Shown here: positions 1 through 64,000 of the stretch, one piece after another
Layout: every line of letters begins with the position of its first letter
Numbering within the stretch: the stretch's first letter is position 1
NCBI GenBank assembly: GCA_001179505.1
Contig: CDMY01001040.1
Coordinates: 124,001-188,000 of the forward strand
Length of the DNA: 64,000 nucleotides
Source: Vitrella brassicaformis CCMP3155
Taxonomy: Eukaryota; Protista; Chromerida
Reading direction: 5' to 3'
Notes under the pieces: generated by a model
The model's database searches: none
Told to the model about the DNA's origin: nothing
The model's input: only the letters and a program-made list of their open reading frames with translations
Translations under genes and position numbers: made by a program

Positions 1-769
1 CGACATCCCCGAGGTCTTATGGGGGGAGACCTCGGGGGTGGACGTGGACGCCCACGACAGGGGCGACCCACTGCCTGAGTGGGCCAAGCGAGGTCAGGAA
101 AGGGAAAGGAGGCAGAGAAGGCAAAGAGAGAGATGAAATAGACATGGATGGGTGATTCCGTCTTTATCAGACCTCGGGAGCTCATTCGGCATCGATGACA
201 TGCCCGAGGAGACGGCCGAGTGATATATATATATATATGATATGCGCGGTGAGAGAGACGGGTATCTGTCTGCACACACGACGAGAGACACAGACTTGGA
301 TGATTGACGCACGCACAAAGCCGGCTTCTTTGTTTCTACCTGTTCGATACAGACCTCGTGCGCAGCATCGGGCCCTGGCTCGACCAAGGGCTTGATGAGG
401 AGGCAGGTAAGGAGAGCGACACTCACTGGGTGCGTGTGCTTATTCATCGCTGTGTGTATGTGTTGACTGGCTGTGTGTATGCTGTATGTGCTGCATGTAG
501 AGCCGGCCAAGCCCCCGCCCAGAAGCACCCCCACGCCAGCCAGAGTGCTGCCCCCCCTCCGACGCACCAAGGAAGACGAAGGCATCACCTACACGACCTA
601 TCCCCGGGAGGTCAAGACCTGGTGGCAGCGGCTTCGGCGGGCGTTGCGGGTGGGCTGTGCGTCGTGCGGCGCAAGAAAGCCGCCCCGCTCTCGCCTCCCC
701 ACCGCAACGGTCCGCCCACAGGTCCACACAACGGACCGATGCCCCCACCTCATCAAGACTCCCTGGTGA
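1..769 (+). pseudogene. Family-X copy (3' part; exons B end, C 171-248, D ~352-406, E 501-769) with premature stop in exon C
   Basis: In-frame TGA at 221-223 followed by a (TA)n tract replaces the TGG-GTG-AAG codons seen in sister C exons. Confidence 0.7.
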
Positions 770-844
770 TGGGCGGGGGGTGGGATTTAGGGGGGGAGGG
801 AGGGATGACGGGATGGATGGATGGAGGGAGGGAGGGAAGGAATG

Positions 845-935
845 AAGGGATGAAGGGGGGGATGGAGGGAGGGATGGAGGGAGGGATGGAGGGAGGGATG
901 GCGGGAGGGATGGAGGGAGGGATGGAGGGGAGGGA
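845..935. repeat. 12-bp minisatellite (GGATGGAGGGAG)n in the family-X 3' region
   Basis: Direct tandem units; related purine tracts follow the E exon at ~10.36 kb and (inverted) ~57.07-57.19 kb. Confidence 0.8.
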
Positions 936-1089
936 CAGGGCGGGTTACTGTCCATGTGACGTGTGCCGTGGAAATACATAGCGTCTCAGACTTCATCCAT
1001 GTGTCTTGTGTCGTTGAATGAATGAAGGCCTACCTATGTCCGTCACCATCACTATCACATCGTCTGTCTCAACACACAAGGCACACACG

Positions 1090-3279
1090 TCAATCCAAAT
1101 GTGTCACCAATGAGTCCACCCAGCCCGCTACCCCTCTCCCTTCTTGACGAGCTGCCGACCGGCCGCTCGTCGGTGGTCGGAGGCGATGGCGCTGAGTGAG
1201 CAGCGCAGGTCGGCCACACCGAGGTGCTCCCTGGCTGAGACGGCGTGGACAAACGGCCAGACCAACTCGAGCGGCAGCTGCTGAAGCGCCACCACCACGC
1301 GCATCATCAGGCTGTGCAGATCCATCGGCTGCACGCACCCAAACCAACACACAACACACACACACAGAGGGAGAATATCCCCTTGTCTGTCTCTGTCCGC
1401 TGTGTTGGTGCTGTTGTCACTACTCACCTTCAGCAGGTCGACCTTTGTGAGCACCAGCTGATGGATGACGGACCGACACAGACGCCGCAGCAGATAGATG
1501 ATTAGTGGACACAAGAGCCTGTCCGTCCTCGATGTCTCCCTCGTGCCGTTCGTCTGGCCGGGCTTGCCCTCGATCACTGCCGAACAGACAGCAAGACAGT
1601 GACACAGAAGGGGAGACATGGTCACAACCTGTTGTGTTGTGACTTGTGTTGTGGCGTGCGCGACCTTCCCGCAGCACTGTCTATGTGGTTTCGGGTGCGG
1701 CTGTCGGCAGAGGGGGAGGCAGGAAGCGCGCGGCAAGAAAAGCTGCAGGGATATACATGTCTCGGAGGCGTATGCAGCGGGGGCGAGATGAGGGGCAATC
1801 TTGAAGTGCTCGTGCGCCGCACTCACACACTGGCTCTTCTCGCTATCGGTGAACTCCGGCCCAGGGGCTTTGCTGGCCAGCGTGACCACGGCAAGCTGGA
1901 AGGCCGTGAAGCTCAACTCATTGGCCTCGATCTTCCTGTCCTCCTCGTTGCCGGCCGAGACAGGGCTCCAGTATGTGCGCTGGATCGTCACCGGTGCCAG
2001 CAGTTCCGACACGTCGAAGTCGGCACACAGCTGCTGGAAACCCGACAGGGGCAAGGAGTGGCCGCCGCGTGCGTTGTGGGTGAAGAGCTGCTTCACGCGG
2101 GGGCGGATTGATGCGAGCAGCTCCTTGACCAGGGGGTCGGTGTTGATGGCCTTGACCTTCGCGGTCCCTGTGGTGTGGTCCTTGGCAACGGTTGCGTCGT
2201 ATAGGGGTTTGAGGATGTGAGTGGTGAGGAGGACCATGGGCGAGGGGTTCCCGCTCTCCATCGCCGCATGAACCTCGCGAGGCAACTCCTTCAACGCCTG
2301 GAAACACACACAAAAGCGAGACATGGACGTTTCTGGTTTGGGCGAGTGTATTGTATGTGTCCTTTTCTCATCGACCTTTAGCCACTGGTGCAGCTCCATG
2401 TGATGCCTTGTGCTGCGCACCACCCCAGCCCCCACCCCGGCCCTCCTCTCATCCTCGCCCTTGTCACCCTGCGACGGCACGGCACTCAGCGCCGTCTTGG
2501 GCAGTGTGGTGGCGGCATTGGTGTGTCGCACGAACAGCAGGTCGGCCTGCACCTGGGTGAGGGCCGGGGCGGGCAGCACGCGAAGGGGCCGGGCGGATGT
2601 TGCTGCTGTCTTGGTTGGCGGTGTCGTTGGTCAATTCTGGAGAGAGAGGCGTGAGGCCACAATGCCCGTCTCACGGAGGAAGCGGGCAAACTTGGCGGAT
2701 GAGAGGTGAGTGCGGTTCAGGGGATCTGCAGCACATTCAGTGAGGGAGGGGGGAGACACAGACAGACAGACAGACAGACAGACAACACCCCGCTGCAATT
2801 GCAGGGATCCACAACAATAGCAGCAGGAGACACACTTACTGACCAGAGCCGCGGGGGCTGGAGGGCGGTCCCGTACTTGACATTGGCCGCCAGAACCATA
2901 ACGTCCAGAAAGCGACGAAGGCTCATCTGCACCACCCCACACAGCAACAAAAGCACCACCTACCGGCAGCACGGCACACTCCCTTGCCTAAATGCATTAC
3001 CTTTGGCTGTTTGCCGGTGACTTTTGTGAAAAGGAAGTCCAGTTTGGCCGGCGTGAGGAACTGATTGAAGAGACAGGAGTCGATGGCCATCCGCTGCAGC
3101 TTCGACGACTTGAGAGACTCCGCTGCGGTCCAGCTGCGGTTCGCCAGCACATTGGACCCTCCTTCGCTTGAATAAAAGTGATACCAAAGGGGAAGGCCAG
3201 AGGCATACCAACGTCTTCTCTGTCGCCGGACGGTCCAGCTTGACAGGCGAGTCAGACTACTGAAAATTCGCTCCGACAT
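1090..3279 (-). CDS. Multi-exon protein with three TPPP/p25-alpha-like (EF-hand-like) repeats; 3' end runs into duplicated EngB exons
   Basis: Segments LKSSKLQRMAIDSCLFNQFLTPAKLDFLFTKV|MSLRRFLDVM, LSSAKFARFLRETGI..LTQVQADLLFVRH and LPLSGFQQLCADFDV..LSFTAFQLAVVTLA resemble p25-alpha repeats. ATG at 3279; exact 5' and 3' ends uncertain. Confidence 0.55.
1128..1545 (-). pseudogene. Duplicated 3' fragment of the EngB gene (last two exons plus part of preceding intron)
   Basis: Highly similar to ~10.6-11.03 kb (LVLTKVDLLK, PMDLHSLMMRVVVALQQLP..RQLVKKG); similarity stops at ~1545. Confidence 0.85.
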
Positions 3280-3518
3280 GGCATTGCCCGACTGCCTGCA
3301 ATCCCGCCTGGTGCGAACAGGTGGGTTGTGGGCTTCATCGCGTCTCTTGTGCTGAAGCGAGAAAGGAAAACGCTACTCAGAGCTTTGAGAGCCGAGACGC
3401 CCCCAGGGTCGATTCTCGACCCGAGACGGGACACGCGAAATGGAAAAAATTATCTGCAAGGTCTACCCAAGAATATGGTGGCGCTCTATCATTCGGGTTC
3501 AAGAAAGCACATGAGCAG

Positions 3519-4364
3519 GACGTCGCCACCGTCGCGCGTCCGTCGCGTCGACGGCAGCTCCCCCAGGCGGCAGCTCGTCGAGTCTGCTGCAGCTGCAGCG
3601 GACGAAGAGCCTGGACGACATCCCCGAGGTCTCATCGGAGGAGGCCTCGGAGGTGGACGCCCAGGACAACTGCGGTCCACTGCCTGAGTGGGCAAAGCGA
3701 GGTCAGGGAAGGGAAAGCAAAGAGCGAGAGAAATGGCCTTTCATGGATCATTCCGTCTTTCTTCATTGTTGCAGACATCGAGAGCGGCTGCCATTTGTGC
3801 ATCGATGGCATGCCAAGGAAACGGCCGAGTGGGTGAAGCGCGGTGAGAAACACGGACACTTATCACTACGCACGGAAGAAAGACACAGACTAGACTTGGA
3901 TGATTGGCGCACGCAAAGCCGTCTTTTTTCTTTCGACCTGTTCGATACAGCCATCATGAGGAGCATCGGGCCCTGGCTCGATGAAGGGGTCGACGAGGAG
4001 GCAGGTAAGGAGAGTGATACTCATTGACGATGCGTGTGCTTATTCATGGCTGTATTTCTGTGTTGATCGGCTCTTGTGTGCTGTGCTGTATGCAGAGCCG
4101 GCCAAGCCCCCGCCAAAGAGCACCGCCACGCCCGCAAGAATCCTTCTGCCCAACCGCTTCACCAAGGAGGACGACACCATCGTGTACAAGACGTACCCGG
4201 GGAAGAGGATGACTTGGTGGCAGCGGCTCCGGCGGGCGTTGCGGGTGGGGTGTGTCTCGTGCGGCGCCAGAAAGCCGCCCCGACCTCGGCTCCCCACCGC
4301 AACGGTGCCCCAACAGGTCCGCACCACGGACCGCTGCCCGGGTCTTGCCAAGACCCCATGGTGA
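3519..4364 (+). CDS. Family-X module set B(partial)-C-D-E, lacking its own first exon
   Basis: Canonical splice sites; E exon open to TPW-stop at 4364; no in-frame ATG identified upstream of B. Confidence 0.5.
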
Positions 4365-4404
4365 TGGGCGGGTGGGATTGGATGAAGGGAGGGCTTGTCA
4401 CGCC

Positions 4405-6129
4405 TCGACCTCGGGGGTGGACGTGGACGCCCACGACAGGGGCGGTCCACTGCCTGAGTGGGCCAAACGCGGTCAGGAAAGGAAAGGGGGCAGAAAGGGA
4501 GAGATGAATAGACTTGATGGTTTCGTCTTTATCAGACCTCGGGAGCTCATTCGGCATCGACGACTTGCCGAGGAGACGGCCGAGTGGGTCAAAAGAGGTG
4601 AGAGAGACGGGTATCTGTCTGTCTGTACACACGAGGAAAGACACAGACTTGGATGATTGACGCACGCACAAAGCCGTCTTCTTTGTTTCTACCTGTTCGA
4701 TACAGACCTGATGAGGAGCAGCGGGCCGTGGATCGATGAGGGGATCGACGAGGGAGGTAAGGAGAGTGACACTCACTGGGTGCATGTGCTTATTCATCGC
4801 TGTATGTATGTGTTGACTGGCTGTGTGCTGTGCTGTATGTGCTGCATGCAGAGCCAGCCACGGCCACCACCGACCGACGCGCGTCCGTCGCCTCGACGGC
4901 AGCTCCCCCCGGCGGCCGCTCGTCCAGCCTGCTGCACCTGCAGCAGACGGGCAGCCTCGACGACATCCCCGAGCTCTCAAGGGGGGAGACCTTGGGGATG
5001 GAGGTGGACGACAAGGGCGACCCACTGCCAGAGTGGGCAATGCGCGGTCAGAGAAGGGAAAGGAGGCAGGGAGGGAGAGAGATGCGAAAACCTTACATAA
5101 GTGGATTATTCCGTCTTTGTTCATCCTTGCAGACATCGAGAAGGGCAGCGGCTCATGGCTCGATGATATGCCCGAGGAGACGGAGGAGTGGGTGAAGCGC
5201 GGTGAGAGATACGGACATCTGTCTGCACACACGAAAAGAGACACAGACTTGGATGATGGAAGCATGAAGCCGTCTTGTTTGTTTCTACCTGTTCGATACA
5301 GACCTGATGAGGAGCATCGGGCCGTGGCTCGATGAAGGGGTCGACAAGGAGGAGGGAGGTGAGGAGAGTGATACTCATTGGCGGTGCGTGTGGAAATTCA
5401 TCACTGTATGTATGTGCTGATTGGCTCTGTGTGCTGTGCTGTATGCAGAGCCGCCCAAGCCGCCACCCAAGAGCACTCCCACGCCCGCAAGAGTGCTGCC
5501 CCCCATCCGCCGCACCAAGGAGGACGACACCGTCATGTACAAGACATACCCGGGGGAGCGGAAGACGTGGTGGAATATATATCGACTGCGGCGCGCGCTT
5601 TCGGGGGGGTGTGCCTCTTGCGGGGCCAGGAAGCCCCCCCGGCGTCCGCTCCTTACCATCGACATGTCCCAACGAGTCCACACCCCGGACCGATGCCCCG
5701 GCCTGCTGAAGACCCCATGGTGGGTGAGTGGAGTGGGTCAAGAGAGGTGAGAGAGCCGGACATCTGTCTGCACACACAAAGAGAGACACAGACTTGGATG
5801 ATGGGCGCACAAATCTGTCTTATTTGTTTCTACCTGTTCGATACAGCCATCATCAGCAGCATCGGGACGTGGCTGGATGATGGGCTCGACGACGAGGAGA
5901 AAGGTAAAGAGAGTGACACTCACTGACGATGCGTGTGCATTTTTATGTGCCGATTGGCTGTGTGTGCTGTGCTCTGTCTGCAGAGCCAGCCAAACCCCCA
6001 CCCAAGAGCACCCCCACGCCCGCCACAGTCGTCCCCCCCCACCGCTCCACCAAGGACGACAACGCCAAGTTGGACCGACGAGTCCACACGACCGATCGAT
6101 GCCCCGACCTGCTCAAGACCCCATGGTGA
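4405..6129 (+). CDS. Family-X modules B'-C-D-B-C-D-E-(C tail)-D-E(internally deleted)
   Basis: Exons e.g. B 4852-5046, C 5133-5201, D 5302-5358; first E loses its stop by fusion to a C tail (~5720); second E shortened, ending 6129. Confidence 0.5.
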
Positions 6130-6635
6130 TGGGCGCGGGGGATGGGAGCAAGGGGAGGGAAGGAGGGAGGGAGGGGGTCAGCAGGCAGGCTGTAGGCCAT
6201 GCGGCGCAGGAAAGCCGCCCCGGCCTCAACTCCCCACAGCCAGCAAGAATCCTACCGCCCCACCGCGACTCGAAGGAGGACAAGAGACGAGGGCGTGTGT
6301 GGCATTATTGCTGCCTACATTTTATATTTGTTGTACACTTTTGACACATAGCCATGCAGCCTGTGTCGATGGTCGACAGACAGACAGACAGACAGACGGA
6401 CCAACCGACTGACTGCCCATGCTGAATGGACGATATACAGCGTCTGGCTTCAAGGGCTGCAGGGCTGCAGGTGGGAAGAGGGGAAAGGAAAGGAGACAGA
6501 GAAAGAGGAGCCAGCCATCGACCGACAGCTCTAGCTCTGGTCCGTCTCCCGTTTCTCTTTCTCGTTTCTCTCTCCTCTACAGGCGTGCGGGCCTTTTGCA
6601 GAAATGAATGATTCCGTCTCTGTTCATTCCTACAG

Positions 6636-8417
6636 ACATCGAGAAGGGCTGCGGCCAATCCGGCATCGACGACATGCCCGAGGAGACGGAGGAGTGGGTG
6701 AAGCGGGGTGAGAGAGATGGACATATATCTGCTCACACGAAGAGAGACACAGACTTGGATGACGGACGGGCGCACCAAGCCGGCTTCTTTGTTTCTACCT
6801 GTTCGATACAGACATGCTGAGGTGCATCGGGCCGTGGATCGATGAGGGGGTCGACGAGAAGGAGGAAGGTAAGGAGAGTGACATTCACTGACGGTGCAAG
6901 TGGTATTTCATCGCTGTATGTATGTGTCGATTGGCTCTGTGTGCTGTGCTGCATGCAGAGCCAAGGGGACAGCCCTCGGGGGTGGACCTGCGTGACATGG
7001 ACGCTCTGCTGTCAGAGCTGGGCGAACGAGGTCAGGGAACGGAAAGAGGGAGAGACAGAGAGATGAGATAGATCAAGTTGGATGATTCCGTTCCTGTCTT
7101 TTCATCGCTACAGAGATCGAGAGCTGCTGCCGCCTGTCGATCGAGGACCGTCCTGAGAAGACGGACGAGTGGACGAAGCGCGGTGAGAAAAGCGACCACT
7201 TATCAGTAGACACGGAGAGACACGGAGAGAGACAGAGACTTGAAGGACGCACGAAGTTGTTTTCCTTGTTCCTGCCTGTTCATCGCAGCACTCACCACGC
7301 ACAGCCTCGAGCTGTGGATCGACGAGGGGATCTTCGACGACGCCAAAGGTGATGGCATGACAGATAGACAGTGATGGGCTGAGTAGGGCAGGGAACAATG
7401 CATCCAATCATGTGGCCAATGATGTGGTGTCTTCTTTGCCTGCAGCCTCACAGCACCCGCCCAAGGCCACCCCCACGCCGGCACGAGTTCTGCGCCCGCA
7501 CCGCCGCTCGAAGGAGGACGACGATATCACCTACAAGACATACCACCGCGAGGAAGGGAATGGAGGCAGAGAGAGAGAGAGAGAGGGAAAGATGAAATAG
7601 ACTTGGATGCATGGTTCTGTCTTTGTTCATTCCTACAGACATCGAAGAGGGCTGCGGCCAATACGGCATCGACGACATCCCCGAGGTCTCAAGGGGGGAG
7701 ACCTTGGGGATGGAGGTGAACGACAAGGGCGACCCACTGCCAGAGTGGGCAATGCGCGGTCAGAGAAGGGAAAGGAGGCAGGGAGGGAGAGAGATGCGAA
7801 AACCTTACATAAGTGGATTATTCCGTCTTTGTTCATCCTTGCAGACATCGAGAAGGGCAGCGGCTCATGGCTCGATGATATGCCCGAGGAGACGGAGGAG
7901 TGGGTGAAGCGCGGTGAGAGATACGGACATCTGTCTGCACACACGAAAAGAGACACAGACTTGGATGATGGCCGCATAAAGCCGTCTTGTTTGTTCCTAC
8001 CTGTTCGATACAGACCTGATGAGGAGCAGCGGGCCGTGGCTCGATGAAGGGGTCGACGAGGAGGAGGGAGGTGAGGAGAGTGACACTCACTGACGATGCG
8101 TGTGCTTATTCGTTGCTGTATGTATGCGTTGATTGGCTATGTGTGCTCTGTATGCAGCGGGCCGACGGCAGCCGCCAAAAGCCACGCCCAAGGCCACGCC
8201 CAAGCCCCCGCCCAGAAGCACCCCCACGCCCGCAAAAGTCCTGCCTCCCAGCCGCCGCACCAAGGACCACAATAACATCACCTACAGCGGAAGACTTGGT
8301 GACAGCGCTTGCGGCGAGCGCTGTCCCGAGGATGCGCATCCTGCGGCGCCAGAAAGCCGCCCCGCCCTCAACCCCCCACCGCCAAGGTTGCGGCGACAGG
8401 TGCAGACGACGGACTGA
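6636..8417 (+). pseudogene. Family-X modules C-D-B(short)-C-D-E(partial)-C/B hybrid-C-D-E(frameshifted)
   Basis: Exons C 6636-6707, short B 6959-7030, C 7114-7182; terminal E at ~8157-8417 loses the conserved C-terminal frame. Confidence 0.5.
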
Positions 8418-9249
8418 TGCCCGGACCTTGTCAAGACTCCCTGGGGCATATGGCCGAGAGGAAAGGAGGGTGTTGACTTGCTTGCTTGGGATAGAGATGT
8501 CCGTACGTTGGGCGCTTTCAGTGTGTATTCGTGTGTGCTCGGGGCTGTCGAGGTGCCATTTTTGGGGGGAAGGTGCCACCATTGCTGCCTACATTCTATA
8601 TTTGTTGTCCGTGCCTCTTCTGAGCCTGTCTGTGTGTGGAAACACAAGACAAACAATCGACATATACAGTCAATCGGCAGAGAGAGGTGCTAGCGACCGC
8701 TGCTCACTCTGTACCTCCGGGATAAGCGTGAAAAAGAGCTGGCACATCACCGTTTGAATCACTCTGGCATCCTCGTCTATGCCAGCTGGGCCAAGCTTCG
8801 GTGCTCTTCTATGTGGCCATGATTGCGCCACAGGGGCGTGCTGTCGGCGTGGCGAGGGATGGGTGGCGCTGCCAGGGGTCTCGTGCTGCCCAAGACAGTC
8901 AAAATGTGGGGCATTGTAGTGCTGGCCAGGCTCGTGTGTGAGGCGGCCATTGCGTGGGGGATGGAGGGGGGAATGCGGGCGACACTGCTCCTCAGCAGTG
9001 ACGCGGAAGGCGGCGCATCTGGCACCGCCATGGGGCTGTGGGGAGTGGCCTTGCGTGAGGCGATGATGGCTGCATGTGTGAGCGGTGTTGTGTTCGTGCT
9101 CCAGCTGGTTCGTGCTGACCTATAGGGATGTGTACCGGTCTGTCAGGGAGGTGAAAGACAGCATCGAGTCGGACAGGACGGCTGAAATGAAAAAGCAAAC
9201 GTGATCACTGGCAGCCATCATCTTAACTCGCGTCTTGCTGCGAGCTCGT

Positions 9250-10345
9250 GGGGGCGTGTCGGGGCGAGGAGACTGCGAAAGAGGTGAGTCACCGGTTCAT
9301 CCGCACTCCGACGCCACGACAGTGTATCCCTCCATCCATCCAGTCATCTCCTCCATGTGTGTGTTTCGTCAGATGATGGCCGAGATCAAGGCAAATCGGC
9401 CGCTGCCCTCGAGTGCTGCTGCTGGGGAGAGGGAGGGGAATGGGAGGGGGAGGGAGGGAAGGGGGTGGGGGAGGGGGAGAAGGGGAGGGCGGCAACGGCC
9501 GCCAGCGACCGGCGCCCCTCCGTCGCTTCAACGGCAGCCCCCCACGGCCGGTCATCGAGCCTGCTGCTGCAGCAGACGGGCAGCCTGGAGAGCATCCCCG
9601 AGGTCTCAGGGGGAGAGACCTCGGGGGTGGACGTGCATGCCAAGAGCGACCCGCTGTCCGAGCTGGGCGAGCGAGGTCAGGGAAGGGAAATGAGGCAGAG
9701 AGGGAGAGAGACGATAGAATTGCAGTGATTCCGTTTTTGTCTGTTCATCGCTACAGAGGTCGAGAAGTGCTGCCGCTTGTCCATCGAGGACACCTCCGAG
9801 AGCACAGGGGAATCGCTGAAGCGAGGTGAGAGAGACGGACATGTGTCTGCACACACGAAGAGAGACACAGACTTGGATGATGGGTGCACGCACAAAGCCG
9901 TCCTCTTTGTTTCTACCTGTTCGATACAGCGCTCACGACGTACAGCATCGAGCCCTGGCTCGACCAAGGGCTCGACGACGAGGAGGAGGAAGGTAAGGAG
10001 AGTGACACTCACTGGTGGCGCGTGTGCTTATTCATCGCTGTATATATGTGTTGATTGGCTCTGTGTGCTCTGTCTACAGCCTCACAACAGCCGCCAAAGG
10101 CCACGCCCACCCCAGCAAGAGTGCTCCCGCCCACCCGCCGCACCAAGGAGGACAACACCATCCACTACAAGTCCTACCCCCGGGAAATCAAGACATGGTG
10201 GAATCGAATGCGGCGGGTGCTGTCGGTGGGGTTTGCCTCATGCGGTGGAAGAATGCCGCCCCGATCTCGCCTACCCACCGCCACGGTGCGCCAAGAGGTT
10301 CAGACAACGGACCGATGCCCCCACCTTGCCAAGACCCCCTGGTGA
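9250..10345 (+). CDS. Near-complete family-X copy (partial exon A, B 9373-9675, C, D, E to 10345); no in-frame ATG
   Basis: Collinear reverse complement of the intact copy at 57213-58382; in-frame TGA at 9202-9204 precedes exon A. Confidence 0.55.
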
Positions 10346-10602
10346 TGGGCGCGGGGGGTTGAGGGAGGGAGGGAGGGAGGGGAGGGAGGGAGGGAAGGGA
10401 CAGGGCGGGTTATTGTCCATGTGACGTGTGCCGTGGGTAATAAACAGTGTCTCAGACTTCATCCATGTGGCTTGTGTCGATGAATAAAGGCCTACCTATG
10501 TCCGTCAACAAGATCACTATCACATCGTCTCAACACACAAGGCTACAGACACACGTCAGTCCCAATGTGTCACTAATGAGTCCACCCAGCCCGCTACCAC
10601 CT

Positions 10603-11422
10603 CTATCTGTGTGTCCTGGCTGGGGTCTCCCCCTTCTTGACGAGCTGCCGGCCGGCCGCTCTCCGGTGGTCGGAGGCGATGGCACTGAGTGAGCAGCGCA
10701 GCTCGGCCACACCGAGGTGCTCCCTGGCTGAGACGGCGTGGACGAACGGCCAGACCAACTCGGGCGGCAGCTGCTGAAGCGCCACCACCACGCGCATCAT
10801 CAGGCTGTGCAGATCCATCGGCTGCACGCACCCAAACCAACACACAACACACACACAGAGGCTGAATATCCCCTTGTCTGTCTGTGTCTGTTGTCTTGGT
10901 GCTGTTGTCACTACACACTTTGAGCAGGTCGACCTTTGTGAGCACCAGCTGAAGGATGACGGACCGACACAGACACCGCAGCAGAAAGATGACGTGGGAC
11001 ACAAGAACCTGTCCGTCCTCGATGTTTCTGTCGTGCTGGCCCTCCCTCCGTCCCTGCCCTACTGACTGACCATGAGTCGTCTGCCCTTTTCTTGCAGCAT
11101 GTCCCACAGCCGCTCGTCGAGCTCCTCGGGCCCCCTGGTCGACTCGATCAGACACACCACCCGCTCCAGCCTCTTGGCACGAGTGAAGTACTCCTCCATC
11201 AGCACTGCCCAGTCGTTCTTGATCTCCTGCACTCACACAGAACACATGACTGACCGGCATGGGGGCATCATTCCATCCACCCATGTGTGTCTGTCTTGTG
11301 GTGTGCTGTGTGGGGCATACAGACATACACACCTTTGGGACTTTGGCGAAGCCGTAGCCGGGGAGGTCGACGAGAGACAGGTGGTCCGACAGATCAAAGG
11401 TGAAGAGGTGGCGCGTGCGGCC

Positions 11423-11456
<34 letters not shown>

Positions 11457-12432
11457 CGGTGCTGTGACGATGCGTATGGACAGGCACTTGACACATCATT
11501 GGGTTGCATCCATCGCATGCACAGCACACCGGGTTGCCCGAGACGGGCGCGACAGTCGGATCTCTCAATTGCTCAGCATTCTACAGTAAGTCAATATACA
11601 CCACCACCAGCAGTACATACAGCCATCCATCCATCCATTCATGCCCACGCACACCCCACACGCAGCGTCTCATCTGTCTGGCCTACTTACGTCCTTACCT
11701 ACCGGTGTGCCTGACGTCCTGGCGATTTCCTTGCCGTGCATGAGGGCGTTGATCAGACTCGACTTGCCCACGTTGGACTTGCCTGCACCGCACCAACCAA
11801 CGAACCAAGAGAAGGAGAGGAGAGGGATATATGCGTCTGTCTGTGAGGTGGCAATCTATTGTCCTTAAAGCTGGCTGACCGACGACAGCGACTTGTGGGA
11901 TGCCCGTGTCGGGCAGGTTGTGGATGGTCTGGGCCACCAACACGGGATGGGCCGCGATGGGCTTGCCGAACAACACCTTGCTGTACTCCTTCTGCAGGGC
12001 AACACACATGTTTACACGACATTACAGACAGGATGCCCTTAGCTCTCCTCCGAGTGCCTCCTGACTCCTCACGCACCTGCTGGTCTGACATCCAGGCGGG
12101 CTGTGTGGTGTCCTTGGGGTTGAACACGTTCACATACGGACGGGCCAGGTAGGGCGTCGCTGCCAGCCAGCCAGCCAGGACACACACACACACACAGAGC
12201 CAGAGATGCATCCCACTGCACCCGTTCGTTCCTATGCCCTACTTGTGTATCGGGTGGAGAAATGCCGGCATCCAGCAGCACCGGCAGCCGGGCTGAACAC
12301 ACATTCGGCCCTTGAAGACATCCCCCGCCTCCTAGTGCCGTGGGCAGATCCATCGCACTGCGGTGCGTCTGAGCGCCGTCTGAATCCGCCGAGTGAGCCT
12401 TCGAGGACAGCGGGCAGCCGACGAGCTGACAT
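10603..12432 (-). CDS. engB: EngB/YihA-family ribosome-biogenesis GTPase, probable organellar leader
   Basis: Spliced motifs G1 GKSNVGKSSLIN, G2 TPG|RT, G3 DLPGYG, G4 TKVD; Arg/Ser-rich N-terminus MSARRLPAV..RHFSTRY. Confidence 0.9.
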
Positions 12433-12609
12433 GAGGCGAGGACGATGAAAGATCCCCGCGGCATCCTTCGTTTTCAGGAGGGCTCTAAGCTCGCAAAACT
12501 CGCAGCGTTTCGGAACGAAGGGATCTTAGATGATGATGAGTCAGATTCGTCAGCCTCTTTAAGCCAAACAGATGACCGCCCGCTGACGACTCGCCGCGAC
12601 TCGCCGTCG

Positions 12610-13559
12610 ATGAGTCCACTGCACAGCATGATCATGCTCGTGCTCCCTCTGGCTGCCCTGTCCCTCGTCAGCCAGCCAGCCCTCTGCAGAACCCATTATC
12701 TATCGCGCGGAGATCCGGCAGCATTCATCTCGGGCCTGCCAACTCTGTCAAGACCACGATGGCGACCGTCCGCAGCAAGACGAATCGCACAGCCCTCTCG
12801 CTCTGTGCTGCCTCTGAGTGCTGCTGCAGCTGTTCAGAGTGCCGCTCTGAAGGAGCAGAACCGGGTGGGCATACCCAGGCCTGGAGTGCTGAAGGAGCTG
12901 ATATACTGGAACGGCCGCCGGATTGTTCTGGGCTTCCTGTTTGCGTTCGTGGGGAGCGTGGTCACCTGCAGTCTCCCGCTGGCCTTCACCAACGTGCTGA
13001 ATGTGCTGCTGACACCGGCGCCCCTCCAGGAGTTCACGAAGGCGTGCGCTATTCGTGAGGCAGGACATAGAATGCAGCTCGACTCACCCTCATCGATACG
13101 TGTGTGTGTTGTTGTTGTTGTTGTCGTTGTGTGCATACCAGTTGGGTCGCTATACGTGTTGGAGCCCATCTGCACCCTGCTCTACGTCCGGCAGGCGACT
13201 CGTGTGGTGCAGGCTTACTTGAATGTTCTCAAGGCGACGGCATTCCAGTCCGTCGTCTCTCGAAACATAGAGTTCTTCGACCGCGAAGGCCCCAGCAACG
13301 TGGCCAATCTCCTGACCACGTCCTTCGGCAGAGTGAGAGACTGCCTCCTGGCCAACATCGACAGACAGCGGGGCGTTCGTGCGCTGCTCGACTGCGTCAT
13401 CGCGCTGTCGATTCTCATCAGCACGGCGCCGCAGCTCGCCTGGCTGTTCGGTTTGGTCATACCCATCATGGCTTTTACGGTCAACAGAGTCAGCGCCACG
13501 TATCAGCGCACAATACGCGAGGAGTCGACCGCTCTCACTGCAGAGGTACGCAGCACACA

Positions 13560-13594
<35 letters not shown>

Positions 13595-13970
13595 TCAGCA
13601 GCTCACCACGTGTTAATATGTTATGCTTCAGGCGTCTGCAGGAGGTGAGATCCTTCGGAACATTCGAGAGGTTCGTTCGTTCGGGACCGAGCAGAAGGAG
13701 AACGACCGGTATGGGCGATTCGTCGCGAGGTCAGGGGCTTTCGCGAGACGTGTGGGTATGGCGAGGGGCCGAGTGGAGGCCGTCACGCGGGCCGCCATCT
13801 ACTCCACACTGCTCTCATTGGCCATTGTCGGAGGCACTATGGTCCGGCGCGGGACCCTTGTGCCGACGACGCTCGTGTCGTTCATCGGCTTTTCCTTCAC
13901 ACTTAACTTCGCTTTTCAAGGCCTTCTCAACTCCCTGGAGGACGTTCGGGTCAGCGGGGATCATCTAGAG

Positions 13971-14014
<44 letters not shown>

Positions 14015-15410
14015 TCTGAATCGGCTGCATGTGTGTGTGCGTGTGTGTGTGCGTGTGTGTGTGTGTCTTTATCTTTGTTTGCAGGGGGCCCGTGCCGCCC
14101 TTCAGACGCTGTGGGATACTATAGGCTTGCCTGAGAAGGACGACGTGCTCGACGTCAATGTGACAGACTCAGTGTTCCACCACCAAGGCGACACCCCCCT
14201 CACCAAGGCGCAGCAGCGGGGCCAGGACCTCATCAGGCCATCCAACACGACAATGGCAGCCCCGAGCGCCCGCCGGAGGACGCACACCTTCCCTGGCGGC
14301 ACCGAAGAGCTCCAGGGACGCATCCGCTTTGACAATGTTGGCTTCGCCTACTCTTCTCGGCCGGACTCACCTGTTCTGCGGAACCTGTCTCTCTCACTGC
14401 CACCGGGGAAGGTCACCGCCATTGTGGGTCCATCGGGGGGCGGCAAGTCGACCATCGCCAGCCTCTTGTCTCGCTTCTATCGGCCGCAGAGCGGCAGTGT
14501 GCTTCTCGACGGGGTGGACATCAGCACGCTGCCGCGAGACTGGTACGTGGAGGAGGTGGCTATTGTCGGCCAGACCCCGGCACTTTTCAGCGGCACGGTC
14601 GCCGAGAACATAGCCTATGGTGTGGTGGGGCGGGGGCGTGAGGTGACACAGGCCGATATTGAGAAGGCGGCGAAACAGGCAAACTGCCACGACTTCATTA
14701 TGCGGTTCCCCAACAAGTACGAGACGCTAGTTGGGGAGATGGGGAGCACACTGAGCGGCGGACAGCGGCAGCGGATCGCAATCGCACGGTGGGGGGTGCG
14801 AGGGGGGAGTACCGAATACCCACACACGGACAGGATGTGGTTTGCTATGCTCACAGGGCTTTGCTGAAGGACAGCAAGATCTTGATTCTGGACGAGGCGA
14901 CGTCGGCGCTTGATGCAACATCCGAGAGGCTGGTGCAGGAGGCGCTGGACCGATTGGTCAAGGGCCGCACAGTCATGGTCATCGCTCACAGGCTCTCAAC
15001 TGTCCAGAATGCCGATCAGATCTGCGTCGTCAAAGACGGACAGGTGACCTCCCCTCCCAATCACACACACACACACACACACGCCATGGCTCCCTGCCTG
15101 TCTCATCCAGGTGGTTGAGTGTGGCACACACGAGTCCCTGTTAGCAGCCCCCTACGGCCCCGGCGTCTACAGGAAGCTCATGGGGTTCGGCGAGAAGCCT
15201 GTGGTGCCCCTCGCAGCGGCCGAGAAGGAGGAGAAGGAGGCGCCGCCGTCGTCCTTTTTCCTGGACGAGGGCGAGGAGGAGAGCTCGGGGGCTGTGCAGA
15301 AGGAAGGCACGGCGGCAGACGAGGTCGACCATGAGGCACGGTTACTGGAGGTGGCTGAGCAGTTTCACGAGGCGACCAAGACCGAAACCGTGTGCAAGGG
15401 GGAGTACTGA
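12610..15410 (+). CDS. ABCB-type half transporter (TMD-NBD) with bipartite signal+transit leader
   Basis: Walker [10 protein letters not shown], signature [13 protein letters not shown], Walker [14 protein letters not shown]-loop IAHRLST; hydrophobic N-terminus then AFISG and an S/R-rich stretch. Confidence 0.92.
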
Positions 15411-15732
15411 TGGATAGAGAGAGGGAGGGGGAGGGGAGTGAGTGAGTGAGTGAGTGGTGCTCAAGGGAAGGGGCCATTTTGTGACGTAGTGGGTGGTGAC
15501 TTGCTGTGGATGGATGGATGGATGTGTGTGTTGTGTATGAGAATCGGCACGAGAGTGATGCGACGTTTCCATGTAGACTTTGCAGACAGACATGCAAACA
15601 GGAGGTCGTGCAGACGGCTGCCAAGGACCATTGCCGCGTTCAGGCAAACAAGATCCCCACAGACACAGACAGTCCCACCACACACAACACACACACAACT
15701 CACACACACCGCCACCGCCACCGCCGCTCACC

Positions 15733-17356
15733 TCACACCTTCATGTTAATAATCCGGTCTATCGACTGCATGGATGAGAACATATACCCCCCGCCAAATA
15801 AGACGTAGTGATTCAGCAAGTGGTACAAATTGTACACCTCTTTCCTCGTCTGGTGGCCGGGCGGCAGGGGCCATGCCTCATCATAAGCCTTGTAGAACTC
15901 ACCACTTAGCCGCCCGAACAGCTGCGACATAGCGATATCCACTTCCCGATCGCCGTAGTAGGTGGCCGGGTCGAAAATGACGGGTGTGCCGTCCGAGAGA
16001 TACCCAGCGTTGCCCGTCCACAGGTCACCTGTGAGTGCCACACAGACGACACAGCACACCAGTCGGTGAGTCGGGGCAAAATGGATGGATGGATGTGGCT
16101 GTGGGTACCATGGACGAGTGACGGCTGGCAGGTGTGTTTGGAGAGGATGTCTTTCACCTTCGCCCGCAGCTTCCTCTCCTTGTCGCTGTCAATGATGTTG
16201 GCCAGCCGCAGCATGTGACCTAACCGGTGCTCGTCCCAGAAATCTACCCATGTGTCACACCTGCATGAACCAGCAGGGAGAGAAACACGCACTCACACCG
16301 ATTGTGGTCATCCATCGTGTTGGATGAGGCCTGGCCTGGTCCACCCGCCCACCATTGGTTCGGCTGTGGCGTGGCCCCGATTGTGTTGTCCATGTGCCAC
16401 CCAAACTTGGCATTCGGACTCAGAGACCTGGCGATCGAACGATGGTGCTCATTCACACACATCCAAAATGTCCTCTCCTTCTCCTCTTGTGGTCACCTGT
16501 GCATGTTCGCAAGATTGGTGCCCATCCGCCTGGCATTCTCCCCGCCCCCGGAGCGGCCCATGTTGAGCTGCTCGAAGATGACAAACGACCGGCTGCCGCC
16601 GTTCCCAAACGTGCCATAACAGATGGGATCGGGCACCTGATTTGATTGACGCCGGCAGCAGACAGAAGGAGCTGCAGCGTGGTGTGGTGTCCACCTGTAC
16701 GTCTGTGTGTCTGCTGGCTGCGTAGCTGACCTTGATGGTTTTGGTATCCGCCATATCCTTGACACCCTTGTACTCGGCCTCCAGCATCTGCGCCGAAGCA
16801 CCACTGCCTGCACACACACAACCAAACCATGCGAAACGACGATACCTGAACTCTTCGTGTGTCCATTCTGTTACCTGCGCTCTTGTAGAAGTACTTGGTG
16901 CCTGTGCTCTTATCGACAATGATGCCAACGGAGGCACCGCCTCCCCCGCCCCCTCCGCCACTGACCAGCTCCACATCAGCCGTGTGGCCCAGGGCCTGCG
17001 TGAGTGCCTCGGAAAGCGCCTCCTGCAGCAATGTGGCCGTCGATGCCGTCATGCACACGGCAGAGGGGCAGGGGGAGGCCCTCATGGAGGAGAGAGGCAG
17101 GGACCGATGAGGAAGGGGAGATCTTTGATGGGATGATGATGAGATCTGGTAGCAGACACACGCAGGCAGGGTAAGCACTGGTGCCTTGCTGCCTTGCTGA
17201 CTTAATGCTTGCCGTGCGTACAAGATATGCAGAACTCGTCGGCTTTGCTGATGCTGATGCTGCTGCTGCTGATGCTGATGCTGCATTTAGCAGCCCAAAG
17301 CAGACTGTGGCGACGGCGAGAGGGCTCGGCCACGCATACAGCCTTTCCAAGAACAT
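15733..17356 (-). CDS. Fructosamine/ketosamine-3-kinase family protein, likely plastid-targeted
   Basis: FGWHMDNTIGATPQPNQW, PSLVH|GDLWTGN, IFDPATYYGDREVDIAM, YNLYHLLNHYVLFGGGY; leader MFLERLYAWPSPLAVATVCFGLLNAASA..SSAYL|ISSSS. Confidence 0.9.
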
Positions 17357-17500
17357 CAGATCCCCACCACCAAGCTCGCGTTCGAGTTTGTAAACAAAAC
17401 ATGATTAGGCGGCTCCATTGAGTATCTAATGGTGAGCGCAACCCGAGGGACAACAGATCTGCATGGCAATGTCTGCGCTCATCTTTGTGTTCCAGGTTTG

Positions 17501-20500
17501 ATGGCTGATGGAGCCGATCAGCCCGTGCTGCCCCCTTTGCAGTGCGGCTTTGGGCCCACGGCGGCCGATGATGATGGCAGATCTGGGTGGCGAAGTGTAA
17601 AAGAGGTAGTGATGGCAGAACATGCTCACGGAGGGTGTGGCGGGACGGCCCGGCTGTCGTGTCTGCATCGCGAAGGACCTGCAGAGGAGCCTGCCGGGAA
17701 AGAAACCCAAACAGCAGGTGTGCAATCTGGATGGAAGATAGACGAGCAGCTCCATCCCACACAAGATGACATTTTGTTGCTTCAGAGGTTGTAGATCTAC
17801 CGGCGTCTGACCCACCTGCTGCACCGGCAGCGGCACCACAAGCACTGCCTGGGATGCAGGCTGCACCGGCAGCGGCACCACAAGCACCGCCTGGGATGCA
17901 GCAACAGGGTGAGCGGGGCATAGGGCACCTCATGTCATTGGCATCATGTGCCGGTACTTCTTCTCCCGCAGCGGCTGGGGCGTCTAATGGTGCACCGGAC
18001 CATCTGCAGCATGATGAGAGGATGGAGGGAGGGCCCGTGCCGAAGGGCGACGGCGCTGCGGGCGAGGGAGTGGCCGACGCATCTGGTGGCGGGGAGGAGG
18101 GTACTTTGAGCGAGGCCAACAACGCGTTGGCCAACCAGAGGCGGCCCCGCCCCTCACTCCTGGACAAGTGCCGCTCCATTTTCCGCGGCAAATGCGACGC
18201 CTCATCCCGCAGGTACGACAGTGTCTTCGACGGCCTCGCCGATGCGGCCACGTTCGAGGCCAACCCCGACAGTATGTACAAGGATGCCATCACCGTCACT
18301 GTCGCAGTTCCCACCCCCGCCGGCCCTGTGAGAGTGAGGGAGGACGTGTGGCGCTTCGTCGGTGAGGGAGCTGCGGGTGAGTCTAGCGGCTCCCAGCCCG
18401 GCACCTGGTTGGGCTTCAACAGGCTGGGCAAGGCCATCGCGGCAGCAAGGCAGCAGCAGCAGCAGCAGCATCCTGACAGCCGACGGGACAGCGGAGCAGC
18501 CAGCGAGACCCCATCAGCAGCAGCAGCACCGGCATCAGCAGAGCCAGAGCCTCAGGCGCCGGTAACGGAGAATCGTGGCGAGTCGGGCCGCCCCAGCTCC
18601 GTGTACGCGTCAGACGAGAAGATGATCGAAGACCTGAAGACCTACTTGATGCACCGCATCGACCCCGAGAATCGATGGTTCAGCACGGCCATGCGGGGCC
18701 TGAGGCCCGAGCATCTCACGTTCACCAAGCGGGAGTTGGGACCGGGGCAGGTGGGGGCCGTCACGGTGACGATAGGCCCGTATATCGACCCCAAGAAGGC
18801 CGATGGGATGGTGCACATCAATGCCAACGTCTACCGGCGCGAGCACAACTGGAACTTGGGCACCATCGTGACAAAATTACTGCGCGCCCGCGACAATGTG
18901 AGTTAGCGCGAGGGAGGGCTGGGGGGAGAGGGCAATGGGGTGATGAGATGTGTGTGTTGTGTGTGTTGTGTGTGTTGTGTGTGCAGGGTTGGCAGCTGGT
19001 CGGTACCACCGACGACGATAGTAGCAAGGAGTCCCTCGTGGCGCGGCTGACGCCGTCTGACCACCAGCGGCTGAGACCCAGCTACAATGTCAAGTCCTCC
19101 CGCGACCGATCGAATCCACCATCACGCAGCGGCCCTGCCACCCTCACCCCTGCTGAACAGGTACACACAACATACACCGGACTACCGCCCTTCCAAAGCC
19201 ACCCCGCCTTTTTCTGCATATCCAGGAAGCATCTGCTCTGGGCGTCTTCCTCAACAAATGCGACCCGATGTCGCGGACTTACGATGCGGCCTTCCAGGGC
19301 CTTGAGTCCCTCGTTCTTGTCACCCACGACCCCAGCAGTCGCCACCAGCAGGCCGTCGACGTGTCCGTCGGGCCGTTCGACAGCCAGCTCGGTCCCCTTC
19401 GCCTGAGGGGCAAGATGTTTCGCAACCCTTACTGTGGCGGCAGATCCCAGGCCGCCAAGAAGTCCCTCTGGGAGATGGGCAGCGTGACGGTGTTGCTCAG
19501 GCGCCTCAAGGCAGAGGGGGCAGATGCCTGCAGCAGGGACGCCAGGATAGACAGCGAGGGCGAGGTCGTCCTCGACGCCATCGGTGGCGACAGCGCGTCG
19601 GCTGCCGACCGCCGTGAGACTTCCAACGACTCCAGCCAGCTCCTGGCGGACCGCATGGTGGCCAAGAAGGGCAGCGGGTCGGGGCGGGCGAAGAACCATG
19701 AAGGGCCACCAGACGCGATGGATGAAGGATGGTCGGAGAGCTCCTCCCCCTCCCCACCCCCCTCGCCCAAACGCCCGAAGCGGAGGCAGGCCCGGCAGCA
19801 GCAGAGGGGCAAGAGGGCAGCGGATGGGCCACCCGGGGGACAGGCAGTAGTCAAGCGGCAGCTGTGCACCCATGCCGGTACTGTACGTGACAAAGGAATG
19901 GGAATGAACCGCTTCACACCACCGTACGTATCTTTCTGGCCAGGTGTGTCTGGCCCCATAGCTGAGGATGGCGACGCCATGCAGGGCGTGCGACGGCCTC
20001 TGGCACAGCTGAGTCTGCGTGAGGTGGCCGCCATCTTTGCCCGCCACCCGCTAGAAGAGCTGCGCAGCCTCGCACCAACAGTAAAGAAGGTGTGTAGGGA
20101 TATGACGGAGAGGAGAGACATCACCTGTGTGTGCACGTCTCTGCAGCATTTGTTGTCTGGGGACACGCTGGCGCACATCGCCAGTCTGACGACGCTAGAG
20201 CTGAAGACGGCGCTGGAGATACAGGCCTATGGACAGGTGGGGGGCATCATGGATGTGTGTGTGTGTCCAGTTGAGTCGGCGAGACACACTCCGTCGTGCA
20301 TGCGTGTGGATGGCTGCGATGCAGGCTGTGCAGTTGAAGAGGTGGATCGATCAGGCGCTGGCAGATGGGGTGACAACACAGACACACGCATGACAGACAA
20401 GGCAGCGTCATGTTCGCTGGGTGCTTTGGTTGTAGGTGGAGGTGCCCTCTGTGCAGTCGAGCCCCAACGCGACCCCATCTGGCACTGCCAGCGTCACATG

Positions 20501-20501
20501 A
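17501..20501 (+). CDS. Cluster gene 1: three copies of the uncharacterised domain plus C-terminal SAM-like domain
   Basis: Domains at ~18158-18450, 18622-18891, 19226-19510; SAM-like LAQLSLREVAAIF..|HLLSGDTLAHI..|LKRWIDQALADG|VEVP..*; start codon uncertain (17501 or 17854). Confidence 0.75.
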
Positions 20502-21045
20502 GTCATATCGCCAGCCTAGCCTGTCACAGGCTGGCGCACCTAGATAGCAGCGATGAATAGACGGGATACCGAGGGTGGATGCTGTCCATGTGTGTGTGTG
20601 AGGATGGGGGGCCAGTGGATGGGGGGTGGGTGGTGGCAGACCGGGTGACAGCAGGCGACGGCATAGCGATGTATGCGACTGACCAGGAATGAACACAACA
20701 CGGCCTTTCTTCCTTCAACGAACGAACGACTGAACGAACCACAGACGATACCGATAGAGGTACATATGTACACAACACACCATGGCCGGCAGTGAGTCGG
20801 TCCCACCAAACACACAAGCCCGCCCGCTTCACTCGCAGAAAACAGGTCACTCGACTGACTGACTGCACCACTGTTGGTTGAGCCAGGCCAGCGACACCCA
20901 ACACAAACCCTGCCTGCGTGTGTGAACCATACGGTGCGGTGGGCAGCCGACAAAGGACTCAGCTGGTCCTGTCCGCAACACATTCTTCCCTGTCTGTCTG
21001 GTCTTCTCCCTCTCTCACGAGGACAGAAAAAGAAAGAAAGGACTG

Positions 21046-23991
21046 CTACGGCAGCACCGTGCCCACGAACCTCGCACCAGCCGACCACTGCAGCACCACA
21101 CACAGATAGAGCAAGACAAGAGGAAGGACATAAAACACCACACCTGTGTAGACATCTGTGTGTGTGTGAGTGTGTGTGTGTGTGTGTGTTGCCATTTCCC
21201 TCACCTTTGGCACTCGTTTCCGCCTGATGCCGCGCTGGCCCTCCGCTGCCTGGGTGTCCCTCTCGTCCACCACGGGCCTCAATACCCTCTCTCCCTCCTC
21301 CGCCCCGTTACTGAGCAACGGTGCTGAGAGCGGCTTGCCTGGCGGGCTGGTCTCGCCCACATGTTCCACCACAGACGGCGACGCAACACTAACACCCTTG
21401 AACGCACCATCGCCTCCGCCACACACAGGCATCGACAGGTTGCGTCTTGGCGACCCAAAGAAGCGCGTTACCAGCCAGCGCGCAAAGCCCCCCTCTCCTT
21501 GGCTCTTGTCTTCAGCTGCCGGTGGCGAGATGGTTGACATCTCGCTGGGAGGAATGACCGCTGGCGGGGATGGCTCGGCGGTCTCGATGGTGTCGACGGG
21601 CCAGAGGCGGACGACGGCGCTGGATGGGGCGCGGCAGACGGGGCATGTGGCACCACGGTGGAACAGCAGCTGGGCACACGACACACAGCAACCGCCATGT
21701 CCACAGTAAAGAAAAGTCGAGTTGGCAGGCTGCAGAAAGGGGGGACAGAATGAATATATGACCAATGAGTGAGTGAGTGACTGTCATTCACTGGCTGGTT
21801 GCTGCCATACTGTCGGTTGGCTCCCTCCCTCACCCACCTTGTCGCAGCAGATGAAGCACTGTGCTGCCCCCGCTGCCCCCTCCACCTTGTCCACCTCCGA
21901 CACCATGACATCGCTCTCCAGCAGGGGAGACCGCGGGCCCACCAGCTCGCTCGGCGACCCGTCATCCGGCCGCTCAACGTCCCTCTCCACCTCACACACA
22001 GCCACACTCCGCGCAGACGACGGCACGCTGCTCTGGCCACCGCCCCGGCCCCAAGGTGCCAGCCGCGTCATGAGCTCACGCACAAATGACGACGGGGATG
22101 GCCGATGGGAGGCGTCTGGCGCTGGCGGGGGGAGTGGAGTGAGGTCGATTGCGGTATCGGTGTCGCTGTCCGGCGACGGCCCGGTGGTTGCCCGTGGGTG
22201 TTGGGGGCCTTTGTGTCTGCGGAAGAAGGGAGTGGTGGATGGGACGGCGGTGTGGTGTAGCAGGGATGGCGTGAAGTGGTCCTCGGGCTTGGGGGGCCGG
22301 AAGAAGGTCTTGGTGATGGCCACCTGAATGAACCAGACAGACAGACAGACAGACAGACAAGTGGGAAAGGCACATTGTGTTCACCACATCCATCCATGTT
22401 GCAACCCATGCAAGTTTGTATATGTATGTGTGCATCAGACAGCCAAGGGACACGTTGTCATCAAACTATGACGTCAGCGACTCTAGTTCCGTATCGCCAT
22501 TCATCACCATCACACAGTACCGCCATCCCTTTCTGGCCCCTCCCTCCCTCCTCACCAGCGGCACCCGAACATGAGCCTTCAGGCGATCAGCTGTGCCGAC
22601 GGTCTCGTCTGCTCCACTTTGTCTGACGGCAGGGACGTCCCACAGCGACCGGCTGACCACACGCATCGTGGGGTCCTCCTCCTCACTGGTCAGATACGGA
22701 CCTAATCGATCATGACACGAGATGCGCAGACAGACATGTGGTGGGTCACCTGGTGTGTTGCCTTGTGTGTTGGATGGTGGTGGTGGTGGTGGTACTTGCG
22801 ACGATGGTAGCACCCAGGACCACAAAGACACCGAGGATGACGAATGCGAGCCACAGGGGTATGATCCAATCCAGGACAGGCCAGTGATGCTGACATACAT
22901 TACACACAACAGAACAGATCTCAGTAAGTTGCTCGCTTATCCTTGTCTGTCCACCCCGGCTGCTGGTCCACTTACCACATGGCCGATGTAGCTTGTCATG
23001 CCCTTTAAAGCCACGGCGAATAGGCAGCACATGACGACCACTGCGATGCCCCCGATCCTCAGGATATCCTCCCGGTTAAGGAAGAACACCACTATGGCAC
23101 CGGAAATCGCACATATCGCTAGCAAGGCATAGAGCGGCCAGATGGCCGCATCCCACGACCACCCCTCCAGCAGATGGGCGCTCTTCAACGCCACGAAACC
23201 CAAAGTGAGTGTGACCGTCAAATCCATCACATTCAGCCGCACCAGCGACCACATCCGACGGACAACTGCACACCAACACAGACCATTAAGTTCCGCATGA
23301 TATCTCTCTCTCTCTTTGTCTGTGTGTGTGTGTGTTGCCAGTAGGTCCCTACCGATGATGTGGACGGCGAGATGGCCAATGTATGCGATAACGGATGCCA
23401 GTGCTGGCAGCCAGAGGGGCAGGCCGAGGAGGATGTGCAGCAAGATGAGCGTGTTGGTCGTCATGCGAGTCACAAACATCGCCACGTAGAACAGCCGAAG
23501 CCTCAGCTCAGTCGACAACATCCACCTACAAACAAACAGATGACAGACAGACAGACAAGACAAACCACCGGGTGAGGTGAGTGATGCATCCAAGGGACCC
23601 CATCACCTCCATCACCTGCCCAGACACACGCGTCTGTCTATCGCCCACCCACCCACCTGATGTTCTTGAGAACGATAACGAGACCGAGGAGTATGGCAGT
23701 CCCATCGAAGAGCAGCACGGGTGTGAGTGCCCAGGACCATTCCCTCACTTCTGTGCCGGGCTGTCTGCCCTCACGGTCGTCCCAGATGACGAACAGAGAG
23801 CATAACAGCGCCACGCCGAAGAAGGCCACATACTCACAGCAGATGAGCGACGCTGCCACCGGCGTGAGCCGACCCACATAGTCATCGGCGGGAAGAGCCA
23901 CCTGTGCACGCAGAGAGAGATAGAGCATCGATACACACACGGGATGGGATGGCAGTCAGCCGTTCTACTCACTGACCTCTGGAACGAACAT
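21046..23991 (-). CDS. Multi-pass membrane protein (TMEM185-like WSW..P repeats) with C3HC4 RING
   Basis: MFVPE|VALP start; hydrophobic segments with WSWALTPVLLFDG, WSWDAAIWPLY, WIIPLWL; spliced RING CFICCDK|PANSTFLYCGHGGCCVSCAQLLFHRGATCPVCR. Confidence 0.8.
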
Positions 23992-24193
23992 CGCGGAATG
24001 ACAAATGACGTAGTTCTTGCCTGATTTCCCCGACCAACCGGTGCTCCTCTGTCCCAACGCGCTTCCTTCCTTCCTTCCTTCCTTCCTTCACGGCTTTCCT
24101 CGCTCGAGGTCTTTCCTTTTTGAGCTCGCACAGGCGATCGGCAGTTTTCCCCGCCCCTACGGCAAGGAACGCTTGTCTGCGTTCTGTGCAGCA

Positions 24194-24941
24194 ATGCTGT
24201 GGCTAGCCTTATCTTTCATTATCTACGCCTCTTTTGTCGTCCTCAATGCAAGGGCCTTCCGGCTGCTCTCTCCACACCGGCGGCGGAGCATCGATGCCAC
24301 CCACAACCCACCCAGCAGCAAAGGCAGCAATGCAGCCTTCATCTCCCTAATCCCCTCCCGTCCCTCCTTCGCCACCTCGCGCTTCGCCACCTCAACCATG
24401 CCCATATGGCCACCGTCTTTCACGATCTTGTCAGCGGTGGTTTATGCCGCAGACGGCGATGATGAGGATGAGGATGATGACAACGGCAGCCTGACGGTGC
24501 TGCCTCTCACACTCGATCTGAGCGACGCCAGCCAGAAGTCGCTGGAGGAGCGGATGCGGCAGCTGGGCATCGACGAGGCCGACCTGATAGAGAAGTTCAT
24601 CAGGGGCGGCGGCAAGGGCGGCCAGAAGATCAACAAGACGTCCAACTGTGTCATGCTCCAGCACCAGCCCACCGGCGTGGTCATCCGGTGCCAGGCTGAG
24701 AGGTCGCGGACGCGGAATAGGATAGCGGCCAGGCAGCTGCTGCTGGAGAAGCTGGAGGCTCGAATCAAGGACCAACAGAGGAAAGAGGAATACAAACGAC
24801 AAGTAAGTGGCGTGGCGTGCAGTGCACATGTGGGTGGGTTGCTGGGGGGGTGGGAGGGAGGGGTGGTGAGGCATATAATAGAGAACAACCTGACATGCAT
24901 TCAATCGTCTGCCGGCCGGGAGGACACATGTGTGTGCGCAC

Positions 24942-24972
<31 letters not shown>

Positions 24973-25104
24973 GTGTATCAGAAAGAGCTGCGGCGTGCCC
25001 GTCAGCCGACGGAGGGTCAGAAGCGCAAGACCAGGGAGCAGAACATCCGGCGGTCAGAGATAAAGAAGTGGAGGGCCAAGAGCAGGAACCCATCATTCGA
25101 CTGA
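24194..25104 (+). CDS. Class I release-factor-domain protein (GGQ; C12orf65/mtRFR- or ArfB-like rescue factor) with bipartite leader
   Basis: EKFIRGGGKGGQKINKTSNCVMLQHQPTGVVIRCQAERSRTRNR, basic C-terminal tail, no codon-recognition domain; leader MLWLALSFIIYASFVVLNARAFRLL. Confidence 0.9.
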
Positions 25105-25431
25105 CTGACTGACTCACTCACTCACTCACTGACTAGCCGGCTCACTGGGCGCCTCACTGGCGGACGGGGCAAGGGTGGGGACGACGGCTTCGACTGTGAA
25201 TGACAGTCAATGTGAGGCGGCGACACTAACTAAGAGAATGGAACGATGTCACACTGAGCAAGGGAGCGATGTGGTTCGGCGTGAGTGATGGGAACTCTAA
25301 GGCAGAGATCTTTTGTCTGTGAAGAAATGTGACGCTCTGATGCGTGGCGAGTGTCGAGAAGGGATAGGGCACTTTCCGTGAAAGTTGGCGGTCGGGGTGA
25401 GGGAGAACAAACGCCTCGGCCGCCAGCCACC

Positions 25432-28400
25432 ATGAACTACAGCAGCATCCTCTCGACCACATCCATGGACCAAAGCGGCAGATCCGTCACACCATCTTCC
25501 TCCCTTCCGACAGCAACACCAGCAGCACCAGCCAACCAGCAGCAGTCAGCAGGAAGCACCCCGACTGTCGTCAAGCTCCGTGACACTCTCGACTTCCTTC
25601 AGAAGGTGACCCAGCAGCTGCAGGCAAGGGCCGACGAGAGGCTTAATTGCCTTCGCTATGGCATCAAGCAGCAGGGGCTGCGGCTCTTTCTCACGGCCAC
25701 GTCAGGGGCGGGAGGCGCGCCGCACGGCAAGAGCATCGACGGGGTGGGACTGCCTCAGCAAAGAGACCGAAGGGAAGACCTGGTGGTGCAGCTGTTGACA
25801 CAGGTGACCAACACGTGTCTGCGGCAAGACCGCAAGCCGCGCGTGAGGCTCTCGCTGCTGCCGGTGGAGGAGGGAGCAGATCCACTCGTGGAGGTCTCCT
25901 CCATGGGCGACAAAACCATCGTCACGCCAGACCATAAGCCTGAGCGGAAGGCTGTGTGCCGTCGATGGGATCAGAGGATGCGTGAGCAGGACGGTGACGG
26001 CCTCGTCAAGCAGGAGAAGGGCATCAAAGCACCGGCCGTCAGCTCATGTGAGGGGCGGGAACCACAAGGCTGTGGTGTATCATGAGCGTTACACGTCCTG
26101 TCGTTGCCGCCGGACTGTGTGTCGTGTCAGGTCCTCATGAGCTTGTGGCGGCATCGGCTTACCACTACGTGGCCAGCCTTCCTGCGTCCTTAGAGCCCAC
26201 ACCCACCACCCAGCCTCTGATGGCCCCGATCATGGTCCAAATGCCGCTACCCTGGTCCCCACAGACCATGCACTTCGCACCCGCTGCACCTAGTGCAGCT
26301 GCAGCGGCCGGCTTTGGGCCTTTCACGGGCTTTTGGCCTCCGCTGCTCAAGCCACTCGCGACCGCCTTACACTCGGCCAACGACAGTGGCGCCCCCGCCG
26401 CAGCTGCCGCTCAAGACAGATCGACGGATGCCCAGCAGTGCACCATCCCCGACCCCGTCCCCGTCGGTGGAAAGGGTGCGCCGGCTGACGAGAGCTTACC
26501 AGCCATGCGACAGGAGCAGCAGATTGGCACCGCCACCGGGGCGGCGTCGGCCAAGCAGCCAGCTGGCGAGAAGAAGCATGTCCGACACGAACGCCGGGAG
26601 GAGCATCTCGGCAGTGCTCCTGGTGCCGCGCAGCAGGGCGTCAAGGACCCCAGAAGCTCTGCAAATGCCATCCCTCAGCGGAGCAGCATGGCCGGTGCGC
26701 TTGTGGATCCACGATGTGTTCATTTGTGTATCGTGTGTGATGTTTGCGTGTCTTGTCCATCTGTCTGTCAGAGGACGGTGAGGACACTCTGTCCAGAGGC
26801 GGGGAGGGGGAGCAGGAGCGGCCGTCCAAGCCAGCTGGTTCCCGCGAGGCGGCTGACAGCGACGCTCAGGGGGAATGGTGGGTTGGTGAAAGGGATGACG
26901 GGACGACTGTGTACACAAACAGGGCGACGGGGGAGGTCAGCAAGGAGCCACCTGGGCTGAAATGCCGCCAAAACCCGCAGCCCGCGAGTGAGTACGTAGG
27001 AATCATATCAACCCACGCAATCCAATCCTCCGTCTGTCTATCGTGCGTGGCGTGCAGAAATTCCCTGGTACTCTCTTCCTAAGAAGCGCTCCCGCCGCCG
27101 TGCCAAAACAGACCTCCCGCGAGCTGCCGACGACTGGACGGAGACCGGTGGACGGTGCGATCCCTTGTCCGTCGCCGATGCAGCCGCGACAGGAGCCAAC
27201 CGCATCCCGCTCAGACCAAGGGAGCAGAGTCCATCCCGCAGGTGCCGTCCGAAGGTCGACAGGATGAGATCACGGTCGCCCTTACCGAGGCGCCGTGTCA
27301 AGCAGGGCCAAGGCGCCAAGGACGCAAGATCCTCTGCAGATGCCAAACCTGAGCCGCGCCACACGACCGGTAGGTTCACAATGACTCCATGATGTATTAT
27401 TCATTGTGTATCGTGTGCAATGCTTGTGCGTCTTGTCTATCTGTCAGGCGATGGTGAGCCTTTTCTGTCCAGGGGCGAGGAGTCACCTCGTTGGGGCGAC
27501 TTGCCTCCGGAGCCCCCTGAGAAGCCCCTCCGCCCCCGTCCTAACGCCAGATACCCGCGAGCTGCCGACGTCAAGACGGAGCCCGGTGTCACTGTCACGG
27601 GAGCCGACCCCATCCCGCTCAGACCTGTCTCTCCCGCTTCCACTCTCGGCGAAAAGACGCGTCTTGGTGAGAAGCATGAGGATGTCGACGTCGGCACACC
27701 GGCTCACGGTCGTGAGGAGAGGGGGGTGTGCCCTTCTGGCTCAGCAGCACAGTGGGCAGTTGATAAGTGTGCAGCCACAGACACAGACCAGCAGCAGCAG
27801 CAGGAGGAGGAGGAGGAGGACAAGCACCAGAAGGGCCACGAGCAGCAACATCATGATGGTGGAGATGGGAGCGAGGAAGGGATCGATGAGCTGTGGCATG
27901 GACCCGGTGTGCAGAGGGAGGATTTCGAAATCCACCACCAGCAGGCTGCCCCTGACGTCGCCATGCAGCGAGACGACAACGATGGCTGCAGTCGCGAGGG
28001 CCAGCACGACAGGTGCGGCATTGGTGCGGAGCCACCTGCGGCGGTCGCCGAGATGCTGCCGATGCAGATGAATCAGTCGATGGAGGCTGCAGACAGTCTG
28101 CATTGCAAGGAGACCAAGGAGGAGATTGCAGACAACGGTCCTACTCATGATCCCGCTCCCCCTCCCCTGCGCCCACAACGCGAGAACGAGGAGGCTGAGG
28201 TGCCTGGCAGCCATGTGGCGCTCCCGGCAGACCATGTGGCGCCCAGCGGCATCGATGAACATGTCGGCCAGCTGCACACGGACAAGGCGCCATCCGACCA
28301 GAGAATGAGTGACAGCGGTGTGGAGGGCGAGGGGGAGAAGGTGTCGGCCAAGGGGCACCACCACGAGGGCCCCTCGCCCACCAGCACGGGCACCGGTGAT

Positions 28401-30860
28401 GTGAGCAGCTCCACCAACGGTGACGCCACCAAGGGGGGTGGTGCCTCCCGTGTCAATGGCGTGGTGGCAAAGGGCGGTGCGGGCCATGCAGCACCCACCT
28501 CCAGCAAGGCTACCAGCAAGGCCGGCAGCGTCAAAAAACACAAGACGTAGGTGTGGGCAAGAAAGGGGACACGGCTGTTTGCACATCTGACGTGTTTTGT
28601 CAACTGGTCTCTTGTCTGCTGCTGTTGTGTCTGGTTCGCCAACATTATAGGTCCAATGTGAGCTTCGACCCCACTGGATCCGCGTCTGCCCCAGGGCTCA
28701 CGTCATCGTTGTCTGCGTCCCGTGCTCAGCCCCCGCCGCCGCCACTCAACGCAGCCGCCCAGACCAAGGGCCGCAGTGAGGATGGCAAACCGCTGGCCCC
28801 TCTCGCCTGCTTCAGAGGCCTGGCAGGGTTCTCATCCAAGGCCCCCAAGCCGCCACGCACCATCCCTCTCACACCATCCCTCGCCAGGTCCCCAGCCAAA
28901 AGGGTGCCGAAGCAGAAGGGGCAGAAGGAGGGGCACAAGCTCCAGCAGGCGTCAGTAGCAGAGCCGAGTTCATCCGCAGCAGCACCACCACCACCACCAG
29001 CAGCTAGCAACAAACAGCACCACCCACAGCCACAGCCGAAACCGCCTCGTTGTGAGTCAGCCCTCAAGCACCCGCAGCCCATTTCCCGCCTCCATATGGG
29101 TATGGGCGGCGGCCAGGCTGACAGCGATGACGAGCCCATCGCCAACCGGCCAAAAGGCAGGCGGCTCACCGCTCGCCCGGACCGATACACGCCTGACAAG
29201 GCCGCTAGTCATCGTGAGGATGGCCAGGGGGGGGCGGCTGCTGAGCACCGCGATGTCGAGATGGCCGACAGACAAGTGGACGACAAGGCTGCATGCCCCC
29301 GACCGCAGCGGCTGTCTGCAGTGGACAAAATGGCAGCAGAGCGGCACAAAGGCGGCTGCTCAGCTGCAGAGGTCGAGACCAAGGTTGCGGCAATCACGCC
29401 CGAGAAGCCCGAGGGCGACGATGGACTCAATCCAGAGGACAGCCATATCGGGGGCTCCCAGCTTGAGGTCTCTGTCGACAGCAAGGCGTCCATCGTTGGG
29501 CCATCAACCAGTCGCCGCTCCCCTGTCCCTTTGGAGGCCGACTTTGAGGCAACTCTCAAGACCAAGAGAGACACCGACGCGGCATTTGCTGGCCTGGAGG
29601 TGTCATATGCCCGCAGCGACAGCAGAGAAGACGCCTTCACTGTGACGGTTGGCACCTTTGACGACGGCTCCCGTGAGCGCTTCTACGTCCAGGCTGATGT
29701 GGTGCGTCGGGGGAGCTGGGGCTTCTCAGGTAGGGTGGTGGGTCGATGGGCGAACACCAAACACAGACAGACACAACGCATCGACACATCTGTCTGTCTG
29801 TCTGCGCTCGATCAGACATCATGAAAAAGGTCTGCCGAGCTGTCGGGCTGCACGGGCGCCCACCTGACCTGGCCTTTTATGAGTTCGTCAAGGACCCAAG
29901 CGGCCGCCGTCTGCTGCAGGGCAAGAAGCAAGCCAACAAGAGCAAGACCGATCAGGTCGGACAGCTGGACGGACCCGGCGTCTCTCGTCAGCACCCACAC
30001 TACCTTCCGGCCCACCCCAAGCGGAAGCCACTTGAGCGTGCGGGAGTGAGCAGCCCGCCGATAGCCGTGGCTGGTTCTGTCGATGGGCATGTTGGTCGGC
30101 GCGGCCTCGCAGCCACGCCATCCGAGCAGGAGAACGAGTGCAGGGAGATTTGGCGCGCGCTGTGCACGCCCGGCAAGGGCCGGGATCCTGGTGCGTATCA
30201 GAGGCTGAAGAAGATGGCCGTCTTCTCCCGCAACGTCTACTCGCAGCACGATCAGGCTGTCCGTGTGCGCGTCGGCCCCTTCGTTCAGGACACCGGGATC
30301 GATCTGTACGTCGAGGGGGAGATGTTCAGGAGCCAACTGTCACGCCGCACACGCTCATCGCAGGCCAACGGGGGATGGCAGCTGTCGCCATGGCTGCTCC
30401 CCGACAAGCTGAGGATGGTCGATGAGAGAGGTGCGCAGCTGCTCGACAACCCTCCACCCGGAGCATCTGTCGTCACGGCAGTGAGGGACGGCGCGACGAT
30501 CCACATCATCCGCGACGATTGTCTGAAGGATGTCAGTGACGTCAGCCACTCAGAACGGCGGACGGACAAGAGCCCGTCAGCGCAGCACGACCCTTCGACG
30601 CTTCTCTCGGCCACCCTGACGTCTGAGTCAGCCAAGCTGCCCTCGGCTCCCGCGGGCATGGCGGCTTCCGCCGCGCCCTCGGCCCCATTGGTGGGCGATG
30701 GTTGGGGGATGGTGGTTGATGGGGTCTCGCTGGGCAAGCGGAAGGCGCATGAGCCGCCCGTGGCTGAGGGAGAGGGGGAGTGCCGATCGACCAAGGTGCA
30801 CAAGACAGGTGGGCGACGTACTCACTCTGTCGATTTAGGTGCCGTCTGTATGTGTCGCCT

Positions 30861-30892
<32 letters not shown>

Positions 30893-31444
30893 CTAACCTG
30901 TTGATCAGATGATGGTGGTGTTGCGGTGGATGGTAGTGGGGATGTCGCTGCTGCCTGTGTCAAGAAGGTGGCACTGGAAGAGTTGGATGTGGCGGATGTC
31001 AAGCTGGCGTTGGAGAAACTGTTCGAGAATGACCCGAAGCTACTGCGCATCCTGGTGGAGAAACTGGAGGAGGTACCTACGTGGCAAATCGACAACGAGT
31101 AGATTGCTGGTGGCCGCGTGTATGTGTGTGTGTTGGTTGGTTGCCTGTGTGCCTGCCTGCCTGCAGCAAGCTATTGACGGGGCGGCGTTGGCGGGGACGA
31201 CTGAGGAGGATTGGAAGAACCTGTGGGGCGCGTCGCTGAAGATGGGACCCCGCATCAAGCTGAGGCAATGGGTGAAGAGTGCAAGACTACATGGGGTAAG
31301 TCAGTGTGGCTGGCACGCGACAGACACATAAATGCCACCAAGGACAGGCACACATCGATAGCTCACCTACCACTCTGTGTGTGTCTGCAGGTGGAGGTGC
31401 CCCAGTCGAGTGCGTCGAAGGATAACAATACCGCCATGCAGTGA
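25432..31444 (+). CDS. Cluster gene 2: N-terminal AP2-like segment, WW-like motif, two uncharacterised domains, C-terminal SAM
   Basis: Phase-compatible junctions read at 28547, 29729, 30809, 31073, 31295; SAM IDGAALAGTTEEDWKNLWGASLKMGPRIKLRQWV; ends G|VEVPQ..MQ*. Confidence 0.75.
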
Positions 31445-32409
31445 CAGCCCACCGGTGGACCACAATCGAACGCACATACATGGTCAGCCCTCTGGCGTAT
31501 TGTTTTCCCGTCAGCGGCGGTGTGTGTGTGTTACTCTCAGATCATTACTACACTGTCCCCGTTTCCGCTGGCTGGGCGATGCGACGACCGGCCCCACCCT
31601 GACTGATCCCTTGTTTGTGTGCACAGCAATACATGTTGGAGGGGCGAGTCCATCTCACTGCCTTTGTCTGCTGACCGATTGACTGACGATGGGCCTTCAT
31701 TGTGCATGTATGTGTTCAGTTCATGTGTGGCGTCAATCTATCGGATTCATCCCATCCACGTGCTGATGGGTGTGTGTGTATCTGGCGACCGACATTTTCT
31801 CGAGTGTCCGTGGCCAAAGGTATCCTATCCTGCCTCTCGTGTTCGTGTGTGTGTGTGTGTCTATCGGAATATAAGCGTACTTACGTCCACACGTACATTT
31901 GTCAACCAACGGAGGTGAGCGAGCGAGCGGGTGGGGTCGGGCGGCGGTATGCGGTGCGTTTTGCCATCCCTCCCTCCCTCCACAGCTCAGATCAACCTCG
32001 GTGTGTCCATCGGTGTGTCCTGACTGCGTACCGCTTTAATTTATGTATCCGTGTGTATGTCTGCCGATGAGATGAGTTCTCGTTGTCCATACCGGGGGGT
32101 GGGCGGCTGGGTGAATAGATGCCTGGCGTGGCGTGTCGTGGGTGCGTTTTTGTCGTGTCGATCGGAGCGTGGCAGCCAGGCGCTATAGACGACGTGTGCA
32201 GAGCAGAGACGCGTGCATCCCAAGTGATATACTCATACATGCATGCGGTTGAGCAGTTGATGGGTCCGCCAGCCATGGCGCACATACAAATCGCATCAGT
32301 TTGCTGGCCTATTCGGCCCACCCAGCCAGCTGCTCTGCAAATGTGTGCATGTCATGTATGTCAATCGCACACTAGATGTGTGTGATGCCCTGAATGCCTT
32401 CCCCCCCCC

Positions 32410-32709
32410 NNNNNNNNNNNNNNNNNNNNNNNNNNNNNNNNNNNNNNNNNNNNNNNNNNNNNNNNNNNNNNNNNNNNNNNNNNNNNNNNNNNNNNNNNNN
32501 NNNNNNNNNNNNNNNNNNNNNNNNNNNNNNNNNNNNNNNNNNNNNNNNNNNNNNNNNNNNNNNNNNNNNNNNNNNNNNNNNNNNNNNNNNNNNNNNNNNN
32601 NNNNNNNNNNNNNNNNNNNNNNNNNNNNNNNNNNNNNNNNNNNNNNNNNNNNNNNNNNNNNNNNNNNNNNNNNNNNNNNNNNNNNNNNNNNNNNNNNNNN
32701 NNNNNNNNN
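32410..32709. other. Assembly gap (300 N) flanked by poly-C and (CT)n
   Basis: Run of N in the sequence. Confidence 1.
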
Positions 32710-32714
32710 CCCCC

Positions 32715-32750
<36 letters not shown>

Positions 32751-33465
32751 CCCCCTCTCTGTGGCCGGCCCGGCCATGCACTCACTGCACCAAAGGCACA
32801 ACCAACCAACCCACACGCATCGCATACACATATCGGCCGGCGCCACACCAATAGAATTACACGCGCGCCAAGCCAAACACCCACCCGTGTAAGTATGAGA
32901 GTAGCTGGCTGGCTGGCTGGCTGGCTGGCTTCATAAATATACATACCACTTAGTGTGCGTCACGTACGGATGCCATGCAGCACGGCACGGCACGGCACGG
33001 CACCAAAACGTGTGTGCATCGAATGAATCGATGGACAGACATGTCCATGTAGCTGGGCAGCTTTCACGTCACGTCACGTCATGCATCGATTCGATCGGTC
33101 ACCAAACAAAGCACACGCCATACCATACCATGCCATGCCATGCCACATGCATCCATCGCCCGATAAGATAGATAAAGTCGAGCATGATGCATGCCATGGC
33201 TTGGAGACGTCCACCTGGCCACGCCTCGCCTCACCCCACCCCGCCAGCCAAGTAATCCAATGCAACCAACAATCAGTCAGCGAATTGATTTGTGCTATGC
33301 TACCTACTGCATCCATCGGTAATGAAGAATGAGAGTGCCCCGGGCAATACCCTAGGCAAAAATCGCTCCAGCAGTATGCCGCCCTCCCTCCCTCCCTCCC
33401 TGAGTGAGAGTGAGTGCGGCAGATAGATAGACACCTCATGCGTGTCTGTCGTGTCCCAATCCTAC

Positions 33466-36400
33466 CTACGACAAAGGCACCTCCACCTGAAGCCACCCAC
33501 CACCAACACACAACCACACACAGACAGACAGACAGGGATATGACGTACTGACGACCCCATCAGCCTAGCTGGCCAGGCCGCCTGCTTCGTGTAAGTGTAC
33601 CCCACCCACCCCGTCTCTTTTGGAGTCATTGATCCACTTGGAGAGGAGGTTCCTGAGGAGCAAGACAAGACACGACACGACGCGCGATGAGATATCTAGA
33701 TTTGTGGAGGCTTGGCGAACAGACGAGATGCGTGCGTGCATCGAACGAGCTTACCGCAGTCCGAATTCCTCCATCCTGACACATTCGCACACACACACAC
33801 ACACACACGCAGAAAGAGATGCTTAGCTCCCTCCGTGTGAGTAGGTAGGTGCTGTGTGCGGGGCGTTACTTGAGCTCGGTGGAGAGTTGGCTCTGCTGGA
33901 GGCTGCTCAACGCATTGCCGTCCAGCCGTTGCTGCAGTAAGTGAGGCAGGCCATGCCAGGCAACACAAATGGTGATTGAAGTGTAAGAGGTGGGTGGGCT
34001 ACGTGCGGTGCCTCGGTCGGGTCGGTTTGCGTACCGTATCGACATATTTGATGAGCTCGGCCGCCAGCGGCCTGGTGCGGCTCAGGTGGCTGAAGACAGC
34101 GCGGACCTCATCCACCGACAGCTCCTCAAGTCTCTTCTTGATAATGGTGCCAGGTGGACTGGCAGCTCCAGCACCACCTGCAGCACCACCTGCAGGTGAG
34201 GCAGCAGCCGAGGCAGGCTGCCCCTGTGTATCGTCCAACCCTGACAGCAGGCAGAGCAGAGCAGACACAGAACGTCATGACAAATCCATTCGCTGACTCG
34301 CCACGTCATCCCTCCCCTCCCACCTGTCTTGTGTTTCTTGTGCTTAAGATCACTGTCAGCACCGCCGTCCAGCCCCCGCTTCGCCCCTGCACCCCCACCA
34401 CCAGCGACGCCGTTCCGTCTGTGACCGCTGGCTGCCGACCGTGCATCCGACTCGCTCGCGGCCATCTTCTCATCCACAGCTGCGCACACACACACACATT
34501 CGCATATACAGAGGAGCAACCGACACAGAGGGAGGTGATCGTCAGGCGGCTGCCACCGAAACAGCTCCCTCCCTCTCCCTCTTTGTACCGATCTGTCTGT
34601 TGGTCTGTCTCGTCCGTCTGTAACGGCTCCCGTCGTAGCGCACAATCCTCTGGTCACCGTCCACGATCATGGTGGCATCCGTCGAGCTGATGAGCTGACC
34701 GAACTCCTCCCTCTGCGCCTCCCGCAGCCTCTCCACAAGCCACTGCGACACCTCCCACTGGTGCTGGCCTCCTGACGGGTTGCGATGAAAGTCTCCCTCG
34801 ATATAAATGTCGCTTCCGGGGCCGAAGGGGCCGATGCGCGCGACGACCGCCTCCTCGTGGCTGCTTGACGGGTTGTGCTCCAATCGCGCCTTGTCCTCGA
34901 GGCCGTCGTAGGCCGCGTCGTGCTCTGCAGATCGCGGATCGCACAGCCGATACCATAGCTCCTGACATTGGGCAACTTGCTCTGAGATGGAGGTGCAGGG
35001 ACGCTTGTGGTCGGTCTTGCCGCGCTTCGGTCGGGTCAGTCGGGAGGACGCTGTGGGTGGAGATGAGCGGGGAGCTCGACGGAGTGGCGAGGAGGGCAGC
35101 CCGCTGTTGAGGCCCTTGCGCTTGCCACCCTTGCCGGTCCCCTTGCCACCTCCCAATCCCTCCTTGGCCCAACCCTTGCGCGCCTCGCGCGTCTCCTGGA
35201 GGACTTGAATGGCCCTGTCGCCCTCGAGCTTGACCTCGGTGACGGTATATTGGCTGGGGAGGGGCCCGACAGCTCCCCAGCTCTCTGCTCGCTTCATCGT
35301 TCGCTGGATCTTGAGCCGCAAGTTGTTGTTGTACCACTGCTCCTTGCCTCGGGAGGGATCCCGGTGGACGTCGGCCTGCACGTAGTAATCCCTGTTGGCA
35401 CCGAAGTGGAACGGGCCGATGGTACATGTGACGGCCTCCTCGTGCTTGCTGGCCGAGGAGTTGTCCGCAAAGTACGCCTCCACACCAGCAAACAGGTCAC
35501 CGGTAAAGATGCCGCCCTCCGACTTGGATCGCCACAGTTCTCGGACCTCCTCGACGATCGCCTCCCTCTGTCGTCTCGGTGGTGGGGCTGTGTGGGGCGC
35601 TCCAGGCTGCTGGACGGGGGGCGATGCAGGCCGTCCCGCCTCGCTGGCAGCAGCTGCCGCACTGGCCGTTGGTCTCCCTCCAGCGTCGCCTGCGGCGTCA
35701 CGCCGCTGGGCAGGGTCGCTCTTGGCCACCAGGATGCGCTTGCCGTCCATCCAGACCTCGTTGAAGCCACCCGGAGAGCTCTGACCCGTCCGCGCCCTGT
35801 CGTGGGCCCGTTGGATCTTCTCCTTCAACTTGCTGAAGTACCATCTGGAGTTGCTCTGGCTCGGGTTGCGGTACACCTCGCCCCTGATGTGGTATGTGCC
35901 CAGGATGGGGTCGTTGAACGGGCCAACGATGACTGCACACACGCACAAACACACACACACACGCTCAGACATCAGATACGGCGAACAGCGACACATCTGT
36001 CTGTCCATCTATCTTTTCCGTGTTGCGTCGGTCCATACGTACCAGTGACGGCCTCCTCGTGATGGCTGGTGGGATTGTGGACGCACTCGCACTCAAGGCC
36101 GATGAACATCTCCTCAGACGCCTTGCACTTCTTGTGGATGATGTCCCTGACCTCCTGCTCCATCTCATGAGGTTGGCGGCGCTGTCGAGGCTGCGATGAC
36201 ATGGCCAACTTGGCGTCGATGACGGGGAGCTTGTGCTTGCCATCCGCCGGGCGGCCCTTTTTGGTGCTGTTGTTGCTCCTCCTGCCGTGGGGGTTGTGGC
36301 TGAGCACTCGTCTGCCGCGCAACGTGACGAGGGAGTGCACGCCCGAGTTGAAGCCCGCGTGAATGCGCAGCCTGGTCCTGCGTGCGGCTGATTGCAGAGA

Positions 36401-39400
36401 GCCGAACTCCCACCACTGCTTCTTACGATCGGTCCGCTGGTACACCTCCGCCCGGACATAGAATTCCTCCTCGTGCTCTCCATCGACCTTGCCACGGAAC
36501 GGGCCGATCTCCACCACTACTGCCCTGGAATGCTTGCTCTTGGAGTTGTACGTGAAGTCTGCCTCCAGGCCGGCGAACAGCGCATCGTACAAGGCGCTCC
36601 CGTCAGTGGTCTTGGCCTGCCAGGCATCCTTGACCTCGGCCACCGCAGCGGCCATTTCCTCCGGTGAAGGCTCATTTGGCCGGGGCGATGCGGCCTTGTC
36701 GTCCTCTTGTCTGTCGGCCATCTCGACATCGCGGTGCTCACCAGCCGCCCCCCCATGGCCATCCTCACCATGACCAGCGGCCTTGTCAGGCGTGTATCGG
36801 TCCGGGCGAGCGGTGAGCCGTTTGCCTTTTGGCCGGTTGGCGATGGGCTCGTCATCGCTGTCAGCCTGACCCCCGCCTATGTCGACGTCGAGGGGTGACT
36901 CGGAAGGGGGGCGGGGCGAATCACGGGATTGGGGTGGGGAGGCCGACTCGTCGGCGGCCATTGGACGATCAACGGGTTCAGTCGGCAGCTGTTTGGCATC
37001 ACCACCAGCGGCAGCGGCAGCAGCAGCCACACTGCTCCCGGGCGTCTCCTTCGCGTGTTCAGCATCGTCATCGTCCGTCATGGCGTCTCCATTGTTGCCC
37101 TTGGGTGAAGCGTCAGGAGCTGGTGAGCCAGAGGGACCAGGCGAGGGATCTGCGTCGGCCTTGGGCTGCTGGCCGCTCTCCCCTGCGGACCCGTCACACC
37201 CCTCGGGCCTGACAAGAGCAGCCATGTGACCATGAGGGGCGGCGGGCCCCACATGAGAGGCACGATGGTTCTTCTCCTCGTCCTCGCTGGCGCCACCGTG
37301 CTCCCAGGCATCCAGAGCTCCCTGCAGGAGGTTATAGGTCTTGCCCGCCACATCAGGCCCGCCCGCCTCTGCCTCATCTCGGGCACCGTCGCCCTCACCC
37401 TCACCCACGCCAGGCCGCTGCCCGTCATGGCCCATCTCCCCTCGCATGGCCGTGTCGGCATCGTCACTCGCATTCTTCTGGACCGGCATCTGGTGTGCTG
37501 CCTCGGGCGGGTCGAGACTGTCGAATGGATCAACAGACGGGGACGACTCGTGACGGAGGGCGTCGACATGGCTATTGGGGGCCTTGCTGTCCGCCTCACT
37601 CTGAGGCAGGATGGGAGGGGGAGCCGGCACACGAGGAGGAATGTCGTCAGTGAACGTCGTTCCATCATGCGCAGCACTAGGGGCCTCCAGCAGACGGCGA
37701 GATGACATGGGATGATCAGTTGGCTCCTTCGGCGGCTGCTCGCCATCTGGGTGCGTCTCGACAGCCACGCCGACGGAACGATCAGCCTCCAGTGACCCCC
37801 CAACGGCCACGGGCAACCTGCAGGCACCACACAGACAGAAGGAAGTTTTCCATAGGAAGTTTTCCAAAGAGATGGCCTAGGTGAGGTGCAGTGAGTGCGT
37901 CTGGCCACCCGCGGGCGCAGCGCACCTGGCCTCGTCGACACTACTGTTGGGCTTCTCTTCGGTGCACTCATTGTCCTTGCTGTCCGTCGGCATGGGACCT
38001 CCACTGTCGCCCTTGGCCGTCAGGCCATCCGCCACCTCAACAGCATCGGGCTGCTTGCTGCGCTCTCCTTCGGCAGAAGCACCCACGCTGTCGTGGGGGC
38101 CGGCTTGCGTAGCGGATGAACGATGCTGCGGCTGCGGCTGCTCTGCATCCATCGCATCTCCATCCTCAGGGGGGCCATGGTCTTGGATGGCCGTGTCGGG
38201 CCCGACACACGCATCGGCGAGCACAGGCTTCTGATGCGCCGACATGGGTGGGGGCTGCTCGTTGTCTTGTGGACTGACTGACGGTGGGGGTCCGTGACTG
38301 GTAAGTGGGGCCATGGCGGTAGCTCCGGGTGCAACGTTGACAGCAGGAAGCCCCCTCGGCTGGGTGCCCGCATCTCTGACCTTGGCTTCCTGTTTCTGAC
38401 ACGGTGAATGAGCAGCACCCTCGTCCGCGGCCTCGTCCTGCCTCATCGTCTCGCGTTCCAGGTTGACCCGGGAGGGCCGTGCCGCTTTGAGGGTCGCAGG
38501 TGCCACGTGATGCGGGGGTTGCGGAGTCGGTCGAGCTTTGACCTTCTTGTCTCTGTGCTCTGCGTGTCTGTGGTCTTGGGGCTGCATGAGGATGTCACTG
38601 GCGTCCCAGCCCACACGTCTGTCACCTGCTGACAAAAGCCAGCAACGATAGATACAACCAACTGACATGGATGTGTCAGGCCTGTACTCCCTGATGTGCG
38701 TTGGTGCATGCGTACCCACCCTGCTCTGATGGGCAAAGATCCGACACCGCCTGGTCGCCAGAGGCAGATTCACCACCGCCACCAGCCGCTGCCCCCTGGG
38801 TAGCTCTCTCAGCCGGTCGCTGCTGGCCGCGAGGACGAGGGGGGCTTATGACGGCCTGGACGCCCCCACCTCTGCCTCTGGCACTCCCCTCCATCAAGGC
38901 ATCCTGCAGCTGGTCGATCGCCGGCCCCCGATCCCGACCCCGCCCGCCACGACCCTGCCGCTCGGCTGCATTGCCGTCGGGCTCGTCATCTGACAGCTCG
39001 ATACAGACGGGCGGCTCCTTGTTGACGGAGGGGGCCGCCGCGGTGGTGGCGCCAGTCTGCTGGGCATTGCTCGTGAAGGGTGGCCTGTGCGCAGGCGGCG
39101 GACGGGGCGGGCCTCTGAGGCTCCTCATCGGAGGCCTCATTGGTAAGGGGGGTGGCGAGAATGGGGGCAGGCTGGGTGGTGAGAATGATGGCGCGTTGGG
39201 GGGCCTGTTGGTCGCAAGGTGAGAGGGCGGAGGGCGCATTGGCATCCTGAGATTCATCGGGTCTATCGTCGGCGGTCTCAGACTGACAGTAAAGACACCT
39301 CTGCCGCCAGCCGAGAGAACGCTCTTGTTCGCCGTTGCAGGCCGCGAGATGGGAGGGCCTTGATTGCTGGCATGCTGTGGCTGCAATGGCAACGCTCTCC

Positions 39401-41076
39401 CAGCGAGGAGGCTTTCCTGCCGCGACGCCCCGGCCGCCCCCTGCCGCTGCTGCTGCTGCTGCTGCTGCCCATGTCGCGGGCGTGACTCCTGCGATTGCTG
39501 GGTGGGGGACTGAGGCATCGTAGAGAAGACACTGGGAGGGGGCTGCTTGCGGCTGTGATCCATGGCCGCCGCCGGTGTCGGTCTGGCTGCCTGTGCCGCC
39601 TGCCGCTGCTGTCCCGCCCCTGATGCTCCTGTTACAGTCTTCTGGGCAGCCGGCGCGGTCGCTGTCTGTGGAGTCGCCTGACGGGACGGCCCTCCCTCCT
39701 CGACCTTGACGCGCACGCCACCCGTCTTCTGCGTCGGTACCACACCGCCGTGTCCACGTCCATTTTGACCCTTGTCGCTCCCGTCAGCCGGCTCCTCCTT
39801 GACGTCTCGACGCCAGACGGAGGGACAGTTGCGAGTCGGCCTCCCAGTGGACGTCAGGCTCCCAGAGGGGCAGCCGCTGTCCTGGGACGCTGGTCGATGG
39901 AGTGCGGGTCGGTCGGCCGCTCGCTGTGATGCACCTTCCTTGGACTGCCCTCTCTCCTGCGATTTGCCCATCGACACTCTCTTGTCATCCCGTTGAAGAG
40001 GTGGCCTCGCCTGCTGCTGCTGGTGGTGGTGGTGGTTGTGGTGGTGGGTGCCGGGGGCTGGTAGAGGGGGCAAGGCAAGCTGTGGCTGCACTTGTTTGTA
40101 CTTGTGGATGAGGGTGCTGAAGTTCCAGCTGGAGTCGGGTGACGTGCCAAGGGGTGGGCGGGACACGGACGCTTTGATCGTGATCGGGGCGCCGCCATCC
40201 TTCGTGGCCAACGGTCCCAGCGTCACTGTGCAGCTGTCGCCGTCAGCTGCGGTCACCCTGACCTGCCCGTCCGTGAGATGACAGATACACCTGAAGTCGG
40301 GGTCCTTTGAGCTGCACTTGGCCACCAGCTCATCCAGGCAGTCTCGCTCGAGGCTCGAGCTGGCTGGTGTCCATCCCGAGTAGCGCGCGGCTTGCGTGGG
40401 AGGCTTCTTGTGGCCTGAGTTGTGCTCCGTCTTGATGACTGCAGGTATGCCGACAGGACCAGGAGAGGCAGAGGCAGTGCGAGGGGGAAGATGGCGGGCG
40501 AAGGGCTTGTCATAAGGGGGGATGGGGTGAGGAATCGGACGGCCACGGACACTTCCAGCTGCCTGCACACGCCACGCAAACATGAATGATGACAACACAA
40601 CAGCGTAGCGTATGAGGGGCTGTCGGTAAGGTAATATGGTGTGGTCCAGCTGCCTACCTGAGGAGTCGCCTCGTTGGCCGGAGCGTGGACACCAGCCTTC
40701 CCCGCCGCCGGCAGGGCAGCACCGTGAGCGTTCGGTGGGCGGCAGCCGGTTGGCCGCATCCGTGCCGACGCTGCTGACGCCACAGGAGGCTGGTGAGAGC
40801 CTGGTGCAGCCATCACCGTGTGTGTGTGGCCCTTTGGGTGTGCGGCTGGTGGAGGGCTTGTGGCGCCAATGCCCAGCGAGGGCAAGTGGAGGTTAGGGAC
40901 GTCTGGTTTGGCGTGGATGGCGGCTCCAGCATCCACAGTCCGACCGCTCCCTGAGCCATACACACAGACACAGAGCGAAAACAGAAGATCCACCACGGCT
41001 CAATGCCAACGGACCGAACAGTGTGAGTAGCACGTGCGCCGCGCCCACCTGTGGCATGATGCCGCTGTGCGTCCAT
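33466..41076 (-). CDS. Cluster gene 3: five uncharacterised domains plus C-terminal SAM-like domain
   Basis: MDAQRHHAT G| start; long open exons (38.7-40.6, 37.9-38.6, 36.0-37.8, 34.6-35.9 kb) with compatible phases; SAM-like LEELSVDEVRAVF..|QRLDGNALSSL..|KMEEFGL|RNLLSKWINDSKRDG|VEVPLS*. Confidence 0.78.
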
Positions 41077-41625
41077 CCCTCGCGACGACTATCTGTGTGG
41101 CTGACGTCTCGCCCTGGGGAAAACAACACTACTATGTATGACCTTGTTTCATCATCCCGCTGCCGTCACGACGGACTCACTCACAGATCCTTCCAGGAAT
41201 CAGCAAATCCTCTGGCATCTCATATCCGCATCGTTCCACGGCGAGCCCTAAGCCCCGACAGCCAAAAACTGTTGACTCTCGTACGCTTGCAAAGTGGGTG
41301 TTTGCGGTGACCGAGTGAACGAGTAGTAGTGACTCGATTTGCACTGCGGGCCGCTCCGTCGTAGTCGACTCAGTGCGCTTGTTCTCTGCGCTCATTCGTT
41401 GTTTATCACTGTCGTTGAGTGATGCTGATGCACACAATAGTAAATCGCAGGTCAAACATCCACGCAGATCGAAAAACAGTCACGTCGTGGACAGCAACGT
41501 CGTGACAAACACAGATGCACACACACACACACACACACACTCACGTGCACACGAGCAACGATGTGCATGCGCATGGCTTCATGGATGGATGGATGGATAA
41601 AGCACACGAACGACTGTCGATGCCG

Positions 41626-44600
41626 TCACGATTCGGCACCAGTGATGGCAGAGCCTGCCTCTGCTGAGGCCCCCGTATCCTCGGCCAATGCCGCAGCAAC
41701 AGCAGCAGCGACATCCCCATTCCCATCCAACAGAACACCACCATCATCTGATCAGTCACACGCACCCACAAGGCGACACATACAGAGCCTGGACACCGGT
41801 AGAGTGAGTGGCCCACCTGTCTTCTGCACCTTGGTCGGTCGGCTCTCCCCCTCTCCCTCAGCCACGGGCGGCTCATGCGCCTTCCGCTTGCCCCGCGAGA
41901 CCTCCTCAACCACCATCCCCCACCCATCGCCCACCAAGGGAGCCGCAGGTGGTCCTGACAGCCGACACAGACATACAACAGATGGACCCATGTAGCCATC
42001 TTTGCATGCCTTCCCGCCGACCGACCTGGTGGACGGTCGCCCTCTGGCTGGGCAGCTGTGGCCGCTAGCCAGTCGTCGAAATTCCGCCATACCGTGTCCT
42101 CGAATGTCACCGTCACCTCACTGGGCATCGCCGCCTCTCGTCGTGCAAGACGCACAGCCCTGGCCAGCCGCTCGAAGCCGTCCCACCCATCCCGCACATC
42201 CCACCGCAGATCGACACAGACGCTGCAGTTGTTGGACATGCTGACCTCGACCTCCACGCATCTCGACCCCTTGTCAGGCGTGCGGGTGAAAGTGGCCGCA
42301 TCGACGAGGCCCTCGAAGTCGGGCTCGTACAACGGGCTCTCCTTGTCACACATCTCTCGGAAGACGCCAGTGCACCGCTCCAGTCTTGACACCATGTCTT
42401 GCTCATCTGTGCGCCGGTCAGGGGGAGGGTGCTGAGGTGCTGGTCCGTCGGTCAAGTCCATCATCTGTCGCTCGACGGCCGACCCATCCTCAACCGCCTC
42501 CAAATCCCGCTGCACCACCGAAGGGAAGGCTGCTGGTGGTTGTGTTGGTGGTGCGGATGAACTCGGCTCTGCTACTGACGCCTGCTGGGCATCGGTCTCT
42601 GCACCGACGAACCCAACACACACAAAACACATACAAAGGCAAATATGGGCGGAATGAGTGGGCGTGGCCATCATGTCCATGATAGCCATCCAAATGGAAG
42701 CACCTCCCTACCTACCGTCTTTGGCCGGCGTACCGTCTTTGGCCGGCGGCTGTGTGTGGATGTCCCCCTGGCTGTTGCGGATGCACACCTCTGCACACAC
42801 AAACAACACAAGAACACGTGTGGCCGAAAACATGAATGATGAATGCCATGACGCCCACGTGATGCCTTGTCTTACCGGGCGGCACCTGTTCCCCCGGCAG
42901 CCAGCCCTTCCCCCGACACTCGTCGCGAAAGGCAACTGCATGCACCAAGGCCTCCCTCAGCTCGTCAGGCTCTCCCTTGGTCGGGCGGAAGTAGCGCGAC
43001 TTCCTCTCCACCTCACCGTTGTCCAGGGTCTTCTGGTAGCACATGATGAACACCTGACGCGTCTCGGAGTAAGTGACGTGGAAGCCCGGCACACGCTTGC
43101 CGTTGCACAACAGCCCCTCCCTCTGTCGCTGCTCGTTGATCATGCGGTTGGCCAGCATGCTGAGCATGGCCTTGTTGCCCCACTGGAGCGAAGGCAGCCG
43201 GTGTGACGTGAGAGAATCCCTCGCTGCGGCCGCCGCTGAGGGGGCCACCGCCAGACGATCATCTGACGGTTGGTCAATCCCGTCAGCTCTCGCGCCCTGT
43301 CCATCGGCTGATGATGAAGGCACCTGCCCACCACGGCTGTCCTGGTGCTGGCTTCCTGCTCGCTCGCGTGTTGAGGCGGACGCATCAGCGGACGCCAGGG
43401 CCTCCATCTCTTCCAGCCCGACCCCTTCCTCATCGACGGGACTCACAGAGACCTCACGGTCGGCTTGCCCCTCGGCGAACACGTCGTCTCTCGCGGCCAG
43501 GCCCGTCTGCTCTGCCGGTGGCTGCAAGCGCTTGCGTTTGCCGAAGTCGGGCGCCGCCGTGAGCTGCCTCCTGTATTTCAGAATGCGCTTGCCGTGCAGC
43601 TGAATGAAGGTGTAAAGGGATGGGTCGGGTGGGGCGCCGTTGCGCTGCCGTGCCGCTTTGATCTTGGCCCTGACGTTGCCGAGGGACCAGTAGGTCCTCC
43701 CCCGTGTCGGATCGCGATGCACCGGCGCATCGACCCAGTACTCGCCCCCGTGGCCATCGGCGAACGGCCCGAGGACGCACGTGACGGCTTCCTCGTGTGT
43801 GGACGTAGGGTCGTGAATGACGGCGCTCAAGCCCGCCTGCGTTCTCAAGCTCGAGTCGTTGTAGAAGAGCACCTTCACCTCATGGATGAGGACAGCAGAT
43901 GAGCGGGGACTTGTCGTGGGGCGGTGGCTTGGCGACAGCTCAGGACGTCCCTCTCCCTGACCCACCCTGTCGCCCTGCTCCACGGCCTCGCGAGCCATTC
44001 TTGCTCGCGCCGCAAGAACGGAACCCGTGGGGCTGCTGCCTCCTTGGGTCTCGAGAAGCTTGTCGAAGAGGTCGCCAAACTGCCACCCACTACTGCGTGT
44101 CGACGCCCGCCGACTCCCCGCCCGCCTGGCGACGCCTTTGACAGCCACGCACTGCCCGTCTGGGGTGTCGATAGGTCCCACTGTCACCTCGATCGTGCCG
44201 TCGGGATTGAGAGAGAAGTTGGTCTTGCTTTCGAGAGTGTCGAGGAACTGCCGGGCGTCGAACTCGCTCTGGTCGACTAGACTGGAGGCTGGCGTGCTCT
44301 TGCACTTGGCGACGAAGGCAGCGCGACACGTGCGGATGCACTCGTCCTCAGGATTGGTGTGCATTGGGTCGTCGCTGTCCCTGGCCTCGTGTCCATTGTC
44401 GTGTCGCCATGCTGCAGGACAGGCGTCTGTGTGCATGCCTGAGACACACGCAGAAAGGGTCAGTTTGCCAATGTGTGAGTGAGCCACCTCCTTTGTGCGT
44501 GCAATGCATCGTGTGGATGTGTACCCTTCGTGTGTGACTGCTGCGCCACTGGAGTTATCGGTGCAGGAGACAGTGGGCGAGCTTCCCTTGGGTGGGGCAT

Positions 44601-46228
44601 ATCTGGCAAAGGACGGGAGACAACGAAGCGAGTGTCGGCCGGCCAGCTCATTGTGCGAGCGTGTGAGTGTGCGTGGGTCTGCGTCACTCACCTGCAGCGC
44701 GTTCTGGGTTTTATTTTGCTCGCCTCCTCTGGTCCTCTTCGGCGAGCCTCACGGGGAGCACTACAGCAGGGGGCTCGCTCTGAGCACGACACCACAGGCA
44801 AACCGCCCCTCCGCACACGGATGACCGGTGGCTGTTGCGGGTTTGCCATACCGATTGACGGAGCACGTGATGCACCCACTTCTCGGCCTTATTGCGCACC
44901 TTCTCGTAGCGCGACTCGATCGGGGCCGAGGAACCCAACGTACACACACGCATACTGAACACACCAATGGCACACAGACATGCACATCTTACTTAGGTCG
45001 CCTGTACTCTTCATTCGTCGGTGCTTACGCTCTCCAGACAGCGTCACGGTATTGGCCCTCGTCCATCCCATCCGGCACGCCAAACTGTAGGGCCGTCGGC
45101 GGGTCGAACACCTGGTACTGCGGCTCCTCACTCACACCGCCACCAGCTCCGCCACCAACAGACGAACGGTCGTTATCTCCGCCCTCCTCACAAGCACCCG
45201 TCGGCATCAGCGCAGTATCATGCCGTGCAGCTACCTCCCCCCTCTCGTCGCTCGGCTGCTCTCCCGCTGCCGCTGCCACTGCCGCCGGCTGGTCTCCCCG
45301 CTCAGGGCCGGGACCGCTCTTGTCTGCCGGGGCGCCAACAGATCGCTGCTCGGTCGATGCACCTCCTCCATCTGCTGGCGGTGATGGTAACGTGTGTCGG
45401 TCCTCGGTGTGGGTGAGGGGTCCGTCACCACTGATGCGATCGTCGGCAGGAGGGGGTGGGCGTGGGGGACTTGGTTCACATGACGCCGGGACAGCGTCGC
45501 CAGTCTGTCCCCTCCTGGCCTTCTCGCAGTGCTGCGCCCCGTCCCTCTCGCCGTCATCTGCCTTGACACTCGCACTCTCCTTGTCAGCCAGAACCTCAAT
45601 CCACATCATGTCCCGACTGATCGCCTGCTTGGGCCTCAGCAGACGATGATTTGTCCGGCGGGGATGAATGGACCGGGGGCGACGCAGTGGGCCGGACGCG
45701 CGTTGGTAGGCGAGAGCAGGTGAGGGTGCAGGGGGTCGCGCCGTGAAGTTCACCCTTCTTCGCTGGATGGCATCGAGCACCTCATTGGTCGCCCTCTCGA
45801 ACCTCTGGTGAACCACCTCCCTCCAGCCCTCCTCCGACACAAATGGCACGACAGGCAAGTTGGTCAAATCTACCTCGCGCACGACCGCCTGGCCGCCTGC
45901 AGGTGGGCGGAACTCGCACAAGAAGCCGCCGGTGCCCGACGAGTCCCAGTCGATGTCGCTCAGCTCCGTATAATTGGGCTGGATCTCGCGCAGCTTGGCA
46001 CAAACACGTCTTGCGTGGGCTGCCAGCGCCTCAGCGGCATCAGGCTGCGATGCGATGGTGCGGCTATCTGATAGACGCACACAAACCGATCCATCCAGCA
46101 CATTTATCCAGGATGCGATGCTTGTCAGCATGAATTTGGCTTGGGTGCTTGTCGTGTCAGCAGGCCATTCGTCGTGCACCTCACGTACCTTGAGGCTCGC
46201 CCGTCTGAGGTCCGTGCCCTCCACTCAT
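41626..46228 (-). CDS. Cluster gene 4: AP2-like N-terminal segment, two uncharacterised domains, AP2 domain, one more uncharacterised domain; no SAM (could be two genes split near 44.7 kb)
   Basis: MSGGHGPQTGEPQ G|DSRT start; AP2 GFHVTYSETRQVFIMCYQKTLDNGEVERKSRYFRPTKGEPDELREALVHAVAFRDEC at ~42.9-43.1 kb; splicing at 44.45-44.95 kb unresolved. Confidence 0.65.
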
Positions 46229-46922
46229 GCTGAGCCTGCTTCCTCCCGACGGGGAGATCTCAATCCACCAACCATTGCCAGTGGAGAAGACGGAGAGGCG
46301 TAAACGTTACAGTGAGCCTCTCTGGGCGAACAAAGTATAAAATCCTTTTCTTTCCGGTGTGCTCTGTCTGTCTGTCTCTCTCTCTCTCTCTGTCTTCTTC
46401 ATCCGCACCAATGACCACAATCCTCAGCAATCGAAGAGTCCAAAGCGACTGACGCATCACATTGAAGTCTTCGAAGCTGCTGAGCATCACGGTCATTGTG
46501 AGACAACGTGCAGCGAGACGATGACACGCAGTCAGTACCCCAGGACAGGAGACACATCCGATGGTGACACCAGTGAGGTGAAAGTGAGGCGCTCTCAGCT
46601 TCTAAGACACATGATTGATACGTACGTATAATTGTCTGTCTACACAGATGACACAACGAACGCTCATGCACACCAAATTTCCACCTCCTCACCGTCCGTC
46701 CGTCAGTCAGTCAGTCAGGCAGGCAGGCAGACGGAGAAAGCAGCGCCTTGCGCTGATGTATGTCAGTGCCCACCCACTCAATGCACACGGCACCTACACC
46801 AACCATATACACACCCTACCACACCCTCCCACAGCCTGCCTGCCTGCCAACCAGCCGGGAGAAAACAAGAAGGGCAAAATCTCATGATCCGCCTCCCCCT
46901 CCCCCAGGCGTGCGTCCACGTA

Positions 46923-47224
46923 TCACCGCCCGACCTTCTCCGTTTCCTTCTCCTTGGTGTCCTCTGCTGGCACGGCGCACTCATCCTCACACCCTTGGGG
47001 GTAGGCCGACTTGTCCCGCAGCTTCGCCGCCCTCTCCTCCATCACCTTGGCCAGATCGGGCCTCCCTGTGAGCCGCAGCCTGTTACTCGCCCAGATGTCA
47101 TATGCGACGTCCACTGCAGGGCCGATGACTGGAAGCTTAGTGGCCGCATAGACCCAGCCAAGACCTGCACACACACAAGACAAGGCAGAAGAGGCGACAG
47201 CACTATGTGTGCCTTGTCGGCCTC

Positions 47225-47255
<31 letters not shown>

Positions 47256-47784
47256 CTTGTTGTGCTCACCGATGGCTTCATAGACCCTCCTGAAGACCTC
47301 CACCCCGCTGATGACGTCGCCCGACGACGTGACGGCATGAATGGACCGCATGCCCCTCTCGAAGTCCACATTGCCGTGCTCTTCCTGCTTGTACCCCGGC
47401 GACGCCAGGTCAGTGAACTGGATCTTGCCCTCCGTGTCGCGCTTCTTGCTGCAAAGCAAATAAAGCACACACACACACAACACAGCACGACAGTCGCGCT
47501 CCTCGAGGTCAGTGCGGGTGCGTGTCTGCATCTGATCTCTCTCACAGGAAGTCTATCTCCTTGAGGCACAGCGGACACTCGCCATCGTAGAGGAGGTCAA
47601 TCTGCCAGGTCGGTGGAGATTGGGCCGCCCGCTGGGACATCATCCGAGCGCGAGTGAGCCGTTGGAAGGCATTGGATGACGTCAGGCGGCCTCCTGAGGC
47701 GGGCAGCTGGAAAGATCTGCTCACGCGGGCAGCGGCGACGAACATGATCACCGTCAGCAACACACTGCTTTGTCCTCTGCACAT
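46923..47784 (-). CDS. DCC-family thiol-disulfide oxidoreductase (DUF393/DCC1-like) with bipartite leader
   Basis: LLYDGECPLCLKEIDFL (DxxCxxC), IHAVTSSGDVISGVEVFRRVYEAIG|LGWVYA, AYDIWASNRLRLTGR; leader MCRGQSSVLLTVIMFVAAARVSRSFQLP. Confidence 0.9.
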
Positions 47785-48041
47785 CAATTCAGGCCTGAAA
47801 GGGATAGACTACCGACGGTGCACCCTTCCTTGAGCATCAACTGTCAAGCGCTGGAAGAGAGCGAGCTTCTCTTCCTGGCCCGGCCATGATGGATCGGCCA
47901 GCATCACTGGAGAGCATGCAACGAAAAAGGTTGACGAGAAAACACTGCATGCAGACATGCACACGAAATGTCGCATCACGGCACTTTGTGTCCGTTTCCT
48001 CGCTCCTTTCGCATGATCTGTCTTTTTGTCTGTCTGTCTGT

Positions 48042-50738
<2,697 letters not shown>

Positions 50739-50769
50739 TCAGCGTGAAGCAGGCGTACACCACCCGACG

Positions 50770-52095
50770 ATGGATCCGTCCCAGCAAGCGCTCCTCACGT
50801 CACTCCTTCAACTGCAGCAGCATGCACCTGCACCCACCGGAGCAACCCCTGACCTCCCGCAGCTTGCCACGGCCCTGCTCACACAGCAGCTGACCCAACA
50901 AGTACCCTCCCACCCTTCAATCCAGCCTCCCATGGCTCCGCAGGCTGCTCCGGCACAGCTGGACATCTCATCGATTCTCGGCCTATCACCTGCTGCTGCA
51001 CCGCCTCCCGCCGCCGCTCTGCACGGGCTATCTGCCGAGACCATTCTGCAGGCGCTCGGGATGGGTCAACAGACACAGACGGCCTCCCCAGCTGCAGTGC
51101 CGATACAGCCACTTGTCCAGAGTGCCAGGGCAGATGAGCCGCCGGCCGCCAAGAGGCCGCGAGTCGAGAGGCGAGATGAGGGCGGTGCTGGTGCTGGTGC
51201 TGGTGCTGGGGAAAGCGGTGCGCTTCATGTGGTTGGCCGCTCTGAAGAGGCGAGCAGCGTCAGGGGGTGGAACAAGGGGCAACTGCAGCAGGTACGAATC
51301 TAGCTCGTTGTGCATCATCCATCTTTGATGAATATGCATCTCTGTGTGTCTTTGATCGTTGTGTGTGCAGTATTACTACCAGTGGTACATCATCAATGGT
51401 TACGCCCATCAGGATGCCATCAAGTCGGCAGCAGGTGAGCTAGCCCCCTCAGCCTCACTCAATACCTTTTTGTTGGTTTCTTTGTTTCAGTTCACGCCGG
51501 TTTGGCTCTGCTTGACAGCGTGAACCGATCCACCAGCAACACAACCACCACCTCTCCGCCCCCCACAGCAGCAGCAGCAGCAGCTCCACAGCCACCACAC
51601 ATCATCAAACCGGAGCCCAAACCAGAGCAACCCACCCAGGCAGCCCCCACCCCTCAGCCAGTAGAACAACAAGCCCCACAGCCTCAGCAGACACAGCCGC
51701 CTGCGACACAGCCAGCGGCGACGCCAGCACCAGAGACGATGGGCAAGGAGCAAGAAGCACTGCCTGTCGTCGAGACCAACACCGTGATCGAATCAGCGAG
51801 TGTCGGCGAGGTGGCCCCTCCAACACCTGCACCTGCTGCTGGTAATGACAGTCTGATGAACTCAACAGCCGCTGGCCCTGCCCCGCTGGCAACAGCCGCT
51901 GGCCCTGCCCCGCTGGTGTTTGCCGGTGGTGGTGGTGGCCAGGTCAGTGGCGGTGTTGTGGCTGGTGTGCCGGTGTACGAAGACGGGCCTTCCGTGGCTG
52001 CCGCAGACAACGGGGGGCCGGGCGATGATGGAGATGGTGGGGGTGAAATGGCCGAGCAAGATGCTAGGGAAGATAGCGGGCAGCAGAATATGTAG
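50770..52095 (+). CDS. Q/P/A-rich low-complexity protein of unknown function (3 exons)
   Basis: ATG 50770; GQLQQ|YYYQWYIINGYAHQDAIKSAA|VHAGLALLD joins are phase-compatible; TAG at 52093-52095. Confidence 0.65.
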
Positions 52096-52397
52096 TCGCT
52101 GCAGCAGCGTTTAATTGTTTGTGGATAGGCCTCAGGCAGGCAGGCAGGCAGGCAGGGAGGGATGACAGGTGTGCATGCCGGACACCTCATCCACGCATCC
52201 ATTGATTCGTGTGTGTGTTTCCCTTATGATAATCAATCCATTGAGGCATTGTGAGTGGGCGATGGCTGGCCGGCTGGGTAGCTCATACTGCCAAAGAATA
52301 GCGCCTTCAGCCTCGCTCACGGCCCTTAGATCAGTACCGATACACAACGGACGACTCCAACGATTCATTCACACTGTCTATGTGGGGCAGATACTAT

Positions 52398-52652
52398 AGA
52401 TGTGGCGAGCGAATTTCACGAGCCCATCCGATTCAAGACAGTCAAGGTACGACGGGGAGACACAATGTGAAAGCGGGAGAGAGCTCTCAGTTATCCTCTG
52501 TGTGTGCGTGTCTGGTTGCTGCCTGGCTGTCTGTCTGGCCGCAGGGGTTGAGTGTGGGTGAGGTGTATGTGTTGGGAGGGGAGAGGCTCAATGCTGTGCT
52601 GTTGGACTCGCTGGCCGAGCTACTGCGGATTCACCAGCTGCCTTCACACTGA
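52398..52652 (+). other. Possible spliced coding fragment (DTIDVASEFHEPIRFKTVK|GLSVGEVYVLGGERL..)
   Basis: Phase-compatible donor/acceptor and a stop at 52652, but no start exon identified. Confidence 0.25.
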
Positions 52653-53649
52653 CTGACTTGCAAGCTCATGTGCATGACACACACGTACAGACAGACAGAC
52701 AGACAGACGATATTTCACGACAAACTGAGCGGGTGGGGTTGGTCCGCCACTCTCTAAGCTGGTGCCAGGGATAGATAGGCCTCAACAAGAGCTGTCGATT
52801 GCATATAAGAATGGTGGGTCCACTATACGTCTGTGGCGAGAAATGACCAATGACATTCCCTGACCATGTGAGAGCCAGATCTCTACAACCAGATCTCGTG
52901 GCACCTTGCTGCATGACGCATATGAACCGCAATGGAATGCGCTGCAACATGGTACTCACACCTTGAGCTCATCTTCTCTCGTTGTCGAGAAATGACACGA
53001 TCAGTGCCGGCGGCCCGGGGGTGCTGGATCTAGTCAACGAAGATGCATCCAGCCGCCGTTCCTGCAGCATCTGAACCACAACAAGAGCAGCCATCTGTCA
53101 TTTCTTGACAGCGAGGCTCATTCGCTCACCTCTCTCTTTGCAATGAATGGATCGCCGGCAAGCTCGCGCAGAAGATCAGGGCGGAGATCTAGAGATGGCG
53201 GCCGCCAGAGGGAAGGCCAAAGCCAAGGCAAAGCCCTCTGCTGCCCGTCTCTTTGTGTGGTGATTGCCTGTCACCCGCTGAGTGTTTCTGCCGGGCGGTT
53301 TGTCGATTGGCGGTCAGGGTGGAGAGAAACGAGTGATCGGTCATGTACTTCGTGTCGATCAATCACTAATAACTCCATGAGGTGAGCACCAATCGGCACG
53401 CCCCTTTGTCAGGGTGTTCAGCAGAGACACCCCGTGATTTGCACCAGACGGATTTTTGATTGCATGTCTCGTTGCAGAGATACGACGCCAACAAGGCATC
53501 GGGTACATGGGATTTCTCAGGAAATCGTTAATAACTCTTCACGGTTGATGGCTACGGGGCTCGTTTTTGGTGAGTGTAATGCTGTTGACATGCTTGACAT
53601 TTCCCCTCGAGGGATCTTTGATTTATGGTCTGGGTGCAGAGATATGTGC

Positions 53650-54800
53650 GCTCTCAGCCCCCTCCGCGAGGCCATCGCCAAGGAGCTGCTGCCGGCCCTC
53701 CTCGGCGGCTCTGTGACGCCGTCCGAGGTCGACCTGATGCTGCTGCCTGCCCGGCATGGCGGCACCGGCATACGTGACCCTCTCGACCGTGCCGCAGCCG
53801 CCTACCCCGCTTCCCGCGCGAGCACCAAGGTGGTCTCCAAGTCCGTCCAAGGCAAGGCTCCGTTCCACCCTGGCGACCATCGTGCCACCATCCGCCACGC
53901 CCTCACCCGGAGCAAGCAGCAGCAGGACGTCGCCCACAAGACCAAGAGGGAGGCCGCCCTGCCGCACATCGACCGCCGGCGCCATCGCGTCCTCTCCCGC
54001 AGCGCCGAGTACAAGACGTCCGGCTGGCTGACCACCCTCCCGTCGACAGACAACAACACTGGTCTTGATGCTGCGGAGTTTCGAGATGCCCTCAACATGC
54101 GTTACGGCCGTCACCCCCCCGGCCTCGCTGCACGCTGCGACCACTGCAACCAGCCCCTCACCGTCGACCATGCGCTGTGCTGCAAGCGGTACGGCCTGGT
54201 GATTCGTCGCCACGACGAGCTGCGGGACACTTTTGCCGAGCTGATTGGGATGGCGTGGGGGGACGCTGGTGTGCGTCGGGAGGTGGTGTTGAAGGAGGGA
54301 GAGGAGGGGGAGGGTGGGGTCAGGGCGGACATCGTCGCTCGGGGCGTGTGGGAGCGGCAGGCGGCTGCGTCGTTTGACATCTGTATTACGGATCCTGACG
54401 CAACGTCTTACGCTTCCAAGAACCGATCGACCAAGTCCATCCTGAAGCAGCACGAGACCGCCAAGAAGAAGAAATACCGCTCGGCCGTCTGCGACTCCCG
54501 CGTGACCTTCTGCCCTCTGGTGGTGACGTGTGACGGTGTGTGGGGACACGATGCCAACGTGTTCATCGCCCACATGGCTCATGCGCTGTTGGAGAAGGAG
54601 GGGTGGAAGGGTCGGGGGTTCAGTCATGTGTCTGGATGGATTCGCTCTCGCTTGTCTATCGCCCTCGCGCGTGCGACTAGCTTCTGTCTGCGTGGGGGAG
54701 GGAGGGGAGGGTTTGCGGGACTGGGGTGTGCTGATGGGGCGGGGATTGATCCCTCCTCCCCTTGAGCCTGTTTGACTCTGCGTGCTGATGGGACTGTATT
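53650..54800 (+). mobile_element. 5'-truncated CRE-clade-like non-LTR retrotransposon (RT C-terminal region, zinc knuckle, restriction-like endonuclease)
   Basis: LLPARHGGTGIRDP, SGWLTTLP, EFRDALNMRYG, CDHC..HALCC..RRHD, RADIV..FDICITD, KKKKY, FCPLVVTCDG, RLSIALAR; intronless; RT catalytic core absent. Confidence 0.88.
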
Positions 54801-54991
54801 TGTATGAGTATCACGGACACACAGACGAGTGTTACGGTTAATGACAGTTTCTCCCCCTATGGCACACCCCCATACAAATCTCCCCCAAAGTGAAAAAGGT
54901 GGCGGCTCAACCCGGTCGGTCAGTTTGTCGTGGGCCGCGGTCGATCGGATCGCTTCCGTAATACATACTACTACAGAGTCAAAGGCCGCTG

Positions 54992-55697
54992 CACTACAAG
55001 CGGTACATCGCGAGAAAACTGACCCAGGGGGGTGGGAAACTGTGTTTTGTGCGGAAAACCGGGGCCCCATGCGGAAAGCTGAGCCAGGGGCCCGGAAAAC
55101 TGGTGATCTGCAGGGGAAAACTGACGCCCTGAGTGGAAAACTGACCATCCGACGTGGAAAACTGGTGATCTGCAGTGGAAAACTGACCACCTGCGTGGAA
55201 AACCGGTGATCTGACGCGGAAACTGGCTTTCTGGTGCTTGTACCCAGTTTTCCACGGCCTGATGCCGGTTTTCCGCTGAACCTGACTATCGTTTTGCTCT
55301 TGTCGTCAAGGAATAGACAGACAGGAGGGGAGAATTGTGGCGGGGAGACAAAGTGCCGCTTGTATGGCATGATGCATGTGGCATCAGGCAGCGGAAAACT
55401 GGCACATTCAGTGGAAAACTGGCATCAGGCAGTGGAAAACTGGGTACAAGCACCAGAAAGCCAGTTTTCCGCGTCAGATCACCGGTTTTCCACGCAGGTG
55501 GTCAGTTTTCCACTGCAGATCACCAGTTTTCCACGTCGGATGGTCAGTTTTCCACTCAGGGCGTCAGTTTTCCACTGCAGATCACCAGTTTTCCGGGCCC
55601 CTGGCTCAGTTTTCCGCATGGGGCCCCGGTTTTCCGCACAAAACACAGTTTCCCACCCCCCCTGGTTCAGTTTTCTCGCAATGTACCGCTTGTACTG
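54992..55697. mobile_element. Non-autonomous CACTA/CMC-like DNA transposon (706 bp) with ~290-bp inverted arms
   Basis: Left end CACTACAAGCGGTACAT, right end ATGTACCGCTTGTACTG (one terminal mismatch); TG dinucleotide on both flanks; arms built of GGAAAACTG repeats. Confidence 0.75.
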
Positions 55698-55799
55698 TGA
55701 GCTGACACACTCGCTCTCTCTGACAGTCACACGCCAGTCAGTCAGTCAGTCAATCAGTCACATTCACTCGCCCACTCACTCACCGGCCATCCACCCACC

Positions 55800-56556
55800 A
55801 TGTCTCAAGAGCACCACCCTGAGCAGCAGCAGCACAGCCATGACGATGATGACGCCATGGCCTCACACAACAACCACCAGCAGCATGACCATGACGACCA
55901 CAACCACCCCGCCACCAAAACTGACGAGGGAGGAGAGCACACCATGGCATTGACGGATGAGGCCAGCGGCGGGGGCGGTGAGATGGCCGTCACATCTGAC
56001 GTCACATCCGCCATCGAAGCTTGGTACGTACGGACAGACAGACACAAAGGGGGAAGGGGAAGACGAGACACTCGCGTCATCAATATCTGTGTCTCTGTCT
56101 GTCTGTCTGTCTGCGTGTGCTGTGATCAATGTGCCTCTGTGTGTGTGTGTGTGTGTGTGTGTGCAGGCGTGCTGACTTCGATGCGGGCCTCAAGCTGTTC
56201 CAAGAGCGGTATGTAATCGAGGGTCACACTTGACACGCGACACATCACCACCATCACTCACTCGTGTCATCAATGCACATTCTGTGTGATGTGAATCATG
56301 TGGTAGTTTCCAAAGTCTGGTCGAGTCGGTGTCAGTGTCTGTGGAGGCCGTCGACGGCGAGACAGAGCGGGAGACAGACAGAAAGGAGGCCATCGCACAA
56401 CAGTCCAAACAAATGATGCAGCGATTCATGTAAGTGTGCTCGACACACATAGACACACATAGACACACATAGACAATGTCTGTCTGTCTGTCTCTTGTGC
56501 GTCCGGTCAGGTCGATGATTTCCAGCGTGCAGGCGTGTTTGGCGGCACACGAATGA
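55800..56556 (+). CDS. Small 4-exon protein with H/D-rich N-terminus and helical C-terminus, unknown function
   Basis: MSQEHHPEQQ..AIEAW|RADFDAGLKLFQER|LVESV..MQRFM|SMISSVQACLAAHE*; all three junctions phase 2 with canonical sites. Confidence 0.6.
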
Positions 56557-56773
56557 GAGAGACGAATGACAAAACGAGTGACACACCAACATGCAGACAG
56601 ACAGACAGACAAACAGACAATCGAACTAACGCACATGAAAGACAACAGGGTGGACGCTGGCACACATGAGTGAGTGACTGAGTGAGTGAGTGAATGGGAT
56701 GAGCCAACGATTCATCAATTGAAGGACACACGAACAACCAAAGGACACATCATGCATTATTTGCAGAAGACGT

Positions 56774-56864
56774 CTCACTGAGCGCCATCGCCTCCGACCA
56801 CCGAAGAGCGGCCGGCCGGCAGCTCGTCAAGAAGGGGGAGACCCCAGCCAGGACACACAGATAG
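56774..56864 (+). pseudogene. Terminal fragment of EngB CDS (inverted duplicate)
   Basis: Reverse complement of ~10603-10692 (SLSAIASDHRRAAGRQLVKKGETPARTHR*). Confidence 0.85.
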
Positions 56865-57212
56865 AGGTGGTAGCGGGCTGGGTGGACTCGTTAGTGACAC
56901 ATCTGGACTGACGTGTGTGCCTTGTGTGTTGAGACAGACGATGTGATAGTGATGGTGACGGACATAGGTAAGCCTTCATTCATTCAACGACACAAAGACA
57001 CATGGATGAAGTCTGAGACGCTATGTATTTCCACGGCACATATCACATGGACAGTAAGCCGCCCTGTCCCTCCCCCTTCCCTCCCTCCCTTCATCCCTTC
57101 ATCCCTCTCTCCCCTCCCTTCATCCCTCCCCTCCCTCCATCCATCCATCCATCCCATCCCTCCCTCCCCTCCCTCCCATCCCTCCCCCCCTTAATCCCAT
57201 CCCTCCCACCCA

Positions 57213-58382
57213 TCACCAGGGAGTCTTGATGAGGTGGGGGCATCGGTCCGTTGTGCGGACCTGTGGGCCGGGCGGCTTGCCGGTGGGTAGGCGAGGCCGG
57301 GGCGGCTTTCGGGCGCCGCACGATGAACACCCCACTCGCAGCGCCCGCCGGAGCCGCTGCCACCATGACTTCCGCTCCCCCGGGTACTTGTTGTAGGTGA
57401 TGTTGGTGTCGTCCTTGGTGCGGCGGAGGGGGAGGAGCACTTTGGCTGGGGTGGGGGTGCTTCTGGGCAGGGGCTTGGGCGTGGCCTTGGGCGTGGCCTT
57501 GGGCGTGGCCTTGGGCGTGGCCTTGGGCGGCTGCTGTGGGCCCGCTGCATACAGAGCACACAGAGCCAATCAACACATACATACAGCAATGAATAAGCAC
57601 ATGCATCGTCAGTGAGTGTCACTCTCCTTACCTTCCTCCTCGTCGAGCCCCTGGTCGAGCCAGGGCTCGATGCTGCTTATGATGCCTGTAACGAACAGGC
57701 AGAAACAAGGAAGACGGCTTTGTGCGTGCGCCAATCATCCAATTCTGTGTCTCTCTTCGTGTGTACAGATAAGTGTCCGTTTCTCTCACCCCCTTCGGTC
57801 CACTCCTCCGTGCTCTCGGGGCCGTCCTCCATCGACAGGCGGCAGCTGTCCTCGATGCCTGTAGCGACGAAGAAAGATGGAACCATCCATTTAGCAAGTC
57901 TGTCTCTCTCTGCCTCCTTTCCTTTCCCTGACCTCGGTCGCCGAGCTCGGACAGCGGATCGCCCCTGGCATGAGCATCCACCCCCGAGGTCTCCCCCCCT
58001 GAGACCTCGGGGATGCTCTCGAGGCTGCCCGTCTGCTGCAGCAGAAGCAGACTCGATGACCGGCCGTGGGGAGCTGCCGTCGAAGCGACGGACGCGCGCC
58101 GGTCGGTGGCGGCCGTGGCTGGCTCCCCCCCCTCCCCCTTCCCCTTCCCTCCCTCCCACTCCCCAGCAATCGCAGCAGCTGTGGGCAGCAGCGCCCGAGC
58201 TTCCTTGCTCTCGGCCATCATCTGACGAAACACACACATGGAGGAGATGACTGGATGGAGGGAGGGATACACTGTCGTGGCGTCGGAGTGCGGATGAACC
58301 GGTGACTCACCTCTTCGCAGTCTCCTCGCCCCCAGCGCCCCCGTGAGTTCGGGCCCCTTGACCCTGCAAACCCTTGACCCAT
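57213..58382 (-). CDS. Intact 5-exon family-X gene, 271 aa, unknown function
   Basis: Exons 58382-58311, 58221-57933, 57858-57790, 57685-57632, 57544-57213 total 816 nt, open from MGQGFAG to KTPW-stop. Confidence 0.75.
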
Positions 58383-58475
58383 AGAAGAGCGTGCGTAGAT
58401 CTTGTGCTTCTCGCACGTCGATTAAGGCGAATCGAACTGCACGTATGGGTCTGGGTCTGTGAGCGGCGCCTTCGG

Positions 58476-61400
58476 ATGGCAGCGTGTGGGTCGGCGCGTG
58501 GCTCGGCAGACGCGAAGAGCGCCGCCAAAGAGCTTGTGGATGAGGTGTTGCGAGTTGAACCGGAGAGCGGTGATGTGAAATTATTTCATTGGGACCTTCT
58601 GGTGCTGGCGCTGAGTGACGCAACAGATCCGCAGCTGCAGGCTGACGCCGCCCGTGCCATCATCAAGTTCTTCAAGACTCGGTCATCGCAGTTTCGCATC
58701 GATGAGTTCAAGCGGCTGTGTTCTTCCCTGTCGGACATCAAGGCGGCTCGGGGGCTCTCGGATCTGGTGGATGAGGCCATCTTCTCCCTCCTCTCATCGG
58801 CAATGTCAGACCGGGACGACTCCTCATCAATGCGCGATCACCTGCTGACCCACCACGTGGACCTGGTCAGAAGAGCCGAGGCTGCGTTCGCAAAGGATGA
58901 GGCCCTCAGCTTCCTCAGGCTGCTTTACGGTCCCGTGTCACCTTTGGCCACTGTCCCCATTGCCTCGTGGATTAGGGCTTTTGACATGGTCGTGGAGTTG
59001 GGGCTGAGCGACGTGGCGCTGACGGGCCGAGCATCCAAAGGTGACGGACGGCTGCTGCTGTCTGTAGTCAGCAACAGGATGTACGGCAATCTCGGTTCCA
59101 TGACTCTAGCAGGTAGAATGAGTGAACGAGTGAGTTGCTGACTCAGCACTTTCATTGGTACATGTTTCGTTCAGGTGCGCATGAGGAGGCCCTATCGGCT
59201 GTCCATCGGCACATGTGCCCGCACGCCGGACGCCTCGTCGACGTGCTCGTGTCCGACACGGCTTCCGACGCCATCAAGGGCAACGCCTTAGCCGTCCTTG
59301 GCTTCATCTTCTCGACAGCCTACATCTGCACAAGAGGTCCACAGGACGGCAGCCAGCTGAAGAAGGCGCTGAAAGAGCCCATCCGTCTGCTGCTCAAAGA
59401 CGACATGAGGGGGCTCAAAGCTACAGCTAAGGTGCTCAAGAAGTGCTATGAGGTCGACCTGCTCGACGTTGAGGGAAGCAGTTTCGTCACCATCCCTTTC
59501 CATCTCCAGCTCGGTAATCTTCGAAAGAGAAACACACGCCTGTCCCTTTGGATGTTTCTTCGTGTGTAGCGTATGGCTTCTCCCGCCAGGTCGTCGACGC
59601 CGGCTACCTCCCTGCCATGCTGACCGTCTTCGACGATGAGCGGCTCGGCAGTCATTCCTTCCACAGAGGGGCCCTGACGGTTGCGGTGGTGGTCGTCAAG
59701 CTCATCGTCGAGAACGACAGCGAGGTCAGTCGGCCCAGGTGAAAGGCTTGATTTGGTGGGCAGATATGCTGTGTGTGTGTGGGCGTCAGGCCATTGCCAA
59801 CGCGGATGTCGCTGCCATGCTTTGTCGTCTGCTGCACCGCCATGCTGCTGGCGAGTTCCGAGCCAAGGAAGCAGACCATGTGATTGACAACATTGTTGGG
59901 GTACTGGGCAAAATGATTCTGTAAGTACGGGAACGTGAATGTGTGTGTGTGTGAATGTAAAGAACGCACCGTCGCTCGCCTTTGCTTGTGTGATGCAGAG
60001 CTTCTTCGGCGGCGTTGACCGATGAGATCACGAAAGAGCCGCTATTTTGCCCTCTCGAACCAATGGGCAGCAAAAACGTCATCGCGCAGCAAACGATTAG
60101 GGTGCGAAAGAGGTTCTCTATCTCTCTCTATCTTGCCACAGTCATCCCAGCGACATCCACTGTGTGCTATGCGCGAGTGCAGATGCTGTCTGAGTGGGTG
60201 CCGCCGAGCACGGCAGCATACCAGCGGCTAACAGTGCATCCAAAGGTGGGCTGCAGAATATGTATAAGAGGTCTGCGGCGAGTGACTAGTGATCATACTT
60301 TTCAGGTGGCGAGCTTCTTCGAGGAGATCGACGACTTCGCGGGTCTCCGCATGTTCGCCATGGAGCTTACCAACGACGGCGACCGAACAGCTGAAGGGGG
60401 AAACACCGCAGGCACGGCTGACGCCGCTGCTGCTGCTGCTGCTGGTGCTGCGAGTGCGTTTGCATCTTCTGGCCCAAAGGACAGATGGAAAAGTACGAAC
60501 GATGCTGATGAACCAATAAATCAGACACACACCACGACAGACCTTATCTATGCGCCTCTTAACAGGTGTCGGAAACGCACTCTTTGGCAAGTTCAAGTAC
60601 CTCGACGCCTACCGGGCATACATCAAGGTACACACGGGGCAGGAGGGGCGGCAACACAGACGTGCACTTGAGGCCGTGCTGTGTGCCGTAGGGCGTCCGT
60701 TTGGCGAAGCTGGAGTCCATCTCTGAGCTGCTGGTCCGCCGCGCACAGTGCCGCATGGGTGTGGGCGACTGTGTGGGTGCGATGATCGACGTCACGACCG
60801 CCCTCCGCATTCTCCCGCCGCCCCCATCCGTCGAGCCCGGCAGCAAGTCGGCCATCATCCAGCAGACCGCGGTAGAGATTGTATACACACCGCTCGTCAT
60901 GCGGTGGCTCAATGGCCTCGATCCTGCCACCGGCGGTGAAGATGTGATGGTCCTGCCATCGGAGGAGACGACAGCGGCCTTCATGAAGGACGCCATGCAG
61001 CACCTCTGCGCGCGAGTCGAGGCGGCGGGACCGTCTGAGCCACTCGAGGTGGCCGATGCCCTCGCGGCAGGCCAGCAGCTGCAGGAGGAGGACAGATTTG
61101 CGGAGGCTTCCGATATCTTCACGGCTGGTCTTGCTGCTGCTGACGTGTCGACGCTCATTGCGCTGCTGAGCAATGCCTCGGCGTGTCTGCTCAAGCCCGA
61201 GCTCATTAGGGAGGGGGGTCCGGATGCAGTGGGGTGTGCGGCCGCCGCCCTCCATCTGAGCTGCCTGCATCACGATCCCTCCCAGCAGCTGACCACCATC
61301 CAGCAGAAGTGCCTCGTGCGGCTGGGCCAGGGGCTGCTGGCCGAGCGGCTCTTCGACGCTGCTGATGTCATTGCCAGGGCCATCAAGAAACACGTGAGTG

Positions 61401-62879
61401 GGGGAGTGGGGAATGACGGAAAAGGGGGATGATGTGTGTGGTGGTGCGTGTGTGTGTGTGGTTCAGGTTGGCGAGGGCCAGATGAGGACGGAGGCCGACA
61501 CACTGCAGCAACGTATCCGCACCCACCGGGCCAATGCTAAGGGCGACTTTGACTGGGCCGCCATCTACCGTCAGCAGCTCGACAACATCACAGCCATGCA
61601 GCACGGCAGACCCCCCACATCCATCGACGTGGCCGAGTACGTTGGCCCCGTGGTCGTGCGACACGACGAGGCCCAGCAGCCCAGCCTCTATGCGAAGGAG
61701 GACATCCAGGTGGGCCAGCTGCTGCTCGTTCAAAAGCCCGTCGTCATAGCGTCCGGTGATTTCGCATCGCTGACGAGCTCGGACGGCTACAGACAGCTGA
61801 TGGCGGCCTGCAAGGACGGCTGGCATCCCCGGCTGGTGTCGCAGCTGTGCTGTCTGTCAGAGGGCCAGCGGCGGCCCTCGACCCTCGCGGCCCCGCCGTC
61901 CCACGAGACGTGTCTTGGCCTGGTCCCTGGCTTCCCCCTGCTGCCCCGCTTCATGCAGTCCCATGGTGCGGAGGAGTTCGGCTCGCCTGTGGCCCAGGTC
62001 GACGGCGACAGCATTCCCCAACTCGTGACCTTCAACCATCGCATGAGTGTCACCATCCGCGGCTGCCTTCCTGGTGTGCTGCGTACTCCTGATGACGCCA
62101 CGTCCACTCCGGCATCAGGGGTGTGGATACTGCCGTCGCTCATCAGACACGCGAGATACGACAGAAATGCCATATGGTAGGCACCAAGCACCACGGGAGG
62201 GATGGACACGCCCCATTCCGACATATTGGACTTGTGTTCGTCTGCGTGTGCTCTGGTCAGGTATGTGGTAGGCGACCTCTTGGTCGTGAGGGCCTCACGA
62301 GCAATCAGCCGCGGCGGCGGCGTGACAGCTGACTACTTCGACGACGGATATGAGTTCTTTGACGCCAAGGATTATGTGGATGACGGCGACGCCATTTCGA
62401 TGGCCGAGCGGTGGGGAATCCCCTCGCCCTCGCAGCACGACGAGAAGCATATCCAAGAGGCCAGCAGGGCAATCGGCAAGGGGATCCACCGCGTCGGCAC
62501 CCTCCGTCGGGGCGGAGCGTCGCCCACGGCTATTCTGAGAGATAGCGACGCCCTCATGAGGAAGATGGAGACCCTGCAGCAGTCGATGACGTCCAACGTG
62601 CCCACAATGAGGACCAGCGAGCTGCACATCTTCCGGGGCATGCTTCTCTGTGGGCTGGGACGCCATGATGAGGCCAGCGAGGCGACGATCGAGGCCGTCA
62701 AGACCGCCCGGGCGGTGCGGTCGATCGGCGTTGGGGACTGCCGCTGTCTCTCGACGACCATCCGTTCTGCACCACATGATTCGCAGCTGTGTGATGTGAT
62801 GCTAGAAGAGCTTCGGCGCACGTGTGCGCTCGTCTTCGACACACCCGATGCAGCGAATATGATCTTCCTCAATCAATGA
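58476..62879 (+). CDS. ARM-like repeats + TPR + degenerate SET-domain protein
   Basis: Helical ARM-like N-terminal exons; TPR-like LLVRRAQCRMGVGDCVGAMIDVTTAL and LLSNASACLLK; SET-like FDWAAIY..DVAEYVGPVVVR..LYAKEDIQVGQLLLVQKP and GVWILPSLIRH..|VGDLLVVRASRAISRGGGVTADY. Confidence 0.75.
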
Positions 62880-63245
62880 GCAGAGCTGAGAGGGTGTCTG
62901 GCTCGGAGGCCCGCTTGCTGTCTGCCTGCCTGCCCGCTTGCAGCATGGCGGCTTGATCGATTAGACTGGGATTGGGATGGGATGTAGATAACTGACCTTG
63001 GAACCTGACACGGTGGATGCGTGCGTGTGTTCACACATACATGGGGTCAATCATTCATCGCATCACACGCTGCATCAACGAGCCGTCATTGGAAGTCACA
63101 CACACACACGCACACACTCACAAACACATGAACGCAACCCTCGTCTGTACACTCAACCCGACCCCCGTCCTCCCAGTCGTACAAGTCTCTCCTGCCTCAC
63201 CCCTTGTCTGTCTGTCTGTTAGCTGTCGACCAGCCAGCCAATGCA

Positions 63246-63533
63246 CTACTTGAGGTGCGATGCGTCCCCGGGGCACTCCCACATGCCCTGTCCCCCGATG
63301 CCAGGGTGGTGGTGCGGCACGTCGAACCGCTTCTTCAGACGAAAGGCGTCCTTGCCGCTCAGGTAATAACGGTTCAGCCGCTTCTGCTTCACAAACCCCT
63401 GCTTCGCGTACAAGGCTGACACACCACTCAGAGGCAGAGAGTGGCCACAAGGCTGGCAGAGAGAGGGTGCTAAGTACTTACCTAGAGCAGCTTTGTTGGT
63501 GGTCTCTGCTTCTAGCACCACCTGAACAGACAG

Positions 63534-63564
<31 letters not shown>

Positions 63565-64000
63565 CACATATGACGCACAGTGAGTGCATCTCGTCAGTCA
63601 TTGTGTGTGTCAGTCACCTCTTGGATGCCCTCCACCTGCATCTTGTCCACCGCTCCCCTCACAAGCATGGAACCTGAACACCAAAAGAAACACACACATA
63701 CGAGCATCCATCCTTTCGGGTCTGCAGAGATGCATTCACGGGGAGACCGACTAACTAACCGATGCCCTTCTTCCGGTGGTCCTTGTCGACAGCCACCATC
63801 CCTGCAGGTAAGGTAGATGAGATCCACCAACCAATCGATGGACGCTCTGGACGTGCGTAGGCCGACCGACCGATGTATCCCCTCTTGAGGACTTCATTCA
63901 GCCTCTTGCTCTTGTGGTCCTCCACTTTGCACACCACCACACCCACTATCTCATCCTCAATGTGAGCCTGCATTGAGCTCATTCCATCAACACACACACA
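63246..64000 (-). CDS. NAA30: NatC catalytic N-terminal acetyltransferase (GNAT), 5' end outside window
   Basis: IVGVVVCKVEDHK..RGYIG|MVAVDKDHRKKGIG|..|VVLEAETTNKAAL|..LYAKQGFVKQKRLNRYYLSGKDAFRLK. Confidence 0.9.

What the first reader, a model, noticed from the sequence alone, without database searches (positions are those of the whole stretch)
3500..10345. Array of symmetric phase-1 cassette exons with multiple alternative terminal exons
Seen: every cassette I measured starts and ends in phase 1 with a length divisible by 3 (B 4852-5046 = 195, C 5133-5201 = 69, D 5302-5358 = 57, C 6636-6707 = 72, B 6959-7030 = 72, C 7114-7182 = 69, B 9373-9675 = 303). Module order is scrambled (B-C-D-B-C-D-E, C-D-B-C-D-E), with six E-type last exons. 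Splice sites are largely intact, yet none of these copies has an obvious ATG exon. B and C share DD(I/M)PE..EW.KR-G, and a C/B hybrid is formed at that microhomology (~7670). Inference: either a birth-and-death graveyard or a combinatorial splicing locus able to join any cassettes in frame to different C-termini.
Basis: partly seen in the sequence, partly recalled or inferred. Interest (0 to 1): 0.75.

Follow-up and report, generated by a model that had tools for sequence, protein, structure and literature searches.

The report
Decaying tandem array of orphan-gene exons
This stretch of the alga Vitrella brassicaformis is a pile-up of whole and partial copies of one small four-exon gene found only in this species; most copies here are broken, so it looks like ordinary gene birth and death, not a mix-and-match splicing machine.

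Summary
All stated coordinates, lengths, the phase-1 symmetry, six E-type last exons and the C/B hybrid at about 7670 check out.

- Three C exons are frame-broken.
- Only two of the six E exons are intact and full-length.
- An ATG exon does exist at 9373, behind a conserved 570-nt upstream block.

The window is Vitrella brassicaformis CCMP3155. The modules belong to an orphan family, B(ATG)-C-D-E, about 220-250 aa and predicted disordered. It has no Pfam match and no relatives outside Vitrella. Copies lie only in a few clusters on two contigs, plus one distant copy on a third.

The array at 3391-8450 has its own conserved 5' "head". Three arrays in the genome share it. Its ATG is out of frame in this copy.

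Junctions between modules sit at short shared sequences, and some scrambled units recur at 94% identity in a sister array. Since those arrays separated, their cassettes have evolved neutrally (pN/pS 1.01). Intact family members show constraint (0.35-0.64 for B-D, 0.37 for E).

Best reading (0.7): birth-and-death by unequal recombination among symmetric exon-plus-intron modules, leaving mostly dead cassettes. Combinatorial splicing is not excluded, because no RNA data were reachable, but nothing supports it. Earlier notes of this scan describe similar exon arrays elsewhere in this genome.

The parts
1..1040 (+). Unit 0, 3' part of a full-length family gene. Its upstream block U and ATG exon lie just upstream of the window. 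B end 1-92; C 171-248 with a (TA)n insertion and a stop; D 353-406; E 501-769, intact, stop at 767-769; 3' flank T 770-1040.
   Evidence: The B exon from the ATG is 276 nt (mod 3 = 0), so it is out of frame.
3391..3524 (+). Array 'head' H: a conserved non-U 5' region with an ATG at 3478. It is shared by the three head-led arrays in the genome. It lies head-to-head with the minus-strand gene at about 1100-3343.
   Evidence: 92-100% identity, and 47 nt are 100% identical in all three. The ATG frame ends at TGA 3688, giving a 70-aa ORF, and is not the B frame.
3525..4364 (+). Unit 1: 5'-truncated B 3525-3701; C 3775-3842 (68 nt, frameshift); D 3951-4004; E 4096-4364 (intact, with stop).
4395..4756 (+). 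Unit 2: B fragment 4407-4472 fused to the remnant of the preceding 3' flank, with no acceptor; C 4536-4597 (62 nt, frameshift); D 4706-4756.
4852..5746 (+). Unit 3: B 4852-5046, entered through an E-type acceptor; C 5133-5201; D 5302-5358; E 5449-5722, stop lost and fused to a C tail 5723-5746 (298 nt in all, out of frame for the next exon).
5847..6283 (+). Unit 4: D 5847-5903; E 5984-6130 with an in-frame internal deletion that removes the WWQRLRRAL...CxxC core; E debris 6198-6283.
6636..7550 (+). Unit 5: C 6636-6707; D 6812-6868; short B 6959-7030 (E-type acceptor); C2 7114-7182; D2 7289-7348; E 7446-7550, truncated and fused to intron-1 sequence with no donor.
   Evidence: The same scrambled unit occurs twice in the sister array at about 94% identity.
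7639..8440 (+). Unit 6: C/B hybrid 7639-7758; C 7845-7913; D 8014-8070; E 8158-8440 with a 16-nt deletion, a 1-nt insertion and in-frame TGAs.
   Evidence: 7666-7965 is 99% identical to 4954-5253.
8800..9372 (+). U: conserved non-coding upstream block (putative promoter, 5'UTR exon and leader intron) of full-length family genes.
   Evidence: Seven copies in the genome, 86-98% identical. Indels are not multiples of 3, so it is not coding.
9373..10500 (+). Unit 7, a full-length gene: B/ATG exon 9373-9675 (ATG out of frame with the rest); C 9757-9825; D 9930-9992; E 10080-10345; 3' flank T 10346-10500. It is annotated (P0005) with an alternative upstream start exon taken from U.
57213..58221 (-). 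Intact family member outside the finding: B 57933-58221, C 57790-57858, D 57632-57685, E 57213-57544. It is a 247-codon open reading frame with canonical splice sites.

Best explanation
The region is a birth-and-death cluster of a Vitrella-specific orphan gene.

**The gene.** The ancestral gene has four coding exons. B carries the ATG and sits behind a conserved non-coding block U. C and D follow. E is the last exon. Together they encode a protein of about 220-250 aa that is predicted to be disordered, with acidic Trp-containing repeats and a basic Cys-containing tail ending in KTPW. B-core and C share one peptide pattern and D carries a similar motif, so they look like old duplicates of one exon-plus-intron unit. 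That is why all are phase 1-1.

**The mechanism (inferred).** This repetitiveness lets unequal or non-allelic recombination and microhomology-mediated joining duplicate, delete and fuse modules without regard to gene boundaries. It produced the head-led array at 3391-8450, which was then copied to two more loci by segmental duplication.

**The state of this copy.** The array cannot encode a canonical family protein:
- the head ATG is out of frame;
- two of the array's own C exons are frameshifted;
- four of its five E exons are damaged;
- its cassettes have drifted neutrally since the arrays separated.

**Shown:** the structure, the lesions, the junctions, the paralogy and the selection contrast.

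**Inferred:** the recombination mechanism and the lack of function.

**Unknown:** whether the array is transcribed from its conserved head, and what the family protein does.
For: **Organism and orphan status**
- Vitrella brassicaformis CCMP3155.
- no Pfam match.
- a scan of 1.8 billion representative proteins found only two Vitrella proteins plus low-complexity noise.
- five annotated Vitrella paralogues.
- pLDDT 0.46.

**Canonical gene model**
- P0002, 220 aa, is B-C-D-E starting at the exon-B ATG.
- An intact 247-codon copy lies at 57213-58221(-).

**Distribution**
- Family DNA is confined to C1040 (45.7-53.4k, 123.2-134.3k, 181.2k) and C333 (44.4k, 110.6-116.3k).
- One distant copy lies on C238.

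**Lesions and fusions:**

**Shared scrambled units and shared 5' boundary between arrays:**

**Selection**
- E-exon dN/dS is 0.37 pooled over nine copies.
- B+C+D in intact genes: 0.35-0.64.
- Cassettes compared between positional counterparts: nd 38/643 and sd 11/188, ratio 1.01. This rejects 0.37 at p = 0.002.
- Terminal-branch omega is about 0.7-0.95 for the array E exons. It is 0.13-0.43 for four E exons that end U-led genes or a terminal array unit (small counts).

**Introns:** no conserved RNA structure or covariation.
Against: - All inspected splice dinucleotides in the array are intact, and introns 2 and 3 are 81-94% identical across the family. They are less diverged than four-fold sites of the E exon (0.12-0.14 against 0.34-0.38). 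Ongoing use or gene conversion could explain this.
- The array has a strongly conserved 5' head.
- In the sister array a 4-nt deletion puts the head ATG in frame with B (P0006).
- The public annotation, made by Augustus with RNA-seq intron hints (PMC4501334), places a 229-aa model (P0007) on 6612-8440.
- E 4096 and E 5449 differ from each other with dN/dS 0.37, so their decay must be fairly recent.
- The substitution counts behind the neutrality test are small, and they come mostly from the weakly constrained B, C and D exons. Against omega 0.5 the test is only marginal (my estimate p about 0.04, not computed in a script).
- Two of the full-length genes judged 'broken' fail only through a frame shift in a (GGGA)n tract, where assembly error is conceivable.
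Confidence: 0.7

Rival explanations
1. The array is a working transcription unit driven by the conserved head. Its symmetric phase-1 cassettes are alternatively included or skipped, so damaged ones are simply skipped, and joined to alternative E-type last exons. The output is a repertoire of disordered acidic-Trp repeat proteins.
For: - All cassettes are phase 1-1 with canonical splice sites.
- Intron ends are near-invariant.
- The head is conserved in three arrays.
- Annotated models P0006 and P0007 thread several cassettes while skipping others.
- In the D exons all length differences are multiples of 3, whereas intron indels are not.
Against: - There is no in-frame start. The head ATG stops at 3688, and the B frame is closed by a TGA at 3512.
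- P0007 starts at an ATG inside the tail of intron 1 and ends in a frameshifted E that lacks the family's conserved core.
- Cassettes have evolved neutrally since the array duplicated.
- No docking or selector complementarity or covariation was found. The one 18-nt GT/CA-rich match at 8521-8538 lies outside the part conserved in the sister array.
- Each E carries its own stop, and only some keep the 3' flank.
Confidence: 0.1
2. The array is a silent reservoir of cassettes. It exchanges sequence with the few intact family genes by gene conversion, as pseudogene donor arrays do in some antigen and immune gene families. Its value would lie in diversifying or repairing the expressed copies.
For: - Similarity is patchy and discordant. 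U of unit 7 is 98% identical to U of unit 0, while their E exons have dS 0.53 and their B exons are about 79% identical.
- A 300-nt patch is 99% identical between units 3 and 6.
- Hybrid exons occur, such as the C exon at L028 4052-4120, which joins two C subtypes.
- Non-coding backbone segments are more alike than synonymous sites and show a younger-looking, transition-rich spectrum.
Against: - Only about three intact recipients exist.
- No directional donor-to-recipient tracts were shown.
- The same patterns follow from ordinary concerted evolution with no function for the array.
- Across three independent unit pairs, exon and intron divergence differ only modestly (0.24 against 0.18).
Confidence: 0.1
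3. Part of the scrambling is an assembly artefact of a short-read assembly across near-identical repeats, through mis-joins or collapses.
For: - The sister array contains 1200 N in several gaps. One annotated protein there (P0001) is predicted across a gap.
- Near-identical 300-nt repeats exist inside the window.
Against: - The window array has no N.
- Most neighbouring units differ by 15-25%, enough to assemble.
- The same junctions (truncated E fused to intron 1; short B behind an E acceptor; head fused to truncated B) recur at independent loci with their own substitutions.
Confidence: 0.05

Closest known systems
Birth-and-death multigene families with tandem partial duplicates and pseudogene fragments (Nei-type model; from general knowledge)
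   Same: Tandem and segmental duplication; a mix of intact, recently disabled and fragmentary copies; purifying selection on intact members and relaxed constraint on the others; patchy gene conversion.
   Different: The unit of duplication is often a piece of a gene, namely exon-plus-intron modules. This gives chimeric orders such as B-C-D-B-C-D-E. The family is a species-restricted orphan with no known domain.
Tandem cassette-exon clusters with mutually exclusive splicing, such as insect Dscam1 exon clusters (from general knowledge)
   Same: Arrays of duplicated exons of like phase with conserved flanking intron ends.
   Different: Here the arrays include terminal exons with stops. Many cassettes are frame-broken. 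No constitutive in-frame start exon exists. No docking or selector RNA pairing or covariation was found. The cassettes evolve neutrally.
Exon duplication and shuffling through symmetric phase 1-1 exons (Patthy's rule; from general knowledge)
   Same: All internal exons are phase 1-1, so duplication or loss keeps the frame. The gene itself appears to have grown by exon-plus-intron duplication.
   Different: The modules are short disordered repeats, not folded domains. Much of the shuffling here also crosses gene ends (E to B, 3' flank to B, E to intron 1).
Other exon-plus-intron arrays noted in this same genome by this scan (FKBP-like, LRR and AP2 arrays)
   Same: Same organism and the same process of tandem exon-plus-intron duplication with some broken units. 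Earlier follow-ups also found no sign of mix-and-match splicing.
   Different: Those arrays sit inside one gene with a recognisable domain. This one is a cluster of whole and partial genes of an orphan family. I did not re-test those notes.

Membership tests
Combinatorial or mutually exclusive cassette-splicing locus (Dscam-like) | One transcription unit with a promoter and an in-frame start exon upstream of the cassettes | tested here: not met
   A conserved head exists, but its ATG at 3478 is out of frame and stops at 3688. The B frame has a TGA at 3512 and no ATG. U and the canonical ATG exon are absent from 3391-8450.
Combinatorial or mutually exclusive cassette-splicing locus (Dscam-like) | Cassettes are interchangeable, intact and under selection | tested here: not met
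   Two of the array's C exons are frameshifted (a third, in unit 0 outside the array, carries a stop). Only one of the array's five E exons is intact (two of the six in the finding region). pN/pS is 1.01 between positional counterparts.
Combinatorial or mutually exclusive cassette-splicing locus (Dscam-like) | Competing RNA pairings (docking and selector sites) or another conserved intronic structure | tested here: inconclusive
   RNAalifold on 15 copies each of introns 2 and 3 gave about -6.5 to -6.9 kcal/mol and no compensatory pairs. The inverted-repeat scan gave only low-complexity or exon-internal matches. Absence of predicted pairing is weak evidence.
Combinatorial or mutually exclusive cassette-splicing locus (Dscam-like) | Transcripts that join cassettes in several combinations | not testable with these tools
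Birth-and-death tandem gene family | Several paralogues in tandem or segmental clusters, with both intact and disabled members | tested here: met
   There are about seven ATG-exon-bearing genes. About three are intact: C333:44.4k, window 57.2-58.2k(-), and C1040:51.5k, which is partly in a gap.
Birth-and-death tandem gene family | Purifying selection on intact members and relaxed constraint on the disabled ones | tested here: met
   Omega is 0.35-0.64 (B-D) and 0.37 (E), against 1.01 for array cassettes. Counts are small.
Birth-and-death tandem gene family | Rearrangement junctions explained by homology or microhomology between repeats | tested here: met
   The C/B switch lies in a shared 16-nt motif. 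An E acceptor is joined to the B interior at AGCC. E is joined to intron 1 near GAGGTCA. The E end is joined to a C tail.

The most novel reading that the evidence does not exclude
The three head-led arrays are real transcription units. The near-invariant intron backbone lets the spliceosome include or skip symmetric cassettes, bypassing damaged ones, and choose among alternative E ends. This would give a small alga a splicing-generated repertoire of disordered acidic-Trp repeat proteins from an orphan family.
Probability: 0.08. Interest if true: 0.7.

Novelty: new member of a known kind. Interest (0 to 1): 0.25.

Why it matters
The result adds a clear, well-mapped case of how symmetric exon-plus-intron modules are duplicated, fused and lost in a chromerid genome, and of an orphan gene family caught in rapid turnover. 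It also flags that two public Vitrella gene models here are doubtful: one starts inside an intron and ends in a frameshifted exon, and one is predicted across an assembly gap. It does not open a new mechanism. The only route to higher interest is RNA evidence that the conserved array head drives cassette-shuffled transcripts.

Tried and rejected
- **Known domain.** Pfam on single exons and on the annotated proteins gave nothing. The ESM Atlas gave only sub-threshold look-alikes and a disordered model.
- **Relatives outside Vitrella.** None were found with the E exon against 1.8 billion representatives. The Anolis 'trichohyalin-like' hit is a low-complexity repeat.
- **U as a coding first exon**, as used in annotated P0005. 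Rejected: indels among the six copies are not multiples of 3, and variable sites show no codon periodicity.
- **Introns as mobile 'introner' elements.** Rejected: introns 2 and 3 occur only at family loci.
- **Introns holding a conserved RNA structure.** No support.
- **'Introns far more conserved than exons', suggesting accelerated exon evolution.** I pursued this. Four-fold sites of E (0.34-0.38) do exceed introns 2 and 3 (0.12-0.14). Neither CpG nor base composition explains that. But intron 1 is as diverged as the exons, and whole-exon against whole-intron divergence in three independent pairs is only 0.24 against 0.18. I keep it as a minor unexplained point, not a claim.
- **Long minus-strand ORFs over the array** (368 aa at 4159-5265). 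Treated as a by-product of the purine skew of the plus strand. Not searched further.
- **Joined spliced models.** One script joined the four exons of the copy at 57213-58221(-) only to count frame and stops.
- **Human sequence.** Nothing here looks human.
Full report
**What the sequence is**

The window has about 60% G+C and short GT-AG introns of about 90 nt. It is contig C1040:124001-188000 of a 72.7-Mb genome. Proteins that match it letter for letter are deposited as Vitrella brassicaformis CCMP3155.

**Check of the observation**

Direct-repeat families cover the whole of 3500-10345 and include introns as well as exons. They read in phase 1 as acidic, Trp-containing peptides.

Six E-type exons are present, starting at 4096, 5449, 5984, 7446, 8158 and 10080, with more E debris at 6198-6283. 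The C/B hybrid at 7639-7758 is real. It switches inside a motif shared by C and B, and from 7666 on it is 99% identical to 4954-5253.

- C 3775-3842 (68 nt) and C 4536-4597 (62 nt) each lack one base within the same CCC run of the consensus.
- C 171-248 has a (TA)n insertion with a stop.
- E 5449 has lost its stop and runs into a C tail, out of frame for the next exon.
- E 5984 has an in-frame deletion of the conserved core.
- E 7446 is cut at position 106 and fused to intron-1 sequence, with no donor.
- E 8158 has a 16-nt deletion and in-frame TGAs.

**The gene behind the modules**

A full HMMER scan with the E exon (searched by reference, as a single exon) found only two Vitrella proteins plus low-complexity noise. 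One of them, P0002 (CEM02689.1, 220 aa, contig C333), is exactly B-C-D-E and starts at the ATG that opens exon B.

Exon B at 9373 starts ATGATG directly after its acceptor, so an ATG exon does exist. It sits behind a 570-nt block U (8800-9372). U occurs seven times in the genome, always in front of such an exon, at 86-98% identity. U is not coding, because its indels are not multiples of three.

For the ATG to be in frame with the rest, exon B must have length 3n+1. This holds in three copies: C333:44.4k, C1040:51.5k and window 57933-58221(-). It fails in unit 7 (9373; 303 nt), in unit 0 (276 nt) and in the copy at C333:110.6k, whose ATGs are also mutated. The shift lies in a (GGGA)n tract.

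The copy at 57213-58221(-) is an intact 247-codon frame. That script joined the exons only to check frame and stops.

The family has no Pfam match and is predicted disordered (pLDDT 0.46). Five annotated paralogues exist, all in Vitrella.

**Layout of the window cluster**

- Unit 0 is a U-led gene that ends at 769, with its 3' flank running to 1040.
- An unrelated minus-strand gene lies at about 1100-3343.
- An array runs from 3391 to 8450.
- U follows at 8800-9372.
- Unit 7 is a U-led gene at 9373-10345.

The array has no U. It begins with a different conserved 'head' (3391-3524) fused to a 5'-truncated B.

The same head opens two other arrays, at C1040:45.7k and C333:115.6k. Identity there is 92-100%, and 47 nt are identical in all three. 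The C333 locus is an 85%-identical segmental copy of unit 0 + minus gene + head.

The head ATG (3478) is out of frame with B in the window and on C333, giving a 70-codon ORF that stops at 3688. It is in frame only in the C1040:45.7k array, thanks to a 4-nt deletion. That array carries the annotated model P0006.

**Junctions**

Module fusions sit at short shared sequences:
- C to B in GACGACAT(C/G)CCCGAGG;
- an E acceptor to the B interior at AGCC (4852, 6959);
- a 3' flank to the B interior (about 4395);
- the E end to a C tail (5722);
- E position 106 to intron 1 (7551).

The scrambled unit short-B / C2 / D2 / truncated-E / intron-1 recurs twice in the sister array at about 94% identity, with the same junctions. 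The scrambling therefore predates the segmental duplications and is not an artefact of this assembly.

**Selection**

| Comparison | Result |
|---|---|
| E exon, nine readable copies | pooled dN/dS 0.37 |
| B+C+D in the three intact genes | 0.35-0.64 |
| Array cassettes against positional counterparts (sister array, or the 99% internal duplicate) | nd 38/643, sd 11/188, ratio 1.01 |
| Terminal branches, array E exons | omega about 0.7-0.95 |
| Terminal branches, four E exons that end U-led genes or a terminal array unit | omega 0.13-0.43 (small counts) |

The 1.01 ratio fits neutrality and rejects 0.37 (p = 0.002). Against 0.5 it is only marginal. E 4096 and E 5449 still differ from each other with dN/dS 0.37, so they were constrained for most of their separate history and their decay is fairly recent.

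**Points that argue for some continuing role**

- Every splice dinucleotide I inspected in the array is intact.
- Intron ends are almost invariant.
- Introns 2 and 3 are family-specific and 81-94% identical.
- Four-fold sites of E are 2-3 times more diverged than these introns. Neither CpG nor base composition explains that, and the substitution spectrum differs: C/G interchange dominates at third positions, transitions dominate in the introns.

However, intron 1 is as diverged as the exons. Over three independent unit pairs, exon and intron divergence are 0.24 and 0.18. I found no conserved RNA structure or covariation and no credible docking-type complementarity.

Patchy gene conversion is the simplest account. 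U is 98% identical between units 0 and 7, yet their E exons have dS 0.53. A 300-nt patch is 99% identical between units 3 and 6. Conversion would also keep dead cassettes looking healthy.

**The public annotation**

Vitrella models were made with Augustus using RNA-seq intron hints (PMC4501334).
- P0007 (229 aa) lies on 6612-8440. It starts at an ATG in the tail of intron 1, skips all three D exons and the truncated E, and ends in the frameshifted E 8158.
- P0005 rescues unit 7 by borrowing an upstream ORF from non-coding U.
- P0001 is predicted across an N gap.

These models do not show that the cassettes are used.

**Verdict**

The interpretation that fits is birth and death of an orphan gene family by unequal recombination among symmetric exon-plus-intron modules. 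The 3391-8450 array is a mostly dead by-product that has itself been copied twice.

Whether its conserved head still drives transcription is open. A splicing-based repertoire is not excluded but has no positive support.

Earlier notes of this scan describe other exon-plus-intron arrays in this genome, with the same negative outcome for mix-and-match splicing. I did not re-test them.

Noticed in passing
window 8800-9372; also C1040:123248-123816, C333:110617-111176, C333:45358-45909(-), C1040:50925-51470, C1040:49960-50479: The 570-nt non-coding block U is much more alike between copies (86-98%) than the coding exons behind it (about 75-85%). Its last 87 nt, the putative leader intron or core promoter, are the most conserved part of the whole gene (diversity 0.04). 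Units 0 and 7 share 98% in U but have dS 0.53 in E.
   Followed up: partly
window 57213-58351 (-): An intact 247-codon family member lies far from the array. It keeps only the last 132 nt of U, which suggests that the essential promoter or leader lies in that part.
   Followed up: partly
L029 (C238:133500-139500), minus strand, around C238:136521-136628: A distant paralogue of the family with the same layout: RRMSVASTAA...ESVPED, then an acidic Trp-containing exon, then YTSYPREAATWWNKLKGAFRFCHSC. It may be the older, single-copy relative. Its annotation and any homologues outside Vitrella were not searched.
   Followed up: partly
window 3619-3655 and every other B exon (e.g. 9593-9629): The B exon contains an internal palindrome, CCCGAGGTCTC...GAGACCTCGGG, encoding IPEVS.GETSG. 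It lies right at the switch point of the C/B hybrid and could be a recombination hotspot. Not tested.
   Followed up: no
window 1100-3343 (-): A minus-strand multi-exon gene lies head-to-head with the array head. It has no Pfam match on its longest ORF (483 aa). An 85%-identical copy sits in the same position on C333.
   Followed up: partly
L025 (C1040:43000-52999), N runs first seen at locus position 3462 and last at 9698: The sister array has 1200 N in several gaps. The annotated protein P0001 (CEM39486.1, 364 aa) repeats a block across one of them, and its C-terminus reads into a poly-G tract, so that model is unreliable.
   Followed up: partly
window 789-935, 9425-9489, 10361-10400: (GGGA)n-type purine repeats flank the E stop codons and fill the N-terminal part of exon B. 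The frame shifts that disable units 0 and 7 lie in such a tract.
   Followed up: partly
window 4159-5265 (-) and 5121-5810 (-): ORFs of 368 and 229 aa run antisense through array exons and introns. They are Ser/Pro/Leu/Arg-rich and are probably a by-product of the purine skew of the plus strand.
   Followed up: no

What the first reader, a model, noticed from the sequence alone, without database searches (positions are those of the whole stretch)
17501..46228. Four-gene cluster sharing 13 copies of an unrecognised ~100-130 aa domain
Seen: homologous blocks at ~18158-18450, 18622-18891, 19226-19510 (gene 1), 29530-29845, 30130-30425 (gene 2), 34715-34990, 35295-35560, 35805-36165, 36370-36650, 40090-40350 (gene 3) and 42140-42395, 43648-43895, 44055-44345 (gene 4). 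Consensus: helix (CRELWxxKCD), YDAxFxGLE, strand, HNPSSxHEEAV, strand (TVTIGPF), strand (YxVxG/ADVxRNP), W, helix (LxxKIxxA), often followed by a hairpin (IxLxGxRIL). The blocks are islands in disordered linkers with NLS-like basic patches. I do not recognise the family. Inference: an alpha-beta-beta-beta-alpha fold. The loop NPSSxH before TVTIG recalls the dsRBD GPxH loop, although KKxAK is missing; an AP2/MBD-like three-strand DNA-binding fold is the alternative. Together with AP2 and SAM partners this suggests a lineage-specific family of nucleic-acid or chromatin regulators.
Basis: partly seen in the sequence, partly recalled or inferred. Interest (0 to 1): 0.9.

Follow-up and report, generated by a model that had tools for sequence, protein, structure and literature searches.

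The report
Orphan repeated protein domain in Vitrella
Four expressed genes of the alga Vitrella brassicaformis carry 13 copies of a roughly 115-residue protein domain that matches no known family by sequence or by predicted shape. It sits in proteins that look like nuclear gene regulators, and what it binds is unknown.

Summary
All 13 blocks are homologous: leave-one-out HMM E-values are 1e-9 or better, and there is no further copy in the 64 kb. Two copies are split by introns. The assembly gap lies between two convergent genes and touches no copy.

The window is Vitrella brassicaformis CCMP3155. Spliced RNA contigs cover gene 3. An exhaustive profile search of 1.84 billion proteins found the domain only in about 15 Vitrella proteins, one MMETSP transcript and one metagenome contig.

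Net charge of the copies runs from -10 to +9, and no catalytic or metal motif is conserved. Partner domains are SAM-like tails (genes 1-3), an AP2-like module (gene 4) and true AP2 domains in paralogues.

Best reading: a lineage-restricted, non-catalytic binding module in nuclear AP2/SAM-type regulators, with an unknown ligand.

The scan also noted this stretch in an overlapping window. It noted a possibly related repeat on another piece of the genome, which I did not check.

The parts
17612..20498 (+). Gene 1 (P0002 / CEM39526, 775 aa, 9 exons): three domain copies plus a SAM-like tail that ends in a GVEVP exon.
   Evidence: Exact exon map of P0002 on the window; source names.
18154..18450 (+). 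Copy 1 (gene 1). No hairpin extension; carries the 'GLADAATFE' motif.
   Evidence: leave-one-out E 9e-14.
18622..18891 (+). Copy 2 (gene 1).
   Evidence: leave-one-out E 5e-11.
19220..19588 (+). Copy 3 (gene 1). It starts at an exon boundary (19226). In the tree it groups with the last copies of genes 2 and 3.
19964..20498 (+). SAM-like tail of gene 1 (P0002 residues 668-775, spread over 4 exons).
   Evidence: Atlas search: 65 of 100 feature hits are SAM_1/SAM_2 clusters, and TM is 0.63-0.67 to Ph/Scm/SFMBT/WDSUB1 SAM models. Exon map.
25432..31444 (+). Gene 2 (annotated product 1741 aa): two copies near the C-terminus, then a SAM-like tail and a VEVP exon.
   Evidence: Called gene in L003 converted to window coordinates; ORF translations.
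29531..29930 (+). Copy 4 (gene 2). The core is 29531-29740. An intron of about 29741-29814 follows, then the C-terminal helix and the PPDxxxY + hairpin in the next exon.
   Evidence: leave-one-out E 6e-15. The intron is inferred from the reading frames, not from reads.
30127..30534 (+). Copy 5 (gene 2), with extension.
   Evidence: leave-one-out E 3.5e-17.
32410..32709 (.). Assembly gap, flanked by poly-C and CT repeats. It is intergenic, between convergent genes 2 and 3.
33466..41076 (-). Gene 3 (P0001 / CEM39532, 2163 aa): five copies plus a SAM-like tail ending GVEVPLS.
   Evidence: Spliced RNA contigs in run X7 show introns at 35933-36042, 37816-37923 and 38623-38716.
33466..34142 (-). SAM-like tail of gene 3 (P0001 residues 2080-2163, several small exons).
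   Evidence: PDB SAM domain 2dkz E 0.021; Pfam SAM_KIDINS220 E 0.053; alignment with the gene 1 tail.
34617..34994 (-). Copy 6 (gene 3, last copy), with hairpin. The core was modelled at pLDDT 94.5.
35178..35573 (-). Copy 7 (gene 3), with hairpin.
35706..36178 (-). Copy 8 (gene 3), split inside strand beta-2 by the intron 35933-36042.
   Evidence: (spliced contigs in X7 and X1).
36278..36661 (-). Copy 9 (gene 3), with hairpin.
39978..40367 (-). Copy 10 (gene 3, N-terminal). It is the most divergent copy and has no hairpin.
   Evidence: Seed-HMM iE 0.4, but leave-one-out E 5e-11 with the larger profile. Covered by an X7 RNA contig.
41626..44600 (-). Gene 4 (P0003 / CEM39533, 848 aa, 6 exons): three copies and an AP2-like module; no SAM tail.
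42066..42401 (-). Copy 11 (gene 4). It pairs with copy 1 of gene 1 in the tree.
   Evidence: support 93/97.
42877..43197 (-). AP2-like module of gene 4 (P0003 residues 440-546).
   Evidence: Atlas search: 67 of 100 feature hits are AP2-bearing clusters, and TM is about 0.5 to AP2/HNH_3/Arm-DNA-bind models. Not detected by Pfam.
43555..43905 (-). Copy 12 (gene 4), with hairpin. The extended domain was modelled at pLDDT 92.7.
43945..44355 (-). Copy 13 (gene 4, N-terminal).
   Evidence: leave-one-out E 1e-11.

Best explanation
The blocks are copies of a real, expressed, independently folding domain of about 95 residues. Most copies extend to about 115 residues with a conserved beta-hairpin. The domain has no detectable relative outside Vitrella brassicaformis and its closest kin.

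It is predicted to be a two-layer alpha+beta fold. An N-terminal helix pair packs on an antiparallel sheet built around a long beta-hairpin (AVTVT.GPF / YYV.A.V.R). An invariant Trp and a C-terminal helix follow, then the hairpin.

It conserves almost only core residues and shows no catalytic or metal-binding pattern. I therefore read it as a non-catalytic binding module.

One to five copies are strung on long low-complexity linkers that carry NLS-like patches. They are combined with a C-terminal SAM-like (self-association) domain or with AP2-type DNA-binding domains.

The most likely mode of action is a multivalent nuclear regulator or scaffold. AP2 gives DNA targeting in some paralogues, the SAM tail gives self-association, and the new domain recognises a partner that is still unknown, more likely a protein or chromatin feature than naked nucleic acid.

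Shown: homology of the copies, transcription and splicing, taxonomic restriction, confident fold prediction, and absence of known relatives.

Inferred: nuclear location, the binding role, multivalency and the nature of the ligand.
For: - Homology of the 13 copies.
- Transcription and correct splicing of gene 3, including the intron inside copy 8. Four paralogue-specific letters in the same RNA run match gene 2's patch, which suggests gene 2 is transcribed too.
- Restriction to Vitrella: 19 hits in 1.84 billion representatives. The non-Vitrella hits are one MMETSP transcript, one metagenome contig and four Ig-like repeat proteins whose single repeats score only about 5 bits.
- No Pfam or PDB sequence match.
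- Two separate AlphaFold models with the same topology, pLDDT 94.5 and 92.7.
- Conserved positions are G, L, A, V, G-P-F, R, W, F, L, G; only one charged residue is conserved.
- Partner domains: true AP2 in P0011 and P0014; SAM-like tails; an AP2-like module in gene 4; the same domain + SAM-like tail architecture in the MMETSP transcript L002.
- The copy next to the SAM tail groups across genes 1-3 in the tree.
Against: - There is no direct evidence of any function, location or ligand.
- Absence of relatives rests on thresholds. E 1e-3 or better in a 1.84-billion-protein library needs about 36 bits, so a diverged single copy in Chromera or another alveolate could be missed.
- The structures are predictions from shallow alignments of paralogues.
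- The SAM and gene-4 AP2 assignments are below curated thresholds in Pfam. They rest on language-model and predicted-structure look-alikes, which are leads only.
- A conserved Arg and Trp, a basic C-terminal helix and basic residues after the hairpin are also compatible with nucleic-acid binding.
Confidence: 0.6

Rival explanations
1. The domain is itself a nucleic-acid-binding module, dsRBD-like or AP2/MBD-like. It would give these proteins extra DNA or RNA contacts.
For: - It co-occurs with AP2 domains in paralogues and with an AP2-like module in gene 4.
- It has a conserved Arg at the end of beta-3, an invariant Trp, a K/R-rich C-terminal helix and a G-K/R-R-I-L hairpin followed by basic residues.
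- On paper the helix-sheet-helix order resembles a dsRBD.
Against: - No dsRBD, AP2, MBD or integrase-arm structure appears among the best matches of any fold search.
- The same Atlas tool does recognise the AP2-like module of gene 4 but returns nothing consistent for the new domain.
- hhalign against Vitrella AP2 domains gives P = 0.36.
- Net charge varies from -10 to +9 and pI from 4.5 to 10.3.
- The dsRBD KKxAK motif is absent.
Confidence: 0.22
2. The domain is a small-ligand or lipid-binding sensor of the NTF2-like/cystatin-like kind, coupling a metabolite signal to the AP2/SAM regulators.
For: The nearest structural analogues are all cystatin/NTF2-like rolls. They include the colicin M immunity protein, a de novo cystatin fold, VirB8/TrwG, the PBP5/PBP2a N-terminal domain, MlaC, DUF4467 and Mtb12_C.
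Against: - The domain is smaller than NTF2-like cones and has a helix inserted before the last hairpin.
- No conserved polar pocket residues are seen.
Confidence: 0.1
3. The blocks are not a functional domain. They would be remnants of a repeated element or artefacts of gene prediction, and the confident models would be over-fitting.
For: The family is confined to one genome, the copies are very diverged (14-39% identity), and the alignments used for folding hold only paralogues.
Against: - Open frames are kept in all 13 copies despite deep divergence.
- Spliced transcripts exist.
- A hydrophobic-core pattern and an invariant Trp are conserved across 28 copies.
- All five models of both runs are confident, pLDDT 89.7-94.5.
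- The architecture recurs in an independent transcript and a copy occurs in a metagenome contig.
- No similarity to viral proteins.
Confidence: 0.03

Closest known systems
Cystatin-like / NTF2-like alpha+beta rolls (for example colicin M immunity protein 2xgl, de novo cystatin fold 4r80, VirB8/TrwG 4nhf, N-terminal domain of PBP5/PBP2a, Mtb12_C, DUF4467)
   Same: General architecture: an N-terminal helix packed across a curved antiparallel sheet. These are the only recurrent class among the structural matches.
dsRBD (double-stranded RNA-binding domain, Pfam dsrm)
   Same: The helix - antiparallel sheet - helix order, with the helices on one face of the sheet.
   Different: This domain has four strands plus an extra hairpin and is 95-115 aa rather than about 68. 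It has no KKxAK motif and no Pfam hit, and no dsRBD appears among the fold-search matches.
AP2/ERF and ApiAP2 DNA-binding domains (PF00847)
   Same: It occurs in the same proteins or paralogues, and it has a beta-sheet followed by a helix.
   Different: No profile similarity (P = 0.36), no Pfam hit, and no AP2 or integrase-arm structural match. The gene 4 AP2-like module does give such matches with the same tool.
Reader-repeat + SAM proteins of the Polycomb group (Scm, SFMBT, L3MBTL: MBT repeats + SAM)
   Same: The architecture is analogous: several copies of a small binding domain followed by a C-terminal SAM. The nearest models to the Vitrella tail are Ph/Scm/SFMBT SAMs.
   Different: This is an analogy of layout only. 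The repeated domain is unrelated to MBT, and neither polymerisation by the tail nor any chromatin role has been shown.

Membership tests
dsRBD (PF00035) | Significant match to the dsrm profile. | tested here: not met
   No Pfam family at E 1 or better on the nine ORF pieces that carry the copies, or at E 0.1 or better on full proteins.
dsRBD (PF00035) | An alpha-beta3-alpha fold of about 68 aa that superposes on solved dsRBDs. | tested here: not met
   No dsRBD among the best 50 matches of Foldseek or VIA-align. The two Dicer/DCL1 rows have TM 0.23-0.27 and rmsd above 12 A.
dsRBD (PF00035) | A KKxAK motif at the start of helix 2 and a GPxH loop. | tested here: not met
   The helix consensus is L..K...R, with no KKxAK. 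The NPSS.H loop lies between strands 1 and 2 and is kept in only about a third of the copies.
AP2/ERF (PF00847) | Match to the AP2 profile, or to AP2 domains of the same organism. | tested here: not met
   Pfam finds AP2 in P0011 and P0014 at other positions, never on the new domain. hhalign of the domain profile against Vitrella AP2 gives P = 0.36.
AP2/ERF (PF00847) | A three-stranded sheet plus helix that superposes on AP2 or integrase-arm structures. | tested here: not met
   None among the fold-search matches. The Atlas search on the domain gives no AP2 cluster.
MBD (methyl-CpG-binding domain) | Profile or structural match to MBD. | tested here: not met
   No Pfam hit and no MBD entry in any fold-search list.
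SAM domain (C-terminal tail of genes 1-3, not the new domain) | Match to SAM profiles or structures. | tested here: inconclusive
   Below thresholds by sequence: 2dkz E 0.021, SAM_KIDINS220 E 0.053 against a 27-bit cut-off, and no hit with profiles. However, 65 of 100 Atlas feature hits and all 10 structure rows are SAM domains, TM 0.63-0.67.
Any Pfam-A family (2025 copy) | Gathering-threshold hit covering the block. | tested here: not met

The most novel reading that the evidence does not exclude
The domain is a new fold that arose, or diverged beyond recognition, in the Vitrella lineage. It would be a new class of chromatin- or nucleic-acid-recognition module working beside AP2 domains and a polymerising SAM tail. 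In that case a free-living relative of apicomplexans built part of its gene-regulatory toolkit from a domain found nowhere else.
Probability: 0.25. Interest if true: 0.75.

Novelty: categorically new. Interest (0 to 1): 0.6.

Why it matters
Chromerids are the closest photosynthetic relatives of apicomplexan parasites, and their regulators are dominated by expanded AP2 proteins. This is a well-folded domain present in about 17 Vitrella genes, in up to five copies per protein, and joined to AP2-type and SAM-like modules. That makes it a candidate new building block of transcriptional or chromatin control in this lineage. It is also a clean target for structure determination, because it has no relative in PDB, AlphaFold DB clusters, BFVD or the ESM Atlas.

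The value is limited by three things. The family is confined to one little-studied organism. No function is known. Lineage-specific orphan domains are common in protists.

Tried and rejected
I ran no environmental DNA scan.
- The search for homologous proteins with P0003 returned only P0003 itself.
- A search with an RRM ORF of contig L001 did not reveal which organism that contig comes from. Whether P0008 (L001) and P0007 (L002) are Vitrella or close relatives stays open. Their GC content, 58% and 62%, is Vitrella-like.
- Profiles of the C-terminal tails found no SAM in the PDB.
- hhalign between the AP2-like modules and true Vitrella AP2 gave no signal. That alignment was small and poor.
- Atlas feature search on the new domain gave only scores around 0.5, which is noise.
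- Four bacterial or vertebrate Ig-like repeat proteins in the profile search were rejected as summed weak matches, about 5 bits per repeat.
- I considered a C..C..H..H zinc site in the helix and loop and rejected it, because the residues are not kept across copies.
- Literature searches found no description of the family or of its accessions. The PFG paper that mentions Vitrella concerns an unrelated protein.
Full report
**Observation.** An HMM from seven copies recovered the other six from a six-frame translation of the whole window. Independent E-values ran from 6e-9 to 0.4, the weakest being the N-terminal copy of gene 3. With 28 copies (A3) the HMM finds exactly these 13 places and nothing else in the 64 kb. 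In a leave-one-out test every copy scores E 1e-9 or better. Pairwise identity among the window's copies is only 14-39%. One Trp is invariant. The best-kept positions are G-L after helix 1, A-V-x-V-T-x-G-P-F in strand 2, Y-V-x-A-x-V-x-R in strand 3, W-x-F, then L..K...R in the last helix.

**The gap.** The N run at 32410-32709 is flanked by poly-C and a CT microsatellite, and no ORF crosses it meaningfully. In the public annotation gene 2 ends at 31444 and gene 3 ends at 33466 (coordinates converted from L003). The gap is therefore intergenic, between two convergent 3' ends, and affects no copy. I could not test whether the scaffold join is correct, so the adjacency of genes 1-2 to genes 3-4 rests on the assembly. 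DNA patches shared between gene 2 and genes 3 and 4 show these genes are related regardless of adjacency.

**Source and gene models.** The proteins are CEM39526 (gene 1, 775 aa, 3 copies), CEM39532 (gene 3, 2163 aa, 5 copies) and CEM39533 (gene 4, 848 aa, 3 copies) of Vitrella brassicaformis CCMP3155. Gene 2 is annotated as 25432-31444 with a 1741 aa product and carries 2 copies.

The cluster is interrupted by a RING-finger gene and an RF-1 gene between genes 1 and 2. The stretch 44711-46228 belongs to a fifth gene without a copy.

Two copies are split by introns. Copy 8 is split at 35933-36042. Copy 4 is split at about 29741-29814, which I inferred from the reading frames.

**Transcription.** Contigs of a 2013 run (X7) lie on gene 3 in spliced form. 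They skip 35933-36042, 37816-37923 and 38623-38716, with GT..AG ends on the minus strand, and they join at 34589. This is exactly as in the annotated protein. Two further RNA-labelled runs carry the 35933-36042 splice, and a genomic run (X3) is unspliced. All five copies of gene 3 are covered.

Four 'other letters' in one X7 contig (36741-36775) are exactly the letters of the 93%-identical patch in gene 2. This suggests gene 2 is transcribed too.

**Distribution.** A profile of 12 copies was scored against 1.84 billion representative proteins. It gave 19 hits at E 1e-3 or better.
- Thirteen are Vitrella proteins.
- One is an MMETSP transcript (P0007).
- One is an ORF on an 8.7-kb ENA metagenome contig (P0008).
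- Four are Ig-like repeat proteins. Their single repeats score only about 5 bits, so they are summed noise.

Two more Vitrella proteins appear only as AlphaFold DB cluster representatives, A0A0G4FW33 and A0A0G4FRN4. I infer that they are Vitrella from their accession range. With gene 2 this makes about 17 genes. Several sit in other local clusters: P0005, P0010 and P0020 share one contig, and P0011 and P0014 share another.

Nothing from Chromera, apicomplexans, dinoflagellates or any other group passed the threshold. A weak single copy scoring under about 36 bits could still have been missed.

**Known families.**
- Pfam-A gave no family on the ORF pieces or the full proteins.
- A profile search of PDB sequences gave only E of about 1 to a cytokine receptor.
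- The literature library holds no paper naming these accessions. The chromerid genome paper describes AP2 expansion but not this domain.

**Structure.** AlphaFold2 on copy 6 with 12 paralogous copies gave pLDDT 94.5 and pTM 0.83, with the order helix, four strands, helix. Copy 12 with its extension and 28 copies gave pLDDT 92.7. Its order is two N-terminal helices, three long strands, a short Trp-bearing bridge, a helix, and the hairpin modelled at pLDDT of about 91-93. The two independent queries agree.

Fold searches found no relative:
- Foldseek against PDB: E > 0.1 and TM < 0.4.
- AlphaFold DB's 2.3 million clusters: only the two clusters inferred to be Vitrella paralogues.
- BFVD: nothing.
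- ESM Atlas shape search: TM 0.6 or less for the core and below 0.45 for the extended domain.

**Partner modules.**
- *True AP2.* Pfam finds true AP2 pairs at the C-termini of paralogues P0011 and P0014.
- *Gene 4 module.* The module in gene 4 (P0003 residues 440-548) is not seen by Pfam. It does give 67 of 100 AP2-cluster feature hits, and structural neighbours of AP2/HNH_3/Arm-DNA-bind type, in the Atlas.
- *SAM-like tail.* The tails of genes 1-3 align with each other and with those of P0009, P0012, P0016 and the L002 transcript, ending in a G-V-x-V-P exon. They give sub-threshold SAM matches: 2dkz E 0.021 and SAM_KIDINS220 E 0.053. The Atlas result is consistent, with SAM_1/SAM_2 for 65 of 100 feature hits and TM 0.63-0.67 to Ph, Scm, SFMBT and WDSUB1 SAMs.
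- *Control.* The same Atlas tool returns nothing coherent for the new domain. This serves as an internal control.

**What argues about function.** Linkers are depleted in hydrophobic residues and rich in P/S/G/A/Q, with K-K/R-x-K/R patches. Net charge of the copies runs from -10 to +9, which does not fit a uniform nucleic-acid binder. Conserved positions are nearly all core-type. Only one Arg is widely kept, and the semi-conserved Cys and His residues are not consistent enough for a metal site. hhalign against Vitrella AP2 domains shows no relation.

A maximum-likelihood tree of 28 copies is deep and poorly resolved, with a median end branch of 0.78. It does group the copy next to the SAM tail across genes 1, 2 and 3 (support 84/85). 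It also groups copy 1 of gene 1 with copy 11 of gene 4 (93/97), and copies 7-9 of gene 3 with copy 12 of gene 4 (88/86). Part of the array therefore predates the gene duplications.

**Conclusion.** The dsRBD/AP2-like idea is not supported.

My best explanation is a non-catalytic binding module, used in multiple copies in nuclear AP2/SAM-type regulators. The layout is analogous to reader-repeat + SAM proteins such as Scm and SFMBT. The ligand is unknown. I put roughly 0.6 on this reading as a whole, 0.2 on direct nucleic-acid binding and 0.1 on a small-ligand sensor.

The family is new by every test I could run. The absence of relatives rests on thresholds and on predicted structures.

The scan also noted this stretch in an overlapping window (s1-242733). 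It noted a possibly related repeat in an AP2 cluster on another piece of the genome (s1-216079), which I did not check.

Noticed in passing
window 29102-29304 vs 36678-36880; 30680-30954 vs 41702-41945; 28942-29001 vs 42529-42588: Gene 2 shares DNA patches of 93%, 80% and 92% identity with genes 3 and 4 on the opposite strand. The patches lie in linker regions, not in the domain copies. This looks like recent gene conversion or segment exchange among the cluster's genes.
   Followed up: partly
window 36741, 36755, 36769, 36775: Four 'other letters' at the end of an RNA contig of run X7 are exactly gene 2's letters in the 93% patch. The contig is therefore an assembler chimera at the shared patch, not editing or strain variation. 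Incidentally it suggests that gene 2 is transcribed.
   Followed up: yes
window 20439-20498, about 31380-31444, about 33466-33651; L002 about 1690-1704: Genes 1-3 end in a tiny last exon starting VEVP straight after the SAM-like domain. The MMETSP transcript has GVRVP and P0016 has LKVP at the same place. The purpose of this conserved tail is unknown.
   Followed up: no
P0016 residues about 195-270 and P0019 residues about 88-165 (other Vitrella contigs): By eye, each has a further, very diverged N-terminal copy (C..F...., strands, W.WQHM...L..RG). The HMM barely sees it: iE 0.08 in P0019. The family may be larger than counted.
   Followed up: no
P0005 residues 180-315 (Vitrella contig of 300,752 bases): There is a near-identical internal duplication of about 60 residues inside one copy. 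Three related small genes (P0005, P0010, P0020) lie on the same contig. This is either a recent tandem duplication or an assembly or gene-model artefact.
   Followed up: no
window 21046-21765 (-) and 24017-25063 (+): A C3HC4 RING-finger ORF (E 1.3e-8) and an RF-1 domain ORF (E 1.3e-21) lie between gene 1 and gene 2. They are unrelated to the family.
   Followed up: no
P0009 and P0012 (other Vitrella contigs): These two paralogues each have one copy of the new domain, several AP2-like modules preceded by an N-terminal helix (for example EGVKLQKK...YAHVLQAVMDAARYRDDL), and a SAM-like tail. Pfam does not recognise these modules.
   Followed up: partly
L001 (ENA ERZ893784, contig k147_5863585): This 8.7-kb metagenome contig has 58% GC and encodes a full copy with hairpin (P0008). 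P0008 is not clustered with any annotated Vitrella protein. The contig may come from an uncultured relative or from an unannotated Vitrella locus.
   Followed up: partly
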